NCBI GenBank assembly: GCA_041556195.1
Contig: JBFFIY010000006.1
Span: 1 to 60,681, forward strand
Reading direction: 5' to 3'
From: Enterobacterales bacterium
Lineage (GTDB): Bacteria > Pseudomonadota > Gammaproteobacteria > Enterobacterales > GCA-002770795
Length of the DNA stretch: 60,681 nt
Shown in pieces: positions 1 through 60,681 of the stretch. The translations under genes were made by a program, and so were the position numbers. Numbering within the stretch: the stretch's first letter is position 1; every line of letters begins with the position of its first letter. The notes under the pieces are model-generated. The model saw only the letters and a list, made by a program, of their open reading frames with translations, searched no databases and was not told where the DNA came from.

Positions 1-163
1 ATGGTTGTTCCCTTATAAATCAATGCAACAAAGAAGTGAGGAAGCTCAAGCACTTCTACGATGGGTTTAAAATCACTTTATGCTTCGTTCTTGATTTTGC
101 TAAGGGAATAACCATTGGCTACAATCAACGCCTAGCCTAAAGTGATTTTAAATCCCACTGAAA

Positions 164-190
164 CAGGCATAATGAATGATTAGGGGTATA
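164..190 (-). repeat. Repeat family C end (TATACCC...ATCATTCATTATGCCTG)
   Basis: CAGGCATAATGAATGATTAGGGGTATA matches the reverse complement of 4855-4881 at 25/27 nt. Confidence 0.65.
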
Positions 191-344
191 TACCCCTATT
201 AGGATAAAACTATAGTTAGGTTGGTATATAAACACTGAGAAATTGCATGTTAATATATGAAATACTAATATGCGATACATAGTGATTTGGATTATTTTTA
301 GTATAAAAACAATAATAAAGTGCCTCATGCACTTTTAAATAAAG

Positions 345-1865
345 GTGCATAATATGCAAAAACCACAATTATCTTTTGCACAAATATGGAACATGTGTTT
401 TGGTTTTTTTGGTATTCAATTTGGCTTTGCTCTGCAAAATAGTAATGTCAGCCGGATCTTTCAAACCCTTGGTGCTGATTATAATAATATGACCATACTT
501 TGGGTGGCGGCCCCTGTAACGGGTCTTTTTATTCAGCCCATTATAGGTTACATGAGTGATAAAACCTGGGGGAGATTGGGGCGTAGAAGACCCTATTTTT
601 TATATGGTGCTATTTTAGCGAGCCTGTCTCTGTTAATCATGCCAAATTCTCCCACTCTATGGATAGCTGCAGGGATGTTGTGGATAATGGATGCCTCTAT
701 TAATGTATCTATGGAGCCCTTCAGAGCCTTTGTAGGAGACATGCTGCCGAGAAATCAACGAGGTCTGGGATATGCCATGCAAAGCTTTTTTATTGGAGTG
801 GGTTCTGTTATTGCTTCGGCATTACCCTGGATGATGACCAACTGGTTTGGAATTAGTAATACTGCCGAAGTTGGAATGATTCCTGAGTCTGTTAAGTATG
901 CGTTTTATGCCGGAGGAACCATCTTTATTTTAGCGGTAGGATGGACAGTTTATTCAACCAGAGAATATTCACCGGAAGAGTTAGAAGAATTTGAAAAAGC
1001 AGAGCGCGAAATGGATGCGAAAACAGAAATTATTGTTCTTCCTTCGCGTTCTGCGAATCAATTTTATAAAGGAGGATTTATTTGGTTTGTAGTAGGTGCT
1101 GTATTTACCATTTTAGTCGCATTGAATATTGAGCATTTGAATAGGAATCTACTTTTGTTAACCTCTGGATTAGCCCTGTTTGGAATTTTTCAGCTGATTG
1201 CCGGGTTTCTGGAACATAGAGGCAATAATTCGAACGGCTTTTCACAGGTCATGATTGATTTATTTAACATGCCTCTTACCATGCAGAAGCTTGCCGCAGT
1301 ACAGTTTTTTTCATGGTTTCCATTTTTTGCCTGGTGGTCTTCAGCAACTCCAGCAATTACCTCTTTTCATTATGCTACTAATGATGTTTCGTCTGCTGTT
1401 TATAATGAGGGTGCCGACTGGGTTGGTATTTTAATGTCTTCATACAATGTAGCCGCAGTGTTCGCTGCCATTACCATTCCATTTGTTGTTAGAGTTTTGA
1501 ATTTGCGTATGACTCACATGATAAATCTGTTCCTGGGTGGTCTGGGTTTCATTTCATTTATTTTAGTTAAAGATCCAATCTGGTTAATCATTCCGATGAT
1601 AGGTGTTGGCTTTGCATGGGCATCAATTTTATCTTTACCCTATGCGCTTTTATCTAATGCGGTACCTGCCAAAAAAATGGGATTGTTTATGGGGATTTTC
1701 AATTTTTTTATTGTTTTACCACAAATTCTTGCCGCCAGTATCTTAGGATTTTTAGTGAATAAGTTTTTTTCCGGTGAAACGATTTATGCTTTGGTAATAG
1801 GAGGCGTTAGCATGTTAATTGCAGGAATATTAACCCTTCGAGTTGAAGAACCTGTTCAGGAATAA
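345..1865 (+). CDS. MFS sugar transporter, maltose/maltodextrin transporter-like (probable start ATG 354)
   Basis: N-terminus KPQLSFAQIWNMCFGFFGIQFGFALQ, SDKTWGRLGRRRPY loop motif, many hydrophobic segments; cotranscribed with an amylase. Confidence 0.88.
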   Translation: MHNMQKPQLSFAQIWNMCFGFFGIQFGFALQNSNVSRIFQTLGADYNNMTILWVAAPVTGLFIQPIIGYMSDKTWGRLGRRRPYFLYGAILASLSLLIMPNSPTLWIAAGMLWIMDASINVSMEPFRAFVGDMLPRNQRGLGYAMQSFFIGVGSVIASALPWMMTNWFGISNTAEVGMIPESVKYAFYAGGTIFILAVGWTVYSTREYSPEELEEFEKAEREMDAKTEIIVLPSRSANQFYKGGFIWFVVGAVFTILVALNIEHLNRNLLLLTSGLALFGIFQLIAGFLEHRGNNSNGFSQVMIDLFNMPLTMQKLAAVQFFSWFPFFAWWSSATPAITSFHYATNDVSSAVYNEGADWVGILMSSYNVAAVFAAITIPFVVRVLNLRMTHMINLFLGGLGFISFILVKDPIWLIIPMIGVGFAWASILSLPYALLSNAVPAKKMGLFMGIFNFFIVLPQILAASILGFLVNKFFSGETIYALVIGGVSMLIAGILTLRVEEPVQE

Positions 1866-1868
1866 AAA

Positions 1869-3584
1869 ATGAAAATTAAATCTTATCAATCCTTTTTATT
1901 TATCTGTTTATTATTGCTTTCAATAGTTCCATTGAGTGGTTGTAAACAAAAGAAATTAGATGGACATAACAATCTTCAACAACAATTTTTTATCAAAGAA
2001 AAGTCCTACTATGGGACCTTGGAGCCCTTCGCCAGCGAAGCAGTCTATTTTTTAATGACAGATCGTTTTGTGGATGGTGATCCAGGCAATAATCAGGTTA
2101 AGCAGGGAGGCGACAATCCAACTTTCGAACAAGCACTTGTGTCAAAGGATGGTCGCCGTGCTTATGTTGGATATATGGGTGGGGATTTCAAAGGAATATT
2201 AAACAATGCAGATTATATAAAAGAGATGGGGTTCAGTTCTATTTGGTTAACCCCCATTGTAGATCAACCCGATGAGTCTTTTTCTGGAGGAGAACCCATA
2301 ACTTTCGGTGGTGCATTTAAAGATGGTGGAAAAACAGGTTATCATGGTTATTGGGGGGTTAATTTTTTTGAAGTAGATGAGCATCTACCCTCTAAAGATC
2401 TATCTTTTAAGGCATTGACAGAACAACTTCGTGAGCAATATCAAATGAAAACGGTGTTAGATATTGTTCTCAATCATGGTTCACCAGCCTTTAGTATGAG
2501 GCCAACTCAGCAAGCCAAATATGGACAACTATTTGATCATCAGGGCAAGTTGCTGGCTGATCATCAAAACATTGAACCTGAAAAGCTTGATCCTGATAAC
2601 CCATTACATGGTTTTTATAGTCTTGAAAAAGACATCATGCAATTGTCCGATTTTAACCCGGACAATCCACAGGTGTTGGAGTATTTTACTGATGCATATT
2701 TGTATTGGATAGGGCAGGGTGCTAATGCTTTTAGAATTGATACCATTAAACATATGCCCCATGATTTCTGGAAGAAATTTACAACCAATATTCGCAGTCA
2801 GTATCCGGGTTTTTTTATGTTTGCTGAAAGTTATTCTTTTGATGCAACATTTATTGCTCAGCATACAAAGCCTGAAAATGGTGCCATAAGTGTCTTAGAT
2901 TTTCCCGGAAAAGAAGCGATTGCCAAAGTGTTTGAAAATTCAAAGAGTGACTTTAGAGATTTGTTGCCATACCTTTATCTTGATAATAGCCCTTATAGTA
3001 ATCCTTACGAATTAATGATCTTTTATGATAATCATGATATGGCAAGGATGAATGCCGATAATAATGGTTTTATTGATGCTCATAACTGGCTGTTCACTTC
3101 CCGTGGCATACCTGTCATTTATTATGGTTCTGAAATGGCTTTTATGGCTGGCGCCAAAGAGCATGAAGGGAATCGTAACTATTTTGGTCCTGATAATATA
3201 GAAGTGGCCAGATCTCATCCTGTAAGAACAGCTTTGAAACGTATTGCCAATGTCAGAAAATCAACTATCGCTTTACAAAAAGGACTTCAAATTAATCTTG
3301 ATTTTAGTGGGGATCTGGCTGCTTTTTATCGAGTGTTTGAGCATAATGGAATAAACCAGACGGCTTTGGTTATGTTGAACAAGGGAGATGAAGAGATCAC
3401 ATTCGAGATAGAAAAATACCTGAGTCAGGGACAGTGGTTTAATCCTTTAAATCATGAAAAAATTCAAATTGGCTCTACTCAAAAATTAACACAGAAAGTA
3501 AATTCTCACGATGTGTCTGTATTAATTTTAAATGGAAAGAACAAAAATAATGAATTAAGAATTCACCTAAACAAACTTATGTAA
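1869..3584 (+). CDS. GH13 alpha-amylase/CGTase-like lipoprotein
   Basis: Lipobox LSGC; GH13 motifs YFLMTDRF, GGDFKG, YHGYW, DIVLNH, FRIDTIKH, FAES, DNHD. Confidence 0.9.
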   Translation: MKIKSYQSFLFICLLLLSIVPLSGCKQKKLDGHNNLQQQFFIKEKSYYGTLEPFASEAVYFLMTDRFVDGDPGNNQVKQGGDNPTFEQALVSKDGRRAYVGYMGGDFKGILNNADYIKEMGFSSIWLTPIVDQPDESFSGGEPITFGGAFKDGGKTGYHGYWGVNFFEVDEHLPSKDLSFKALTEQLREQYQMKTVLDIVLNHGSPAFSMRPTQQAKYGQLFDHQGKLLADHQNIEPEKLDPDNPLHGFYSLEKDIMQLSDFNPDNPQVLEYFTDAYLYWIGQGANAFRIDTIKHMPHDFWKKFTTNIRSQYPGFFMFAESYSFDATFIAQHTKPENGAISVLDFPGKEAIAKVFENSKSDFRDLLPYLYLDNSPYSNPYELMIFYDNHDMARMNADNNGFIDAHNWLFTSRGIPVIYYGSEMAFMAGAKEHEGNRNYFGPDNIEVARSHPVRTALKRIANVRKSTIALQKGLQINLDFSGDLAAFYRVFEHNGINQTALVMLNKGDEEITFEIEKYLSQGQWFNPLNHEKIQIGSTQKLTQKVNSHDVSVLILNGKNKNNELRIHLNKLM

Positions 3585-3663
3585 CTTTAGAATGATGGGG
3601 GAATGAGCTTGTAAAGGCATGGATCTCTGTGGATCTATTTGAAAATTCAGTTTAATGAAGAAG

Positions 3664-4692
3664 CTATAGATTGCAACCGCAAGACTGCCTGACTATTAAC
3701 TCAGCTGGCAACATAGTAGTTTCAACCGCCTGTTCGTTAATTCGAGCCAGTAGAGCTTCAACCAATACTTCTCCTGCTAATTTTGTATCTTGTTGCACGG
3801 TTGTGAGTGTTGGTCGAATAAAATCCGCTGAAGGAATGTTGTCATAGCCTACCACGGCAATATCTTCTGGGACTTCTTTTCCCTGTTCTCTCAGGGCTTT
3901 AATTACCCCAATAGCGATAAGATCGCTAGCACAAAATATTGCATCGAAAGGTTGTTTTAAAGCCAGTAGTTGTAGAGCGGCTGCGTAACCAGATTGTTCG
4001 GTACTGATCGCATCTATCTGTAATTTATTATTTGTTTTTAAACCAGCTTTTTCAATGGCAATACAAGAGCCATTATAACGGTCAAAAAATTCAGGAGAAC
4101 ATTTTGATGCACCTCCAATAAAACCTATGTTTCGTCTACCTAAATTTATCAGGTGTGTGGTCACGTCGAAACCACCCTGAAAATTATCACAACCAATCGA
4201 AATACCCGGTTGTCCCTCTCTTACAGCGCCCCAACGAACAAAGTGTGTACCCTGAGCCTCTAGCTGAAATAATTTTTCTTCATAGTCTGTGTAATCACCA
4301 TAACCCAGTAAAATAATGCCGTCTGCTTTGTGACAGTCTTCAAAGTCGGCATGCCAATCATCATCCAGTTCTTGAAAAGAGATTAATAAATCATAATTTT
4401 TTTTAGTACAGGCTCGAGTGATGCTTCCTAACATGGACAGGAAAAAAGGATTGATTTGAGAGTCATCACTGGTTGGATCCTGAAATAACAAAAGTGCGAT
4501 AGTGCTACTTTGTTGAGAGCGCAAATTACTGGCATTTTTATCAACTTTGTAGTTGAGTTCTTTGGCTATCCTTTGAATTTTGTTGCGTGTTTCTTCGTTA
4601 ACCAGAGAGCTATCTCGTAAAGCCCTCGATACAGTAGATTGGGAAACGCCAGCCTGATGGGCGACATCGAATGAAGTGGCTTTACCTTTCAT
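3664..4692 (-). CDS. LacI-family regulator (MalR-like)
   Basis: HTH TSFDVAHQAGVSQSTVSRAL, C-terminal PBP-like domain with LTTV motif; adjacent to maltose genes. Confidence 0.9.
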   Translation of the reverse strand: MKGKATSFDVAHQAGVSQSTVSRALRDSSLVNEETRNKIQRIAKELNYKVDKNASNLRSQQSSTIALLLFQDPTSDDSQINPFFLSMLGSITRACTKKNYDLLISFQELDDDWHADFEDCHKADGIILLGYGDYTDYEEKLFQLEAQGTHFVRWGAVREGQPGISIGCDNFQGGFDVTTHLINLGRRNIGFIGGASKCSPEFFDRYNGSCIAIEKAGLKTNNKLQIDAISTEQSGYAAALQLLALKQPFDAIFCASDLIAIGVIKALREQGKEVPEDIAVVGYDNIPSADFIRPTLTTVQQDTKLAGEVLVEALLARINEQAVETTMLPAELIVRQSCGCNL

Positions 4693-4854
4693 CTAAGCAC
4701 CTGTGAGTTTAGGAATACAGTCAAAGTAGTAAATTACCCATATAAACGAAGAACCAAATAGGTTGATATTATCTTCAAGGATCCAATATACCGCAAGTTA
4801 TCCAATCTTCAAGACAAAAGTACTTTTTGAATCAAAATACAGGCTCATCTGGTT

Positions 4855-4881
4855 TATACCCGTTATCATTCATTATGCCTG
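4855..4881 (+). repeat. Repeat family C end
   Basis: TATACCCGTTATCATTCATTATGCCTG; related copies at 164-190 and 23051-23083. Confidence 0.6.
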
Positions 4882-4920
4882 ATTAGAGGGATATAGTTAT
4901 TGTCACTGTAAAAACATGTT

Positions 4921-4950
4921 TTGACAAGACCTAAATGACACCGGTATCAT
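4921..4950 (+). promoter_or_regulatory. sigma70-like promoter of glk overlapped by a LacI-type operator ATGACACCGGTATCAT (4935-4950)
   Basis: TTGACA 4921-4926, TATCAT 4945-4950; near-palindrome with central CG matches the perfect site at 23199-23216. Confidence 0.65.
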
Positions 4951-5016
4951 TGGTGGTTATAAATTGAGCTTTAATGGGAATTATGTACTATTCCATCAAT
5001 TGGAATATCATCTTTC

Positions 5017-5045
5017 AACCTGAATTTAACTGATGAATTCAGGTT
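5017..5045. repeat. Minimal repeat family A hairpin (AACCTGAATT...AATTCAGGTT)
   Basis: 10-bp inverted repeat; AACTGATGAATTCAGGTTCA is also present at 39172-39191. Confidence 0.6.
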
Positions 5046-5077
5046 CAGTAGGCTCAGGGATTTGAACTTGCTATAAA

Positions 5078-6091
5078 TTGAGAGTCAGACTTATGTATCA
5101 ACCAAATTTTCGATATCCCTATATTGTTGCTGATATTGGTGGCACCAATGCGCGTTTTGGCCTGGTGACATCATCCAGTGAAGACAAACAAGCGATGGTG
5201 ATAGAAAACTTACAGACCTTTCCCAGTTCAGACTTTGAAGGGATAGAACAAGCTGTTAGCTGTTATCAAGAAACACTTAATGGTGAAAAAGTAGATGGAG
5301 CCTGTTTGGCTGTAGCAGGGCCCGTAACTGAAAATAATATTAAACTCACCAATTTAAACTGGAATTTTTGTGTGAGTTCAGTTTGTAAACAATTAGGATT
5401 TACAAATTTACAAATTATTAATGATTTTGCAGCTTATGCCTATGCAATTCAATATTTAGATCCGGATCATTTTAGAGTTATCAATGAGGGGGATGGCGTT
5501 AATGGATGTCCCATTGGAGTAGTAGGGCCAGGTACAGGTTTTGGTGTGGCAACTCTTGTTAATCATGATGGACGAACCGATGTGCTAACTTCAGAAGGTG
5601 GCCACATGTCACTTGCAGCAAACACACCTCTTCAGGCTGCAATTAAAGAACAGCTTTCTCGTAAATATTCTCTTGTTTCAATAGAACGGGTTTTTTCAGG
5701 TCCCGGGTTACGTCATCTATACCACGCTCTGGCAGCTGTAGAGGGCGCACAAGCACGCAAGTTATCTACTGCTGAAATAAGTCAATGTGCGCTTGATAAC
5801 ACGGATGAAATGTGTCAGAGAACATTGGCTTTGTTTTGCTCCTGGTTGGGCTCAGTTATTGGTGATTTGGCTTTAGTGCTTGGCGCAAGAGGCGGTATTT
5901 ATCTTGGTGGAGGGATCCTGCCTCGAATTGCTGATTTTCTGATTGAAAGCGAGTTTCAAAAATCTTTTAAGGCCAAGGATCAAATGAGCCATTATCTGCA
6001 AGATATTCCTGTAAAATTAGTGACTAAAGGTAATTCTGCTTTGTTAGGCGCAGCGGCCTGGTTTGAAAACTGTAATTATTTGATAAAATAG
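5078..6091 (+). CDS. glk: Glucokinase (probable start ATG 5093)
   Basis: ADIGGTNARF, AVAGPV, INDFAA, GPGTGFG, SEGGH, GGIYLGGGI motifs. Confidence 0.93.
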   Translation: MRVRLMYQPNFRYPYIVADIGGTNARFGLVTSSSEDKQAMVIENLQTFPSSDFEGIEQAVSCYQETLNGEKVDGACLAVAGPVTENNIKLTNLNWNFCVSSVCKQLGFTNLQIINDFAAYAYAIQYLDPDHFRVINEGDGVNGCPIGVVGPGTGFGVATLVNHDGRTDVLTSEGGHMSLAANTPLQAAIKEQLSRKYSLVSIERVFSGPGLRHLYHALAAVEGAQARKLSTAEISQCALDNTDEMCQRTLALFCSWLGSVIGDLALVLGARGGIYLGGGILPRIADFLIESEFQKSFKAKDQMSHYLQDIPVKLVTKGNSALLGAAAWFENCNYLIK

Positions 6092-7147
6092 TTGATTTAT
6101 AAGCGATTACTGGGAGAATGTTTGTTGGAAAAAATTACCATTAATGTCGTTGCTAAACATGCTGGTGTTTCAAAGAAAACAGTTTCCAGGGTGTTAAATG
6201 GTGAGCCAAATGTCAGCGAATCAACCCGAAAAAAGGTGCAAGAAGTGTTTGATGAACTTGGTTATCGTCCAAGCCCTCAAGCTAGAGGCCTTGCAACCAA
6301 TCAATCCTATCTGATAGGGCTGGTTTATGATAACCCCAGTAAAAGTTATGTTTACGATGTGCAAACGGGTGCCCTGAGTATTTGTAATCAAAAAGGCTAT
6401 CATCTTCTCATTCATCCTGCCGAATATCAAAATTCAGATCTTGTCGATAATTTAACGACTTTAATCAATGACTCACGCCTCGACGGTTTAGTATTAACCC
6501 CCCCTTTTTCTGATATGCATCACTTGATTGAACTATTAGATAAGAGCCAACTGCCATACGTTAGAATAGCGCCAACAATTATGCATGATACTTCACCGAG
6601 TGTGATTAGTAACGATGTAGAAGCCGCTTATGAAATGACCTGTTATCTGGTGTCGTTAGGGCATAGCAAAATTGGATTTATTAAAGGACACCCGGATCAC
6701 AACGTATCTGAACAAAGACTTGAGGGGTATCAAAAAGCACTGACGGATAATGGAATTCCGATTATCCCGGAATATATAAAACAAGGTTTTTTCACCTTTA
6801 GTTCAGGTGAAGAGTGCGGAAGAAAATTATTATCATTAACAGAACCTCCTACAGCCATATTTGCCAGTAATGACTATATGGCTGCGGCAGTGCTGAAAGT
6901 GGCCAGTCAGAAGAACATTTCTGTTCCCCACGAACTATCTGTAGTAGGTTTTGATAATGCTCCTATTTCGAGTTACATCTGGCCCTCTTTAACAACGGTA
7001 AAACAACCTGTTGAAGCCATGGCATCTCAAGCTTTGACTATGCTCATCGAAACGATTCAAAAGAAACCCTTAGACAATATACAGGCTCAAATGGAAGACG
7101 AACTCATTGTGCGAGACTCTACGGCTCCATTTCGTAGTTCAGGTTAA
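6092..7147 (+). CDS. LacI-family transcriptional regulator
   Basis: HTH TINVVAKHAGVSKKTVSRVLN, PTAIFASND, VVGFD, LTTVKQP. Confidence 0.92.
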   Translation: MIYKRLLGECLLEKITINVVAKHAGVSKKTVSRVLNGEPNVSESTRKKVQEVFDELGYRPSPQARGLATNQSYLIGLVYDNPSKSYVYDVQTGALSICNQKGYHLLIHPAEYQNSDLVDNLTTLINDSRLDGLVLTPPFSDMHHLIELLDKSQLPYVRIAPTIMHDTSPSVISNDVEAAYEMTCYLVSLGHSKIGFIKGHPDHNVSEQRLEGYQKALTDNGIPIIPEYIKQGFFTFSSGEECGRKLLSLTEPPTAIFASNDYMAAAVLKVASQKNISVPHELSVVGFDNAPISSYIWPSLTTVKQPVEAMASQALTMLIETIQKKPLDNIQAQMEDELIVRDSTAPFRSSG

Positions 7148-7152
7148 ATAAT

Positions 7153-7659
7153 TTATTTTTGTTCATCCAGATAAATTCTCAGCGCAGCTTTTATCGATGG
7201 AAAAGCTATTTGTTTAAAATTTATCTGCTCGGGTCTAAACCAATTCACCTTACTGATTTCAGATGTTTGCAGTACCCAGTTAAGTGGATATTTTTGTTCA
7301 GAAACAAACACACTATCTAATGTTCGGTATTCAATATTTTTGTATAGATAAGTGTTTGGCTGAGAGCATATGTATTGCCAGTTCTGTATATTAACAGCCA
7401 GTTCTTCTTTTATTTCTCTTGATAAAGCCTGCTCTAGAGATTCATTGGGATCAACAAAACCTCCGGGCAGATCAAGCAAACCTAAGCCTGGAGATTTCGC
7501 TCTAGTGGTAAGAAGTATTTTTCCCTGATAGACAATAATCGCGGCAACTGCGGAAGCAACATTGTGATAATAAGTAAAGTTACAGTCAGAACACACAAAA
7601 TATTGCTGCTTAATGAATTCAATTTTGGAGCTATTACATGTGGGACAATATTTAAACAT
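7153..7659 (-). CDS. NUDIX hydrolase with N-terminal Zn ribbon
   Basis: CPTC...CSDC; Nudix box GGFVDPNESLEQALSREIKEEL. Confidence 0.88.
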   Translation of the reverse strand: MFKYCPTCNSSKIEFIKQQYFVCSDCNFTYYHNVASAVAAIIVYQGKILLTTRAKSPGLGLLDLPGGFVDPNESLEQALSREIKEELAVNIQNWQYICSQPNTYLYKNIEYRTLDSVFVSEQKYPLNWVLQTSEISKVNWFRPEQINFKQIAFPSIKAALRIYLDEQK

Positions 7660-7734
7660 CTAGCACCTTTGAACATCATCCTCAAAGTAAAAATGATTTT
7701 ACCTGCAAGAGTGATAATTTAACATGGATTATTT

Positions 7735-8961
7735 TTATGAAACAATGCCCGGTTGCAATGATTTAATAATTTCTATGCATCCACATATAGAATGATAGTC
7801 TGTACGCCCCATGGCTACTGCTGACGGAGCAAAGATTTTGTTGTCATAAGTTAAGTTCCGGTGCCAACACTTTTGTTTATGGTCAACCATATGTGTCCAG
7901 GAATACTGCCACAGTTGCTGGTAAATACACCAATACATATTGTTTTTCAGTTGATTGGCCAGTAATGCGGATGCGGCGATGGTTTCTGCGTGAACCCAAC
8001 TGTACTTGCCGTTACTACAGATCTCGCAGGATGGAGAAAAACCGTAATAAAGGCCACCATAATCACTGTCGTAGGCAACCCCCATTGCCCTGTCAAATAA
8101 CGTTTTTGCCCGTGATACTAACCAGCCCTGAGGGCTGTATCTGTTTATGAGCAGGAGCAGTTTTGTCCATTCGGTGAAGTGACCTGGTTGGTAACCCCAT
8201 GGCCGCAGTTTATTTTCTGTATCGCCTGCATTGTAATTAAAATCGACTTGCCAATGATGATCATAATGCTCCCAGATCATGTCATTACACTGCGTGGCAA
8301 GATCGACAGTAATGCGGCGGGCGATAACTATAGCACGCTCTAAATAACGTTGTTCTCCAGTTGCCTCAAAAGCGCTGATCAGCGCTTCACAGCAGTGCAT
8401 ATTGGAGTTTTGACCGCGGTAGGTAGAAACCCTGTTTAGTTTTGCGTCTATGACGTCCACATATAATTGATCCTGCTCCCGCCAGAAGTAACGTTCCATT
8501 AGTTGAAATGTTTCCTCGATATAATCGAATACTTCTGTGGCGCCCGCCTCATAGGTACGTGCATAAGCCATAAGAACAAATGCAATGCCATAACAGTAGT
8601 TATCTGCATCTCTGATTTGTCCATTTTCGAGGATCCAGGCATAACCTTTGGTTTCCGGGTTACGATGTCCATCACGTAGAAATTTTACTCCATGCCTGGC
8701 CGCCTCCAAATAGCTTTGGCTGACAAATTGTTGCGCCGCTGTGGCAAAATTTATAGTTAGACGGCTACTGCTTACCAGGTGCCGCTGGGTATTAGTTCGA
8801 CTTGCTTTTCCGTTGTTATCGAAATGCTGGAAATAGCCACCGTTGCTCTCATCTATACATTGTGGGTAATAAAAACCCAAAATGGAGCGGACATGTTCAA
8901 TAAGAAAATCTGTAGAACGAAAGTTTATCTGAGATTTTATATTATAGGTTGATTTCGTCAT
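7735..8961 (-). CDS. AGE-family sugar epimerase/isomerase (YihS/mannose-isomerase-like)
   Basis: RHLVSSSR, YRGQNSNMHCCEA, IWEHY, PWGYQPGHFTEW, KYSWVHAE, DYH; ORF extends to 9048 but ATG 8961 is the more likely start. Confidence 0.85.
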   Translation of the reverse strand: MTKSTYNIKSQINFRSTDFLIEHVRSILGFYYPQCIDESNGGYFQHFDNNGKASRTNTQRHLVSSSRLTINFATAAQQFVSQSYLEAARHGVKFLRDGHRNPETKGYAWILENGQIRDADNYCYGIAFVLMAYARTYEAGATEVFDYIEETFQLMERYFWREQDQLYVDVIDAKLNRVSTYRGQNSNMHCCEALISAFEATGEQRYLERAIVIARRITVDLATQCNDMIWEHYDHHWQVDFNYNAGDTENKLRPWGYQPGHFTEWTKLLLLINRYSPQGWLVSRAKTLFDRAMGVAYDSDYGGLYYGFSPSCEICSNGKYSWVHAETIAASALLANQLKNNMYWCIYQQLWQYSWTHMVDHKQKCWHRNLTYDNKIFAPSAVAMGRTDYHSICGCIEIIKSLQPGIVS

Positions 8962-9351
8962 TCTAATCTCTTGAGGGGGGAGGTTACTTGTTAACTGAAC
9001 CGGGGATAACTTGGTTATTGAATCTGGTTCCACCCGCCTCCATGCCACCGACTAAGATGTTTTCAGAAGTTAGATTAATCATCATTTTGATCCTAAATTA
9101 CGCTGCAGATGTTGTTCTGGAGTTTGTCCGGGAATAGCTTCCATTCTCGGATAAGTTACAGGTGTTCAGCAAAGAAATTTGTAATGAAATAAAAACAACA
9201 AAGTGAAAGTGTATTGCCGTTATCAAGAGCTGTTGATCTTTGGCTATAACGCATCTTTTTAGCACTTTTTTCTTTCTATCTTCGTTAGAAAAAATCATCT
9301 GAAAATCTGCATTATCTCCAAAGATAAACATCCCCTATGTTGTTTTAATGG

Positions 9352-12105
9352 CTAGAACTTCATTCGAGCGCCAAATGCAAAGCGACTACCGGTATCAGCA
9401 AGCTCAATGACACGATTTTCATAGATTGAAAAAGAAAGAGTTTGTTCATCGGTTATGTTTATTGCTTCAAAGAACAAATTAATGTCTTCGGTGATATCGT
9501 AACTTGCGCTCGCATCCCACTGACCATATGAGCGAATACTTTTAGGTTGTCCTCGATTCGCTGCAGTGGACTCGAGATAAGTATCTCTGTAGTTATAGGC
9601 GATACGGGCCTGAATAGGACCCTTTTCATAGAAAGCTACAGCATTCCAGGTTTCTGAAGTTTGATCTTCTGCTACACCATCAGTTTCCAGAGTCACATCT
9701 GTAAAGTTCGCTAGTATGCCTAAACCATCAAAAGGTGCAGGTAATGTGCTGAAGGTGTATTGCGCCGACAACTCAAATCCTTCGATATCACCTTTACCTG
9801 TATTCTCTGGGCGATTTGACAAGAAGTCAAAACCAAGAATTTGAACTATATTGGTTTGTCTTTGAGACTGATTAGAGAGATCTTTGTAGAACACTGCAGC
9901 ACTCAGGTAACTGACATCATCCATATACCAGGTTGCATTCAAATCGTAATTCCATGCTTCCATTGGTTTTAATCCTGGATTACCACTAGATACATTGCGC
10001 TCTCTTTCACGCACATTGAAATTTCGAGAAAGCATTAAGTCGCTAAGGGTCGCACGGGTAAGAGTCTTGCCGAGTGCCGTGCGTAGCACAACATCTTCAG
10101 ACAGATCAAACTTGAAATTCGCAGTAGGTAACCAAACATCATACGAACCCGTTTCCTGTATAGGAATAGCATCTGAAAATACAGGTACTGGATCGCCATT
10201 AGGTGGGACAATGATCTCTAATATTTCCTGGCCTACGCCTGAGGACGTAATATCGGTTTGTGTATAACGAAGTCCCAGGTTACCGGACCAGGGCGTATTA
10301 CCAAGTTCACCCGTAAAATTCGCCTGGATGTAAACACTGATATTCTCCTCTTCGACTTCTCCACCAGATCCTGGTACTGGTTGTACGCCCAGGGTACCGC
10401 CATTAGCTGCAATAACTGCTCTTGTGGCAGCGGGATCTGCGGTTAGGGCAATTCCTGCATCAGACAGGAAAAAAGCCTGTAATTCAGCAATTGAATATGT
10501 GGGGAAATCCGTATTGAACGAACCACCATCAAGAAATCCACTAGTATCTACAATAGAGAATAGATCCTGTGGAATGGCTACTCCACAAAAAAGACATTGG
10601 ACATTACCAGGGGTCTTGGCAACAGTTTTCCCTTTTTCACGAGTGGCGTAACTAAGGCCTGTCTGTACAGAAGTCAGGGTTCCTGTGTCAAAGGTATAAT
10701 TAAAATCGGCTGTCGCCTGGAAGGTTTCGTCCTCAATGCTCCTGCCTTCCCAGGTAAACCAACCGAATGTTGCTTGTGAAGTATCACTTACATCACCAAT
10801 ATTAGAAAACACAGGCAAACCATTGGGGCTTTGATCAAACACTACTGCAGCAGGATCAGATACATTAAGGTTGGCATCGAACCATGCCTGATTGCCTGCT
10901 GTACTGTCTGTTGATTTTGAATAAGCGACATCAAAAACAGCTGAAAGATGATCGCTAAAGATCCAGTCTGCGTTAAAGCCCACTTGCTCGGTTTCGGCTA
11001 GACGAGGTCGAATAAAAGAAACGATTCTCTGGTTGGTGATCCCTCTGGAATGAATGACAGTATTATTCGCATCGACCATTGCTTCTGTTACATTATTTGG
11101 ATCCTGGTAATGAAAAATAGAGCGGCTGTCATCATTAACGTCAAGCTTGGAATAAAGCCCATCAAGGGTAAGTCGCAAATCGTCACTGACCTGCCATTGT
11201 AGTGCCGCTGTTGCGCTGCTCCGTTCACGATCAGTTTCGTTAATATCATAACTAACAAAAGTTGGTATAGAAACACCCCCTAACTCCGGCGTACCGTCAT
11301 TATCAAAATCCAGGTCACGGTTAGCTTCGTAGCCATCTGTAAATACTCTTTCATTACGAAAATCGCGTTTGATATAGGCGAATGACAGCAGAGCACCAAA
11401 TTTGCCATCCATAAACGTGTCACTGACAAAACCTGAAATTTGCGGCGATGTCTCTTCTCGTGAATCATCATAAACTCCTTTGGCAGATAAATGTCCTCTA
11501 AAACCGTCAAAATCCAGCGGGCGTGACGTTTTCATATTAATCGTTGCGCCAATGCCGCCTTCAATTAAGCTGGCTGTAGGTGTTTTGTATACATCTGCAG
11601 CGCTCAACAGTTCAGCAGGAAGAATGTCAAAACTAAATTCACGACCATCGTTTTCCGTAGCAAGAACACGGCCATTTAATAACACTGTGTTAAACGCAGG
11701 CCCCATGCCACGTACGGTAACAAACTGGCCTTCACCACCTGAACGCGAAATAGTAACACCAGGAATACGTTGTAAGGCTTCAGCTACGTTTTGATCGGGA
11801 AACTTACCTAGGTCTTCTGCAGCAATTGAGTCTACAATAGAATCTGCATTGCGCTTAGTAGATAACGCGGCTCTTTGGCTGTTGCGTATCCCCGAGATCA
11901 CAACAACGTTTTCCTCGTCACCGATTTCATCCGTTTGATTTTCATCTGCGGTTTTATCTATTTCAGCAAGCTTAGCATCTATAGGCTTTGCATCTATAGG
12001 CGTTGTATTTTCATCTGTGGCGTTAGCAACTATTGGAAGTTGCGCTAATGCAAAAATAATTGCAACAGCCAATTTATTGGACTTAAACTCCGTCTTTCTT
12101 TTCAT
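9352..12105 (-). CDS. TonB-dependent outer-membrane receptor (glycan type)
   Basis: Signal peptide, plug motifs DSIAAEDLGKFPDQNVAEALQRIPGV and VRGMGP, GNPGLKP, C-terminal Phe. Confidence 0.93.
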   Translation of the reverse strand: MKRKTEFKSNKLAVAIIFALAQLPIVANATDENTTPIDAKPIDAKLAEIDKTADENQTDEIGDEENVVVISGIRNSQRAALSTKRNADSIVDSIAAEDLGKFPDQNVAEALQRIPGVTISRSGGEGQFVTVRGMGPAFNTVLLNGRVLATENDGREFSFDILPAELLSAADVYKTPTASLIEGGIGATINMKTSRPLDFDGFRGHLSAKGVYDDSREETSPQISGFVSDTFMDGKFGALLSFAYIKRDFRNERVFTDGYEANRDLDFDNDGTPELGGVSIPTFVSYDINETDRERSSATAALQWQVSDDLRLTLDGLYSKLDVNDDSRSIFHYQDPNNVTEAMVDANNTVIHSRGITNQRIVSFIRPRLAETEQVGFNADWIFSDHLSAVFDVAYSKSTDSTAGNQAWFDANLNVSDPAAVVFDQSPNGLPVFSNIGDVSDTSQATFGWFTWEGRSIEDETFQATADFNYTFDTGTLTSVQTGLSYATREKGKTVAKTPGNVQCLFCGVAIPQDLFSIVDTSGFLDGGSFNTDFPTYSIAELQAFFLSDAGIALTADPAATRAVIAANGGTLGVQPVPGSGGEVEEENISVYIQANFTGELGNTPWSGNLGLRYTQTDITSSGVGQEILEIIVPPNGDPVPVFSDAIPIQETGSYDVWLPTANFKFDLSEDVVLRTALGKTLTRATLSDLMLSRNFNVRERERNVSSGNPGLKPMEAWNYDLNATWYMDDVSYLSAAVFYKDLSNQSQRQTNIVQILGFDFLSNRPENTGKGDIEGFELSAQYTFSTLPAPFDGLGILANFTDVTLETDGVAEDQTSETWNAVAFYEKGPIQARIAYNYRDTYLESTAANRGQPKSIRSYGQWDASASYDITEDINLFFEAINITDEQTLSFSIYENRVIELADTGSRFAFGARMKF

Positions 12106-12220
12106 CTCAACCCCAATTCTTTGTATTTTTTTATGAGTAAGTTAAAACCAGTTTCCACAGTGAAATCACGACTAACTGGGGGAGCCTGGTTTAACGGTTA
12201 AAATTTAATCAACAAGATTG

Positions 12221-12270
12221 AGTTTAACGTTAAACCTTAGCGATGGCAAGAGTTATATTTAACGTTAAAC
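12221..12270 (-). promoter_or_regulatory. TonB-receptor promoter with two LacI-type operators GTTTAACGTTAAAC (12222-12235, 12257-12270)
   Basis: Minus strand TTGCCA (12249-12244), 17 bp, TAAACT (12226-12221); one perfect and one 13/14 palindrome. Confidence 0.72.
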
Positions 12271-12357
12271 TTGATGGTAAAAAGTTTTCCAAATGAGATA
12301 ATTTGGTTATTTTAGTTTTTGATTGACTTTAAAATGGCTCGACAATTTTTGATGTTA

Positions 12358-13446
12358 TCAGGAATGAATAGCTTCACCTTTTGCATCAAATAGTAAAATT
12401 TTTGGAAGGGCAATGCCAAGAGTTAAGCGATCTGAACTATTGAATTTGTGCTGTCCCTGAAGTTTTACTCTAAAATCGAATTTATCGAATAATTTAGCGT
12501 AAATATACGTCGCATCGCCTAGAGACTCAACTTCATTCACGATCAAATCTAACGCCATATCTCTATTATTTACAGTGGTACTTATATGTTCTGGCCGCAA
12601 GCCCAAAATAATCTCATCATCCATGTTCAATGTTGGGAGATTAACCTCAAGACAGATTTTTTTGTTATCAAAAAGGTTGATAAAAAGCTTATTTTTCTGG
12701 TTTTCTATGATTTTTCCTTTCAATAAATTGATTTTGGGACTACCAATAAAATTAGCGGCAAAGATATTTTCAGGATGATTATAAAGTTCCAGAGGAGATC
12801 CAATCTGAACAATATTCCCTTCATTCAGCAAGACGATACGATCAGCCATTGTCATAGCCTCAATCTGATCATGAGTAACATAGATCATTGTATTATCAAG
12901 TTTCTTATGTAACTTGATTAGTTCATGCCGCATTCGAACTCGCAATTCAGCATCCAGATTTGACAAAGGTTCGTCGAATAAGAAAATTTTGGGATCACGA
13001 ACAATAGCTCGTCCAATAGCAACTCTTTGTCGCTGACCGCCGGAAAGCTGGCTTGGAAGACGCTCCAGATAATCACCTAATTGCAATATATCCGCAGCAT
13101 GCTGGATTTGTTGTTCAATGTATTGTTTGCTGCACTTCATATTTTTAAGGCCAAAACCAAAATTTTCTCTAACTGTCATATGAGGATATAAAGCATAGGA
13201 TTGAAACACCATGGCGATGCCTCGTTTGGATGCTGCTATCTTTGTCACATTGTTGTCTTCGATATAGATCTCGCCAGAAGTCACTTCTTCCAGGCCGGCT
13301 ATCATTCTCAATATAGTGGATTTCCCGCAGCCAGAAGGGCCGACTAAAACAATGAACTCTCCTGATAGAATGTTAAGATTGAGATTATGAATAGTTTCTA
13401 TTTGGTCATAGGTTTTGACGAGATTTTTAATTGTTAAGCTGGTCAT
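12358..13446 (-). CDS. Sugar ABC transporter ATP-binding protein (MalK/MsmK/UgpC family)
   Basis: GPSGCGKS, VFQSYALYPHM, LSGGQRQR, DEPLSNLD, YVTHDQ. Confidence 0.94.
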   Translation of the reverse strand: MTSLTIKNLVKTYDQIETIHNLNLNILSGEFIVLVGPSGCGKSTILRMIAGLEEVTSGEIYIEDNNVTKIAASKRGIAMVFQSYALYPHMTVRENFGFGLKNMKCSKQYIEQQIQHAADILQLGDYLERLPSQLSGGQRQRVAIGRAIVRDPKIFLFDEPLSNLDAELRVRMRHELIKLHKKLDNTMIYVTHDQIEAMTMADRIVLLNEGNIVQIGSPLELYNHPENIFAANFIGSPKINLLKGKIIENQKNKLFINLFDNKKICLEVNLPTLNMDDEIILGLRPEHISTTVNNRDMALDLIVNEVESLGDATYIYAKLFDKFDFRVKLQGQHKFNSSDRLTLGIALPKILLFDAKGEAIHS

Positions 13447-13450
13447 ATAG

Positions 13451-14518
13451 CTATAGTTTTCCTATTTTTGCAGTACTGCCTCTTTTTATTATCCTCGCTT
13501 CAATATTGATCCTTTGACCCTGCTCCTTACCTTTTTGCAGCAACGCTTCAGCGGCTTTACGACCTTTTTCATAGGCCTCTTGTCTGACCGTAGTTAACGC
13601 CGGTAATGTAGAGTTTAGATTTTGGGGTAGAATGTCATCAAATCCGGTTACCGAAATACGCTGGGGAACAGCTAGGCCAAGCCGCTTACATTCAGTCATT
13701 GCACCATAAGCGAGTCGATCGGAGAAACAAATGAGCGCGGTAATGTCAGGTTGTAGATCTAACAGATGTCGCGCTGCTTCAGCTCCACCATCTTCACTGT
13801 TAGTTGTTTCCTGGATCAAAATACTACTCATCTTAATGTTGCTTCTTCCTATAGCTTCCTTACAGCCATTTATTCGTTGGCTTACAACGTAATTATCTCT
13901 ATCCAGCACTCGATCCAGGGTACATAAATCATAACGGCCTTCTTTTATAGGAAAGGTAATTATACCGATCTGGCGGTGTCCAAGAGACAAAATATAATCA
14001 GTCATTTCGCTCATCATAATTGAATCGTTGGTCAAAACACTGATATGTTCCGGCGAATCAAAGTCAACCACAACGGTAGGTAAGCCTCTGGCAAGTGCTC
14101 GCTGGGTAGTTGGATTATTGCTATAAGGAGCGTTGAGAATATAACCGTCCACCATGGCACCTAGTGGCTCAAAATCATTCACACTGCTATTTTTTAGAGG
14201 TATCAAAACGATGTTAGTCCCTTCCACTTCACAAATAGAGGAAATGCCCCGTAGGAATTCTATATCATGAGGATCAGAAAAGGCGTAGCTGAGTTGATCA
14301 TTAAAGATTATGCCAATAGCTCCATATAATCCTGTTCGAAGCGATCTTGCCGCTGGATTTGGACCGTGGTAATCAACAGATTTGGCATAATTAAATATCT
14401 TACTGCGTAGCTTGTCGGATACTTTAGTCGGATTATTGAATGCATTTGAAACCGATGTATGGGTTATACCAAGCTCTGCCGCAATAGACTTCAGAGTAAC
14501 TTTTTTTCGGCTTTTCAT
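13451..14518 (-). CDS. LacI-family regulator of the glycan locus
   Basis: HTH TLKSIAAELGITHTSVSNAFN, AARSLRTG hinge, VTGFDD, LTTVRQ. Confidence 0.9.
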   Translation of the reverse strand: MKSRKKVTLKSIAAELGITHTSVSNAFNNPTKVSDKLRSKIFNYAKSVDYHGPNPAARSLRTGLYGAIGIIFNDQLSYAFSDPHDIEFLRGISSICEVEGTNIVLIPLKNSSVNDFEPLGAMVDGYILNAPYSNNPTTQRALARGLPTVVVDFDSPEHISVLTNDSIMMSEMTDYILSLGHRQIGIITFPIKEGRYDLCTLDRVLDRDNYVVSQRINGCKEAIGRSNIKMSSILIQETTNSEDGGAEAARHLLDLQPDITALICFSDRLAYGAMTECKRLGLAVPQRISVTGFDDILPQNLNSTLPALTTVRQEAYEKGRKAAEALLQKGKEQGQRINIEARIIKRGSTAKIGKL

Positions 14519-14657
14519 CGAAAATATCCTTCTCCGGAATTATATAAGTTTTTACCAACTGGTATAGTATTGAAGTAAGTACCTCTATGACAGTTCACAG
14601 TCACGAAAGCCTTTATCTAGCAACTTGATGTCCAAACAACATAAATTTTGACTTGTC

Positions 14658-14675
14658 TTATCCCAAGCTGAGGTT
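14658..14675 (-). repeat. Solitary family A terminal repeat
   Basis: TTATCCCAAGCTGAGGTT resembles TTATCCAGAGTTGAGGTT at 23539-23556. Confidence 0.45.
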
Positions 14676-14730
14676 AGTTAAAGCTTATGTGCAGTATACA
14701 GCATCAAATTTTTAATACACAGAAATTTAT

Positions 14731-14780
14731 GTTTATCGTTAAACCTTGACACGGGTAATATTTTTGGTTTAACGTTAAAC
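14731..14780 (+). promoter_or_regulatory. Promoter of the ABC/hydrolase operon with two LacI-type operators (14731-14744, 14767-14780)
   Basis: GTTTATCGTTAAAC and perfect GTTTAACGTTAAAC flank TTGACA (14746-14751). Confidence 0.72.
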
Positions 14781-14905
14781 TTTTTTGCAAGTTGTTGAAA
14801 TGAAGTAACCCTTGACTAAAGGTAATGGACTAATTTGCTTATGACTTCTCTGGCAAGCAATGCGAATGACATATGGTGTATAAGCAGCTTGACTGAGAAA
14901 ATTTA

Positions 14906-14954
14906 TATACCCGTGATACTTTGAAATGAATAGTTTCCAAGTATCACGGGTATA
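14906..14954. repeat. Family C mini-element/hairpin in the operon leader
   Basis: Perfect 16-bp inverted repeat TATACCCGTGATACTT / AAGTATCACGGGTATA. Confidence 0.7.
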
Positions 14955-14985
14955 GATAGACATAATAAGACGAGTAGTTATATCA

Positions 14986-16260
14986 ATGAATTCAAAAATT
15001 GACAAATATAGGGCAACCGTTTTTTTGTTTTTATGTATGAGTATTTTTTTAACTGTGGCATGTAGCAGCAACAAGGGAGCAGCACTATCGCGTAAAACAG
15101 CCTTTATAGGCACTAAGATCAACTTGCAACATTTCGATCATTTGTTTACTGAAATCAACGTTGATAATAGAAAAATGGGGGTTGTAAATATTTATAGTGA
15201 ATACCCAGATTATACCTATGCGATAGAGCCAGCCGAAGGATTTGCCTGTGTGGATGACGCTGCCAGAGCTATTGTCATGTTGTCACAGTTTTTAAAGGTG
15301 CAACATAACGACGAAATTTTGAAAGAACTTAAAATGCTTATTGAGTTCGTTTTGTATATGCAAAACGACAACGGATATTTTAATAATTTTATTTGGCGGG
15401 ATCTGTCGATAAATACCCAATATAAAACCTCGGTAGCTGAAATAAACTGGTGGTCTTTGAGAGCGTTATGGAGTCTACAAGTTGCTTCTGAACTGGTACA
15501 GGCCGATTTGGGTTTAACAAGCAGAATCAAAAAGGCAGCAGATAAAGTTGTTTTAAATATAAAAAGAGATATTCCGCTAACGAATTTAACAACCGAGGTT
15601 GTTAATACGATAGAACTGCCTGTTTGGCTGCCAAATAAATATGCTGCAGATCAAGCTGCAGTAGCAATTATTGCGCTATTACCCTATTACCAAAAAAGTG
15701 ATGATAGCCAGGTATTGGAAATTATTAACGTTCTGGCAAAAGGCATAATGCAAATGCAAAAGGGTGATGCCAATAATTATCCTTTTGGCATGTTTTTAAG
15801 TTGGAAAAATCAGTGGCATTCATGGGGTAATAGCCAGGCATACGCGTTATTGTTAGCTGGACAACAACTGGAACGCCAGGAATATATACAAAGTGCGTTG
15901 CTTGAAGTTGATAATTTTTACCCTTATCTGTTGAAAAATGGTTTTGCTGAATCAATATGGATTGAACACAAAGTGGATGGATATTCTGAAACCAATAGAA
16001 AGCGTTTTCCTCAAATAGCTTATGGAATACGGCCGATGGTTTTTGCTGTAACAGAAGCGTACAGGATCACAAAAAATGAGAAATATTACACTCTTTTAAC
16101 AAAGTTTAAGTCCTGGTTTTCGGGTGTTAATGTTGCCGCCCAAATTATGTATGAACAGAGTAGTGGAAGAGTTTATGATGGTATTATTTCTACCACAGAA
16201 ATTAATATGAATTCCGGGGCAGAATCGACAATAGAAGGTTTAATGATCTTGCAAAAATAA
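14986..16260 (+). CDS. Uncharacterised lipoprotein, probable six-hairpin (alpha/alpha)6 glycosidase-like fold
   Basis: Lipobox TVAC; motifs EGFACVDDAARA, GYFNNF, QIAYG, YDG, NSGAESTIE; first gene of the sugar operon. Confidence 0.6.
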   Translation: MNSKIDKYRATVFLFLCMSIFLTVACSSNKGAALSRKTAFIGTKINLQHFDHLFTEINVDNRKMGVVNIYSEYPDYTYAIEPAEGFACVDDAARAIVMLSQFLKVQHNDEILKELKMLIEFVLYMQNDNGYFNNFIWRDLSINTQYKTSVAEINWWSLRALWSLQVASELVQADLGLTSRIKKAADKVVLNIKRDIPLTNLTTEVVNTIELPVWLPNKYAADQAAVAIIALLPYYQKSDDSQVLEIINVLAKGIMQMQKGDANNYPFGMFLSWKNQWHSWGNSQAYALLLAGQQLERQEYIQSALLEVDNFYPYLLKNGFAESIWIEHKVDGYSETNRKRFPQIAYGIRPMVFAVTEAYRITKNEKYYTLLTKFKSWFSGVNVAAQIMYEQSSGRVYDGIISTTEINMNSGAESTIEGLMILQK

Positions 16261-16276
16261 GTTCAGGGGAGGCTCT

Positions 16277-17566
16277 ATGAGGAATATTATTGAAATGATG
16301 TTGGCGGGCGCTTTTCTGTTGATAAGTGGTTGCTCTGGATCTGATCCGACACCAGAAGAATTTTCTGATGATAAGATCATAAGATTGTGGGTAGCACCCG
16401 ATGAATCACAAGAGGCGTTTTGGAAAATTGTAGTAGAACGATGGAACAAACGTGGTTCAGGCATACAGGTAAAATTCAAGACTATCCCAGCAGTAGAAAG
16501 TTCAGAAAAGGCTATTTTAACAGCTCTCGTGGCGGGTAATGCACCTGATCTATCGACCAATATATTCTCCGGTTTTGCCGCTCAACTGGCTGGTCTGGGG
16601 CAGTTGCAAGATCTTTCGGTGATGGATGGTTATAAGGAACTGGTATTGGTTCGGCACATGGAAAGCATCATGCAAGGCTGGGATCAGGGTGGGAAAAAAT
16701 ATGTCTTCCCACTTTATTCCAATCCTACATTAATTTGGTGGCGTGGTGATATTTTGCAAAAGCTTGGGATCAACAAAATACCGCAAACCTACGATGACGT
16801 CTATGAACTTTCAAAACAATATGCTGCATCTGATCATAAATTTGGGATGCAAATTATGACGGGTTTAAATTGGTACGACAGATGGTACGATTATATTTCA
16901 TTCTATTATGCCGCCTCGAATGGTGTGCCTTATATCAATGATGGCAAAGCGTTTTATGATAATGATGCGGGTCTTTCTGTTCTGACATTTATGGACACCA
17001 TATATAAGAATGGGTGGACTGCACTGGATTTTGAAAGTGATGATCCTTTAACGACAGGTTTGGTTGTTGGTGCGGTGCGGGGACCCTGGAGCGTATCTTT
17101 TTTCAAACGTATGTATCCTGATACACTGAAAAAAATCATTGTCGGGCCAATGATCCGCAAACATAAAACCGATGGGAAGGCATACACCTTTGCCGATAGC
17201 AAAGGGTTGGTATTATTCAAGCATAGCAAAGTGAAAGCGGAAGCCTTCGCCTTTATCTCCTGGGTACTTAGCAACGATGAACTTAGCCTGTTGTGGTTGG
17301 AAAAAACAAACCTTCCTCCGGCTCGTGGCGATCTGATGGAGAATGCAATATTTAAAACCTTTTATGAGGCTAATCCACTCGCAAAACAATATGCCATCTA
17401 TGTTGACGTCGCAATACCATCTGCATTCATTGAAAGCACCATTGACGTGCAAAAAATAATGGGGTTTGAAATGGTTGAATCAGTGAAATTTGGTACCAAA
17501 CCCCCTGAAACCGCATTAGCCGATGCTGTCAGACGCACCAATAAATTATTGAAGGTGGCGCATTGA
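16277..17566 (+). CDS. Sugar ABC transporter substrate-binding lipoprotein
   Basis: Lipobox ISGC, AGNAPDL, extracellular solute-binding family pattern; precedes two permeases. Confidence 0.88.
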   Translation: MRNIIEMMLAGAFLLISGCSGSDPTPEEFSDDKIIRLWVAPDESQEAFWKIVVERWNKRGSGIQVKFKTIPAVESSEKAILTALVAGNAPDLSTNIFSGFAAQLAGLGQLQDLSVMDGYKELVLVRHMESIMQGWDQGGKKYVFPLYSNPTLIWWRGDILQKLGINKIPQTYDDVYELSKQYAASDHKFGMQIMTGLNWYDRWYDYISFYYAASNGVPYINDGKAFYDNDAGLSVLTFMDTIYKNGWTALDFESDDPLTTGLVVGAVRGPWSVSFFKRMYPDTLKKIIVGPMIRKHKTDGKAYTFADSKGLVLFKHSKVKAEAFAFISWVLSNDELSLLWLEKTNLPPARGDLMENAIFKTFYEANPLAKQYAIYVDVAIPSAFIESTIDVQKIMGFEMVESVKFGTKPPETALADAVRRTNKLLKVAH

Positions 17567-18459
17567 GTATGAAATTTGGGAATATAAAACTCGGTGAAAT
17601 AAGAGAATCCCAAATAGGGGCTGCACTGGCAGTATCATTTTTGTTGTTTAACGTGATTTTTTGGGCTTATCCATTTGTATGGTTGCTTATATTGTCTTTT
17701 TCCGATTGGCGTTTTTTTGATGTGCCAACCTTTAGCGGATTGAAAAACTTTTTTATTGTTTTGGATGATCCGGAATTCTGGCGCTCATTATGGAATGTGC
17801 TCCGGTTTTTGGGATATTATGTGCCCATCGTATTGACATGTTCCCTCGCTTTTGCATTTGGTTTACAGCATATTGGTCGTGGCAAAGTTTTTATTGCGTT
17901 GTGTTTCCTGTTGGCTCACATTTCCTCCGGCGTTGCCTATTCTCTGGTTTTTACAAAAATATTTAGTTCTACTGGCCCGATGAACAGGCTCCTACTTGAT
18001 TGGTTTGGCTTCTCTATTCCCTGGTTGTCCAGTCCGTCCATGGCAATGTTTTCAATTTCCCTGGTCGTGACGTGGAAATTCGTGGGCTACTACGGACTAA
18101 TATTGTATTCAGGTCTCGTGGCCATACCCAACGAGATCTATGATGCGGCAAAACTTGATAATACCCCGCCACTCATGAGGCTGTTCAAGATCAGCCTTCC
18201 CATGATCAATTCACAACTGATTATGGTATTGGTCTTTGCCATAACGGTTGCTTTTGGCATTTTTACCGAGCCTTACATGATGACTGCTGGTGGGCCAATG
18301 GAAAGTACCAATATGCCGCTACTTGTCATATATGAATCGGCATTCCATCGTTTGCAGCCAGGTCGTGCAGCCCTGATGGCGGTAATCATTGCCATCGTCA
18401 GTTATTTAGCAATCAAAATTATGCGCAAGATCCTGGAAAAAAATGTGGAATTGGTATGA
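17563..18459 (+). CDS. Sugar ABC transporter permease (MalF-like)
   Basis: EAA-like loop IPNEIYDAAKLD, MTAGGP, hydrophobic segments. Confidence 0.9.
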   Translation: MSMKFGNIKLGEIRESQIGAALAVSFLLFNVIFWAYPFVWLLILSFSDWRFFDVPTFSGLKNFFIVLDDPEFWRSLWNVLRFLGYYVPIVLTCSLAFAFGLQHIGRGKVFIALCFLLAHISSGVAYSLVFTKIFSSTGPMNRLLLDWFGFSIPWLSSPSMAMFSISLVVTWKFVGYYGLILYSGLVAIPNEIYDAAKLDNTPPLMRLFKISLPMINSQLIMVLVFAITVAFGIFTEPYMMTAGGPMESTNMPLLVIYESAFHRLQPGRAALMAVIIAIVSYLAIKIMRKILEKNVELV

Positions 18460-19304
18460 TTGACTTAAAGAAAAAAATACCGCAAAAGAGTATAGGCAGT
18501 TGGGTTATCACCGTTTTAATGTATATCCTGGCCTTAACATGGTTATATCCATACATCTGGATGGTGATGGCTTCCCTCAAACCAACCCCGGAGATATACC
18601 ATACGGATTTATTTTCTGGCTCATTTACGTTGGATAATTACCAATTTCTGTTTGACAGTGCGGAAAAATTAAATCGACCATTTCTAAAATCTCTGTTCAA
18701 TTCTTTTTTTATTACCCTAAGTGTCACGGCCTCGGTTGTGATCACATCGGCTTTTATTGGTTATGCGATGGCAAAAATTGATTTTTGGGGACGAGAACGG
18801 GTGAATAATTTTATTCTATTTCAAATGGTTGTTCCGGCTATGATGCTTCTTATCCCCCAATTTGTTCTGATCAAACAACTTGGATTGATTAATACATATT
18901 CTGCAATGATACTACCGGTAATGGTGTCGGGCTGGGGAATATTTATGATGGCTCAGGCCTTTAAAGGGACACCGAATGATTATATTGATGCTGCAAAACT
19001 GGATCGAGCCAGTCTGAGACAGATTGTATTCAATCTTATGGTACCTCTAAATAAGTCCATTGTCGCAATTGTAGCACTGTTTACTTTCACTGGTACCTGG
19101 GACAATTTTATGTGGCCTCTGATCGTTATGTCGGACGTTGATAAAATGCCATTATCCGTGTTGCTTGCGACCTTCAGTAAACAATATGGCATCTATGTTG
19201 GACCCGTGATGGCGGGATCTGTGTTGCAAGCTCTGCCGCTTGTGTTGCTTTTTATTATTTTCCGACGATATTTCTTACAGGGAATGTCCCTGTCGTTGAA
19301 GTGA
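18456..19304 (+). CDS. Sugar ABC transporter permease (MalG-like)
   Basis: PNDYIDAAKLD, WDNFMWPLI, FLQGM. Confidence 0.9.
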   Translation: MIDLKKKIPQKSIGSWVITVLMYILALTWLYPYIWMVMASLKPTPEIYHTDLFSGSFTLDNYQFLFDSAEKLNRPFLKSLFNSFFITLSVTASVVITSAFIGYAMAKIDFWGRERVNNFILFQMVVPAMMLLIPQFVLIKQLGLINTYSAMILPVMVSGWGIFMMAQAFKGTPNDYIDAAKLDRASLRQIVFNLMVPLNKSIVAIVALFTFTGTWDNFMWPLIVMSDVDKMPLSVLLATFSKQYGIYVGPVMAGSVLQALPLVLLFIIFRRYFLQGMSLSLK

Positions 19305-19305
19305 C

Positions 19306-20934
19306 TTGAATTATATGTTGTCAAAAACAAAAAATAAATGGTGGCAAAGCACCGTTTTTTACGAGATTTATATCGCCAGTTTTCAAGATGGTAATGGTGA
19401 TGGGATCGGTGATTTTGAAGGGCTGACAAGTCGTCTGGATTATCTGCAACGCCTGGGTGTCAATGGTTTGTGGATCACACCATTTTATCCATCGCCCAAG
19501 GTGGATAACGGTTATGATGTTGCGGACTATTTTAATGTCGATCCAGATTTTGGCAGTTTGGCGGATTTTGATCACTTTATTGAACAGGCTCATGAACGCA
19601 ACATAAAAGTTATCATTGATGTTGTGCTGAACCATGTGTCGACAGAGCATCCATGGTTCAGGGAAGCCGTATCCAATCCAACATGTAAATACCGGAATTA
19701 TTTCTTTTTTCGGGATGAACCTAATGGTTGGGAATCCTTCTTTGGCGGATCTGCATGGGAAAAAGAGCCGGAGGGAAATCAAGTTTATTATCACAAATTT
19801 TCCCCGAGCCAGGCGGATCTTAACTGGCAAAACAAGGCGGTGATGGATGATATGCTGGCAGTGTTGAAATTCTGGATAGAGCGGGGTGTTGATGGCTTTC
19901 GTCTTGATGTTATTAATTTTCTTTCCTGCAATGGCATAGGTGACGAAAACCTTCTCCGTGATACTAAGGGTAAGCAAATTCACAACCATGACATTGACCA
20001 GCCGGATATTTATTCCTGCATCTCTGAAATATGCGGTTATGTCAGGGATTACAGTACATCAGTAGGTAGAGAATGTTTTTTGGTCGGAGAGGTGGGACAT
20101 GAGGAAATATCGAAATTGACTCCCTTTCAAAGTGACGATTTGCTGGATGTAGTTTTTAACTTCAATTTAGGATCAATATTAAAGTTTGATATTTGCGAGG
20201 TCTATAAACAGTTAGTCGCTATGGAGGAGCAGCATAGTGGTTTACCTACACTATTTTTTAATAGCCATGATTTGCCCAGGTCCATGAGCAGACTTTGCCA
20301 TAATAATGTTGAACAGGCTGGTGCATTAGCTGCGCTAATCTTAATGGCGAAAGGTGTAAGCTTTTTATATTTTGGTGAAGAAATAGGCATGGCCGATTTT
20401 ATTCCGGAAAGCATTAGTGAAATGCAGGATATTCAAGCAGTAAATCACTATCAATTAGCGTTAGCAAAGGGCAAGACGACACTTCAGGCATATACCAAAG
20501 CCCTTGAGGAATGTCGCGACAAGTCTCGTTTGTACATGCAATGGAACGATGACAAATTCTCTGGCTTCACTACGTCAGCACCCTGGATCGGTAAGACAGC
20601 ACCAAAAAACCTGCCCAAAGTTGAAGAACAGATCAACGATCCTGATAGCCTCTGGCATTGGTATAGAAAACTAATTGCTTTGCGCCGGGACAATCAAGCG
20701 CTTAACTTTGGCAGTTACGATATTTTGTCTCTGGACAATAAACTATTGTCAATTTCTCGTCGTTGGCAAAGTCAAACTATTCACATTCAAATAAATTTCG
20801 GTGATGTAAAACAATTTATTAACTGCAATGATTCTCATGAAGTTTTGGCCAGCAAAGGATTAAGCATTTGCAAACAAAATTGTCTATTACCTTTTGGGAC
20901 TCTAATTACAAGAGAAGTATCAGATGTTTGTTAA
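19306..20934 (+). CDS. GH13 alpha-glucosidase (oligo-1,6-glucosidase/TreC-like; probable start ATG 19315)
   Basis: SFQDGNGDGIGD, DNGYDVADY, DVVLNH, DGFRLDVIN, VGEV, NSHDLPR, YFGEEIGM. Confidence 0.88.
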   Translation: MNYMLSKTKNKWWQSTVFYEIYIASFQDGNGDGIGDFEGLTSRLDYLQRLGVNGLWITPFYPSPKVDNGYDVADYFNVDPDFGSLADFDHFIEQAHERNIKVIIDVVLNHVSTEHPWFREAVSNPTCKYRNYFFFRDEPNGWESFFGGSAWEKEPEGNQVYYHKFSPSQADLNWQNKAVMDDMLAVLKFWIERGVDGFRLDVINFLSCNGIGDENLLRDTKGKQIHNHDIDQPDIYSCISEICGYVRDYSTSVGRECFLVGEVGHEEISKLTPFQSDDLLDVVFNFNLGSILKFDICEVYKQLVAMEEQHSGLPTLFFNSHDLPRSMSRLCHNNVEQAGALAALILMAKGVSFLYFGEEIGMADFIPESISEMQDIQAVNHYQLALAKGKTTLQAYTKALEECRDKSRLYMQWNDDKFSGFTTSAPWIGKTAPKNLPKVEEQINDPDSLWHWYRKLIALRRDNQALNFGSYDILSLDNKLLSISRRWQSQTIHIQINFGDVKQFINCNDSHEVLASKGLSICKQNCLLPFGTLITREVSDVC

Positions 20935-21985
20935 ACGTTCAAAACTCAATCCCATTGTTATGCCAGATATGGTTAAACCAAGTAGGGAAGACTTCAAAGT
21001 TGATGGAACCTTCAATGCCGGTATCATAGAGCATAATGATGAAATTATTATGTTACTACGGGTTGCGGAAAGCATGTCCAGCACCAAAGAAAATGAAATA
21101 AAAACACCCCTTTTAATTGAGCTGCCTGATTCTTGGGAAGTGATAGTTAAGACTTTTCAGAGAGATGATCCCAATTATGATTTTTCTGATCCTCGAGCAA
21201 TCGTATTACGAGAAGATCCAACCCAGGTACATCTCACTTCGTTGTCCCATATCAGGATAGCTCGAAGTGTTGATGGTGAGAAATTCATAGTTGATGATAA
21301 TGCTTTTATTTTCCCAAATAATCGCTATGAAGCTTATGGTTGTGAAGATCCAAGAGTTACCCTGATCGAAGGCAGTTTTTATATTAATTATTCATCGGTA
21401 TCGGAATATGGTATTAGCACCTCCCTTGCTCGCAGTTCTAATTTTCAGCGGGTGGAGAAATTGGGAGTCATTTTTTCTCCAGATAACAGAGATGTCTGTT
21501 TCTTTCCTGAAAAGATTAATGGTTACTATTGGGCACTACACCGTCCGGCGCCACTACATCTGGGTACGCCTGAGATTTGGCTGGCAAAATCTCCCGATCT
21601 TATTCATTGGGGCGATCACCGAAGATTAGCTGGATGTTTAGGCAATGGCTGGGAGCAAAAAAAAATTGGTGGTGGCGCACCGATGCTTAAAACAGAAAAA
21701 GGGTGGTTACAAATCTATCATGGGGTAGATAAATCACAACGTTATAGTCTGGGTGCTTTGTTAATTGACCAGAATGATCCGACAAAGGTGATAGCCCGTA
21801 TGCAGCATCCCATTGTGGAACCCAGAGAGGCATACGAAGTTGAAGGCTTTTTTGGCAGTGTAGTATTTTGTTGTGGCGCTATTATTAAAGATGATGTGTT
21901 AAATATTTATTACGGTGCCGCAGATAAGGTGATGGCATTAGCGACTATCAATTTAAATGAAGTATGGCGGAACCTGTCAGTCTGA
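20924..21985 (+). CDS. GH130 beta-mannoside phosphorylase (beta-1,2-mannobiose/oligomannan phosphorylase-like)
   Basis: FNAG, LLRVAE, DPR, LTSLSHIRIARS, YGCEDPRVT, ALHRP, KIGGGAP, IYHGV, YYGAAD. Confidence 0.88.
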   Translation: MFVKRSKLNPIVMPDMVKPSREDFKVDGTFNAGIIEHNDEIIMLLRVAESMSSTKENEIKTPLLIELPDSWEVIVKTFQRDDPNYDFSDPRAIVLREDPTQVHLTSLSHIRIARSVDGEKFIVDDNAFIFPNNRYEAYGCEDPRVTLIEGSFYINYSSVSEYGISTSLARSSNFQRVEKLGVIFSPDNRDVCFFPEKINGYYWALHRPAPLHLGTPEIWLAKSPDLIHWGDHRRLAGCLGNGWEQKKIGGGAPMLKTEKGWLQIYHGVDKSQRYSLGALLIDQNDPTKVIARMQHPIVEPREAYEVEGFFGSVVFCCGAIIKDDVLNIYYGAADKVMALATINLNEVWRNLSV

Positions 21986-22013
21986 CGGGATGTTGAAGAG
22001 AGTATATTATGCA

Positions 22014-22958
22014 ATGAGCAGAAATAATCCAAAGCGTGTGAGCGAGCTATTTTCTGAATTTTGGAAAGAACGCAATAACAACAAAAACAATGCTGGCAAG
22101 CTATGTTTTAAAGGCGTGAGTAATCATGATGTCTATAATATTACTGCACCATTTAACTCAGCAAATAAAGTCATTATTGCTGGAAGAGTTGAGCCCAGAG
22201 ATCAAGAATATTCCTCCGTTATTTTTTTTGAAGAAATTGACAATGCGTGGCACCCCATTGTTGGCGCACCTATGTTCAAATTGCAAGATCCCTTTGTAAC
22301 ATTTATTAAGAATGAACTGATCTTCGGTGGAGTAGAGATCTGGGATATTGATGGAGAAAAGGGTGAGAGAGAATTGGAGTGGAAAACAGTTTTTTACCGA
22401 GGCTCCGATATTTTTAATCTGATTGAATTTTTTAGTGGCCCAACAGGAATGAAAGATATTCGATTATGCGATCTTGAAAACGGCAAGATTGCCGTTTTTA
22501 CAAGGCCTCAAGGTAGCGTAGGGGGGCGAGGTATTATTAGTTATACTGAAGTCAACCAACTAAAAGAGCTAACCATCGAAGTAATTGAGGATGCGCACCC
22601 ACTAAAAAACATGTTTCACTCCATGGATTGGGGAGGCGTCAACGAGGCTCATAGATTGGTTAATGGGGAAATTGGTTTGTTGGCTCATGTAGCCTATTTT
22701 GAAAATGATGACTCAAATCAAGAGAGACATTACTATACCTCTTCGTTTATTTTTGACCCCGTTCTCAGACGATTTAGAGATCTAAAAATTATCGCTTGTC
22801 GTAAACAGCTTGGGGCTGGGCCAGCTAAACGAAAAGATCTCTCTGATGTAATGTTTTCTGGAGGGTTAATTCGAGTTGATGAAATGGCTATTCTGTATGC
22901 AGGGGTGTCGGATACCGAAGCCCATTGGATAGAAATAGACAATCCTTTTGCCACATAA
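22014..22958 (+). CDS. DUF1861 / MTP-like (GT108) beta-propeller mannosyl transferase-phosphorylase family protein
   Basis: DVYNITAPF, IAGRVEPRD, LQDPF, GPTGMKDIRL, FTRPQG, WGGVNE, DVMFSGG, YAGVSD; ORF track start 21957 overlaps GH130, ATG 22014 more likely. Confidence 0.82.
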   Translation: MSRNNPKRVSELFSEFWKERNNNKNNAGKLCFKGVSNHDVYNITAPFNSANKVIIAGRVEPRDQEYSSVIFFEEIDNAWHPIVGAPMFKLQDPFVTFIKNELIFGGVEIWDIDGEKGERELEWKTVFYRGSDIFNLIEFFSGPTGMKDIRLCDLENGKIAVFTRPQGSVGGRGIISYTEVNQLKELTIEVIEDAHPLKNMFHSMDWGGVNEAHRLVNGEIGLLAHVAYFENDDSNQERHYYTSSFIFDPVLRRFRDLKIIACRKQLGAGPAKRKDLSDVMFSGGLIRVDEMAILYAGVSDTEAHWIEIDNPFAT

Positions 22959-23050
22959 CATGGCGCAAAGGCGACTGTGCTACTGTTACGATTTTGCTCG
23001 ATAGCAGAAGTAATTTTGCCATTCTTCCAAAGGTTGAGTTATAGCAAGAT

Positions 23051-23083
23051 TATAGCCGCTGTTATTCAAAACGCCTGTTTCAG
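23051..23083 (+). repeat. Degenerate family C end
   Basis: TATAGCCGCTGTTATTCAAAACGCCTGTTTCAG aligns with the reverse complement of 158-190. Confidence 0.45.
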
Positions 23084-23198
23084 AGTTTAGCCGGAAACTC
23101 CCAAAATGAAAATTCGTCTCTTTGATTGCTTTTCTCATGGGGTAAGTAAGTGGTTGGTAAGCCACCTACTTTAACCAGGGCAGAACATTGGTAACAGC

Positions 23199-23216
23199 AT
23201 TGACACCGGTGTCAAT
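23199..23216. promoter_or_regulatory. LacI-type operator upstream of the edd operon
   Basis: Perfect 18-bp palindrome ATTGACACCGGTGTCAAT containing TTGACA; same motif precedes glk. Confidence 0.72.
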
Positions 23217-23327
23217 TTATGGGTTAATGCTCTTAGTTATTACGGATAATTTTGTACTTTAAGAACCCAGTATTTAAGATAAGATTCAAATGTCAAGATG
23301 TCAAAATTGACTGGTTGTGGAATAAAT

Positions 23328-23556
23328 AACCTCAACTCTGGATAAGATCTGTTATCCAAATTTATTAAATGTCGAATTTTCAATAAGTTACATGTATTGA
23401 TTCTTTGCAAATATTGATTAGTAGGCTCAATATTGGGATTTTTGTGCTTAGCAAGGCAAATTCGCGAACGAATAGCTGGCTATTTTGAGTGAATTTAACG
23501 CTGAAAAGCGCAAAAAACACTGTATTGAGGGGCGTAGATTATCCAGAGTTGAGGTT
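23328..23556. mobile_element. MITE-like element, family A
   Basis: Perfect 18-bp terminal inverted repeats AACCTCAACTCTGGATAA / TTATCCAGAGTTGAGGTT, no ORF; partial second copy at 46774-46906. Confidence 0.8.
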
Positions 23557-23571
23557 AAATAAGGTAAATTA

Positions 23572-25440
23572 ATGTCGCTATCTAGTGAAATCAGTCGGAT
23601 CACAAAGAGAATCATTGATAAAAGTGAACCTACCAGAGAAAACTATCTTGAGAGAATGATTGCTGCGTCAAATTCAGGCAGAAATCGCTCACATTTAAGT
23701 TGTGGTAATTTGGCTCATGGTATGGCGGTATGTAATGCCACCGATAAAAAGCGAATGACTGATGAAAAATCAGCAAATTTGGCGATTATTACTTCTTATA
23801 ACGACATGGTGTCGGCCCATCAGCCTTATCAGTTTTATCCTGAATTAATTAAAAAAACCTGCAATCTCTTAGGCGTTACAGCACAGGTGGCAGGGGGCGT
23901 GCCCGCCATGTGTGATGGTATCACTCAGGGGCAAACGGGCATGGAGCTATCATTATTCAGTCGTGATCTAATTGCGATGTCGACCGCTATTTCTCTTTCT
24001 CATAATATGTTTGATGGAACTTTGTGTCTTGGTGTTTGCGACAAAATTGTACCGGGGTTAGTCATTGGTGCGTTAAGTTTTGGTCATTTGCCTACATTGT
24101 TTTTACCAGCTGGTCCAATGACAACGGGTCAGGGTAATAGTGAGAAAGTGAAAGTTCGACAGGCTTTTGCCGAGGGTAAAGTAGGTCGAGCAGAATTATT
24201 AGCATCAGAAAGCGCTTCATATCATAGTGTTGGCACATGCACCTTTTACGGAACAGCCAATAGTAACCAGATGTTGATGGAAATTATGGGGCTGCATCTA
24301 CCTGGCAGTTCGTTTGTTCCTCCTGAGACAGACTTAAGAAATGCACTGACAGTCAAAGGTGTTGAAACTCTTGTTTCACAATTAGATGGGAACAACTCAT
24401 CCGTCCCTTTATTTAAAATTATTAGCGAGAAAACTATTGTAAATGCGATGGTGGGGTTGCTCTCTACAGGTGGTTCCACTAATCATGCTATTCATCTTGT
24501 GGCCATTGCTAAAGCAGCAGGTATTATTATCGATTGGCAGGATTTGGCTGATTTATCCAGGGTAGTGCCATTACTTTGCCATATTTATCCAAACGGGAAA
24601 GCAGATATTAACCATTTTCAAGCAGCTGGTGGAATGGGGTTTTTAATGCGCGAATTAAGTCATGCAGGTTATTTGCATCAAGATGTTAAAACGGTGCTTG
24701 GTGAGGGACTTGATCCCTATTTTAAATCGCCGCAATTAAAGGCAAATCCAAATGCTGATATTTTTCGTGAGAAAAATGAGATCAATAACTCTCAAACCAC
24801 TATTGCCTGGCAAGCAGTAGAAAAAGAAAGTGGAGATGAAACGGTTCTAAGGCCAGCACAAAATCCATTTAATTTAGAAGGCGGCCTTAAATTATTAACC
24901 GGTAATTTAGGACGGTCAGTAATTAAAGTATCGGCAGTCGATGAACGGCATCAAGTTGTTAAAGCACCAGCAATGGTATTTGACTCACAGGTTGAATTTC
25001 AGGATAAATTTAATCAGGGTGAACTAGAGCAGGATTTTGTAGCTGTTATCCGATTTCAGGGACCAAAAACAAATGGCATGCCTGAGTTACATAAATTGAC
25101 GCCGTTGTTAGGAGTGCTACAGGATAAAGGTTACAAAGTAGCCATTGTTACTGATGGAAGAATGTCGGGTGCTTCTGGAAAAGTTCCAGCAGCAATCCAC
25201 GTTATACCTGAAGCAAGCGATTCAGGGCCAATTGGTAAGATTTACAATGGCGACATGATTCTACTAGACGCACAAGCAGGAGAGTTAGAATTGTTGGTGG
25301 ATAAAGAAGTATTAAATGGAAGAAGCTATGCCCAGTTAAATAAAGATGAAACTATCTATGGTGTTGGTAGAGAGTTGTTTGAAACGTTTAGACAAAATAT
25401 TGGAACAGCTGAACAAGGCGCTAGTATTTTTAATTTATAA
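23572..25440 (+). CDS. edd: Phosphogluconate dehydratase
   Basis: [52 protein letters not shown]. Confidence 0.96.
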
Positions 25441-25445
25441 GAAAT

Positions 25446-25659
25446 GTAACTATTTAGGTAACTACTCAGCGAGTTGTTACATGTACCCGTAACTGTTCAG
25501 GTTGCCTCTAAAATGCGTCTCAGGCTTTTGGCTCCTGCAAAACCTGTGTACATGCCATCCATGGCAATAAGTTCGAGGCAAAAAATGTGAGTATACTCGA
25601 TTATTTGACCATTTTTGAACGATGAAATGGCTCATTTTAGAGGTGAACTGAATAGTTAC
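25446..25659. mobile_element. MITE-like element, family B, between edd and zwf
   Basis: Imperfect 27-bp inverted repeats 25489-25515 / 25633-25659 (GTAACTGTTCAG...CTGAATAGTTAC); 25456-25515 is identical to 60539-60598. Confidence 0.75.
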
Positions 25660-25678
25660 TAAGAAATGGGAAAAAAAA

Positions 25679-27154
25679 ATGAAACAGGCATTTGATTTAG
25701 TGATCTTTGGAGGAACCGGCGATTTGTCAATGCGCAAATTATTGCCGGCTATGTATCGAGCTCATCATCAGGGCAGCATTCCAGGATCATCGAAAATAAT
25801 GGTTTGCTGCAGAAAAATTAAAGATTTCGATACCCTGATTGATAAAATCGAGAGCGGACTCCGATCTTTTCTGGAACCTGGTGAGTTTAATGAAAAGGAA
25901 TGGAAAGCGTTTTCGCAGATCTTACAACCTGTTTTATTGGAACTGGTGGATTTAGAAAAAGGTTGGGATGAATTTTCTCAAATGTTTGAAACTAGTGCTG
26001 ATAGAGTTAGACTGTTTTACCTGGCTGTAATGCCATCTATTTATTCAAGCTGTTGTGAAAACCTGTCTGTTAAAAACTTGATAGATCCGAATTCGCGTAT
26101 AGTGGTTGAAAAGCCTCTGGGTTATGACTTTGATTCTGCTGAAGTCATTAATGAAACCATGGCAAAATATTTTAAAGAGGAACAAATTTATCGAATTGAT
26201 CATTATTTGGGGAAAGAGACTGTTCAAAATTTATTCGCTTTAAGATTCAGTAATGTTTTATTTGAAAATATTTGGGATTCAAAAGCTATCGACCATATCC
26301 AAATCAGCATCAGCGAACAGGTTGGTTTAGAGGGGCGTGCTGGGTTTTATGATGAAACAGGGGCAATGCGAGATATGGTTCAAAATCATCTTTTGCAATT
26401 ATTGTGTTTAGTTGCGATGGAGCCTCCCAATAAACTACAGGCAGAAGATGTTCGAGTCGAAAAAGTAAAAATTCTTCGTGCATTAAAAGCATTTACCAAA
26501 GAAGAAATCGATAGTCACACCGTTCGAGGTCAATACGGAAGTGGTCAAATTGAAGGGAAACAGATTTCAGGTTACATGAATGAATTAGGTGACTATGAGA
26601 GCAATACTGAAACTTTTGTGGCCATTAAAACCTATATAGAAAATTGGCGCTGGGCAGGCGTTCCTTTTTATTTGCGAACAGGAAAGTGTCTGAAAAACCG
26701 TAGTGCAGAAATTATCGTACAGTTTAAAGAAGTAACGCATAATGTCTATGAGCAAGGAACTCAGGCATTAAAACCTAATCGATTAATTATTCAGCTACAA
26801 CCTCAAGAAAAGATCCAACTCTTTTTAATGGCCAAAGATATAGGTAGTGAAAGTGCTAATTTGAAGTCAATTAAATTGAATCTTGATTTTGAAAACGATC
26901 CTGGTAAACCCAGAACATCTGCATATCAAAGATTGCTACTTGACGCGATTGCGGGTAATTCAACATTATTTATCCATAGAGACGAAGTAAAGGCTGCCTG
27001 GAAATGGGTCGATCCAATTATCGAACACTGGAAAAATTCCCAAATACCCCCGTTGCTCTATAATGCAGGGAGTTGGGGGCCGTCTAAAGCCAATGATTTA
27101 TTTCAAAATAGTTCTCAAGGTTGGGTAGATGTTAGAGCAGAGCAGGAAGAATAA
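25679..27154 (+). CDS. zwf: Glucose-6-phosphate 1-dehydrogenase
   Basis: GGTGDLS, VEKPLG, RIDHYLGKE, RDMVQNHLLQ, WAGVPFYLRTGK. Confidence 0.96.
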   Translation: MKQAFDLVIFGGTGDLSMRKLLPAMYRAHHQGSIPGSSKIMVCCRKIKDFDTLIDKIESGLRSFLEPGEFNEKEWKAFSQILQPVLLELVDLEKGWDEFSQMFETSADRVRLFYLAVMPSIYSSCCENLSVKNLIDPNSRIVVEKPLGYDFDSAEVINETMAKYFKEEQIYRIDHYLGKETVQNLFALRFSNVLFENIWDSKAIDHIQISISEQVGLEGRAGFYDETGAMRDMVQNHLLQLLCLVAMEPPNKLQAEDVRVEKVKILRALKAFTKEEIDSHTVRGQYGSGQIEGKQISGYMNELGDYESNTETFVAIKTYIENWRWAGVPFYLRTGKCLKNRSAEIIVQFKEVTHNVYEQGTQALKPNRLIIQLQPQEKIQLFLMAKDIGSESANLKSIKLNLDFENDPGKPRTSAYQRLLLDAIAGNSTLFIHRDEVKAAWKWVDPIIEHWKNSQIPPLLYNAGSWGPSKANDLFQNSSQGWVDVRAEQEE

Positions 27155-27158
27155 AATC

Positions 27159-27869
27159 ATGATAAAAGAAAATCTGTTTAAAGATCGAGAAAGTTTATAC
27201 GACAGTGTAACAAAACAATGTATATATCATCTTAATCGTGGTATCGAGCAAAATGGAACGGCGGGAATAGTAGTACCAGGAGGTACTACACCAGCCCCTA
27301 TTTTTGAAAAATTATCTCAAACCTTGTTGCCTTGGGAGAATGTATTAATCGCTCCATCAGATGAGCGTTGGATCCCAACTGAACATAAACAGAGCAACCA
27401 GCATTTAATTGAAAATCACCTGTTGATTAATCATGCAGCAAATGCGCAATTGGTCCCACTTAAAAACTCAGCAAAATCAGCAATACTCGGTGAGAAAATT
27501 GCAGAAGAAGCTATTGCACAGTTTAAATATCCATTTGATGTAGTTTTAGTAGGAATGGGGAATGATGGACATTTTGCATCATTATTTCCAGATTGCCCGC
27601 AAATCAGTCAGGCTTTAGATGAGTCGCAATCAAAAAAATGTATAGCCATTAATGCTAATGGGAGCGCTGTAGCTGGCGAGTTTACTGAGCGAATAAGTAT
27701 GACACTATCAACATTGCTCAATAGCCAATTGATAATTGTTTTGATAACTGGGCAGCAGAAACTGAATGTTATTCGTCAAGCAAGCAAGGAAAATAATTCT
27801 GAGAATTGTCCTGTTTCAGCTTTAATAAAGCAACAGAAAACACCGGTAGAGATATTTTGGGCTGAGTAA
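27159..27869 (+). CDS. pgl: 6-phosphogluconolactonase
   Basis: PGGTTP, DERW, GMGNDGHFASLFP; lies between zwf and eda; ATG 27159 chosen over 27129. Confidence 0.92.
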   Translation: MIKENLFKDRESLYDSVTKQCIYHLNRGIEQNGTAGIVVPGGTTPAPIFEKLSQTLLPWENVLIAPSDERWIPTEHKQSNQHLIENHLLINHAANAQLVPLKNSAKSAILGEKIAEEAIAQFKYPFDVVLVGMGNDGHFASLFPDCPQISQALDESQSKKCIAINANGSAVAGEFTERISMTLSTLLNSQLIIVLITGQQKLNVIRQASKENNSENCPVSALIKQQKTPVEIFWAE

Positions 27870-27899
27870 TTAAAGATGATGTTAAAATGAGAAAATTTA

Positions 27900-28541
27900 A
27901 TGATAAAAATGATTGATATCTTAGAACGAGGTCCAGTCATACCAGTAATGGTTATTGACAATCTGGATGATGCTGTTCCACTAGCATCTGCACTTGTAGA
28001 AGGTGGTTTGACCGTTTTAGAAATCACCTTACGAACGGCTGTTGCGATTGAAGCACTACAAGAAATAAAAGCTGCACTTCCCGAAGTTATAGTTGGTACA
28101 GGAACAGTTAAAGATATGCCCACTTTACTTGCTTCGATCAAAGCTGGTGCTGATTTTATGGTTAGTCCAGGTTTTACCGAAAATTTATTAAGAGCCGCTG
28201 TTTCAGAGGGGGCTAATTTACTACCCGGTTCATCAACTCCCAGTGAGGCAATGAAGTTATTAGAGCAAGGTTACACCTGTCAAAAATTTTTTCCAGCAGA
28301 AGCTGCAGGAGGTACCACAATGTTAAAAGCACTGTCAGGTCCTCTACCGCAAATAACATTCTGTCCAACAGGTGGAATTTCAAGAGACAGTGCACCCAGT
28401 TACTTAAGCCTCAATAATGTTGCTTGTGTTGGTGGTAGTTGGATGATGGATAGGAAATTGATAGAGAAGAAAGATTGGTCAGCGATAACTCAGCTAGCAT
28501 TTGAAACCAGTCAGATAAAAATTAAAAATAAAAGTAAATAA
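27900..28541 (+). CDS. eda: KDPG/KHG aldolase
   Basis: LEITLRT, GTGTV, VSPG, KFFPAEAAGG, FCPTGGI. Confidence 0.95.
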   Translation: MIKMIDILERGPVIPVMVIDNLDDAVPLASALVEGGLTVLEITLRTAVAIEALQEIKAALPEVIVGTGTVKDMPTLLASIKAGADFMVSPGFTENLLRAAVSEGANLLPGSSTPSEAMKLLEQGYTCQKFFPAEAAGGTTMLKALSGPLPQITFCPTGGISRDSAPSYLSLNNVACVGGSWMMDRKLIEKKDWSAITQLAFETSQIKIKNKSK

Positions 28542-28559
28542 TAAAATTGGAGCGAAAAA

Positions 28560-29597
28560 ATGATAAGAGTTGCAATAAACGGTTATGGCAGAATTGGCCG
28601 AAATATTTTAAGAGCATTATATGAGTCTGGGAAAAACTCAAAGATCAAGATTGTTGCAGTTAATGATCTTGGTAATGCTGAGACCAATGTCCACCTGACT
28701 AAATATGATTCAGTTCATGGAAAATTCAATGCAGACGTTTCCTATAGTGAAAATATAATGAAGGTGAATGGTGATGCTGTTGAAGTGTTATCAGAAAAAA
28801 ATCCTGCAAATTTACCCTGGAAAAGATTAAAAGTAGATGTGGTTTACGAATGCACAGGATTTTTTACCAAAAGAGAGCTTGCTCAGCTTCATATTGAAGC
28901 AGGTGCTAAAAAAGTGATTATTTCTGCACCTGGTGCGGGAGTTGATGCTACGATTGTTTATGGTGTAAATGAAAATATTTTAACCGCCGATTCACTGGTG
29001 ATTTCAAATGCATCCTGCACCACAAATTGCCTGGCACCCATCGCAAAAGTTATTAATGATAACATTGGTATTGAGAAAGGAGTTATGACAACTATTCATG
29101 CTTACACTAATGATCAAAATCTGATTGATATGGCACATAAGGATATTTACCGAGCGCGTTCGGCAACGATGTCTATGATTCCAACCAAAACAGGCGCTGC
29201 TAAAGCTGTTGGAATTGTTTTACCTGAACTGGAGGGGAAGCTTGATGGAATGGCGGTAAGAGTGCCTATTTCCAATGTTTCTCTGATAGATCTAAATCTT
29301 GTTGTCTCGCGTGACACCAGCATCAATGAAGTGAATCAATTGATTAAAAATGCGGCTGGAGCGGAGATGTCAGGTGTTCTTTATTATAATGATGAACCTC
29401 TGGTTTCAATTGATTTTAATCACAATCCTGCATCTTCATGTTTTGATTCGTCACAAACAAGTGTCAATGGTAATCTGGTAAAAATTATGGCCTGGTATGA
29501 CAATGAGTGGGGTTTTTCAAATCGAATGCTTGACACTACCATGGCTCTTATTCAAGCAGGTGAAAATCAAAACTCCTCATTAAAAGTGGCTATTTAA
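28560..29597 (+). CDS. gap: Glyceraldehyde-3-phosphate dehydrogenase, type I
   Basis: [38 protein letters not shown]. Confidence 0.92.
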
Positions 29598-29611
29598 AAA
29601 ATAGGTAAAAA

Positions 29612-31258
29612 ATGCCTTTGCATCTTGATTCTAATAAGTGGAAGCAACTACAGTCTCATTTTGAATTGACTAAAAATGTTCATATGCGTGAACAATTTGA
29701 AAGCAATCCAAATCGCTTCGATGAATTTTCAATATTGTTCAATGATATTCTATTTGATTATTCAAAAAATAGAATTGATCATGATACGATCCAGTTTTTG
29801 ATTGAACTTGCCGAAGAGGCAGGTGTTCCAGAAATGATTGAAAAGATGTTCTGCGGAGATAAAATCAACAACACAGAAGATCGTTCGGTGTTACACACAG
29901 CTTTACGAAATCGTTCTAATGTTCCCCTGTTCATTGACGGTGTAAATATTAGTCCAGATATAGACGTTGAGTTGTCTCGCATAAAAAAACTGGCGCACTC
30001 TCTAAGGACAAGAAATTGGTTGGGAGCAACAGGACAACCTATTACAGATGTGGTTAATATAGGTATAGGTGGCTCGTACCTTGGCCCTCTTATGGTGACC
30101 GAAGCGCTAAGGCCTTATACCTTCCAGGATTTAAATATTCATTTCGTTGCTAATATTGATGAAAACCATATCAATGATACTTTAGAGAATTTAAGACCTG
30201 AAACTACACTCTTTATTATCTCTTCAAAGAGTTTTACCACACAAGATACTATGGTTAATGCAGCAAGTGCACGCCAGTGGTTTTTAAAACGTCTGATCAA
30301 TAAAAAATTACTGGCTAAACACTTCGTAGCGGTCACTGAAAACCGCGAGGCAGCCACAGAATTTGGTATTGAAGGTGAAAATATCTTCAAAATGTGGGAT
30401 TGGGTAGGTGGTCGTTATTCACTGTGGTCAGCCATTGGTTTATCTATTGTTATTTCTATAGGTCCAGATAATTTCGATGAGTTGTTGAAGGGTGCTTATG
30501 AAGTTGATTTACATTTCAGGCATTCTCCTTTAAAAGAGAATGTGCCCGTTATCATGGCATTATTGGGTATTTGGTATAATAATTTATACGGTTCTGAAAC
30601 AACGGCTGTTTTACCCTATGCTCAACACATGCATCGTTTTCCAGCTTATCTGCAACAGGCTGATATGGAAAGCAATGGTAAATTTGTGAACAAACAGGGT
30701 AAACAAATCCGTTATTCTACCGGGCCTGTTTTATTTGGTGAAATAGGTATTCCCAGCCAGCATGCTTTTTATCAATTATTGCATCAGGGAACTAAATTGG
30801 TTCCGGTGGATATTCTTGCCCCCATACTTAACTTTCAATGTGCAGCTGAACACCATAATGCATTGATGTCTAATGTTTTTGCCCAGGCAGAAGCTTTAAT
30901 GAAGGGTAAAACAGAGAAGGAAGTGTTAGATGAATTGTCCAAAAATAATATCGATAAGGATAAGATTGATACCATACTCCCGCATAAGGTTTTTCCCGGG
31001 AATAGACCAAGCAATACCTTTTTATTCAAATCATTGGATCCCAAAACCCTTGGTTCATTAATAGCATTTTACGAACACAAAATATTTATCCAGGGCGTGA
31101 TTTGGAATATCAATTCTTTTGATCAGTGGGGAGTAGAGTTAGGAAAAGGATTAGCCAAAAATATTTTAACAGAACTTGATGATACGCAACAAATCAGCGG
31201 ACATGACTGTTCCACTAACGAATTAATCAATTATTATAAATCGATTAAATTTTCTTAA
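29612..31258 (+). CDS. pgi: Glucose-6-phosphate isomerase
   Basis: DYSKN, NIGIGGS, SSKSFTT, WVGGRYSLWS, QQADMESNGK, SFDQWGVELGK. Confidence 0.96.
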   Translation: MPLHLDSNKWKQLQSHFELTKNVHMREQFESNPNRFDEFSILFNDILFDYSKNRIDHDTIQFLIELAEEAGVPEMIEKMFCGDKINNTEDRSVLHTALRNRSNVPLFIDGVNISPDIDVELSRIKKLAHSLRTRNWLGATGQPITDVVNIGIGGSYLGPLMVTEALRPYTFQDLNIHFVANIDENHINDTLENLRPETTLFIISSKSFTTQDTMVNAASARQWFLKRLINKKLLAKHFVAVTENREAATEFGIEGENIFKMWDWVGGRYSLWSAIGLSIVISIGPDNFDELLKGAYEVDLHFRHSPLKENVPVIMALLGIWYNNLYGSETTAVLPYAQHMHRFPAYLQQADMESNGKFVNKQGKQIRYSTGPVLFGEIGIPSQHAFYQLLHQGTKLVPVDILAPILNFQCAAEHHNALMSNVFAQAEALMKGKTEKEVLDELSKNNIDKDKIDTILPHKVFPGNRPSNTFLFKSLDPKTLGSLIAFYEHKIFIQGVIWNINSFDQWGVELGKGLAKNILTELDDTQQISGHDCSTNELINYYKSIKFS

Positions 31259-31284
31259 CAGCGTATACCCGTGCTAGTTTAAAA

Positions 31285-33747
31285 TTATGATTTAGCCGTT
31301 AATTCCTTATGAGAAAAATCATCAACACTGATCACCTCACGCCTTCCGAGTTCCGCCTTTTCAATAATATCTGCGGCCTGTTGGTTAATTAATCCTGCAG
31401 CAAGACCTAGTTGTGCCAGTTTGATAGGGTTGGACTCTTTATTTTCGAGAGTTGATTTTAGTTTTTTCAGTATAGATTCTGATGCTATTAAATCATTCAA
31501 AACGACTTCCATTTTTCCGACTGGATTATTTTCATCAGGTGTTAGATAAATGCCTTCAGCCAGACGTGATCTGGTTTCAGAGGGTTGTAAAAGCGTCAGG
31601 GCAACTTTATGACTCAAGTAATCATTGGGTGGTGTTAGTGGTCTACCAAATGGAAATAATTTAAATTTAAGTAAACTACCGAGCCATTGAACAGGGAAGT
31701 TATTAAACAAAGCAAATAAAGCTTCCTGAACTTTGTATAAATTTGATTCAACCGCATAACTTACCAGAGGTAGATCTTCATGGTGGCGCCCATCATCATC
31801 AAATTTTTTCAAAATAGAAGAACATAAATATAAACCGCTTAATACATCACCTAATCGGGCTGAAATTTTTTCTCGACGTTTAAGCTCCCCACCTAAAATC
31901 CCCAGAATGACATCGGATAAAAAAGCGAGGTTAGCACTAAATCGTTTCATGTGCTGGTAGTAACGAGCAGTTTCATCCTTAAATGGCGTTTGGGTTCCGC
32001 GTCCGTTGGTGAGTCCCAACCAGATACTTCGCACAAAATTGCTAAAAGAAAAACCAAGATGGGCAAATAATGCAGAATCAAAATGTTCAAGGTTGGTTTC
32101 CGGATCGGGATCATGCACTGCCTGGATTTCTTTGAGTAAATAGGGATGACAACGGATGGAGCCCTGTCCAAAAATAATTAAACTCCGAGTTAAAATATTA
32201 GCGCCTTCAACTGTAATACTAATAGGAGCGCCCTGATATAAACGCCCGAGATAGTTTCTATTCCCTAACATAACGCCTTTACCACCATGAATGTCCATGG
32301 CATCTATAACGGCATGACGTGAGTTTTCGGTAGTGTGGTATTTTACAATGGCTGATGCAACAGAAGGTTTTTCTCCAATATCAATGCCGGCTGCAGTAAA
32401 TGCCCCGACAGCTGTATTGGTATAGGCATTTCCTCCAATACGAGCCAGAGCTTCTTCAACACCTTCCATTTTCCCAATGGGGACCCTGAATTGTTTACGT
32501 ATTCTGGCGTAAGCTCCAGTTGTTATGGCTGCCACTTTTGAACCTGCTATTGCGCCAGAGGGTAACGAAATAGCCCTGCCTGCAGATAAGCAATCGACTA
32601 ACATTCTCCATCCTTGACCTGCTTGTTTTTGACCGCCAATAATAAATTCTAATGGCACAAATACATCTTTACCCTGAGTAGGTCCATTCTGGAAAGGAAT
32701 ATTTAATGGAAAATGTCTTCTTCCTATAGTGATACCTTCAACACCAGTTGGGATGAGTGCACAGGTAATACCATACTCTTCCGGTCCATTGAGTAGTTTA
32801 TCGGGATCAAATAACTTGAAAGCTAATCCTAAAATGGTAGCAATAGGAGCCAGAGTGATATAGCGTTTATCCCAATTGAGCTTGACACCGATAATTTCTT
32901 TCCCGTTAAATTCACCCTGACAAACAATTCCGGTGTCAGTAATGGCCGAAGCATCAGAGCCTGCTTCAGGCCCGGTTAGAGCAAAACAGGGGATATCCTG
33001 TCCTTTTGCCAGCCTTGGCAGGTAATGCTCTTTTTGTTCTTTAGTTCCATAGTGCAGTAACAATTCTGCAGGCCCCAGAGAATTGGGTACGGAAACACTG
33101 GTTCCCAGAACCATTGAAACAGAGTTTAATTTGATTAAGACTCTCGAATGGGCATAGGCAGAAAACTCAAGCCCACCGAATTTTTTAGGTATAATCATTC
33201 CAAGAAAGCCATTTTCTTTTAAAAACGCCCATATATTTGGGGGTAAATCGTTGAGTTCATGCGTGATTTGCCAGTCTTGCGTCATTGCACAGACTTTTTC
33301 AACAGGACCTTCAAGAAAGGCTGTTTCTTCCGGGCTTAATTGAGCTGATGGAATATCATGTAGTTGTTTCCAGTCAGGTGAGCCTCTGAATAGTTCAGCT
33401 TCCCACCACACTGTTCCTGCATCTAAAGCCTCTTGTTCCGTATCTGAAATTGGAGGCATGAGTTTTTTGAAGACTTGAAAAATAGGAGCTGAAATAAGTT
33501 TTTGTCTGAATTGCGTGATATTTAGAGGGATGAAAATGGCAAAAAATACTAACCAGGCTATTATAGGACTGTTGTCTAGTACTGTGATGATCAATAAAGT
33601 GGCAAACAAAGTCAGGGTATAGGTTTTCAACGAAGCCCTATGGTAGGCCAGGATTGAAACCAGAGTGATAAAACCAATTAACCAAAAGAAAAATGCCACC
33701 TTTGCGATCTCCGCTGTATATAGATGATGGTTAGATAGATATAGCAT
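31285..33747 (-). CDS. fadE: Acyl-CoA dehydrogenase FadE (membrane-anchored, ~820 aa type)
   Basis: AGTVWWEAELF, VPNSLGPAELL, CFALTGPEAGSDA, ITVEGANILTR. Confidence 0.92.
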   Translation of the reverse strand: MLYLSNHHLYTAEIAKVAFFFWLIGFITLVSILAYHRASLKTYTLTLFATLLIITVLDNSPIIAWLVFFAIFIPLNITQFRQKLISAPIFQVFKKLMPPISDTEQEALDAGTVWWEAELFRGSPDWKQLHDIPSAQLSPEETAFLEGPVEKVCAMTQDWQITHELNDLPPNIWAFLKENGFLGMIIPKKFGGLEFSAYAHSRVLIKLNSVSMVLGTSVSVPNSLGPAELLLHYGTKEQKEHYLPRLAKGQDIPCFALTGPEAGSDASAITDTGIVCQGEFNGKEIIGVKLNWDKRYITLAPIATILGLAFKLFDPDKLLNGPEEYGITCALIPTGVEGITIGRRHFPLNIPFQNGPTQGKDVFVPLEFIIGGQKQAGQGWRMLVDCLSAGRAISLPSGAIAGSKVAAITTGAYARIRKQFRVPIGKMEGVEEALARIGGNAYTNTAVGAFTAAGIDIGEKPSVASAIVKYHTTENSRHAVIDAMDIHGGKGVMLGNRNYLGRLYQGAPISITVEGANILTRSLIIFGQGSIRCHPYLLKEIQAVHDPDPETNLEHFDSALFAHLGFSFSNFVRSIWLGLTNGRGTQTPFKDETARYYQHMKRFSANLAFLSDVILGILGGELKRREKISARLGDVLSGLYLCSSILKKFDDDGRHHEDLPLVSYAVESNLYKVQEALFALFNNFPVQWLGSLLKFKLFPFGRPLTPPNDYLSHKVALTLLQPSETRSRLAEGIYLTPDENNPVGKMEVVLNDLIASESILKKLKSTLENKESNPIKLAQLGLAAGLINQQAADIIEKAELGRREVISVDDFSHKELTAKS

Positions 33748-33916
33748 AGCAAATAATACTGCATGAGCCTGGGTATATTCTTCAAAATTTGGGAAGTAAT
33801 TGTTCGGATGAGAAGTTAGAAGAGACTTTTCTTCTGACTTAGAGCTACAATATATAGAAAATAAAAGATAAAAGTTATAAAGTGCTGTTTATACACTTTG
33901 CTTCAAGTGTATTATC

Positions 33917-33965
33917 CATTAGCATTAGCATTAGCATTAGCATTAGCATTAGCATTAGCATTAGC
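33917..33965. repeat. Hexanucleotide microsatellite (CATTAG)8
   Basis: Eight perfect units read directly, ending 35 bp upstream of ATG 34001. Confidence 0.97.
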
Positions 33966-34000
33966 TTTTAATTTAATTATCACTGAAGGAAGGAATATTC

Positions 34001-34852
34001 ATGAAACTTGCCGTAGCAATCATTCATGGTTTGGGTTCAGAAGAACAATTTTTTTCTGTTGAACTCAAACATAAAATTGTTGAGAAATATCTAGAAGAGA
34101 ACGAAAATTATTCTGAGGACGATCTGGTTTTTCAGGAGATTTATTGGGGTGATTTAATTAATGAGTCTTTAGCTGAACTTTCCGAAAAAGTTAATTATAA
34201 CAAAGACTTAACTTATCCAAATCTTCGCAGGACATTTATGGACTATTTAGGTGTATCTCATGCTTACCGTGATGGTATACGTAATGAGTTCTATCTGTCT
34301 ATCCATGAACGGGTTCGAGAGAGTATTCGCAAACTCTCTTCTCATAGACGAGTTGACGATGCAACCACGCCATTAGTGGTACTGTCCCACTCTTTCGGTA
34401 GTGTGATTATGTCCGACTTTATCTGGGATCTGAGAAAAGAACAGAATCGCTCTAAAGGCACGTTGAAAGGACTCACAGCTTTTGAACAGTTCGATACGCT
34501 TACTGGTTTTGTGACCTTTGGTAATCCTATGGCATTATTTGCCGCTAGCAACCCGGCTGAATTTGATCAGCCTATTGAAATTAAGGGTAAGGCGCATAAT
34601 GAAGATTATCAGAAGCGAGCACGTTGGTATAATTTTTATGATAAAGATGATGTAGTGGCTTATCCATTAAAAGGACTTAATGATGCTTATAATCAGGCTG
34701 TCCATGGGGATTTTGAAATCAATGTGGGCTCGGCAGCAACATCCTGGAACCCGGCCTGTCACACAGGTTATTGGGAAGATAAAGATTTTTACAATGCTGT
34801 TACTAAATTTTTATCGGAACTACAGGCTGAGCACACTTTCTGGAAAGAATGA
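34001..34852 (+). CDS. Hypothetical protein, alpha/beta-hydrolase-like
   Basis: IIHGLG oxyanion-like motif, SHSFG nucleophile elbow, TFGNP, NFYDKDDVV, C-terminal H(TGYW); RBS GAAGGAAGG. Confidence 0.6.
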   Translation: MKLAVAIIHGLGSEEQFFSVELKHKIVEKYLEENENYSEDDLVFQEIYWGDLINESLAELSEKVNYNKDLTYPNLRRTFMDYLGVSHAYRDGIRNEFYLSIHERVRESIRKLSSHRRVDDATTPLVVLSHSFGSVIMSDFIWDLRKEQNRSKGTLKGLTAFEQFDTLTGFVTFGNPMALFAASNPAEFDQPIEIKGKAHNEDYQKRARWYNFYDKDDVVAYPLKGLNDAYNQAVHGDFEINVGSAATSWNPACHTGYWEDKDFYNAVTKFLSELQAEHTFWKE

Positions 34853-34880
34853 TTTTTCTGAAAATAAGAGCTAAAGAATT

Positions 34881-34915
34881 AAAGGTTCCTGGTTTCGGCT
34901 TTGAACCTTTTTTTT
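34881..34915 (+). terminator. Probable Rho-independent terminator
   Basis: AAAGGTTC...GAACCTTT stem followed by a T run after the 34852 stop. Confidence 0.5.
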
Positions 34916-35093
34916 GAGTTTTGTTTGTGTATTAAGAGAGTTATAATAAAGGGGTAGGTGTATATCTACTGTAACATTTATTAAACAAGTTTGCCTAAAT
35001 ACTCTAAAATTTTAAGGGTAGTCCATTTTTGACATTTTGTTTCTACTAAATATGAATGTTTGCTCCTAACTGAGTGAAATAGCTTGTATATAT

Positions 35094-35981
35094 ATGATAA
35101 AACTGAAAAAAATCAATTTTCACTCCATAGTGTTTTCCAGAAATTACCTGGTTGCCTGTTTTGCCGTTTTATTATCGGGTTGTTCTATAGTCATTTCATC
35201 GGCGACCCAGAATATGGCGGAAAATCTGGCCAAATCTATTGCCAATAGTGATGATCCGCAAACTGTCAAAGATGGCGCGCCTGCCTACTTAATCATGATT
35301 GACAGTTTTATTGAGGGTGATCCTGAAAACCCTGCAACACAAAGGGCTGCCGCCGATTTAAATACAGCTTACGCTGCAATGTTTGTTGATGAGCCTGAGA
35401 GACAACAAAAGATGACTGAAAAATCATTAAGGCTTGCAGGAACCGCACTATGTTTGGAATTTAAGTCTTTATGTCAATTAAGAAAGTTGAAATTTGATGA
35501 GTTTGAACAAAAGTTACAGAGCCTCAACAAAAAACAGATAGCAGGACTTTATACATTAGGTGTTTCCTGGTCAGCCTGGCTGCAGTTCCATAGTAGCGAC
35601 TGGAATGCTGTGGCTGAACTACCTAAGGTAACAGCTTTAATGAATGCAATTGCCAGGATTGATGAAAGTTATGATACAGGCTCGGTCCACTATTATTTAG
35701 CCTTGCTCAATACGATTTTACCACCGGCGCTTGGAGGAAAGACAGAGTTAGCAAAAGCTCATTTTAATAAAGCCATAGAGCTCTCAGATGGTAAAAACCT
35801 TATGGTTAAAGTCTCTTTTGCTGAAAAGTATGCAAGGTTAATTTTTGATAAAGAATTACATGATAAGCTCTTACAGGAAGTTCTGGAAACTAGCCCTTAT
35901 TTAGAAGGATTTGTGTTGGCCAATCATATGGCTCAAACACGAGCTAAAGAGTTACTGGCTGGTTCTGCGGATTATTTCTAA
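35094..35981 (+). CDS. TRAP transporter TatT (T-component) lipoprotein
   Basis: Lipobox LSGC, DDPQTVKDGAPAYL, PPALGG, helical TPR-like content; directly upstream of dctPQM. Confidence 0.8.
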   Translation: MIKLKKINFHSIVFSRNYLVACFAVLLSGCSIVISSATQNMAENLAKSIANSDDPQTVKDGAPAYLIMIDSFIEGDPENPATQRAAADLNTAYAAMFVDEPERQQKMTEKSLRLAGTALCLEFKSLCQLRKLKFDEFEQKLQSLNKKQIAGLYTLGVSWSAWLQFHSSDWNAVAELPKVTALMNAIARIDESYDTGSVHYYLALLNTILPPALGGKTELAKAHFNKAIELSDGKNLMVKVSFAEKYARLIFDKELHDKLLQEVLETSPYLEGFVLANHMAQTRAKELLAGSADYF

Positions 35982-36045
35982 ACCTGTAGGTTTAGAAAGT
36001 TAATAAACAAATAAATCGAACATTTAAATAAAAAATAGCCAGGTT

Positions 36046-37131
36046 ATGAGTATTATGATGAAAAAATTGATTTGGGTTTTTAGCTTTGTTATCGCAATTT
36101 TATCTGCGGATATTGCTCAGTCTGCTGTGTTAAAATTGGCTACAATCTCACCTGATGGATCAAGCTGGATGATTAAGATCAGAGAAGGGGTGGCACAAAT
36201 CGAGAAACAGACAAACAACCGAGTCAAGTTTAAGATATACCCTGGTGGCGTTATGGGAAGTGATGCGACGGTTCTCAGAAAAATTCGTACAAGACAACTT
36301 CATGGTGGTGCATTAAGCAGTGGTGCTTTAGCTTCAAAATATCCAGATAATCAGGTTTACAATTTACCCCTGATGTTTAACTCACAGCAAGAAGTGGATT
36401 ATGTGAAAAAACAGATGGATCCTGTGATAGCGAAAGGTATGGAAGACAGTGGTTTTGTCACATTTGGCCTGGCGGGCGGAGGATTTGCTTACCTGATGTC
36501 CAAGCAGCCCATAAAAACAATTGAGGATGTTCAACAAAGAAAGGTTTGGATCCCATCAGGTGACTCAGTGGCTTTGGCTGTTGTTAATGCTTTTAATGTT
36601 GCTCCCATTCCGCTAAGTCTTGGGGATGTTTTGCCGGCACTCCAAACAGGTATTATTGATACCGTTACCATTTCACCTATTGGTGCTTTGGCCTTTCAAT
36701 GGCATACACAGATCAAATATATTACTGAAATGCCGGTATTGTATTTATACGCATTTCTTGCGATAGATAAAAAAGCCTTCAGTAAACTGACAAATGAAGA
36801 TCAAACCATTGTCAGAAAAGTATTTTCCAGAGTTTTTTATGAAATTGATGAAGAAAATAAAAAGAATGATAGAGAAGCTTTGGCAGCTCTGAAAAATCTG
36901 GATATTCAATTTGTAAAACCTACCCGGGAAGCTCTTAAATCATGGGAAGAAAAGGCTAAACAAGTTGCACCAGATATGATTTCAGGAAACAAATTATCTA
37001 AAAAAATATTTGATAGCATTAATGCACATTTAAAAAAGTATCGTGCAAAACAAGCAGTGGTATCAACAGGTACTGAATCTACAGATAATGAATTAACTGG
37101 TAGTCTATCAACAGGTAAAGAAGGCAAGTGA
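36046..37131 (+). CDS. dctP: TRAP transporter substrate-binding protein DctP (TatP type)
   Basis: LKLATISPDGSSW, IYPGGVMG, ALQTGIID. Confidence 0.88.
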   Translation: MSIMMKKLIWVFSFVIAILSADIAQSAVLKLATISPDGSSWMIKIREGVAQIEKQTNNRVKFKIYPGGVMGSDATVLRKIRTRQLHGGALSSGALASKYPDNQVYNLPLMFNSQQEVDYVKKQMDPVIAKGMEDSGFVTFGLAGGGFAYLMSKQPIKTIEDVQQRKVWIPSGDSVALAVVNAFNVAPIPLSLGDVLPALQTGIIDTVTISPIGALAFQWHTQIKYITEMPVLYLYAFLAIDKKAFSKLTNEDQTIVRKVFSRVFYEIDEENKKNDREALAALKNLDIQFVKPTREALKSWEEKAKQVAPDMISGNKLSKKIFDSINAHLKKYRAKQAVVSTGTESTDNELTGSLSTGKEGK

Positions 37132-37622
37132 AATTTTTAACATTACTTGTTCAGGCATTAAAAAAGATTGAAACGTTTTTATTAGTTTCTCTACTTCTTA
37201 TTTTAATTGGTTTTAGCCTGAGCCAGATCCTGATGAGAAATTTTATGGATACTGGTTTTATCTGGGGAGAGTACCTTATCAGGATCCTGGTATTATGGAT
37301 TGGTTTATTAGGTGCTATGTATGCTGGTAGAACCAACAAGCATATTCGTATAGATCTGGTGACTCACTATGTCTCTGAAAAATGGCAGCGATATATTGAA
37401 ATCACCTCCAATTTCACCACCGCAGTTATCTGTGGTATTGCTTGTTGGTATAGCCTCTTATTTGTACTTGAAGAATATGAATATGCGGATGTTGCCTTTG
37501 CTTCAGTACCTGTTTGGAGCACACAAATCATCATACCTTTTTCTCTGGCTGTTCTCACGTTAAGATTTTTGGCACAAAGTTTTAAATCTGCATTTTACTC
37601 CCATTCTATTCTAAAGAGCTGA
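37128..37622 (+). CDS. dctQ: TRAP transporter small permease
   Basis: Four TM segments, HIRIDL motif. Confidence 0.88.
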   Translation: MKFLTLLVQALKKIETFLLVSLLLILIGFSLSQILMRNFMDTGFIWGEYLIRILVLWIGLLGAMYAGRTNKHIRIDLVTHYVSEKWQRYIEITSNFTTAVICGIACWYSLLFVLEEYEYADVAFASVPVWSTQIIIPFSLAVLTLRFLAQSFKSAFYSHSILKS

Positions 37623-37626
37623 TCCT

Positions 37627-38907
37627 GTGTTTACCCTGATTGCAATTATCGGCATCGTGCTACTCGCTCTATCTGGAGCGCCCCTGTTTGCCGTTATTTT
37701 AGCGGCTTCCATGCTGGGGTTTTTTCTGGCAGGGGTGGATTTATCTGTTATTGCCATTGAAATATATCGGTTGACCGATACACCATTGCTTGTAGCTTTA
37801 CCGCTATTTACTTTCACCGGTTACTTGCTAAGTGAAAGTAAAGCCTCCCATAGATTGTTAGGCATTACGGAACAGTGGATGAATTGGATGCCAGGTGGAC
37901 TAGCGGTTGTTGCCTTATTTGCAAGTGCGATATTTACCGCATTTACCGGAGCAAGTGGCGTGACCATTGTGGCATTAGGTGCCTTGTTATATCCCGCTCT
38001 AATAGAGGGGGGCTATCCCAAAAAGTTCAGTCTGGGTTTGGTAACAACATCGGGTAGTTTAGGGCTTTTATTTCCACCATCGTTACCACTTATTTTATTT
38101 GGCATTATCACCCAACAAATTGAAGTGGGTGAAAGTTTTACCATGGAGCAATTATTTATCGCGGGGCTAGTGCCTGGCTTGATTATGGTTGTTGCTTTAT
38201 CTGTGTGGAGTTACTGGAGCAATAGAAAAATTGTTAATCATAAAAAAAGTTTCAACTGGAAATTGGCTAAACAATCATTAATTGATGCTAAATGGGAATT
38301 CCCCTTACCATTTTTTGTACTACTGGGTATTTATGGTGGCTTTTTGACACTCACAGAAATAGCGGCCATTGCAGCTTCCTACGTGTTTATTGTAGAAGTC
38401 TTTATATATAGAGAAGTGCCTATAAAAAAACTTATCAAAGTTTGCACAGAATCCATGACCATGACGGGTGGTATTCTAATTATTTTAGGCGTATCTCTGG
38501 CCTTTACCAATTTTCTTGTAGATGCAGAAGTTCCTAATAACTTATTTGAGCAAATAAAAACTCATATAGACAGTAAATACACATTCTTATTGTTGTTAAA
38601 TATCATGTTGTTGTTATTAGGAGCGATCCTTGATATTTATGCAGCACTGGTCATTGTGGTTCCAATCATTTTACCATTAGCAGTAGGGTTTGGGATCCAT
38701 CCAATACACCTGGGTATTATTTTTCTGGCCAATATGCAAATCGGTTACCTGACACCACCCATTGGTATGAACCTGTTTATTGCCAGCTACCGCTTCGGTG
38801 AACCCATTACCAAGATTTATAAAGATACATTGCCCTTTATGTTGATCTTACTTTTGGTGTTGTTGGTTATCACCTACGTTCCTGTTTTGACTTTGGGGTT
38901 TATCTGA
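37627..38907 (+). CDS. dctM: TRAP transporter large permease
   Basis: ALPLFTFTG, TGASG, GSLGLLFPPS, GYLTPPIGMNLF. Confidence 0.92.
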   Translation: MFTLIAIIGIVLLALSGAPLFAVILAASMLGFFLAGVDLSVIAIEIYRLTDTPLLVALPLFTFTGYLLSESKASHRLLGITEQWMNWMPGGLAVVALFASAIFTAFTGASGVTIVALGALLYPALIEGGYPKKFSLGLVTTSGSLGLLFPPSLPLILFGIITQQIEVGESFTMEQLFIAGLVPGLIMVVALSVWSYWSNRKIVNHKKSFNWKLAKQSLIDAKWEFPLPFFVLLGIYGGFLTLTEIAAIAASYVFIVEVFIYREVPIKKLIKVCTESMTMTGGILIILGVSLAFTNFLVDAEVPNNLFEQIKTHIDSKYTFLLLLNIMLLLLGAILDIYAALVIVVPIILPLAVGFGIHPIHLGIIFLANMQIGYLTPPIGMNLFIASYRFGEPITKIYKDTLPFMLILLLVLLVITYVPVLTLGFI

Positions 38908-38920
38908 ACTTTCTTAATTT

Positions 38921-39189
38921 AACCTGAACTCTGGATAAGAATTACCAAAATACTTTAAGCTTTCAATCTGGATTCCTCAGTTGAGCGCGAAAAAGATATG
39001 TAAGCAATTGGTGTGCATAGGAAACTTAATACCCAAAGCACTCGCTACGCTTATGGGGCAGGCTCTCACCTGATTGGTCCTTCCGTCGTGAAGGCAGGAT
39101 CCTAAGAGCGTGAAAAGTGTATTTATCAGTTTTTCAGGTGCGCCAAGGGCTTGCGCAGACTTTCGTGATTCAACTGATGAATTCAGGTT
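38921..39189. mobile_element. MITE-like element with family A ends and a different interior
   Basis: Left end AACCTGAACTCTGGATAA (17/18 to 23328-23345); right end AATTCAGGTT shared with the 5017-5045 hairpin. Confidence 0.6.
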
Positions 39190-39233
39190 CAACTTGATGC
39201 TATTGTTCAAGACTACTTTGCGAACTTTTTAGA

Positions 39234-39662
39234 CTACAATATTTGATCCTTATCTTCTAATTGTGGAAAGAAAACTTTCATGGCTTCATAAAATATTTCA
39301 AGCTCGTTGGATTTAACCCCATTAAGGGCGATCAATTGATTTAATTTACCCATCAAAATCATATGTTGATTTGGGTTGTCTTTGAGATACTCATTAACCG
39401 TAAGGAGATCGGCTTTTAAATCACTCTTAAGTGCTTTTACGTAGCTGTAAAGATTCGAGATCTGTACGTTTGTCAAACTAAATTCTTTATTCATAATGGT
39501 TGAGAATTTGTGTTTTTCGTTTTCACTTTCCAGATTATCTGCACTAATAATATGATAAAGCACAGATGCCAGGGCAACATGTATTGCTTCTTCGTCCGGG
39601 TGGTTAAATAGTTGGCTTTCATCTTGTATGGAGTCAAACCAACTTTTAAGAGATTCAAACAT
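39234..39662 (-). CDS. TerB-like (tellurite-resistance family) hypothetical protein
   Basis: Helical 142 aa protein, IISADNLESENE and IALNGVKSNELE resemble TerB AD-G-x4-E motifs; RBS GGAG. Confidence 0.55.
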   Translation of the reverse strand: MFESLKSWFDSIQDESQLFNHPDEEAIHVALASVLYHIISADNLESENEKHKFSTIMNKEFSLTNVQISNLYSYVKALKSDLKADLLTVNEYLKDNPNQHMILMGKLNQLIALNGVKSNELEIFYEAMKVFFPQLEDKDQIL

Positions 39663-39682
39663 TTTTTTCTCCTGCTTATTAT

Positions 39683-39700
39683 TTATTCCGAGTTCAGGTT
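39683..39700 (-). repeat. Family A right terminal repeat
   Basis: TTATTCCGAGTTCAGGTT is a 16/18 inverted match to 38921-38938. Confidence 0.65.
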
Positions 39701-39712
39701 GTTTGTCTATTT

Positions 39713-40729
39713 TTATCCTGTTGAATATTTCCCAAACCTGGCGGCTCCATTTAATTGGGCTCTTGCATAAAGTTGCTGTTGTGCTTTAGCAACGTTATCT
39801 TCTTTGCCTGACCAGGACTTTAGTACCGGTTCCTGTAAGGCGCGACCAAAAGAAAAGCTAAGCTCCCATGGATGCTCGCATTGACTGTTCATTGCGTTCA
39901 AATGCGTAGTCGCCTGAACTGGTGTTTGGCCACCAGAAAGAAATACTACACCAGGAACCGCTATTGGTAAGGTTCGACGTAGAGTACGTATTGTGGCCTC
40001 TGCTACTTGTTCAACCGATGATTGTTGAGGGCAATCTTTGCCCGATAACACCATACTTGCTTTTAGCAGCATTCCCTCAAGATGGATCTTATGTTGATGC
40101 AACTCTGCAAATACCTGTACCAAAGTTTCTGTGGTTGCAGTTTCACATTGCTCCAGTGTGTGATCTCCATCCATTAGAACTTCCGGTTCAACAATAGGAA
40201 CCAATCCCGCTTCCTGACTTAAGGCTGCGAAACGAGCCAGAGCATGGGCATTAGCTTTGATGGAAAAATGGCTGGGTTTATTATCACCAATGGTAATAAC
40301 TGCACGCCACTTGCTAAATTTTGCACCTGCCTCGGCATATTGAACAAGGCGTTGCTTGAGGCCGTCGAGTCCTTGTGTAACTTTCTCTTCATTAAAATTT
40401 GTGATTGGTACTATACCTTTATCGACTTTGATCCCGGGAATGATGCCTTTTTCTGACAAAAGATTTGCTAAAGGTTTTCCATCGTTACTTGTCTGCATAA
40501 GGGTTTCTTCAAATAAAATAACTCCGCTGATAAATTCCTCAAGGCCGTCTGTTGTAAATAATAACTGGCGATAACGACGTCTGTTTTCTTCGGTGGAAGT
40601 AACATCAATGGCCCGAAAACGTTTTTCGATAGTGGGGGAGCTTTCATCGGCAGCCAGAATGCCTTTACCTTTGTAAACTAACTGCTGTGCGATTGTTTCA
40701 AGATTAGAGAGTGATTGCGATAGTGCCAT
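39713..40729 (-). CDS. Fructose-bisphosphate aldolase class I (eukaryote-like type)
   Basis: GKGILAADES, GIKVDKG, KWRAV, VPIVEPEV, FLSGGQ, SFSFGRALQ. Confidence 0.93.
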   Translation of the reverse strand: MALSQSLSNLETIAQQLVYKGKGILAADESSPTIEKRFRAIDVTSTEENRRRYRQLLFTTDGLEEFISGVILFEETLMQTSNDGKPLANLLSEKGIIPGIKVDKGIVPITNFNEEKVTQGLDGLKQRLVQYAEAGAKFSKWRAVITIGDNKPSHFSIKANAHALARFAALSQEAGLVPIVEPEVLMDGDHTLEQCETATTETLVQVFAELHQHKIHLEGMLLKASMVLSGKDCPQQSSVEQVAEATIRTLRRTLPIAVPGVVFLSGGQTPVQATTHLNAMNSQCEHPWELSFSFGRALQEPVLKSWSGKEDNVAKAQQQLYARAQLNGAARFGKYSTG

Positions 40730-40821
40730 GATAAAGCCTCCTTTTTAGAGCGGGTATATAGCTTGAGCATAGTTCAAAAATTGTCGGAAAAAAATGTTTA
40801 ATAGAGATTTTTTATGCTCTG

Positions 40822-43800
40822 TTATTCCGACTTGGACTGGTTTGCTGCTGGTTTAGTATGCTCATTCCAATCCAGTTCAGAAAGTTGTTTAAGAAAATGA
40901 TAACGATGATCGACTCCTTGCTGTGACAGTTTCTGGTAGCGTTCAGCCTCTTCAGGTTTTTTTAGAAAAAGTTCACTAAAGCGAGTTTCCGTTTTCGCAT
41001 ATTCTTTATAGGGAATACTGGGCTGTGCATAGTCAAGATGCAATGGGTTTTGGTTCTTCTTAATTCGTTTAGGATCAAAACGAAATAACGGCCAATGACC
41101 ACTTTTTACCGCCAATTGTTGATGTGTATGGTTTGTGGTTAAATCGACGCCCTGAGCTATGCAGGGAGCAAATGCAATAATGATTGAAGGGCCAGGATGT
41201 GCTTCCGCTTCAATAAAAGCACGTAAGGTCTGGGTGTCTTTTGCTCCATAGGCGATTTGTGCCACATAGACATTTTCATAATCCATGGCGAGCAATCCCA
41301 GCTCTTTTTTTGGTTTCTCTTTTCCGCCTGCGGAAAATTTGGCAATGGCACCACGGGGAGTTGCTTTTGAGGTTTGTCCACCAGTATTTGAATAGACTTC
41401 GGTGTCCAGTACCAGAATGTTAACATTCTGTCCTGATGCCAATACATGATCCAGACCGCCATAACCGATATCGTATGCCCAGCCGTCTCCACCAATGATC
41501 CAGACGCTTTTCTGGCACAGATTTTCGGCCAATTGGGATAAATGAACAGCTTTGGGATCATTGATAGTTTTTAATTGAACTTGCAACTGACTAATACGCT
41601 GGCGTTGAGCGTAGATCCCTGCTTCATTGGATTGATCCGCGTTTAAAATATGATTAACAAAATCGGGATCTAATTGCTCTGATAGCTGGCTTAGCAAATT
41701 TTTAGCTTGACGTGCCTGTCCATCAATCGCGATCCGCATACCCAGACCAAACTCGGCGTTATCTTCAAAGAGAGAATTGTTCCATGCAGGTCCCCGTCCT
41801 TCAGCGTTACAAGTCCAGGGGGTCGTTGGTAAATTTCCACCATAAATTGATGAACAGCCTGTAGCGTTAGCAACGACCATACGATCACCAAATAATTGAG
41901 TAGCAAGTTTGATATAGGGAGTTTCTCCACAACCCAGGCAAGCGCTTGAAAATTCGAACAATGGCTGCATTACCATAGCGCCTTTAATAGTTTTTGTTTT
42001 TATTTCACTGCGGTCATATTCAGGTAAAGATAAAAAGAACGCCCAGTTTTCTTTTTCTTGCGCTCTTAACGCTGCTTGCGGATGCATATTAAGTGCTTTT
42101 AATTCCGGGTTGTTTTTATCTTGAATAGGACAAATTTCAACGCATAAACCACAGCCAGTACAATCTTCTGGTGCTACCTGATAAGTGATATGCATCCCTT
42201 CAGGAAAGCCTTTGCCAATGGTGGCTGCATGCTTAAAGTTATCTGGCGCATTTACTAGTTCGGTTTCTGGAAATATTTTGCTACGAATAGCGGCGTGGGG
42301 ACAAACTAACGGACATTTGCCGCACTGGGTACAAAGATCCGGTTCAAAAATAGGGATCTCCAATGCAAGATTACGTTTTTCATAAGCTGCTGTACCGACT
42401 GGAAAAGTACCATTTGCAGGAAATAAACTCACAGGCAACTCGTTACCATGCCCGGCTATAATTTTTGCGGTCACTTCTTTGACAAACTTCGGTGCATCCT
42501 CAGAAACCGTTAAGGGTATTTCAAATTCACTGCTGGTTACTTCAGGGATTTTAACCTGATGCAGGCAAGCCAATGTTTCATCAATAGCATTAAAATTAAT
42601 ATCTAAAATGCGCTGGCCTTTTTTACTATAAGTTGTTTGAACAGCAGCTTTGATTTCATCAATAGCGCGTTGCCTTGGTAGAATATCTGAAATAGCGAAA
42701 AAGCAGGTTTGCATAATGGTATTAATGCGTTTTCCAAGGCCAGTTTTTTCGGCTACGGCATAGGCATCAATCACATAAAAACGAATGTGTTTATCAATTA
42801 GCTGCTGTTGCATTTTTTTGGGCAGAGTTTGCCAGATTTTATCTGGACTTTGCGGTGCGTTTAACAAAAACACCGCGCTATCTTCAGCTTTATCCAGAAG
42901 TTCATAACGTTCTAGAAATACTGGTTGATGGCAGCCAATAAAATTAGCATTACCGTCTTCAATCAAATAAGTTGAAGCAATATGATTAGGACCAAAACGC
43001 AAATGTGAGATAGTGACAGCACCAGATTTTTTGGAATCGTAAACAAAATAGCCCTGTACGTGAAAATCAGTGTGTTCTCCAATAATTTTTATGCTGTTTT
43101 TGTTGGCGCTAACCGTACCGTCACTGCCCAGGCCATAAAACAGTGCTTGAAATGTTTCATTATGAGTATTGGTTCTGAAATTTTTATCCCATTCAAGACT
43201 TTGTCTGGAGACGTCATCAATGATACCAATGGTGAAATGATTTTTGGGTTGGTCTTTTTTCAATTCATCAAACACCGCTTTAACCATGCCCGGGGTAAAT
43301 TCTTTAGATGACAAACCATAACGTCCACCAATAATCCCGGGCATGGTTTTAAATTTACCCGTACCACTGGTGCAATATTGCGCCACAGCGGTTAATACAT
43401 CTTTATAAAGAGGTTCACCATCTGCACCGGGTTCTTTGGTGCGATCCAATATGGCTATTTTCTGGCAATTTTCAGGTAAAGCGTCAATCAGTGCATTTGC
43501 GTCAAAAGGTCGAAATAACCTGACTTTGATCAGTCCAATGTTTTCTCCTTTAGTTGATAGATAGTTAACGGTTTCTTCAACGGTTTCTGCGCCAGATCCC
43601 ATTATCACAATGATCCTTTCAGCCTTTTTATGACCATGATAATCAAATAAGTGATATTGACGGCCTGTCAGCTCGGCAAAATGATTCATTGATTTTTGAA
43701 CAATGCCTGGCATCTTCTCATAATACAGATTAACCGTTTCTCGAGCCTGAAAATACACATCCGGGTTTTGAGAACTGCCGCGTAATACTGGATGCTCAGG

Positions 43801-44448
43801 TGAAAGCGCATTTTTTTTATGTGCAACCAGCCATTCATCCTTAATCATGGCCTGTAACGTTTGATCGCTAATTGGGGTGATTTTTCTGATTTCATGAGAT
43901 GTACGAAATCCATCAAAAAAATGTACCATGGGCAGGCTGCCTTCAAGACCTGCTGCTTGTGCAATTAAAGCAAAATCCATCACTTCTTGTGGTGAGTTAG
44001 AACATAAAAAACCAAAACCAGTCATACGTGCCGTCATTACATCACTATGATCACCAAAAATGGATAAGGCCTGGCAGGCGAGAGAGCGAGATGCCACATG
44101 GAATACGGTAGGAGTCAATTCTCCTGCAATTTTGTACATATTGGGTATCATCAACAATAAGCCCTGAGAGGCGGTAAACGTTGTAGTTAAAGCGCCGGCT
44201 TGCAATGCACCATGTATCGCACCAGCGGCACCAGCCTCACTTTGCATCTCAATAACTTCAGGGACAGCGCCCCATAAATTTTGATATTTTTGGGCTGACC
44301 ATTCATCAGCCCATTCTCCCATGGGCGATGCTGGTGTAATTGGATAGATCGCAATCACTTCATTGAGTTTATGCGCGATAGTTGCTGCAGCCTGATTACC
44401 ATCAATAGTGAGCATTTTCGATTTTGACATGAGCAATATCCTAATCAT
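40822..44448 (-). CDS. nifJ: Pyruvate:ferredoxin/flavodoxin oxidoreductase (single-chain; possible start 44430)
   Basis: YPITPAS, MQSEAGAAG, GLGSDGTV, two 4Fe-4S motifs (CTQCGKC, CTGCGLC), TPP motif GGDGWAYDIG. Confidence 0.95.
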   Translation of the reverse strand: MIRILLMSKSKMLTIDGNQAAATIAHKLNEVIAIYPITPASPMGEWADEWSAQKYQNLWGAVPEVIEMQSEAGAAGAIHGALQAGALTTTFTASQGLLLMIPNMYKIAGELTPTVFHVASRSLACQALSIFGDHSDVMTARMTGFGFLCSNSPQEVMDFALIAQAAGLEGSLPMVHFFDGFRTSHEIRKITPISDQTLQAMIKDEWLVAHKKNALSPEHPVLRGSSQNPDVYFQARETVNLYYEKMPGIVQKSMNHFAELTGRQYHLFDYHGHKKAERIIVIMGSGAETVEETVNYLSTKGENIGLIKVRLFRPFDANALIDALPENCQKIAILDRTKEPGADGEPLYKDVLTAVAQYCTSGTGKFKTMPGIIGGRYGLSSKEFTPGMVKAVFDELKKDQPKNHFTIGIIDDVSRQSLEWDKNFRTNTHNETFQALFYGLGSDGTVSANKNSIKIIGEHTDFHVQGYFVYDSKKSGAVTISHLRFGPNHIASTYLIEDGNANFIGCHQPVFLERYELLDKAEDSAVFLLNAPQSPDKIWQTLPKKMQQQLIDKHIRFYVIDAYAVAEKTGLGKRINTIMQTCFFAISDILPRQRAIDEIKAAVQTTYSKKGQRILDINFNAIDETLACLHQVKIPEVTSSEFEIPLTVSEDAPKFVKEVTAKIIAGHGNELPVSLFPANGTFPVGTAAYEKRNLALEIPIFEPDLCTQCGKCPLVCPHAAIRSKIFPETELVNAPDNFKHAATIGKGFPEGMHITYQVAPEDCTGCGLCVEICPIQDKNNPELKALNMHPQAALRAQEKENWAFFLSLPEYDRSEIKTKTIKGAMVMQPLFEFSSACLGCGETPYIKLATQLFGDRMVVANATGCSSIYGGNLPTTPWTCNAEGRGPAWNNSLFEDNAEFGLGMRIAIDGQARQAKNLLSQLSEQLDPDFVNHILNADQSNEAGIYAQRQRISQLQVQLKTINDPKAVHLSQLAENLCQKSVWIIGGDGWAYDIGYGGLDHVLASGQNVNILVLDTEVYSNTGGQTSKATPRGAIAKFSAGGKEKPKKELGLLAMDYENVYVAQIAYGAKDTQTLRAFIEAEAHPGPSIIIAFAPCIAQGVDLTTNHTHQQLAVKSGHWPLFRFDPKRIKKNQNPLHLDYAQPSIPYKEYAKTETRFSELFLKKPEEAERYQKLSQQGVDHRYHFLKQLSELDWNEHTKPAANQSKSE

Positions 44449-44616
44449 ATGTGAAATCGATAAAACTTAAGGCAAACGATGTTAAACCTGATGTATTAAA
44501 GATAGAAGTTAACTCCGTAAATGTCTATTACTACAGCATTAATTAATATAAATGCAGTATTAATTAAAATAGAGCAGAAAACTTGTAAAATCAGGAATTC
44601 TACCTATGCTATAACT

Positions 44617-45690
44617 ATGCAAAACTTTAACCATGCTACAGACTACTGGCACCTGCTGGAAGATGGCAGGGTACAGTGCGACCTTTGCCCCAGATATTGC
44701 AAATTAAGAGAGGGGCAAAGAGGGCTTTGCTTTATTCGTCAGAATAATAATAATCAAATTGAATTAACCTCCTATGGCCGCTCCAGCGGTTTTTGTATTG
44801 ACCCAATTGAGAAAAAACCACTTAATCACTTTTTACCTGGAACGCCTGTTTTATCATTTGGAACCGCTGGCTGTAATCTGGCATGTAAATTCTGCCAGAA
44901 CTGGGATATCAGTAAGTCACGTGAAATAGATACACTGGCTTCTCACGCTACCCCGGAAAGAATAGCTGAGGTAGCTCAGGAAAGAGGCTGTAGAAGTATC
45001 GCTTTTACTTATAATGATCCGGTAATTTTTCATGAATACGCTATTGACATAGCTAAAGTTTGTCACACTAAAAATATTCGCACTGTTGCAGTAACTGCAG
45101 GGTATATTTGCGAGCAACCCAGAGAAGAGTTCTTTAGTTATATGGATGCCGCCAATGTCGATTTGAAAGCGTTTACCGAATCGTTTTATTACAAATTAAC
45201 TGGCGCTCATCTGCAACCGATCCTGGATACACTTATTTACCTTAAAAAGGAAACCAATGTCTGGTTTGAACTGACAACCCTGCTAATTCCTGGTAAGAAT
45301 GATTCGAATGAAGAGCTTGAAGCAATGACTCAATGGGTAGTTGAAAATCTGGGGCCTGATGTGCCTATGCATTTCACTGCTTTTACTCCCGATTGGAAAA
45401 TGATGGATGTTCCACCAACCCCTTTTTCTACGCTGCAAAGAGCCAGAGAAATAGCCATCAAAAATGGTGTTAGATATGCCTACACGGGTAACGTGCACGA
45501 TAAGGTGGGAGAGAGTACCTATTGTCATCAATGTAACAACCGACTGATAGGCAGAGATTGGTACAACTTAAGTGACTGGAATCTGGATGAGAATGGATGT
45601 TGTAATCGCTGCCTGAGTCCTCTGGCGGGTGTATTTGAACCTAAGCCTGGTGATTGGGGAGCGAAGGCTCTACCTGTGAGAGTGGACTAA
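44617..45690 (+). CDS. amrS: AmmeMemoRadiSam system radical SAM enzyme
   Basis: QCDLCPRYC, DPIEKKPLNHFLPG, GCNLACKFCQNW, FTYNDP, YTGNVHD; ATG 44617 preferred over 44521. Confidence 0.9.
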   Translation: MQNFNHATDYWHLLEDGRVQCDLCPRYCKLREGQRGLCFIRQNNNNQIELTSYGRSSGFCIDPIEKKPLNHFLPGTPVLSFGTAGCNLACKFCQNWDISKSREIDTLASHATPERIAEVAQERGCRSIAFTYNDPVIFHEYAIDIAKVCHTKNIRTVAVTAGYICEQPREEFFSYMDAANVDLKAFTESFYYKLTGAHLQPILDTLIYLKKETNVWFELTTLLIPGKNDSNEELEAMTQWVVENLGPDVPMHFTAFTPDWKMMDVPPTPFSTLQRAREIAIKNGVRYAYTGNVHDKVGESTYCHQCNNRLIGRDWYNLSDWNLDENGCCNRCLSPLAGVFEPKPGDWGAKALPVRVD

Positions 45691-45702
45691 AAAGGAAATA
45701 CT

Positions 45703-46089
45703 ATGGAATGCCCTAAATGTAAATGCGCAATGAACGAAATAGCTGATGAATCATTCTCAGCATTGAAATGTATCGGTTGTAGTGGAATTTGGTTTCGCGA
45801 TGGAAGTCATGAAATTGCAAAGACAATTGAGGGTATATCTGCCATTGATGATAATGTTACAAATGCAGCAGCTATCTATGATGAAGTCAGGGATGTTAAT
45901 TGTCCGGAATGTAACAAGAAAATGATAAAAATGGTGGATAAAGCACAATTGCACATCAAGTTTGAAACATGCACATATTGCAGGGGAGTATTCTTCGACG
46001 CAGGTGAATTTAAGGATTATGCGGAACATAAATTTATTGAGCGTATTAAACAGGCGATAGATACTTTTAAATCACATTTTAGAGCATAA
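45703..46089 (+). CDS. Zn-ribbon (zf-TFIIB-like) domain protein
   Basis: Two repeats CPKC...CIGCSGIWF and CPEC...CTYCRGVFFDAGE. Confidence 0.75.
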   Translation: MECPKCKCAMNEIADESFSALKCIGCSGIWFRDGSHEIAKTIEGISAIDDNVTNAAAIYDEVRDVNCPECNKKMIKMVDKAQLHIKFETCTYCRGVFFDAGEFKDYAEHKFIERIKQAIDTFKSHFRA

Positions 46090-46130
46090 CAAGCCAACCA
46101 GCTTCGCCCGCAAAAATACGGATCTGGACG
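46084..46130 (+). other. Truncated attC-like (integron cassette) site
   Basis: Stop codon lies within GCATAAC followed by AAGCCAACCAGCTTCGCCCGC...CTGGACG, resembling the left half of an attC; no matching GTTRRRY end found. Confidence 0.4.
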
Positions 46131-46143
46131 TCTCGAACTCCCT

Positions 46144-46689
46144 ATGGTTTTTTATATGTATAACGTTGAAACAATACGAGCTGATATAACAACTCTTAAT
46201 GTGGATGCAATTGTTAATGCTGCCAATGTCAGTTTATGTGGTGGCGGTGGTGTTGACGGTGCAATTCATAGAGCTGCAGGGAAAGAGTTGTTGGCTGAGT
46301 GCAGAACTTTGGGAGGATGTGAAACAGGGTTTGCTAAGATAACTAAAGCATATGATTTACCTGCTAAATATATCATTCATGCTGTAGGGCCTGTTTGGTA
46401 TGGCGGTCATAAAAATGAGGAAGCACTATTGGCTTCCTGTTATTGAGAGTGTTTGAAAATTGCACTTGAGAATAACCTGAGCTCAATTGCATTTCCAGCA
46501 ATTAGTTGTGGGGCTTACGGCTTTCCCATTGATAAAGCCTGTAAAATTGCGGTTAATGAAGTTGTTGATTTCTTTAGAAAAAATGAAGTTGAAATCAAAG
46601 TTTTCTTTGTTTGTTTTGATGAGAAGTTAGAACGAGCTTTGAATATGGCCCTGGTTGGTTCAGGGGCAGCTACTTCTGGTTTATTGTAA
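46144..46689 (+). pseudogene. Macro-domain O-acetyl-ADP-ribose deacetylase (YmdB-like) interrupted by an in-frame TGA at 46444-46446
   Basis: [33 protein letters not shown] then SCY*ECL, then IAFPAISCGAYGFP in the same frame. Confidence 0.85.
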
Positions 46690-46773
46690 CCACCTGATAA
46701 AAATAAAACTAAAAAGAACTAGGTTCTCGTTAACACAGTTCCCTTTCGTCTACTGAATATTTTCAGGTTGGCT

Positions 46774-46906
46774 AACCTCATCTCGGAATAAAATAGGTCA
46801 TCTAATGATATTAAACATCTAAGTTTCAATAAGTTACACCTCTTGAAATATTGTACATGTTGAATAATTGGCTCAATATTGGGGTTTTTGTGCCTGGCAA
46901 GGCAAA
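46774..46906 (+). mobile_element. Truncated family A MITE copy
   Basis: AACCTCATCTCGGAATAA end plus TTTCAATAAGTTACA and GGCTCAATATTGGG.TTTTTGTGC...GCAAGGCAAA shared with 23328-23460. Confidence 0.7.
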
Positions 46907-47486
46907 GCTTTAATTGTATGACAAACTCAAGTTAAAGCCTGAGCTAACCCGAAATGAGTCAGAACTTGATGTATGTTTACTTGAGATATTTGTTGAGTAT
47001 CAATGAAGGGCACTTTTTCATTATCAATATTTGTTTGAGCCGATTAATCCTTAAACATGAACTATTCCGACAAATTAAGGCTTTGGTGTTTTTTGCAGGG
47101 CTTTTCATTTATATTGACGATGTAGACTGTTAGTTTTAATGTGTTATAGGCAAATGTATTAGATATAAGGAAAATGATGTGTTGCTTGAAAATGTTTAAA
47201 CAAGGGTATGAGTAAGAAACCTTTCATATTGGATACGGATGATGGCTGGATAACTCTGTGTTAACACTGGAAATAGGATTTTGAGGAGTTATGGCTGGAT
47301 CTAGGACTAATTCAGGGACTTTAAGGAATTGTTATTTTGCACTTTATTTTACCAAGAAGGCCAATGCTGTTTTTGGACAGCATTTTTACCTCTTCTCTTG
47401 TTTTAAAGCCAGATTTTTTAAACGAGTTCTAAAGGAAAATCAATTTATACTAATTTCTTTGGTTCTATTGAAAGGACATCACATAA

Positions 47487-50400
47487 ATGAATCAAGTATT
47501 GAGACCTTCTAATCAAACGCAAGCCTGGTTAAGTGAATTTTTGTTATCGAGAGCGGTTATTGGTCGACCCAAAGGCGAACCGCTTTACAGCTATCAAGTG
47601 ACGTTTAAGGAATATGAAGCGTTAAGAAAACTACTGATTGACAACAAACAAGATTATTCTAGTTCCGTTAAAGGTGCGAGTTGGGCTGCATGTTTTTGCT
47701 TGTTTGTGGCAGAAACTTATCGGCGTGAATATGATGCCAGCGAAGGAGGATGGTCTTGGAAGCCATCTGAGAAGAAAATTAGCTGTGATTTTAATCCATC
47801 TCAACGAAAGCTTCTTGTTGAGAAAGGACTAGTGAAATATTGGAAAAGGCCAATAAGGCAACGAGAAAGAGGGAATGATTTACTTGGAACTTTATTTGCT
47901 GAAGGTGGACTACCATGGAGGTTAGTACAAAGTGATACTCATGGTTTTGGGCGAGCCATTAAAGGTGGATTAAAACAGTTTTCGCAAGGTCGAACTACTA
48001 CTGATATCATCGGAGATTATGAAAGTTCTTTGCCGCAGGTTTTTAGAAACCTTGATACTCGGCAGTTATTAGCTGGAATTGTTGAACAACTAATGTTCCT
48101 CGTTCAAAACTATCCGCTTAAAGATCAAGACGATCCTGCCGAATATCTAGACCAACACTTCAAACATTGGAGAAGAGAGTTTCCAATCCCTTTAAGCGAG
48201 GAGAATGGTAAAAGACTCATCAATGAATGGCTTAAGCATGCAGTTCAAAGGCGAAGCGAAAGACAAACTGAAGTTCAGAAAGACATAGAATTCACTTGTA
48301 GTCATATATTGACACAAGATTTAGCTAGTTGGAAAATTCAAACTCAATTATTTTTGCCAAAAACCTATTCTTTTGAAGTCAACAAAGAAGAACTCACCAG
48401 TACACGATTTGAATTGGGATTCTATGAAGGCGATACCCTTGTTGCAAAGGGAGGAGTTATATATGGAAATCTAACTGACAACGTAATGACGGTCCGATTT
48501 CCGAAATCTGTCATAAATCTTCAAAGAAAAAATATTTCAGAAACTGTCAGCCTGCGTTTGCTAGAAAATGGGTGTCAAAAATATATTCGCCTATTTGATA
48601 GCAGCGATTTGCATTATTCAGAAGATCCTATGGTGTTTGGTAAAGATGATGACGAGTGGTTGTTCGTAGCTAATGCGTCATGCCGGATCTCGGCCAAAGT
48701 TGCACGAATTCGAATGCCTGAGGGATTTTCCCTGATTGAAGGTGAGGCATCAGTTGTTCTTAAGGAGGAGAGTGGAGCTCAATGGTTAGAAGCCATGAGT
48801 GACGTAACTATAGCGAGAAGTGGAGATAAATATTCATTTTCACTAGCTAAAGTTATTAGTAAACAACCTTACCTATGCGGTTCTGTAGTATATTATCAAT
48901 CGCTACCAACGATCCTGTACAGAGGTTGGCCTCGTCTAAATATACCAGATGAATGCGACATAAATCTTAAAGGGTTAGTCCATTATGTTAACGGTAAGCC
49001 ACTTTCAGAATTAAGTAATGAAGAGTCTGTAGGCATAATTCGTTATACGGTAAAAAATTCGGACGGAAGCACTATTTTAATCCGACGATTTGGTTTATTA
49101 CCTAAAGAATTTGAAATCTCATTATTTCCTCAATCGACTTATAATCCAGCTAGAGTTGTAATTAGCTCCTCCTCTTTATTTAGCGTAACAATTAACGACG
49201 AGAGATTAAGAATTCAAACCTCCATAGATAACGAAAAAACAATAATATCCCTAGAAAATCGGAATAGTGAAATACCATCAGAACTCACACTTTGGATAAA
49301 AGGACAAAGCGACAATAAACCTATAAAACTAAATTTTCCCTATCCAAATGAAGGAGCTAGATTGGTCACTAGAGATGGAAAATCATTAGAGAAAATAAGT
49401 TTTTCTTTATCAGAATTAATTGGTACGAGGTTAGTTCTGACATCCTCTGGAAGGGGCGTTCAAGAATTTTTTGTTCAAATTGAGCTTATGAATGGAACTC
49501 ATTCGAGACCCAAAAGACAATATGTTATTAGTGTCGATAAAGTACCGTTAGCCGTTAGCTTGTTTGCGTATTTAGAGGACATAGTGCATATGCTTGGTGC
49601 GATTCCGAATCAAGATTGTTTTATTCGGTTTAGCATCGATTCAAGACGGCCGCTTCTACAATTTGATATAAGTCGTTATAACGGGCGCGGTAAATTGGAA
49701 GGCAACCGTTTGTTTATGGTTACCAAGTCACATAACAATCAAAAGTTCGCGGAATCGACAGTTGCAGCCATGTTGCTTTCTGACCCAAAAAGAGAGCCGA
49801 TAGTCTTAGAAGAAAAACTGACTCAAGGAGTGGGGACTGGTCTATTTGAAATAAACCAGGCCATGAAACGAACTGGTCCTTGGTTGATTTACCCTGAAAC
49901 TGGCTCGGCTTGTCAATTTAGACCTGAATTGTTCGTCCCTTCTTGTACACAGGTGCACAAGGACTCTCAAAACATTCATTCATTACATCAGGCTACTCAG
50001 GCATTTCACCCGATATATGCACCAGATGTTATTGATCAGCAGATTAACGATATGGCATCAGATTTTGATCACAGTGGATGGCAATACATAGCAGATCTAA
50101 AAATGAATTACGGTCACTTACCTCTATCAACATTTGAAAGTTGGAAATCGCTTGCTAACAGCCCTGTGTGTTTAGCGACATTAGTCTTTAGATTGGAAAT
50201 TGATGAATCATTTTGTTCCAGATTAAGGGATGAGTTAGCGGTAATTTGGGAGTTTGTACCTTTGACTATTTGGGTAAGTGTTTTTAAGCAATATCTAGTT
50301 TGGCTAAAAGCAAAGAGTTTACCCGAGTCGTTGATTGACAATGTTGTTTCCAACAGGAAAGAAGTCCTTCCAGCTGTTGTATCAGGATTTGAATATCTAG

Positions 50401-50789
50401 ACGACTACTTAGTATCTGGAGATCTTAGCCAATTGAAAGTCGCGCCGATTGAACTCTTTTTGTCTGATTGGGGACATGAATTACGGAATAGGCACCCTGA
50501 TAACTCTAAATGGCCGGATGTGATTGGCCCTGTGTTACATCGTTGGATACAAAATCAATCACTGCCAGAATGTATTGAGGCGTTATCAACAATGCACGAA
50601 ACAAATGCTGTGACCTACTTACCAGTATATATGGCTTTTGTCTCGTCGGGGAAATGCGTTATAACGGATTTGGGAGTTGAACTTCCGCTTCTAAAATTTG
50701 CAATTAGGATGCTATCGGATTTTGACCGTCAGTCCTGGTATCTACCGATGCATTCGATGATGGTTTCTTATTTGTTGGCAAAAAAATAA
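47487..50789 (+). CDS. druH: STY4851/ECs_5259-family protein, DruH-like (Druantia type III)
   Basis: 1100 aa; N-terminal PLYSYQ, CFCLFVAE, EGGLP motifs; immediately upstream of a 2081 aa DUF1998 helicase. Confidence 0.72.
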   Translation: MNQVLRPSNQTQAWLSEFLLSRAVIGRPKGEPLYSYQVTFKEYEALRKLLIDNKQDYSSSVKGASWAACFCLFVAETYRREYDASEGGWSWKPSEKKISCDFNPSQRKLLVEKGLVKYWKRPIRQRERGNDLLGTLFAEGGLPWRLVQSDTHGFGRAIKGGLKQFSQGRTTTDIIGDYESSLPQVFRNLDTRQLLAGIVEQLMFLVQNYPLKDQDDPAEYLDQHFKHWRREFPIPLSEENGKRLINEWLKHAVQRRSERQTEVQKDIEFTCSHILTQDLASWKIQTQLFLPKTYSFEVNKEELTSTRFELGFYEGDTLVAKGGVIYGNLTDNVMTVRFPKSVINLQRKNISETVSLRLLENGCQKYIRLFDSSDLHYSEDPMVFGKDDDEWLFVANASCRISAKVARIRMPEGFSLIEGEASVVLKEESGAQWLEAMSDVTIARSGDKYSFSLAKVISKQPYLCGSVVYYQSLPTILYRGWPRLNIPDECDINLKGLVHYVNGKPLSELSNEESVGIIRYTVKNSDGSTILIRRFGLLPKEFEISLFPQSTYNPARVVISSSSLFSVTINDERLRIQTSIDNEKTIISLENRNSEIPSELTLWIKGQSDNKPIKLNFPYPNEGARLVTRDGKSLEKISFSLSELIGTRLVLTSSGRGVQEFFVQIELMNGTHSRPKRQYVISVDKVPLAVSLFAYLEDIVHMLGAIPNQDCFIRFSIDSRRPLLQFDISRYNGRGKLEGNRLFMVTKSHNNQKFAESTVAAMLLSDPKREPIVLEEKLTQGVGTGLFEINQAMKRTGPWLIYPETGSACQFRPELFVPSCTQVHKDSQNIHSLHQATQAFHPIYAPDVIDQQINDMASDFDHSGWQYIADLKMNYGHLPLSTFESWKSLANSPVCLATLVFRLEIDESFCSRLRDELAVIWEFVPLTIWVSVFKQYLVWLKAKSLPESLIDNVVSNRKEVLPAVVSGFEYLDDYLVSGDLSQLKVAPIELFLSDWGHELRNRHPDNSKWPDVIGPVLHRWIQNQSLPECIEALSTMHETNAVTYLPVYMAFVSSGKCVITDLGVELPLLKFAIRMLSDFDRQSWYLPMHSMMVSYLLAKK

Positions 50790-50805
50790 AAAGGATTGCA
50801 GTGAA

Positions 50806-53800
50806 ATGAACTTTTTTAAGAATCTAGTAGCTCAAAGTATCAGTCGCACTCGTGAGGCATCGTTGAGTATGTTGGGACTAACTAATGCTGGTCTAAGAGA
50901 GCATGTAGGCAAACAAATGAATGATGAACTGGGAACGGAAGGATGTTTTTTAGCACCTCCCGTTTTTGAACATACTTTTGGATGGGATGAACACGCGTGT
51001 ACATTAGCTGATCTTAAGGGTAAATTATTCTCCGAAAAGCTTCTTGATACTTTAGAAAATGCCCCAGCTTATGCTTTTGATTCGGAGATTCATCCCTATA
51101 AACATCAATTGAAAGCTTGGAAATGTTTGCTAGAAGAGAAACCCAAATCAGCGGTGATCACTAGTGGTACAGGTTCTGGTAAAACAGAATGTTTTATGAT
51201 CCCTATCTTAGATGATCTCATTCGTGAAAGAGAGCTCACTAAACAACCATTGGTTGGTGTTCGTGCGTTGTTTCTCTATCCTTTAAATGCGCTGATCAAC
51301 TCTCAGCAGGAGCGATTAGATGCTTGGACGACCTCGTTTGGAAAGGATATTCGCTTTTGTTTATATAACGGTAAAACAGAAGAAAACGAAAACAGCGTTA
51401 AAAAGCTCCAGAAAGGAAGACCTAATCAAGTCTTGTCTCGTGAGCTTTTGCGAAAAGACCCTCCTCCTATTCTTATGACCAACGCGACGATGTTGGAATA
51501 TATGTTAGTAAGACAAGTCGACAGTCCGATTTTGGAAATATCAAAAGAGGTAAAATCACTTCGCTGGATAGTGCTAGATGAAGCACATACCTATGTTGGC
51601 TCTCAAGCAGCAGAATTATCCTTACTATTGCGTCGGGTAGTTCAAGCCTTCGGCAAGCATTCTGAAGATATTCGTTTTGTGGCGACGTCAGCGACGATTT
51701 CAGATAATGACTCCGAACAAAGGTTAAAGGAGTATTTGGCTAGTCTCGCGGGAGTTAGTATTGAGCAAGTTGAAGTTATCGGTGGTAGCCGGGTCGTTCC
51801 TGATCTTGGTGAAAGTAAAAATACGAAAAATTTAGTTTTGAACGAAGTTACTTATATCGACAAAGATAACGAAGTTTCTTCCGAAAGGTTTTCGGCGTTA
51901 ATGACGTCAGATATAGCGACTAAATTACGTCATACGGTGGTGGGAAAAATACCAGTAGATCTAAATCAGCTCGTTCAGGAGGTAGGAGACTTGCTTGCTG
52001 GCAAAAGCAACATTGAAAAACAATATGAAATTTTGAGTTGGCTTGATCTAATGACTGGCACAAAAGAGACCCCAGAAAATGCGCCTTTTTTGAAGCTCAG
52101 AATACATTTATTTCAACGAATGCTTCACGGTCTGTGGAGTTGTATTAATCCAGATTGTAGTGCTAAAGCTAGTTCCTTAAACGATTGGCCTTTCGGTAAC
52201 GTTTATGTCACTCAGCGCGCAAAATGTGAATGCCATTCCCCAGTTTACGAAATAGGATTTTGTGGGGATTGTAAAATACCCTATCTCTTAGCTGAAGATC
52301 TTGGTGGTAAATTACAACAGCGCAGTCCCTATTCGGGAGACGAATTTTCGCTAGACTACGATGTATCTGACGATGATGAATTGCTAAATAGCGAAATAAC
52401 GTCTAGGAAAAATTCTAGATTAACCAAGAAAATTGTACTTGCTGACCCCAAGAAAAAATCTGAAGCATACAAATTTACAACGCTTGACTTGAATACATTA
52501 GCTTTTCAGAGTTTGCAATCAGAGAATCCTATACAAGTACTCTATTCAGAGGATGCTACTGCTTCTTGTATTCAGTGCGAATTTGCAAATAAAGCTGGGC
52601 GAGAGTTTTTACGAAAATCCTATCTTGGTGCACCTTTTTACGTGGCTAATGTTGTACCGACTGTTCTGGAATATTGTCCTGACCCTGATAAAGAGGGTTG
52701 CGGAGGGAAATCACCTGAAGAGTTACCGGGAAGAGGGCGCAAATTAATTACATTTACCGATAGCCGACAGGGGACAGCTCGGATGGCGGTTCGAATGCAA
52801 CAGGAAGCGGAAAGATCAAGATTGAGAGGGCTTGTTTTTGAAGTTTTGAGAAATGCGACGGTGAAACATGCACAAACACCTAGAGATAAACCTACAGGTA
52901 GTTATGAGGAGCTTATAAAACATGCTGAAAGTCTAAGAGGCTTGGGCATGTTTGAAATGGCTGAAAAGCTCATAGTTGACGCAAATAATGTTAAGTCGGG
53001 AGGTAATACATCTAGTGTTTTTGAAGTTTCATGGCAGGATCTAGTGAACGAACTATCAACTTCGAAAGATATTTCACAATCTATTCTTGATTACAATAAA
53101 TATGCTAATCCTGAGTTATTCAAAGGCAATGAGGCCGGTGCGACTATGGCGCGTTTGTTACTGGCAAGAGAGTATTCTCGTCGACCAAAAAAGCAAAATA
53201 GCACTGAAACTTTGGGGTTGGTTAGAGTTGGGTATCTTGGATTGGATAAAATAAAAACTGCACCAAAACATTGGCTTGAAACAGACGCTTTATCTGGGAA
53301 GAATATTGAAATTTCTGAAAAACTTAGTTTAGCTGACTGGAAAGATTTTCTTAAAGTGGCTCTCGATTTCTTTGTACGTGACAATACTTTTATCAGACTT
53401 GATCCAACAATGCAGCGTTGGATGGGGGGGCGATTTACTTCAAAAACATTGTTCTCACCTAATAGTGATATCGTTGAAAGTAATGTCATAAAAATGTGGC
53501 CTCAAGTTAGAACAAAAAAATCGGCTCATAGACTGATAAAACTTTTGGAGATTGGAGCCAATTTAAATCGTACTAACACAGATGATCAAGACAAAATGTC
53601 GACTTGGCTAGAAACCGCTTGGAAGGATTTAGTTAAGCTCAATATTCTAGAGCCGTTTGAGTCTGGATACTCGTTAAATTTGAATACGCTGACTTTCTCG
53701 TTACCTAAAGACGCTTGGGTATGTGTTGAGACTAATCGATTAATAGATACAACTTTTCGAGGATTAACTCCATATTTACCTGCGACGTTGGGAAATAAAG

Positions 53801-56800
53801 ACTATCGTTGTAGAAAGATAACTTTAGCCTCTTATATTTCTTTAAGGCCAGATGGTAATACGGGAACAAAATTAGAGCGAATTAGAAAATTGGTAGCTGA
53901 AAACAAGGATATAAATAAATTAAGAAAAGATAATCTTTGGACTGATATATCTGATCGAACCTTGGAAGGTGGCTTCTATTATAGAACGGCTGAACACTCA
54001 GCCCAACAGTCTTCTGAAAAACTGGAGTCTTACGAAGATTTGTTCAAATGCGGAAAAATAAATGTTTTAAATTGCTCTACTACAATGGAGATGGGCGTAG
54101 ATATTGGCGGTGTTTCAGCAGTTGTTATGAATAATGTTCCACCACACCCTGCCAATTACCTGCAACGCGCTGGACGAGCTGGTAGACGTAGCGAATCAAG
54201 AGCAATAGCTTATACACTTTGCAAAGCAGACCCACATAATCAGCGTGCTTTCTCGCAACCCAAATGGCCTTTTGAAACAGCTATTCCTGCACCAATTGTT
54301 ACTCTGAGTTCAGAGCGAATCATTTTGCGTCATGTAAATTCGCTTTTATTGTCTATGTTTCTTCGTAAAGAAACGTCTTCTGGAAAAGATAGAACCAAAC
54401 TAACGGTTAAGTGGTTTTTTTCCGGTGATAAAGATGCGCCATACCATCGGTTTGTTGAATGGTTGAATTGTTACCAAAACGATTTTCAGGAAAATGTCTT
54501 TGAACTGCTTAAGGGAATTAATATGGCAGGGAGGATATTATCCATGATCGAGGATGAAAGTATAGGAATACTATCTGCTATTTATGAGCATTGGGTAGAA
54601 GAATATGACCAGCTTGTTCATAAAATTTCAGTCGCTAAAGATGTGTCTTATGAGAAAGCGCTACATTTTGAATTAAAGCGTCATGAAGATGAATACTTAT
54701 TGAGGGATTTATCCGCTAGAGCATTTCTGCCTGGATATGGATTCCCAACAAATGTTGTCAACTTAAAGACATATAATATAGAGGATTTCGATAACCAATT
54801 AAATCGAAAAGACAGTAAATATCGAGAAGATAATATTTTCATGCACAAGGAACAACCAACTCGAGGATTGGATATTGCAATAAGAGAGTATGCGCCAGGT
54901 GCGCAAGTTGTAATCGATGGACGTGTATACAAATCTGCGGGAATTGGACTTCACTGGCATTCGGGAGGAGCTGTTAAAGAAGCTCAGAAATTTGATATTG
55001 CGTGGCGCTGTACGCATTGCGGAATAAATGGATTTAAAGAAAATGCATATTCAAATGAAGAAAACATGGTCTGTACGCGCTGTGATCATGAAATCGCATT
55101 TTCAGAGAAAAAAATGGTTTTAAAGCCCTCAGGTTTTACCACGGATTTCTTTGAGTCTACGAGTAATGATATAAGCAGTCAAAAATATATTCGTGTTGAG
55201 CGTCCGAGAATTCATCTCGAAGGGCAATCTCTCGCATTACCAGATAGTCGGTGTGGCCATATAAGGTATGGTCATCAAGGTAATATCTTTTATCATTCTT
55301 CTGGAGAAAATGAAACTGGTTATGCTGTTTGCATGGCTTGCGGAAGAGCAGAGTCTATGACTCAAACTTGTAAAGTTCCTACGGGACTTGGGCCGGAGAA
55401 AAGTCACCGACCGGTTGGTGGATTAGAAGGTAGTCATAAGGAGAAAGATTGCTCAGGAGAGTCAGTCAAATCTAATATTTATTTGGGATTTCAGACAAAA
55501 ACCGATGTATTAGAGATATTTTTGAAGAATCCCTTAAATGGTTTGTGGCTTTCTGATTCTGATGACGACCAAATTATTGCTACGACGTTTGCAGTGGCAA
55601 TGCGGGATGTAGTTGCAGATGAACTTGGGATAGCCAGTACTGAAATGGGGTTTGGCTTTAGACTGGATAAAGATATTAAATCAGGCGTTGGTCGTTCTGT
55701 TATACAGCTGTACGATTATGTGAGTGGAGGTGCGGGGTTTGTCTTATCTGGCATCGGTAATATTGTTACCTTATTAAATAAAATAAAAGATAAACTAGAA
55801 TGCCGAGTTGATTGTGAAAATGTTTGCTCTTGTTGTTTAGCTGGTAAAGATAGTCGTGTAGAACAAGAAGAACTCGACCGGAAGGCCGCTTTACAATGGT
55901 TGGTCGATAGCCAATATCTAGAACACTTGGTATTACCTGATGAATTCAAAGAAATACCTGGAGCCTCATATTGCTCTTATAATCCTCTCCAATTTATTCG
56001 CTCGGAAATTAACAAAGGAGCGAACGAAATCAATATTGTTTTACGCGGAGATACAGAGAACTGGGATCTAAATGGAGCCGGCTTTAGAGACAAAGTGTTG
56101 ACGTGGAAAATTGTAGAAAAGCTAACTGTAAGGGTTGTTATTCCAAAAGGTACAATACTTTCAGAAGATATGAAACGTAGTTTGGTTTTGCTTAATCGGT
56201 TAGGGATTTGTATTTCAGAAGTTGATTTGACGACCCAAGAATTTTTGTCTTCAGTCGTAATTCAATTAGTAAACCACAATAAGATACAAACATTGCTATC
56301 AAACGAACCGGAGATATCGTCACCCCATGAAGAATGGATGCAATCAACTCTTTCTAGCATATGGGTAACTAGCAATTATTTACCTGAAGTGAAGATGCAG
56401 GAATTTGATGTTGTTGGATGGGATGGAATTGAAACTGGTGCACAAGTTATTGAACTTAGAAACGAATTAAACGGTCCTTTGGCTTCCTTAAGCACTAGGC
56501 TCATTAATCTATTAAAGAAACAAGCACCGGAGATTTGTGATTTAATTGAGAACGATACAGCGATTTCACTTTCCTATACAGATCGATATTTAAAGTCACC
56601 GTGGTCTCTTATGCTTTTAGAAGGATTCTTGACGCTCTTTAGCGGTAGTTTAAACAAAGTAGATATTAATGTTGTAACAACGGTTTCGAATAGAAATGGC
56701 TACCTACTTTCTCATGATTGGAGTGAAGGGAATGATCAAAAGCAAGTTATGAAATTGTGGTTAAAGAGACTGTTGAGCATTGCCCCCCATATAACAATGG

Positions 56801-57051
56801 CTAAAAAGAGTTTTGAAATATCTCATGGTAGAGTGATCTCAATAGTATGGGCGTCGGGAAGAAAAAGCAGAATCATTCTCGATCAAGGAATGGGATATTG
56901 GCGAGTTCAAATGCCATATAGAGATGAGATGGAATTTGATTTTTATCAATCGTTCGAAGAACAAGTACAGGAAATGGAAAAAAAGTCTAAGATAGCAGTC
57001 ATGAATAATTCAGCGAGTTGGCCGACTTTCATTACGGTTGTGAATGATTAG
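50806..57051 (+). CDS. druE: Large DEAD/DEAH helicase with DUF1998 domain, DruE-like (Druantia type III)
   Basis: SGTGSGKT, YPLNALINSQ, DEAH, ATSAT, FTDSRQ, TTMEMGVDIG, QRAGRAGRR, SGGAGF...CRVDCENVCSCCL Cys cluster. Confidence 0.8.
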   Translation: MNFFKNLVAQSISRTREASLSMLGLTNAGLREHVGKQMNDELGTEGCFLAPPVFEHTFGWDEHACTLADLKGKLFSEKLLDTLENAPAYAFDSEIHPYKHQLKAWKCLLEEKPKSAVITSGTGSGKTECFMIPILDDLIRERELTKQPLVGVRALFLYPLNALINSQQERLDAWTTSFGKDIRFCLYNGKTEENENSVKKLQKGRPNQVLSRELLRKDPPPILMTNATMLEYMLVRQVDSPILEISKEVKSLRWIVLDEAHTYVGSQAAELSLLLRRVVQAFGKHSEDIRFVATSATISDNDSEQRLKEYLASLAGVSIEQVEVIGGSRVVPDLGESKNTKNLVLNEVTYIDKDNEVSSERFSALMTSDIATKLRHTVVGKIPVDLNQLVQEVGDLLAGKSNIEKQYEILSWLDLMTGTKETPENAPFLKLRIHLFQRMLHGLWSCINPDCSAKASSLNDWPFGNVYVTQRAKCECHSPVYEIGFCGDCKIPYLLAEDLGGKLQQRSPYSGDEFSLDYDVSDDDELLNSEITSRKNSRLTKKIVLADPKKKSEAYKFTTLDLNTLAFQSLQSENPIQVLYSEDATASCIQCEFANKAGREFLRKSYLGAPFYVANVVPTVLEYCPDPDKEGCGGKSPEELPGRGRKLITFTDSRQGTARMAVRMQQEAERSRLRGLVFEVLRNATVKHAQTPRDKPTGSYEELIKHAESLRGLGMFEMAEKLIVDANNVKSGGNTSSVFEVSWQDLVNELSTSKDISQSILDYNKYANPELFKGNEAGATMARLLLAREYSRRPKKQNSTETLGLVRVGYLGLDKIKTAPKHWLETDALSGKNIEISEKLSLADWKDFLKVALDFFVRDNTFIRLDPTMQRWMGGRFTSKTLFSPNSDIVESNVIKMWPQVRTKKSAHRLIKLLEIGANLNRTNTDDQDKMSTWLETAWKDLVKLNILEPFESGYSLNLNTLTFSLPKDAWVCVETNRLIDTTFRGLTPYLPATLGNKDYRCRKITLASYISLRPDGNTGTKLERIRKLVAENKDINKLRKDNLWTDISDRTLEGGFYYRTAEHSAQQSSEKLESYEDLFKCGKINVLNCSTTMEMGVDIGGVSAVVMNNVPPHPANYLQRAGRAGRRSESRAIAYTLCKADPHNQRAFSQPKWPFETAIPAPIVTLSSERIILRHVNSLLLSMFLRKETSSGKDRTKLTVKWFFSGDKDAPYHRFVEWLNCYQNDFQENVFELLKGINMAGRILSMIEDESIGILSAIYEHWVEEYDQLVHKISVAKDVSYEKALHFELKRHEDEYLLRDLSARAFLPGYGFPTNVVNLKTYNIEDFDNQLNRKDSKYREDNIFMHKEQPTRGLDIAIREYAPGAQVVIDGRVYKSAGIGLHWHSGGAVKEAQKFDIAWRCTHCGINGFKENAYSNEENMVCTRCDHEIAFSEKKMVLKPSGFTTDFFESTSNDISSQKYIRVERPRIHLEGQSLALPDSRCGHIRYGHQGNIFYHSSGENETGYAVCMACGRAESMTQTCKVPTGLGPEKSHRPVGGLEGSHKEKDCSGESVKSNIYLGFQTKTDVLEIFLKNPLNGLWLSDSDDDQIIATTFAVAMRDVVADELGIASTEMGFGFRLDKDIKSGVGRSVIQLYDYVSGGAGFVLSGIGNIVTLLNKIKDKLECRVDCENVCSCCLAGKDSRVEQEELDRKAALQWLVDSQYLEHLVLPDEFKEIPGASYCSYNPLQFIRSEINKGANEINIVLRGDTENWDLNGAGFRDKVLTWKIVEKLTVRVVIPKGTILSEDMKRSLVLLNRLGICISEVDLTTQEFLSSVVIQLVNHNKIQTLLSNEPEISSPHEEWMQSTLSSIWVTSNYLPEVKMQEFDVVGWDGIETGAQVIELRNELNGPLASLSTRLINLLKKQAPEICDLIENDTAISLSYTDRYLKSPWSLMLLEGFLTLFSGSLNKVDINVVTTVSNRNGYLLSHDWSEGNDQKQVMKLWLKRLLSIAPHITMAKKSFEISHGRVISIVWASGRKSRIILDQGMGYWRVQMPYRDEMEFDFYQSFEEQVQEMEKKSKIAVMNNSASWPTFITVVND

Positions 57052-57255
57052 AAATTTTGTGGAGTTAGAAATTTTGAGGGTTAGGTTCTGTTGGAATTCC
57101 ACAATGATCCGATGGATTAGAGACAGTCTAGAAAGTCTCTTTTGAGTTGTTTAAAGATGATTAGTGAATTACCGACTCAAAACCACATAACTAATTGAAT
57201 CAAAACCAAATAACTGCGATTAAAGCTATCAGATAATCTTATGATATTTTGACTG

Positions 57256-57313
57256 ATAATGAAAATACCACAAAATATGACACTTTAGGATTAGGAGCTG
57301 CATACCTGGCTCA
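57256..57313 (+). pseudogene. Degenerate fragment of the GreA/B-like gene
   Basis: NENTTKYDTLGLGAAYLAQ versus NENTAENRYDTLGLEAAYLAQ encoded at 59183-59246; DNA aligns with one 6-bp gap. Confidence 0.75.
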
Positions 57314-57512
57314 AAGAAGGTTAAGTTCTCATGCAAAACCCAATGCCGCTAAGAAAAAACTTAAACAGGTCAATTTGTTGTTTAATAGTGGATTTCTAAT
57401 GAAAAATAATTCCGTCATTTGTGTCATTTTCAAACAAATAAGCTATTCTTTAACTAGTAATACTGCGGTGATCCGGCTATTCCATTTAATAACAATAGGA
57501 GGATTGAACGTC

Positions 57513-59066
57513 ATGTTTATCCCGAAAATTTTATTAAAGCAGCTTTACATTCGTGGCAGCCTGTCGGTTATTGAGCAAGGCTTCAGTTTTATACTCAGAA
57601 ATTGCCTTAAGGATGCCAAATTACAGAAGTTGGAGACGATTTCTATTAATGGTAAAAATATTGGTCTATCGTCGATAACCATACAAAAGGGAGCAGATGA
57701 GGTTATTTCTGCCAAAGAACTCAATGATGGAGAAGATATCGATTTCCCTCTAAGAAGTAATATCACCATTTTTGTAAAATATGCCGATAAGCTGGATAGT
57801 GAAAAGCAGATAATTGAAATCAGTTTTAAAGTTTTGCCTTTTGGTAAGTTGAGTTTTGATGTGGAAGATGTGGTTTCGTCAGAAGATAAAAATAAAGTCA
57901 AAATTCCACGGGATATTAACGATGACTTCAATCAAGATATAATCAAGAAACGGCAAACATTATTTGAAGAATTTCATGGTGGAAAAGTCGAGCATATTGG
58001 TAAATATTCAATAGAACCACATCAACTAACAGGAAATATAGAAAATTTCATTGGTGTCGCGCAGGTACCAATGGGTTTAGCAGGACCTGTTAAAGTTGAT
58101 GGAGAATATGCCAAAGGAGAATTTATGGTTCCACTGGCAACCACCGAGGGGACTTTAGTTGCTTCATACAATCGTGGGAGTAAATTACTCAATTTAAATG
58201 GCGGCGTTAAATCGACGGTCGTAGGTGATGCCATGCAACGCGCACCGGTATTTATATTTGATGACGCTCGCGGTGCAAGAGATTTTGTAAAATGGATTAA
58301 AATGAATATAGATAAGATCAGAGAGAAAGCTGAAGCAACTTCTTCGGTCGCCAAATTGATCTATATTGACCATTATCTCTCTAATAAATTTGCTTTTTTA
58401 AGGTTTAACTTCAAAACGGGTGACGCCTCTGGTCAGAACATGGTGGGCAGAGCAACTTTCGTCGCTTGTGGTTGGATATTAGAGCATTACGAAAAGAAAG
58501 AGCATATTGAGAATTTTTTCCTGGAGTCAAATTTTGCTACTGATAAAAAACCTTCACAAATCAATATTATGCGAACTCGTGGCAAGAGAGTAGTCGCTGA
58601 AGCTACGATCAAGCGTGAAGACTTACTGCGAGTGATGCGGGTCGAACCAAAACAAATTGATGACCACTGGCGGGTGGCGGCGGTTGGCTCTTTCCTTTCA
58701 GGTGTCAACAATACGGGTTTACACTCTCCTAATGGATTAACAGCGATGTTTATAGCGACAGGTCAGGACGTTGCTAACATTTCTGAATCATCAGCGGGTA
58801 TTTTGTATTCAGAACTGACAGATGAAGGCGACCTCTATTTATCGCTAACCATTCCATCATTGATTGTTGCCACATACGGCGGTGGTACAGGTATTGGTAC
58901 ACAAAAAGAATCTTTGGAATTGATGGGGTGTTATGGTAAAGATAAAGTCTATAAATTTGCTGAGATTATTGCTGCAGTTGCACTTGCTGGTGAAATTTCT
59001 CTGGCATCAGCAATATCATCTTCAGACTGGGTTTCATCACATGAGAAGTATGGGCGGAATCGATAA
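57513..59066 (+). CDS. hmgA: Class I hydroxymethylglutaryl-CoA reductase with extra N-terminal domain
   Basis: ENFIG, PLATTEGTLVAS, DASGQNM, cis-loop SNFATDKKPS, GQDVA, GGGT, C-terminal His; RBS AGGAGG at 57497-57502 supports ATG 57513 rather than 57249. Confidence 0.85.
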   Translation: MFIPKILLKQLYIRGSLSVIEQGFSFILRNCLKDAKLQKLETISINGKNIGLSSITIQKGADEVISAKELNDGEDIDFPLRSNITIFVKYADKLDSEKQIIEISFKVLPFGKLSFDVEDVVSSEDKNKVKIPRDINDDFNQDIIKKRQTLFEEFHGGKVEHIGKYSIEPHQLTGNIENFIGVAQVPMGLAGPVKVDGEYAKGEFMVPLATTEGTLVASYNRGSKLLNLNGGVKSTVVGDAMQRAPVFIFDDARGARDFVKWIKMNIDKIREKAEATSSVAKLIYIDHYLSNKFAFLRFNFKTGDASGQNMVGRATFVACGWILEHYEKKEHIENFFLESNFATDKKPSQINIMRTRGKRVVAEATIKREDLLRVMRVEPKQIDDHWRVAAVGSFLSGVNNTGLHSPNGLTAMFIATGQDVANISESSAGILYSELTDEGDLYLSLTIPSLIVATYGGGTGIGTQKESLELMGCYGKDKVYKFAEIIAAVALAGEISLASAISSSDWVSSHEKYGRNR

Positions 59067-59082
59067 TTGGGTGAATTCAAGA

Positions 59083-59565
59083 GTGAATAAGGCATTACTA
59101 CTAAATAAAATATTGGAAACGCTTGAAGCTGTTCATCAGGTCGCTGTGGATGCTGCAGAACAAGCCCGTGAAGATGCGATGCATAATGAAAATACCGCAG
59201 AAAACAGGTATGACACTTTAGGGTTAGAAGCCGCATATCTGGCTCAGGGACAGTCTAAACGTGTAATAGATTGTGAAGCAGATTTAGCGGCATATAAAAA
59301 TATGTCTGTCATTAATTTTACACAAGATGTGCCTGTTGCGTTAGGTGCCTTGATCTGTTTAAAAGCTGAGGATGATCTTGAAAAATTTCTCTTTCTGGGA
59401 CCGACTGCAGGTGGGTTGAAGTTCAATTTTCAGGATAAAGAAATAATAGTCATTACTCCTTCTTCCCCTATTGGAATGACTTTGTTAGGTCGTTTTGTTG
59501 GGGATGAGTTTGAATTGGATATTGGTGGTCATCATATGCATTATGAAGTTATAGCTATTTATTAA
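59083..59565 (+). CDS. GreA/GreB-family elongation-factor-like protein
   Basis: AENRYDTLGLEAAYLAQGQ coiled coil, LGALI, ITPSSPIGMTLLG; GTG 59083 preferred because 58933 overlaps hmgA. Confidence 0.8.
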   Translation: MNKALLLNKILETLEAVHQVAVDAAEQAREDAMHNENTAENRYDTLGLEAAYLAQGQSKRVIDCEADLAAYKNMSVINFTQDVPVALGALICLKAEDDLEKFLFLGPTAGGLKFNFQDKEIIVITPSSPIGMTLLGRFVGDEFELDIGGHHMHYEVIAIY

Positions 59566-59630
59566 CTACTAACTTTGATAATGTGGTTATTTGAGAACTA
59601 GTATTGAGGTAATTCATTATTGACGACGAG

Positions 59631-60527
59631 GTGTATTTTATGGCTAAACCCGATAAAACAGCTAAAGATTTTGATCCAGAAGTATTGGCTCGATTTGATG
59701 AGTATGTTCATGGAGTCATTAATCGTCGAGAATTTCTCAAAAAAATAAGTCATTATGCGATAGGAGCTGTTACAGCAACCTCTATTTTAAATAGTCTAAA
59801 TCCAAAATATGCCGAAGCGCAGGAAATTGATCCTAAGAATTCTAAAATAGATGGGCAATTTGTGAATTACCCGTCTCCGCAGAATTGGCAGGGCTATCTG
59901 GTCAAACCTAAACATAAAAAAGAAAAACTGCCCGCTGTATTAGTCATTCATGAAAACCGAGGTAGAAACCCTTATATCGAGGATGTTACTCGGCATTTGG
60001 CACTTTCTGGATTTTTGGCATTCTCTCCTGATGCTCTGAGTCCCATGGGAGGGTGGCCGGGCTCTGATGATGAAGGTAGAACCATGCAGAGAAAACTGGA
60101 TCGTGACGAGATGATGTCAAATTGGCTAGCTGCCATTAAGTTTCTTAAATCTCATCCTTTGGCAAACGGTAAAGTTGGCGCTGTTGGGTTTTGTTATGGA
60201 GGGGGTGTTGTTAATAAGTTGGCGGTTCAACTACCTGGAATTCTTGATGCGGGCGTACCTTTTTATGGACGACAACCTGTGCTGGATGATGTTAAAAAGA
60301 TTAAAACACCTCTTTTAATTCAAAATGGAGGTTTAGATAAAAGGATCCTTGCGGGTGCACCGGCCTTTGAACAAGCATTAAAAACTGCTGGTGTAGAATT
60401 TACCTCTTATGTTTATAAAGATGCGAATCACGGGTTTCATAATAACACCACTCCTCGTTATGACGAGGCGGCTGCAAAACTTGCATGGGAACGAACAATA
60501 GAGTTTTTCAATAAACATCTCCCTTAA
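59631..60527 (+). CDS. Dienelactone hydrolase family protein (YghX-like) with twin-arginine motif
   Basis: NRREFLKK, VIHENRG, GFCYGG, HGFHN. Confidence 0.88.
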   Translation: MYFMAKPDKTAKDFDPEVLARFDEYVHGVINRREFLKKISHYAIGAVTATSILNSLNPKYAEAQEIDPKNSKIDGQFVNYPSPQNWQGYLVKPKHKKEKLPAVLVIHENRGRNPYIEDVTRHLALSGFLAFSPDALSPMGGWPGSDDEGRTMQRKLDRDEMMSNWLAAIKFLKSHPLANGKVGAVGFCYGGGVVNKLAVQLPGILDAGVPFYGRQPVLDDVKKIKTPLLIQNGGLDKRILAGAPAFEQALKTAGVEFTSYVYKDANHGFHNNTTPRYDEAAAKLAWERTIEFFNKHLP

Positions 60528-60538
60528 ACCTGAATAAA

Positions 60539-60628
60539 AGGTAACTACTCAGCGAGTTGTTACATGTACCCGTAACTGTTCAGGTTGCCTCTAAAATGAG
60601 TCAGATCGAGGCAAAAAATGTGAGTATA
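60539..60628. mobile_element. Second family B element (window ends before a right end is seen)
   Basis: 60 bp identical to 25456-25515, then TCGAGGCAAAAAATGTGAGTATA identical to 25573-25595. Confidence 0.8.
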
Positions 60629-60681
60629 TCCCCACATGGATGTGGGTTATGCAGTTAATGCATGGAGCTATTAACTGTCTC

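Follow-up and report, generated by a model that had tools for sequence, protein, structure and literature searches.

Results and Discussion

Positions 7153–22958 of the window, a 60,681-nucleotide stretch from the genome of a marine Gram-negative bacterium (5.34 Mb, 99.16% complete), probably encode a LacI-repressed regulon for the uptake and phosphorolytic breakdown of β-1,2-linked mannosides. The main interest of this locus lies in an exported lipoprotein that represents a candidate new enzyme family. All genes listed in the original prediction were found in this region as open reading frames with the stated domains; a NUDIX hydrolase gene, not named at that time, is additional. The locus had also been called complete. 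The gene set holds, but this term is too strong because the genes for phosphomannomutase and a mannose-6-phosphate isomerase activity lie in other parts of the genome. Our reading builds on direct observations: which genes are present, the families and subfamilies to which their products belong, where operator sites occur and how far they are conserved, and the synteny shared among genomes. The genes for the predicted phosphorylases, the binding protein and the permeases form one tight run on the same strand, with ends that overlap or lie at most 17 bp apart. Signal peptides are present in the receptor, the lipoprotein and the binding protein, and a sequence scan of the locus proteins detected none in the phosphorylases, the GH13 enzyme and the isomerase.

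Operator Sites and Transport Genes

A search for the 12-mer TTTAACGTTAAA with at most one mismatch returned four sites in the window (12223, 12258, 14732 and 14768) compared to 0.53 expected, and none of 100 shuffled sequences reached four. Two of these sites precede the receptor gene: the palindrome GTTTAACGTTAAAC at 12222–12235 (site 1) and, 35 bp away, ATTTAACGTTAAAC at 12257–12270 (site 2). The other two lie 36 bp apart in the divergent region between the LacI and lipoprotein genes, namely GTTTATCGTTAAAC at 14731–14744 with one mismatch and a perfect copy of GTTTAACGTTAAAC at 14767–14780. This distribution confirms that the receptor and LacI/lipoprotein units share an operator motif, as proposed earlier, but it does not extend to the gene for the AGE-type isomerase, since a scan of the region before this gene detected no operator. 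With the same tolerance the 14-mer occurs seven times in the entire genome, and four of these sites are at the locus. None of the remaining three adjoins sugar genes: one is located within an open reading frame (contig C61), one upstream of another TonB-plug gene with the central CG destroyed (C19), and one close to a contig end (C276). Site 1 overlaps a promoter-like sequence on the minus strand (12249–12221), found in a promoter scan that overall was not enriched relative to shuffled sequences.

The LacI-family repressor is encoded at 13451–14518 on the minus strand (PF00356, PF13377 and PF00532). The gene for a MalK/UgpC-type ABC ATPase (12358–13446, minus strand; PF00005, MalK OB fold; 458.9 bits against NF008653 with a cut-off of 432) begins 5 bp past the stop codon of the repressor gene, and the two genes are probably co-transcribed. 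The other importer components are a lipoprotein-type solute-binding protein (16277–17566, plus strand; PF01547, 87.4 bits; lipobox LISGC) and two PF00528 permeases (17563–18459 and 18456–19304, plus strand) with 85 and 90% identity, respectively, to their copies in an alphaproteobacterial locus (L002). The TonB-dependent outer-membrane receptor (9352–12105, minus strand) contains plug and barrel domains and scores 665.6 bits against TIGR01782 (cut-off 310).

The combination of this gene core with a TonB receptor recurs: the full layout was found in L002–L005, L018, L029, L034, L035 and L036, and in seven of nine other proteobacterial loci this gene set is present together with the same operator upstream of the receptor gene. 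Orthologues of the receptor (42–71% identity) occur in all nine proteobacterial loci for which at least 12 kb was fetched. In the same seven loci, and in the variant locus L092, the operator is kept upstream of both the lipoprotein/LacI genes and the receptor gene. In the proteobacterial loci this holds even for receptor genes at a different location, and the paired arrangement before the receptor gene is also found in related loci. LacI orthologues with 55–80% identity are encoded in seven related loci, the same ones in which the operator is retained. It is absent from both loci without a LacI orthologue and from all four Bacteroidota/Ignavibacteriota-type loci checked. The outer-membrane layer that the original prediction had added to a known type of ABC cluster is thus supported at the level of the regulon.

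An Uncharacterized Exported Lipoprotein

The gene at 14986–16260 (plus strand) encodes an exported lipoprotein (...LTVAC, Cys26) of an uncharacterized (α/α)6-barrel family, and no Pfam family scored above its cut-off for this protein. Its sole close relative of solved structure is PDB 7TEM, itself an uncharacterized structure (E 5.6e-87, 39% identity, Z 54.6), and the AF2 model of the lipoprotein has a pLDDT of 86. We found 1828 relatives. Across phyla, 73 of the 78 loci fetched around family members also contain a GH130 gene. The lipoprotein is a candidate periplasmic enzyme that may process the imported glycan, from a large, unstudied and enzyme-like family that accompanies GH130 genes in many bacteria.

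Cytoplasmic Enzymes

The GH130 protein (20924–21985, plus strand) is a predicted β-1,2-mannobiose/-triose phosphorylase of subfamily 4, as judged by subfamily scores and specificity residues. Among the solved chains compared, the best match is the β-1,2-mannobiose phosphorylase Lin0857 from Listeria innocua (GH130_4, PDB 5B0P), which aligns over its full length (342.6 bits, residues 3–352) and shares the specificity residues and the lid, a segment that aligns with small gaps only; this comparison concerns the enzyme alone. Scores to other β-1,2 chains are 266 (Uhgb_MS), 187 (Teth514_1788) and 165 bits (Teth514_1789), and those to β-1,4 enzymes are 153 (TM1225), 121 (5AYD), 112 (UhgbMP) and 39.5 bits (BfMGP, 3WAS). 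In the alignment, R46 and E141 occupy the positions of R47 and E136 in Uhgb_MS, which are described as the two residues conferring β-1,2 specificity (PMC12814180). The full-length match to NF050092 (466.6 bits) falls under the equivalog cut-off of 550. By sequence comparison, grouping with the β-1,2-specific subfamily GH130_4 is confirmed, and the earlier β-1,2 assignment withstood the comparison with β-1,4 enzymes.

The adjacent gene (21957–22958, plus strand) encodes a homologue of GT108 (DUF1861) β-1,2-mannosyltransferases/phosphorylases (PF08950, 364.6 bits at a cut-off of 28). The start codon is probably near 22038, because the public gene call comprises 306 residues. This protein scores 172.9 bits to MTP4 (6Q50), and Arg183 aligns with Arg150 of MTP4 at the phosphate-pocket switch, a position occupied by His161 in MTP2. 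The family score agrees with the earlier assignment to the family of Leishmania MTP enzymes. An arginine at the switch is described as fitting phosphorylase activity without being diagnostic, and the bacterial homologue AsGT is a bifunctional phosphorylase/transferase (PMC10913872); AsGT is the only characterized bacterial GT108 mentioned in the accessible text of two reports (PMC10913872, PMC8950772).

The third enzyme of this operon is a putative cytoplasmic α-glucosidase of the oligo-1,6-glucosidase type (19306–20934, plus strand; PF00128, 366.5 bits). Among solved chains, 1UOK matches best (346 bits), no NCBIfam equivalog was reached, and the protein carries the motifs GFRLD, GEV and NSHD. 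Orthologues are kept in eight of ten proteobacterial loci with adequate flanks and, with 43–52% identity across phyla, in flavobacterial loci that also contain the lipoprotein and a GH130_4-like gene (L021, L037, L039–L041 and L047–L050). Pure β-1,2-mannan requires no α-glucosidase. This conservation therefore suggests that the substrate may differ from linear β-1,2-mannan, and we know of no natural source of this polymer in the habitat of the host. It is conceivable, if rather unlikely, that the locus targets a glycoside or mixed glycan with an essential α-glucosyl part instead of β-1,2-mannan, that GH130_4 and GT108 cut an uncharacterized mannoside linkage, as in a β-mannosyl-glucoside, and that the lipoprotein releases a small hetero-oligosaccharide. 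GH130_4 has no known physiological substrate, and PMC12814180 leaves the physiological role open. Against this proposal, L029 and L034 have no orthologous GH13 gene and yet keep the rest of the locus, and L092 contains mannose-specific downstream enzymes.

We consider it very improbable that GH130 and GT108 build and recycle an intracellular β-1,2-mannan reserve from GDP-mannose and mannose 1-phosphate, similar to Leishmania mannogen, with the transport genes as mere neighbors. GT108 enzymes and all tested β-1,2 GH130 phosphorylases are reported to be able to use GDP-mannose (PMC12814180, PMC10913872). In addition, two GH130 genes elsewhere in the genome directly precede one for a GDP-mannose pyrophosphorylase of the ManC type, the stretch examined there contains no transporter, and a NUDIX gene sits at the edge of the locus. 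However, the locus contains no gene for GDP-mannose synthesis, the phosphorylase genes are packed together with those of the binding protein and permeases, the outer-membrane receptor is under the same operator here and in relatives, and repressor-type control resembles that of catabolic sugar operons.

The isomerase of the AGE superfamily (7735–9048, minus strand; PF07221, 306.8 bits) had been labeled an epimerase. Family membership stands, but the protein resembles mannose isomerases, with scores of 417 bits to PDB 3GT5 and 374.7 bits to 5X32, titled D-mannose isomerase, compared to 29–42 bits to cellobiose 2-epimerases. The score against NCBIfam ManIsomPseudo (195.4 bits) is far under the cut-off of 600. 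Alignments to solved chains start at residue 41–43, and the true start is probably Met29 at 8964. Judging from these similarities, the protein is most likely a cytoplasmic D-mannose isomerase. A pathway for β-1,4-mannan or the N-glycan core based on an epimerase and a mannosylglucose phosphorylase, of which a pair of AGE-family and GH130 genes is a hallmark (PMC12871903) and after whose β-1,4 enzyme Pfam named PF04041, can be dismissed with little hesitation given these isomerase scores, the preference of GH130 for Lin0857 (342.6 bits) over β-1,4 enzymes (39.5–153 bits), and a window in which no β-mannanase was seen.

Proposed Pathway and Related Systems

For the favored β-1,2-mannoside regulon we infer the following course, in which the substrate, every enzymatic step and the division of labor between GT108 and GH130 are predicted. 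Without sugar, the LacI protein bound to paired GTTTAACGTTAAAC operators would silence the receptor gene, the lacI–ATPase pair and the seven-gene operon from lipoprotein to GT108. An oligo- or polysaccharide, possibly the polymeric β-1,2-mannan of yeast or protist origin suggested earlier, would cross the outer membrane through the TonB-dependent receptor and may be trimmed or cut in the periplasm by the (α/α)6 lipoprotein, and the product would enter the cytoplasm by way of the binding protein, the two permeases and the MalK-type ATPase. There, GT108 would shorten longer β-1,2 chains by phosphorolysis, lidded GH130_4 would convert β-1,2-mannobiose and -triose to mannose 1-phosphate and mannose, and GH13 would remove or split an α-glucoside part. 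Mannose would be isomerized to fructose by the AGE-type enzyme, mannose 1-phosphate would pass through phosphomannomutase and then mannose-6-phosphate isomerase activity, and the products may feed into the Entner–Doudoroff genes that flank the locus. The window carries glk, edd, zwf, eda and pgi. L092 adds genes for a phosphomannomutase, a type I mannose-6-phosphate isomerase and an APH-type kinase. The genome studied here encodes a phosphomannomutase with 64% identity to the L092 copy (contig C11), a ManC-type GMP/PMI (C14) and two PfkB kinases; this 99.16% complete assembly yielded no mannose-6-phosphate isomerase of type I.

In the literature searched we found no description of this layout, nor of this substrate class together with GH130_4, GT108 and an uncharacterized lipoprotein family. 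Proteobacterial TonB-receptor loci of the Xanthomonas/Caulobacter type, which serve carbohydrate utilization, place glycan-active enzymes and a transporter of the inner membrane in a single regulon with a TIGR01782-type receptor and a LacI repressor. The present regulon has the same component types but differs in substrate class and in its set of GH130_4, GT108 and lipoprotein. A cluster from Thermoanaerobacter sp. similarly combines an ABC importer with two cytoplasmic β-1,2-mannoside phosphorylases that split the range of chain lengths and yield mannose 1-phosphate (PMC4264767). However, this organism is Gram-positive, the accessible text of the report describes no outer-membrane receptor or (α/α)6 lipoprotein, both phosphorylases belong to GH130_6 instead of GH130_4 and GT108, and GH5, guanylyltransferase and GT4 genes take the place of GH13, mannose isomerase and LacI control (PMC4264767). 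That cluster was interpreted as a salvage route to GDP-mannose (PMC4264767). The yeast-mannan loci of Bacteroides thetaiotaomicron and B. ovatus are likewise Gram-negative, with a TonB-dependent importer and β-1,2-mannosidic linkages as targets, but their GH130 β-1,2-mannosidases are described as secreted GH130_3 hydrolases (PMC4599007), whereas the GH130 protein in the window is predicted to be cytoplasmic and scores 58.5 bits to 5A7V. Leishmania MTP1–7, which act in mannogen synthesis and turnover, belong to the same GT108 family (145–173 bits) but serve a eukaryotic internal reserve glycan (PMC10913872, PMC8950772), in contrast to the GT108 gene in this bacterial uptake operon. The NUDIX hydrolase is a peripheral member of the locus (7153–7659, minus strand; PF00293, 69.4 bits) for which no NCBIfam model reaches its cut-off; a copy with 74% identity occurs on the opposite flank of the related locus L036.

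Gene Content of the Locus

As far as sequence evidence reaches, the region at 7153–22958 supports a predicted route for the uptake and breakdown of β-1,2-mannosides under control of a LacI-type repressor. ORF, Pfam and NCBIfam calls agree on thirteen genes and bear out the order and domains of the original prediction, to which they add a NUDIX hydrolase gene, recognized by domain search, at the left edge (7153–7659, minus strand). Also on the minus strand lie genes for an AGE-family protein similar to solved AGE-type chains (7735–9048), a TonB-dependent receptor (9352–12105), a MalK/UgpC-type ATPase (12358–13446), and a LacI-family regulator (13451–14518). The plus strand encodes an exported 424-residue protein (hereafter the lipoprotein, 14986–16260), a solute-binding protein (16277–17566), two permeases, a GH13 protein (19306–20934), a GH130 protein (20924–21985), and a DUF1861 protein (21957–22958; 306 residues in the public gene call, 333 in the ORF). 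These plus-strand genes are close-packed, either overlapping or at most 17 bp apart.

The receptor belongs to the Xanthomonas/Caulobacter type, since it contains Plug and barrel domains (PF07715 and PF00593) and scores 665.6 bits on TIGR01782 against a cut-off of 310. An ordinary signal peptide is predicted for this protein; in the lipoprotein and the binding protein the signal sequence runs up to the cysteine of a lipobox (LTVAC and LISGC, respectively). No signal peptide was found in the GH13, GH130, DUF1861 or AGE proteins. The solute-binding protein of the ABC importer is thus itself a lipoprotein, a type that is usual in Gram-positive bacteria and uncommon, though known, in Gram-negative bacteria such as this host.

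To the left, the locus is flanked by glk and a second LacI gene (5078–7147), and to the right by edd, zwf, eda, a GAPDH gene and pgi (23572–31255). Just upstream of glk we observed a small α-glucoside module (339–4692) with an MFS transporter, a second GH13 and a third LacI-family gene, which makes this neighborhood a sugar-catabolism island around Entner–Doudoroff genes. Farther along the window (47487–57048), a 1100-residue ORF without Pfam match precedes a 2096-residue DEAD/helicase-C protein; this pair may be a defense or mobile-element module.

Predicted Substrate Specificity

Among all solved chains, the best match to the GH130 protein is Lin0857 from Listeria innocua (342.6 bits), which aligns over the full length (residues 3–352 with 3–351), followed by Uhgb_MS (266 bits), Teth514_1788 (187 bits) and Teth514_1789 (165 bits). 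Scores to the β-1,4 enzymes are lower, with 153 bits for TM1225 and 121, 112 and 39.5 bits for the others. Lin0857 and Uhgb_MS belong to subfamily GH130_4, in which β-1,2 specificity is conferred by R47 and E136 at the +1 subsite (Uhgb_MS numbering) and a long lid (residues 52–105 in Lin0857) restricts substrates to a degree of polymerization (DP) of 2–3 (PMC12814180). Both specificity residues are kept in the window protein as R46 (LLRVAE) and E141 (GCEDPRV). The lid segment also appears to be retained, as residues 50–104 align with residues 50–103 of Lin0857 with only two gaps of 2 and 1 residues. The best NCBIfam model, NF050092, gives 466.6 bits, which is below its equivalog cut-off of 550. 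Therefore, we file the protein as a GH130_4 member with predicted β-1,2-mannobiose phosphorylase activity and not as an equivalog.

The AGE protein is most similar to 3GT5 (417 bits) and to the D-mannose isomerase 5X32 (374.7 bits), as opposed to only 29–42 bits for cellobiose 2-epimerases. It scores 195.4 bits on NCBIfam model NF051846 (cut-off 600), and alignments to solved chains suggest that translation starts at Met29. We rejected a β-1,4-mannan reading of the locus on the scores of the GH130 and AGE proteins to solved chains.

The proposed kinship of the DUF1861 protein with the Leishmania GT108 enzymes (MTPs) was confirmed by a PF08950 score of 364.6 bits (cut-off 28) and by scores of 145–173 bits to MTP structures (6Q50: 172.9). 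Arg183 (FTRPQ) aligns with Arg150 of MTP4 (FSRPR) and His161 of MTP2 (FTHFR). MTP2 is a strict transferase, and an arginine at this phosphate-pocket position is permissive for phosphorylase activity without being diagnostic; AsGT, the single bacterial GT108 enzyme tested, is bifunctional (PMC10913872). A division of labor can be envisaged in which the GT108 protein would act on longer chains and the lidded GH130_4 enzyme on chains of DP 2–3. The GH13 protein falls into the oligo-1,6-glucosidase/α-glucosidase group (1UOK: 346 bits), and NCBIfam provides no basis for a finer assignment. Its conservation is the main observation that plain β-1,2-mannan does not explain.

Gene families, the GH130 subfamily, the operator with its conservation, predicted compartments and synteny are established here; what the receptor and binding protein recognize, what the lipoprotein and the GH13 protein do, and where the glycan comes from we infer. 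Known relatives of the system are the gene cluster of Thermoanaerobacter (PMC4264767), Lin0857, the Leishmania MTPs and the β-1,2-mannosidases of Bacteroides (PMC4599007). In the cited papers, characterization of GH130_4 and GH130_6 phosphorylases and of bacterial GT108 is confined to the test tube, and physiological roles and natural substrates are left open. The literature covered by our search, which does not extend to most subscription journals, yielded no account of such a proteobacterial locus or of a function for the lipoprotein family. The regulon described below sets β-1,2-mannoside phosphorylases and GT108 in a defined, repressor-controlled Gram-negative uptake route and offers a testable operator together with a candidate effector.

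Operator and Regulon

The original prediction that the divergent units share one operator motif held up well. Two copies of the palindrome GTTTAACGTTAAAC precede the receptor gene (12222 and 12257), and two more separate the divergently oriented LacI and lipoprotein genes (14731 and 14767). With at most one mismatch, its 12-mer core is found four times in the window (0.53 expected; none of 100 shuffles reached four). A 14-mer version at the same tolerance has seven sites in the 5.34-Mb genome, four of them in this locus. No sugar genes are adjacent to the remaining three, and we dropped these sites as a lead to further regulon members.

A synteny comparison showed that the gene set, including the TonB receptor, recurs in other proteobacterial loci, and the operator is present in both kinds of position in seven out of nine of these (L002, L003, L004, L005, L018, L035 and L036), as well as in L092, a more distant variant. 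The paired sites are mostly 35–37 bp apart. The paired sites stay with the receptor gene even where it has a different position, downstream of the DUF1861 gene in L002–L004 and far upstream in L018. Since the operator moves with the receptor gene across loci, we take the receptor to belong genuinely to the regulon. In the two proteobacterial loci without the operator (L029 and L034), the stretch retrieved also contains no LacI orthologue. The operator was likewise missing from all four Bacteroidota/Ignavibacteriota-type loci checked (L037, L049, L013 and L055). A hybrid two-component regulator is present in three annotated flavobacterial loci, L037 and L049 among them. With a central CG, a location in promoter regions and conservation together with the regulator, the palindrome identifies the locus as a predicted LacI-type repressor/operator regulon.

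We found neither an operator-like site before the AGE gene nor a terminator-like site between the receptor and AGE genes on the minus strand, so that transcription from the receptor promoter may continue into the AGE gene, or the latter may be under separate control. A scan of 7000–23600 showed no enrichment of promoter-like sites (38 versus 45.9 in shuffles) or terminator-like sites (15 versus 13.8); one promoter-like site overlaps an operator.

The Exported Lipoprotein

The most valuable part of the locus is this uncharacterized, exported and widely conserved GH130 partner. The lipoprotein matches no Pfam family above threshold; a partial match to the GH127 catalytic domain reaches 21.9 bits (threshold 24.9), and two relatives show a marginal, sub-threshold match to DUF6288. 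The sole close relative among solved structures is 7TEM, an uncharacterized "putative exported protein" (E = 5.6e-87, 39% identity), and a literature search for 7TEM together with GH130 returned nothing relevant. A comparison with the ESM Atlas yielded only unnamed or generically named clusters. At E ≤ 0.001, the family comprises 1828 proteins among 6133 candidates. It is well conserved, with column identities that average 61% across 15 members from several phyla. The strict lipobox pattern is present in 58 of 110 full-length members and the listed remainder have signal-like hydrophobic starts, so the N-termini look exported throughout the family.

An AlphaFold model built with 15 relatives (pLDDT 86) predicts an (α/α)6 barrel. 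In a fold search against 48,161 chains, 7TEM (Z = 54.6) is followed by cellobiose 2-epimerases, mannose isomerase and AGE (Z = 27–29), and then by GH76 α-mannanases (Z ~ 26), all of these at 8–12% identity. The predicted fold is common to many glycan-active enzymes and by itself gives no function. Homology between the lipoprotein and the AGE protein was considered and rejected, as profile comparison (hhalign) returned a probability of 1.25 and thus no sequence support. In the model, helices start near residues 89, 155, 221, 284, 349 and 412, at a spacing of about 65 residues. Many invariant residues map at or near these six N-termini (D90/D91, N154–R159, D222/Q223, Q284, R349–M351 and E413–E417). 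Enzymes with an (α/α)6 fold form their pocket at the N-terminal ends of the helices, and hence we interpret these residues as a conserved site for catalysis or binding.

Gene neighborhoods link the family to GH130. A pattern scan with one genome per species located 224 stretches that encode a relative. The best 80 of these were fetched, and two with only a partial gene were excluded. In this sample a GH130 gene shares the locus in 73 of 78 cases and lies within 300 bp of the lipoprotein gene in 64 of 78; the five exceptions comprise L081 and four contigs of at most 5.4 kb. In Proteobacteria the layout is that of the window: receptor, ATPase, LacI, lipoprotein, ABC genes, GH13, GH130 and GT108. 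The counterpart in Flavobacteriaceae is a classical SusC/SusD locus with, in order, a hybrid two-component regulator, SusC, SusD, the lipoprotein homologue, a GH130_4-like protein, an MFS transporter and a protein of 579–638 residues; a GH13 gene follows in two of the three annotated cases. Many Bacteroidota and Ignavibacteriota-type genomes show a second arrangement with a binding protein, two permeases, GH130, the lipoprotein homologue, GH130 and an ATPase.

NCBIfam typing covered 50 of the 120 GH130 ORFs from these related loci, and all 50 match best to one of two β-1,2 models. The seven proteobacterial ORFs all score 453–477 bits on the model best matched by the window protein, and nine from Flavobacteriia/Saprospiraceae score 382–416 bits. 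The remaining 34 (130–272 bits) are not discriminated by this typing, because no β-1,4 GH130 model appears in any NCBIfam output and such weak matches cannot be typed with that library.

The regulon points to a conserved exported family with a predicted (α/α)6 fold, lacking a Pfam model and almost always accompanied by GH130. If the lipoprotein is an enzyme, it would probably define a new glycoside hydrolase family and reveal the glycan that these loci harvest. A fuller proposal strikes us as possible but rather doubtful: the lipoprotein would found a new exported family of periplasmic, endo- or exo-acting β-mannoside-cleaving enzymes, possibly β-1,2-mannanases, and provide the extracytoplasmic reaction so far lacking ahead of the GH130 phosphorylases of Proteobacteria, Bacteroidota and Ignavibacteriota-type bacteria. 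Marine bacteria could then forage on a glycan with β-1,2-mannosides, for instance a reserve of protists or a wall glycan, that has gone unrecognized in the sea. Such enzymes would be tools to make or analyze β-1,2-mannosides, which occur in the antigenic structures of Candida and in the reserve glycan of Leishmania.

The flavobacterial proteins of 579–638 residues that follow the MFS transporter (L037:13709–15445, L049:13701–15464 and L025:13666–15579) precede GH13 in L037 and L049. The L037 copy has no Pfam family and no solved sequence relative, and shows only a faint LanC-like match. This protein may be a second helical-barrel enzyme in the place held by GT108 in Proteobacteria.

Distribution and Variants

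Within the order, DUF1861 scores above cut-off in four of 301 genomes and the lipoprotein occurs in three of the 301, including the genome of the window; neither was found in the four other genomes of the same family. The locus proteins encoded at 12358–22958 are 65–90% identical to those of the Emcibacter-like alphaproteobacterial loci L002–L004, whereas Edd of the nearest same-family genomes, which are fragmented, reaches only 60–62% identity. That identity across classes exceeds identity within the family indicates that the locus moved between classes.

A variant in another genome of the order (L092) combines LacI, ABC genes, GH13, GH130 (57% identity to the window protein), GT108 (52%) and a lipoprotein homologue (41%); no TonB receptor was found in the 20 kb examined. 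L092 additionally carries a phosphomannomutase, a type I mannose-6-phosphate isomerase and an APH-family kinase. These are the enzymes required for use of mannose 1-phosphate and mannose, and in that sense the variant names the predicted products of the pathway. Between its GT108 and lipoprotein genes lies a 383-residue ORF without Pfam match (L092:10907–12055).

A search of the window's own genome for the same functions located a phosphomannomutase on contig C11 (64% identical to the L092 copy), a ManC-type bifunctional enzyme on contig C14 and two PfkB kinases, and no type I mannose-6-phosphate isomerase. Contig C14 also holds a second mannoside cluster, outside the window, at about 23770–28630 (L093/L094). 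Here, genes for a 468-residue GH130 protein and a 649-residue protein with two GH130 domains are directly followed by the ManC-type GDP-mannose pyrophosphorylase/PMI. No transporter was found in the 32 kb examined. This cluster may serve as an internal module for mannoside synthesis or recycling.

Follow-up and report, generated by a model that had tools for sequence, protein, structure and literature searches.

The window, a stretch of 60,681 nucleotides from an Enterobacterales bacterium, carries a same-strand run of genes in the order LIPO-SBP-permease-permease-GH13-GH130-DUF1861, where LIPO denotes an exported lipoprotein and SBP the solute-binding protein of an ABC importer. The genes and subsites are collected in Table 1. 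Two palindromes of the LacI type lie upstream of LIPO; their role as operators is proposed because of their palindromic form and the adjoining gene for a LacI-family regulator, which is also found next to LIPO in proteobacterial loci. The original prediction made LIPO the first gene behind the operators, and LIPO does head the run, downstream of both palindromes.

Table 1. Features of the LIPO locus; positions are those of the window.
Feature	Position	Strand	Basis or remark
AGE-family protein, D-mannose-isomerase-like	7735..9048	-	Pfam GlcNAc_2-epim; PDB 5X32 (D-mannose isomerase) E=5.9e-111
TonB-dependent outer-membrane receptor	9352..12105	-	Pfam Plug + TonB_dep_Rec_b-barrel
MalK-type ABC ATPase	12358..13446	-	Pfam ABC_tran, OB_MalK, TOBE_2
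LacI-family regulator, divergent from the operon	13451..14518	-	Pfam LacI + Peripla_BP_3
Two LacI-type palindromic operator candidates, GTTTATCGTTAAACC and GGTTTAACGTTAAAC	14731-14745 and 14766-14780 (span 14731..14780)	.	flanked by the divergent LacI gene and LIPO
LIPO gene, exported (α/α)6-barrel lipoprotein, 424 aa, ATG start	14986..16260	+	ORF; 7TEM/YPO2471 family
LIPO signal peptide up to lipobox Cys26 (LTVAC)	14986..15063	+	sequence inspection
CVDDAARA motif of LIPO, residues 88-95	15247..15270	+	N-terminal end of helix 89-105; D90, D91, R94 candidate active-site residues
NSGAESTIE motif of LIPO, residues 409-417	16210..16236	+	start of last helix 412-423; E413, E417 candidate acid/base residues
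Lipoprotein solute-binding protein of ABC importer	16277..17566	+	Pfam SBP_bac_1; lipobox LLISGC
Two ABC permeases	17563-18459 and 18456-19304 (17563..19304)	+	Pfam BPD_transp_1
Cytoplasmic GH13 α-glucosidase, oligo-1,6-glucosidase-like	19306..20934	+	Pfam Alpha-amylase; PDB 1UOK E=2.8e-102
Cytoplasmic GH130, β-1,2-mannobiose-phosphorylase-like	20924..21985	+	best match PDB 5B0P (Lin0857) E=2.2e-101
Cytoplasmic DUF1861 protein, related to GT108 β-1,2-mannoside phosphorylases/transferases	21957..22958	+	Pfam DUF1861 E=4.4e-109

The N-terminus of LIPO, MNSKIDKYRATVFLFLCMSIFLTVAC followed by SSNK, begins with a basic n-region, continues into a hydrophobic core, and places Cys26 in the lipobox-like context FLTVAC26, a context that we take to match the PROSITE-type lipobox pattern. 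The signal peptide and the lipobox Cys are real features of the protein, the lipobox having been named in the original prediction, and by this layout LIPO is predicted to be a bacterial lipoprotein and a substrate of signal peptidase II. Most of 78 homologues inspected likewise have a hydrophobic N-terminus with a Cys close behind it, and in a few cases the signal peptide is instead of the ordinary kind; the family appears to be nearly always exported. The GH13, GH130, and DUF1861 proteins of the locus were said to have no signal peptide, and inspection finds no hydrophobic N-terminal signal in any of them. That LIPO is the only exported protein holds for candidate enzymes but not beyond them, as the solute-binding protein also has a lipobox. 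The reported richness in Trp and Tyr is mild (2.4% and 5.4%, respectively) and similar to that of neighbouring genes.

The cytoplasmic enzymes of the locus bear out the earlier view that it is devoted to β-1,2-mannosides: the GH130 protein resembles Lin0857, the AGE-family protein resembles D-mannose isomerase, and the DUF1861 protein matches the Leishmania MPTs (PDB 6Q50, 6Q4X) at E=8e-50 and below. The Leishmania β-1,2-mannan enzymes are now filed as GT108, according to the available portion of PMC12814180, and the activity of GT108-type β-1,2-mannoside phosphorylases/transferases is described in the available portions of that source and of PMC10913872. The best PDB matches of the solute-binding protein are Lmo0859 (E=4.4e-59) and Lin1841. 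Glycolytic and Entner-Doudoroff genes lie downstream. The GH13 α-glucosidase of the operon is unexplained by a pure β-1,2-mannan substrate.

LIPO belongs to the uncharacterised 7TEM/YPO2471-like exported six-hairpin proteins, for which there is no Pfam model. Among proteins of solved structure, only PDB 7TEM is clearly related to it, a structural-genomics entry named ‘putative exported protein YPO2471’ to which no function is attached; a literature search on YPO2471 and 7TEM found no paper and no published function. phmmer aligns LIPO with 7TEM over residues 44–423 at E=5.6e-87, and the family profile does so at E=4e-160. Like LIPO, 7TEM is exported and carries the DD..R and NSGAESTIE motifs; it is about 39–40% identical to LIPO in structural alignments and has Ala in place of LIPO Cys88. 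The AlphaFold (AF2) model of LIPO, with a pLDDT of 88.6, is an (α/α)6 barrel, the fold that had been expected, and the structural matches of Foldseek and VIA agree. Against 7TEM, Foldseek gives TM 0.86/0.90 with an rmsd of 1.6 Å, and VIA gives Z 55.6 and an rmsd of 1.6 Å over 381 aligned residues, the next VIA match being at Z 29.4. Since the crystal structure of 7TEM already exists, the fold of LIPO is not new. The family is large, with at least 1795 clusters at 50% identity; an ESM Atlas search with LIPO returned only unnamed or generically named clusters.

Residue conservation was counted over 111 full-length representatives, clustered at 50% identity. Two motifs mark the family, E-G-x-x-x-x-D-D-x-A-R towards the N-terminus and N-S-G-A-E-S-T-I-E towards the C-terminus; LIPO has both, and they are near-invariant in these representatives. 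The two acidic motifs singled out in the original prediction are family signatures rather than chance occurrences. D91 and N134 are kept in all 111 representatives, R94 in 108, D90 and E413 in 106 each, and E417 in 104; conservation is lower at N409 (97/111) and C88 (91/111). The near-invariant residues D90, D91, R94, N134, H278, D398, E413, and E417 are found where every other helix has its N-terminal end. In the AF2 model, each conserved residue is placed either at the start of one of the helices 89, 155, 221, 284, 345, and 412 or in the loop preceding it, and these helix ends and loops would make up the funnel of the barrel. To the funnel are assigned the near-invariant carboxylates E84, D90, D91, D398, E413, and E417, the polar residues R94, N134, R159, H278, Q284, and Q343, and the aromatic residues W156, W277, Y346, and W377. 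Judged by secondary-structure position in the model, the conserved carboxylates probably occupy the region of the active site of six-hairpin enzymes, as was anticipated, and by the same measure they are candidates for facing a single cleft. To name D90/D91 together with E413 as the acting carboxylates is a guess.

Architectures with CBM9, dockerin, SLH, or T9SS-tail domains are typical of extracellular glycan-degrading enzymes. Such domains are the ones found with LIPO relatives: among 28 multidomain representatives scanned, 12 have a Pfam partner domain, namely CBM9 in 5, a T9SS tail in 4, SLH in 2, and dockerin in 1. The original prediction had pointed to fusions of similar helical domains to mannosyltransferases. 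Such fusions were not found: no glycosyltransferase occurs in the 12 partner-bearing representatives, and the 120 listed of the 379 longer relatives all carry CBM9 and no glycosyltransferase domain.

No characterised family claims LIPO, in keeping with the proposal of an unassigned family. Pfam and NCBIfam scans gave sub-threshold matches only (GH127, LanC, an Ig domain, and RefZ), and 7TEM is the sole clear relative of solved structure. The GH127 match (PF07944) scores 21.9 bits vs. a cut-off of 24.9 and covers only residues 98–161, or profile positions 66–130 of 376. The hallmark of GH127 is a conserved Cys nucleophile with a Cys-rich metal site; no Cys is found among the LIPO residues kept in at least 85% of the 111 representatives, and C88, kept in 91 of them, is Ala in 7TEM. 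GH9 (PF00759) was likewise rejected, with no match to LIPO and Foldseek TM values of only 0.52–0.57 for GH9 structures; a distant relative, P0167, scores 23.2 bits vs. the GH9 cut-off of 27.7. Among the best 50 rows of a wide structural search with the LIPO model, there were no endo-β-1,2-glucanase entries, an absence from these 50 rows that does not speak for a difference.

The nearest solved folds after 7TEM are those of the AGE superfamily (cellobiose 2-epimerase, D-mannose isomerase, and N-acylglucosamine 2-epimerase), with VIA Z scores of 29.4–27 over 332–341 aligned residues, slightly above the GH76 enzymes at about 26. This ranking raises the prospect that LIPO is a non-hydrolase enzyme, i.e., a periplasmic isomerase/epimerase, lyase, or transglycosylase that remodels an oligosaccharide on an AGE-like barrel before uptake. 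R94, H278, and E413 presumably lie near the chain positions of the AGE Arg and two catalytic His, a correspondence read along the chain. The similarity to AGE enzymes is, however, at the level of the fold only: there is no Pfam match of LIPO to PF07221, and hhalign against the AGE protein of the window gives a probability of 0.2%. Known AGE enzymes are cytoplasmic isomerases/epimerases that act on free reducing sugars, whereas LIPO is exported, and its relatives’ fusions to CBM9, dockerin, or SLH better suit enzymes active on polymers. A non-hydrolase LIPO is reckoned to be distinctly unlikely.

GH76 comprises endo-acting mannan enzymes that are often lipoproteins in uptake loci and that use a catalytic Asp-Asp pair. 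The GH76 endo-α-1,6-mannanases (4V1R, 4D4A, 6U4Z) are (α/α)6 barrels of a size similar to that of LIPO. LIPO differs from them in its gene partners, which are β-mannoside phosphorylases, and in giving no PF03663 match at E values up to 10. GH76 alpha-mannanases are the only glycosidases with marginal profile matches to the LIPO family; the PDB profile matches to chains of GH76 proteins have E values between 1.3e-5 (the best, 4MU9) and 0.8 and rest only on a repeated generic helix motif. hhalign of the family against the GH76 protein from another LIPO locus, L086, gives a probability of 16%; neither this comparison nor that with the AGE protein yields an alignment from which catalytic residues could be carried over. 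Equating the Asp-Asp of CVDDAARA with the GH76 catalytic pair was considered and dropped, as it is supported neither by chain position nor by hhalign, whose low-confidence alignment pairs the GH76 residues with D222-Q223, not with D90-D91. No GH76 was found in a search of the window’s own genome, and one of five genomes reached through LIPO loci has a GH76 above the cut-off.

Linkage was followed in 80 genome loci with LIPO relatives, from Proteobacteria, Bacteroidota, and Ignavibacteria. Within the fetched DNA, GH130 is present in 70/80 loci, MalK in 60/80, the permeases in 59/80 and 62/80, and a relative of the TonB-dependent receptor in 7/80. The 10 loci with no GH130 in the fetched DNA include some long ones, e.g., L031, L038, L054, and L060. 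By inspection, of 116 GH130 genes in 68 loci all but possibly one encode proteins with no signal peptide. The association extends to a distant LIPO clade (30–45% identity), where metagenome loci of at least 7 kb have GH130 in 27/35 and permeases in 28/35. The LIPO family is a constant exported partner of β-1,2-mannoside phosphorylases across phyla, and its members occur next to β-mannoside-cleaving enzymes and sugar importers in hundreds of bacteria. This linkage to GH130 and ABC importers, together with the glycanase-type fusions, supports the reading of LIPO as a glycan-active enzyme.

In many Bacteroidota loci, LIPO lies inside an ABC operon of the order SBP-permease-permease-LIPO-MalK, in some cases with no GH130 nearby. 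Such an arrangement, along with the lack of a catalytic family signature in Pfam and NCBIfam, would suit a non-catalytic glycan-binding lipoprotein that passes periplasmic oligosaccharide to the binding protein or the ABC importer. The same operons, however, already contain a dedicated solute-binding protein, and the pocket has an invariance like that of an enzyme, with D91 and N134 in every representative and several carboxylates kept in 104–107 of 111. Moreover, binding modules of the CBM9 kind are as a rule attached to a catalytic domain rather than to another binder. We consider a purely binding role quite improbable. In a minimal locus, FecR-SusC-SusD-LamG-LIPO, LIPO is the only enzyme candidate.

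The bond that LIPO would cut is a separate matter. Fold, export, conservation, and linkage would fit equally well with a periplasmic glycosidase for a different bond, one that removes a cap or side group (e.g., α-glucosyl) or acts in an exo manner on a β-mannose-containing heteroglycan, leaving the mannoside core to the phosphorylases. A mixed glycan is hinted at by the GH13 α-glucosidase, which accompanies the module in 12/80 loci as well as in the window, and the three different GH130 types of Bacteroidota loci and the marginal GH76 α-mannanase matches also count in favour of a different bond. Against this, 68/80 loci have no GH13, the most constant LIPO partners are the GH130 proteins closest to β-1,2-mannoside phosphorylases, and there is no pointer to any specific alternative bond. 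We regard a different bond as unlikely.

The reading that we tentatively prefer, short of holding it probable, is that LIPO is a periplasmic glycoside hydrolase of an unclassified family that cuts β-mannoside-containing chains, most likely β-1,2-manno-oligomers, and thereby feeds the ABC importer. In this model, LIPO would be synthesised with its signal peptide, receive its lipid at Cys26, and stay anchored in the periplasm, probably on the outer-membrane side to judge from the Ser at +2. β-Mannoside chains would enter via the TonB-dependent receptor and be cut by LIPO, and the shorter pieces would be imported by way of the lipoprotein binding protein and the ABC permeases. Cytoplasmic phosphorylases of the GT108 and GH130 types would then release mannose 1-phosphate and mannose, with the mannose-isomerase-like protein and the products of the downstream glycolytic and Entner-Doudoroff genes taking over from that point. 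The analysis shows the fold, the export signal, the conservation of the pocket residues, and the gene linkage; catalysis, endo action, the bond cut, and the choice of acting carboxylates are what we infer for LIPO. The family is a good candidate for a novel class of enzymes that cleave sugar chains, and the endo-β-1,2-mannanase activity of the original prediction is plausible; that LIPO and its relatives form a new glycoside hydrolase family with endo-β-1,2-mannanase as the founding activity is possible but doubtful.

In other uptake systems, a periplasmic dextrinase shortens the imported chains before they reach an ABC importer; examples are MalS, in the maltodextrin system, and the chitodextrinase of Vibrio. 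LIPO may play a comparable role, between outer-membrane entry and binding-protein-dependent uptake and with cytoplasmic phosphorylases downstream; the analogy is one of logic only, as the folds and substrates are unrelated. The GH130 subfamily 3 enzymes are exo-acting and have a β-propeller fold, whereas LIPO, a helical barrel, is unrelated to them in sequence. They are β-1,2-mannosidases and would share the substrate proposed for LIPO, and they were the only hydrolases for β-1,2-mannosidic bonds found in our literature search (available portion of PMC4599007). The search found no endo-β-1,2-mannanase, the term ‘2-mannanase’ giving α-1,2-mannanase papers only, and nothing relevant on DUF1861 with GH130 or on GH130/GT108 with a lipoprotein of unknown function.

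Several observations weigh against the preferred reading of LIPO as a β-mannoside-cutting hydrolase: no member of the 7TEM family has a known catalytic activity, AGE enzymes rank slightly above GH76 among the structural matches, 10 of the 80 loci have no GH130 in the fetched DNA, the GH13 α-glucosidase does not fit a pure β-1,2-mannan substrate, and no environmental source of β-1,2-mannan is established for such bacteria. For Thermoanaerobacter, the available portion of PMC4264767 states that no β-1,2-mannan source is known.

As enzymes, the β-1,2-mannoside phosphorylases of GH130 subfamilies 4 and 6 and of GT108 have been studied in depth, and the LIPO family bears on the question of their natural substrate in bacteria and of the step that makes importable oligomers. 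If active, the family would provide a new CAZy family and the first step now missing from a widespread uptake pathway, and a function for LIPO would annotate well over a thousand ‘hypothetical’ proteins; a crystal structure and clear candidate catalytic residues are already at hand. Were it an endo-β-1,2-mannanase family, glycans of the β-1,2-mannan type would be a carbon source that is widespread in seawater, sediment, soil, and sludge and has gone unrecognised. The six-hairpin enzyme, the ABC importer, and the GH130/GT108 phosphorylases would then constitute a conserved uptake module spanning Proteobacteria, Bacteroidota, cyanobacteria, and Chloroflexi-like lineages.

Within its own order, the LIPO gene was found in only 3 of the 401 genomes searched and is therefore an accessory trait. 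Another genus has the module in a rearranged form, in which LIPO stands beside a type I phosphomannose isomerase.

LIPO, the exported lipoprotein under study, is probably a glycoside hydrolase. As the original prediction held, no characterized family claims it in Pfam, NCBIfam, PDB, or structural searches. Pfam gave sub-threshold matches only (GH127 and LanC-like), the GH127 match spanning 64 residues and scoring 21.9 bits versus a cut-off of 24.9; NCBIfam gave nothing meaningful. The predicted six-hairpin fold is confirmed because an AlphaFold2 model, Foldseek, and a Foldseek-independent structural search agree. The model, made from 28 homologues (mean pLDDT 88.6), has eleven long helixes paired as hairpins. 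Foldseek matched it to 7TEM (TM 0.86), then to GH9, AGE epimerases, and GH76 at TM ~0.5. 7TEM, "putative exported protein YPO2471", is also the sole real PDB sequence match (E=5.6e-87, residues 44–423), and again the sole real match to a 57-sequence family profile (4e-160). Thus, the LIPO fold is already represented by the solved structure of a relative.

In the independent search, 7TEM (Z 55.6) is followed by cellobiose 2-epimerase (Z 29.4), mannose isomerase (28.5), and other AGE enzymes, a ranking that brings up a rival reading of LIPO as a non-hydrolytic AGE-like enzyme. The window's own AGE protein, which matches D-mannose isomerase 5X32 (E=5.9e-111), aligns with the LIPO family at an hhalign probability of 0.2%. 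Below the AGE enzymes come GH76 mannanases (Z ~26), then GH8, GH88, GH105, and others. A GH76 protein from a LIPO locus reached an hhalign probability of 16%, with its Asp-Asp aligned to LIPO D222-Q223, not D90-D91, and the marginal GH76 matches of the 57-sequence profile come down to a generic helix motif ("Y..tGd.kYl") that recurs.

By word-indexed search there are 1828 relatives similar in length, and every one named by its source is labelled hypothetical; in an exhaustive profile search, 1795 clusters (50% identity) reached E ≤1e-3 and 256 reached E ≤1e-30. Conservation was scored in 111 full-domain representatives among 150 listed plus the query, leaving out fragments and partial matches. 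The two acidic motifs of the original prediction are present, CVDDAARA at residues 88–95 and NSGAESTIE at 409–417. D91 and N134 are invariant (111/111), followed by R94 and W156 (108 each), R159 and D398 (107 each), D90, E84, Y346, and E413 (106 each), E417 (104), Q343 (102), H278 (101), and C88 (91), the last being Ala in 7TEM. Mapped onto the secondary structure of the model, the conserved residues are predicted to lie in the first turns of helixes 89–105, 155–168, 221–238, 284–294, 345–362, and 412–423, or in the long loops preceding them. Such helix starts and loops form the substrate-binding face of six-hairpin enzymes, so that, judged by secondary-structure position, the conserved LIPO residues appear to be on that face. 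A non-catalytic binder is a further rival reading of LIPO.

The ORF is real, with an ATG start. In the N-terminus of the protein (MNSKIDKYRATVFLFLCMSIFLTVAC), basic residues come first and a hydrophobic core follows, and the surroundings of Cys26 resemble a lipobox. Of the Trp/Tyr richness claimed for it, a mild enrichment stands (Trp 2.4%, Tyr 5.4%). By inspection, the GH13, GH130, and DUF1861 proteins of the window do lack signal peptides; the neighboring binding protein is also a lipoprotein (LLISGC lipobox). Among 78 homologues from genome loci, inspection showed a hydrophobic N-terminus and then a nearby Cys in most, and an ordinary signal peptide in a few. Pfam partners in 28 multidomain representatives were CBM9 (5), a C-terminal T9SS sorting domain (4), SLH repeats (2), and dockerin (1), with 16 having none; CBM9 is found in all 120 listed of 379 longer relatives matched. 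The fusions to mannosyltransferases cited in the original prediction are not supported, as no glycosyltransferase fusion occurs in these 28 or 120 proteins.

LIPO does head its operon, with two LacI-type palindromes upstream and a divergent LacI gene. On the same strand follow genes for the binding protein, two permeases, GH13, GH130, and DUF1861, after which come Entner-Doudoroff and glycolytic genes. An inverted repeat without a trailing T-run lies 3′ of both palindromes and 32 nt 5′ of the start codon; it might act in the transcript, as a regulatory hairpin, or else serve as a third site for a protein.

Features of the window and of loci holding LIPO relatives
Feature	Location	Strand	Remarks
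LIPO	14986-16260	+	424 residues
LacI-type palindrome 1	14731-14745		upstream of LIPO
LacI-type palindrome 2	14766-14780		upstream of LIPO
Inverted repeat, 21 nt	14906-14954		upstream of LIPO; arms 95% complementary, 7-nt loop
Second sugar module	345-4692		MFS transporter, GH13 enzyme (571 aa), LacI regulator
Glucokinase, another LacI	5078-7147		after second sugar module
NUDIX hydrolase	7153-7659	-	adjoins mannose-isomerase-like gene
Radical SAM, zinc-ribbon, macro-domain proteins	44521-46443	+	in a row, just 5′ of Druantia genes
DruH	within 47487-57048	+	1100 aa, 1339 bits
DruE	within 47487-57048	+	2081 aa, 2431 bits
HMG-CoA reductase	57249-59063	+	605 aa, with N-terminal domain; adjoins defence genes
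Phosphomannose isomerase (type I), APH-family kinase	L084 11397-13638		directly 3′ of LIPO
379-aa exported protein	L084 8719-9855; L085 11263-12399		between DUF1861 and LIPO
578-aa family	L015 13594-15327		9 Bacteroidota loci
822-aa family	L077 2497-4962		6 Bacteroidota loci
GH130 type, ~475-490 aa	L007 8512-9978 and similar		directly 5′ of LIPO in many Bacteroidota loci

A scan of genome contigs matched at least 599 stretches, 574 of them encoding a LIPO relative, and the best 80 were used as loci. With window proteins as tblastn queries (E ≤1e-10), GH130 was detected in 70/80 loci, the permeases in 59 and 62, MalK in 60, the binding protein in 53, GH13 in 12, LacI in 9, the TonB-dependent receptor and DUF1861 in 7 each, and the AGE protein in 1; these are lower bounds, because many loci are short contigs. 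Clustering of all ORFs gave 116 GH130 proteins in 68 loci, SusD in 25, SusC-type receptors in 24, and LamG_3 proteins that carry T9SS or FIVAR modules in 20, plus smaller clusters. By inspection, the GH130 neighbors lack signal peptides, with one possible exception. In a distant clade (30–45% identity to LIPO, from metagenomes and including CBM9-fused forms), GH130 occurs in 38/80 loci; in those of at least 7 kb, GH130 is found in 27/35 and permeases in 28/35. One locus consists of FecR-SusC-SusD-LamG-LIPO and nothing more.

The window's binding protein matches Lmo0859 and Lin1841, the latter presumably a binder of β-1,2-gluco-oligosaccharides. The best match of the window's GH130 is Lin0857 (E=2.2e-101), then other β-1,2-mannoside enzymes; for a Bacteroidota GH130 representative, the nearest PDB entries are β-1,2-mannoside phosphorylases. 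The DUF1861 protein matches Leishmania MPT enzymes. GH130 subfamilies 4 and 6 are home to β-1,2-mannoside phosphorylases, whose linkage specificity GT108 shares (PMC12814180), and a bacterial GT108 enzyme is reported to be a bifunctional phosphorylase/transferase (PMC10913872). A β-1,2-mannoside phosphorylase cluster linked to an ABC transporter has been described, for which the same paper notes no known natural substrate source (PMC4264767).

We propose that LIPO is a lipid-anchored periplasmic enzyme that would shorten imported β-mannoside chains, most likely β-1,2-linked, to pieces sized for uptake by the binding protein and ABC permeases; phosphorolysis in the cytoplasm would come next. 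The narrower assignment as an endo-β-1,2-mannanase is tentative, and we hold it with less than even confidence. The rival here is that LIPO, as a glycosidase, cleaves a different bond or removes a cap, the GH13 partner hinting at a mixed glycan. The fold and pathway logic are of known kinds; the function of the family would be new, as might its activity. A literature search, mostly outside subscription journals, turned up nothing published on YPO2471, 7TEM, a β-1,2-mannanase, or a LIPO-type partner of GH130/GT108; a recent CAZy assignment possibly covers the family already.

The LIPO gene is present in 3 of 401 genomes searched of the window's order, counting the window's own. Another genus of this order has a reshuffled module, with LacI, then SBP-permease-permease-GH13-GH130-DUF1861, a 379-aa exported protein, and LIPO, followed by a phosphomannose isomerase and a kinase of the APH family that could act, as a sugar kinase, on released mannose. 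The 379-aa protein has no Pfam match, and nothing related to the TonB-dependent receptor of the window appears in the fetched locus of this genus; the protein may be an outer-membrane channel dedicated to the same substrate. The recurrent 578-aa and 822-aa families, also without Pfam matches, are further components of Bacteroidota LIPO loci. The ~475–490-aa GH130 type has an N-terminal extension of ~230 residues outside the Pfam model.

Elsewhere in the window, PADLOC gave no match for the radical SAM, zinc-ribbon, and macro-domain proteins. The two very large genes next to them match Druantia type III defence proteins, a known anti-phage system with no relation to LIPO. For the NUDIX hydrolase, GDP-mannose or another nucleotide sugar is a possible substrate, though only as a guess. 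The region of the second sugar module is a carbohydrate-catabolism island.
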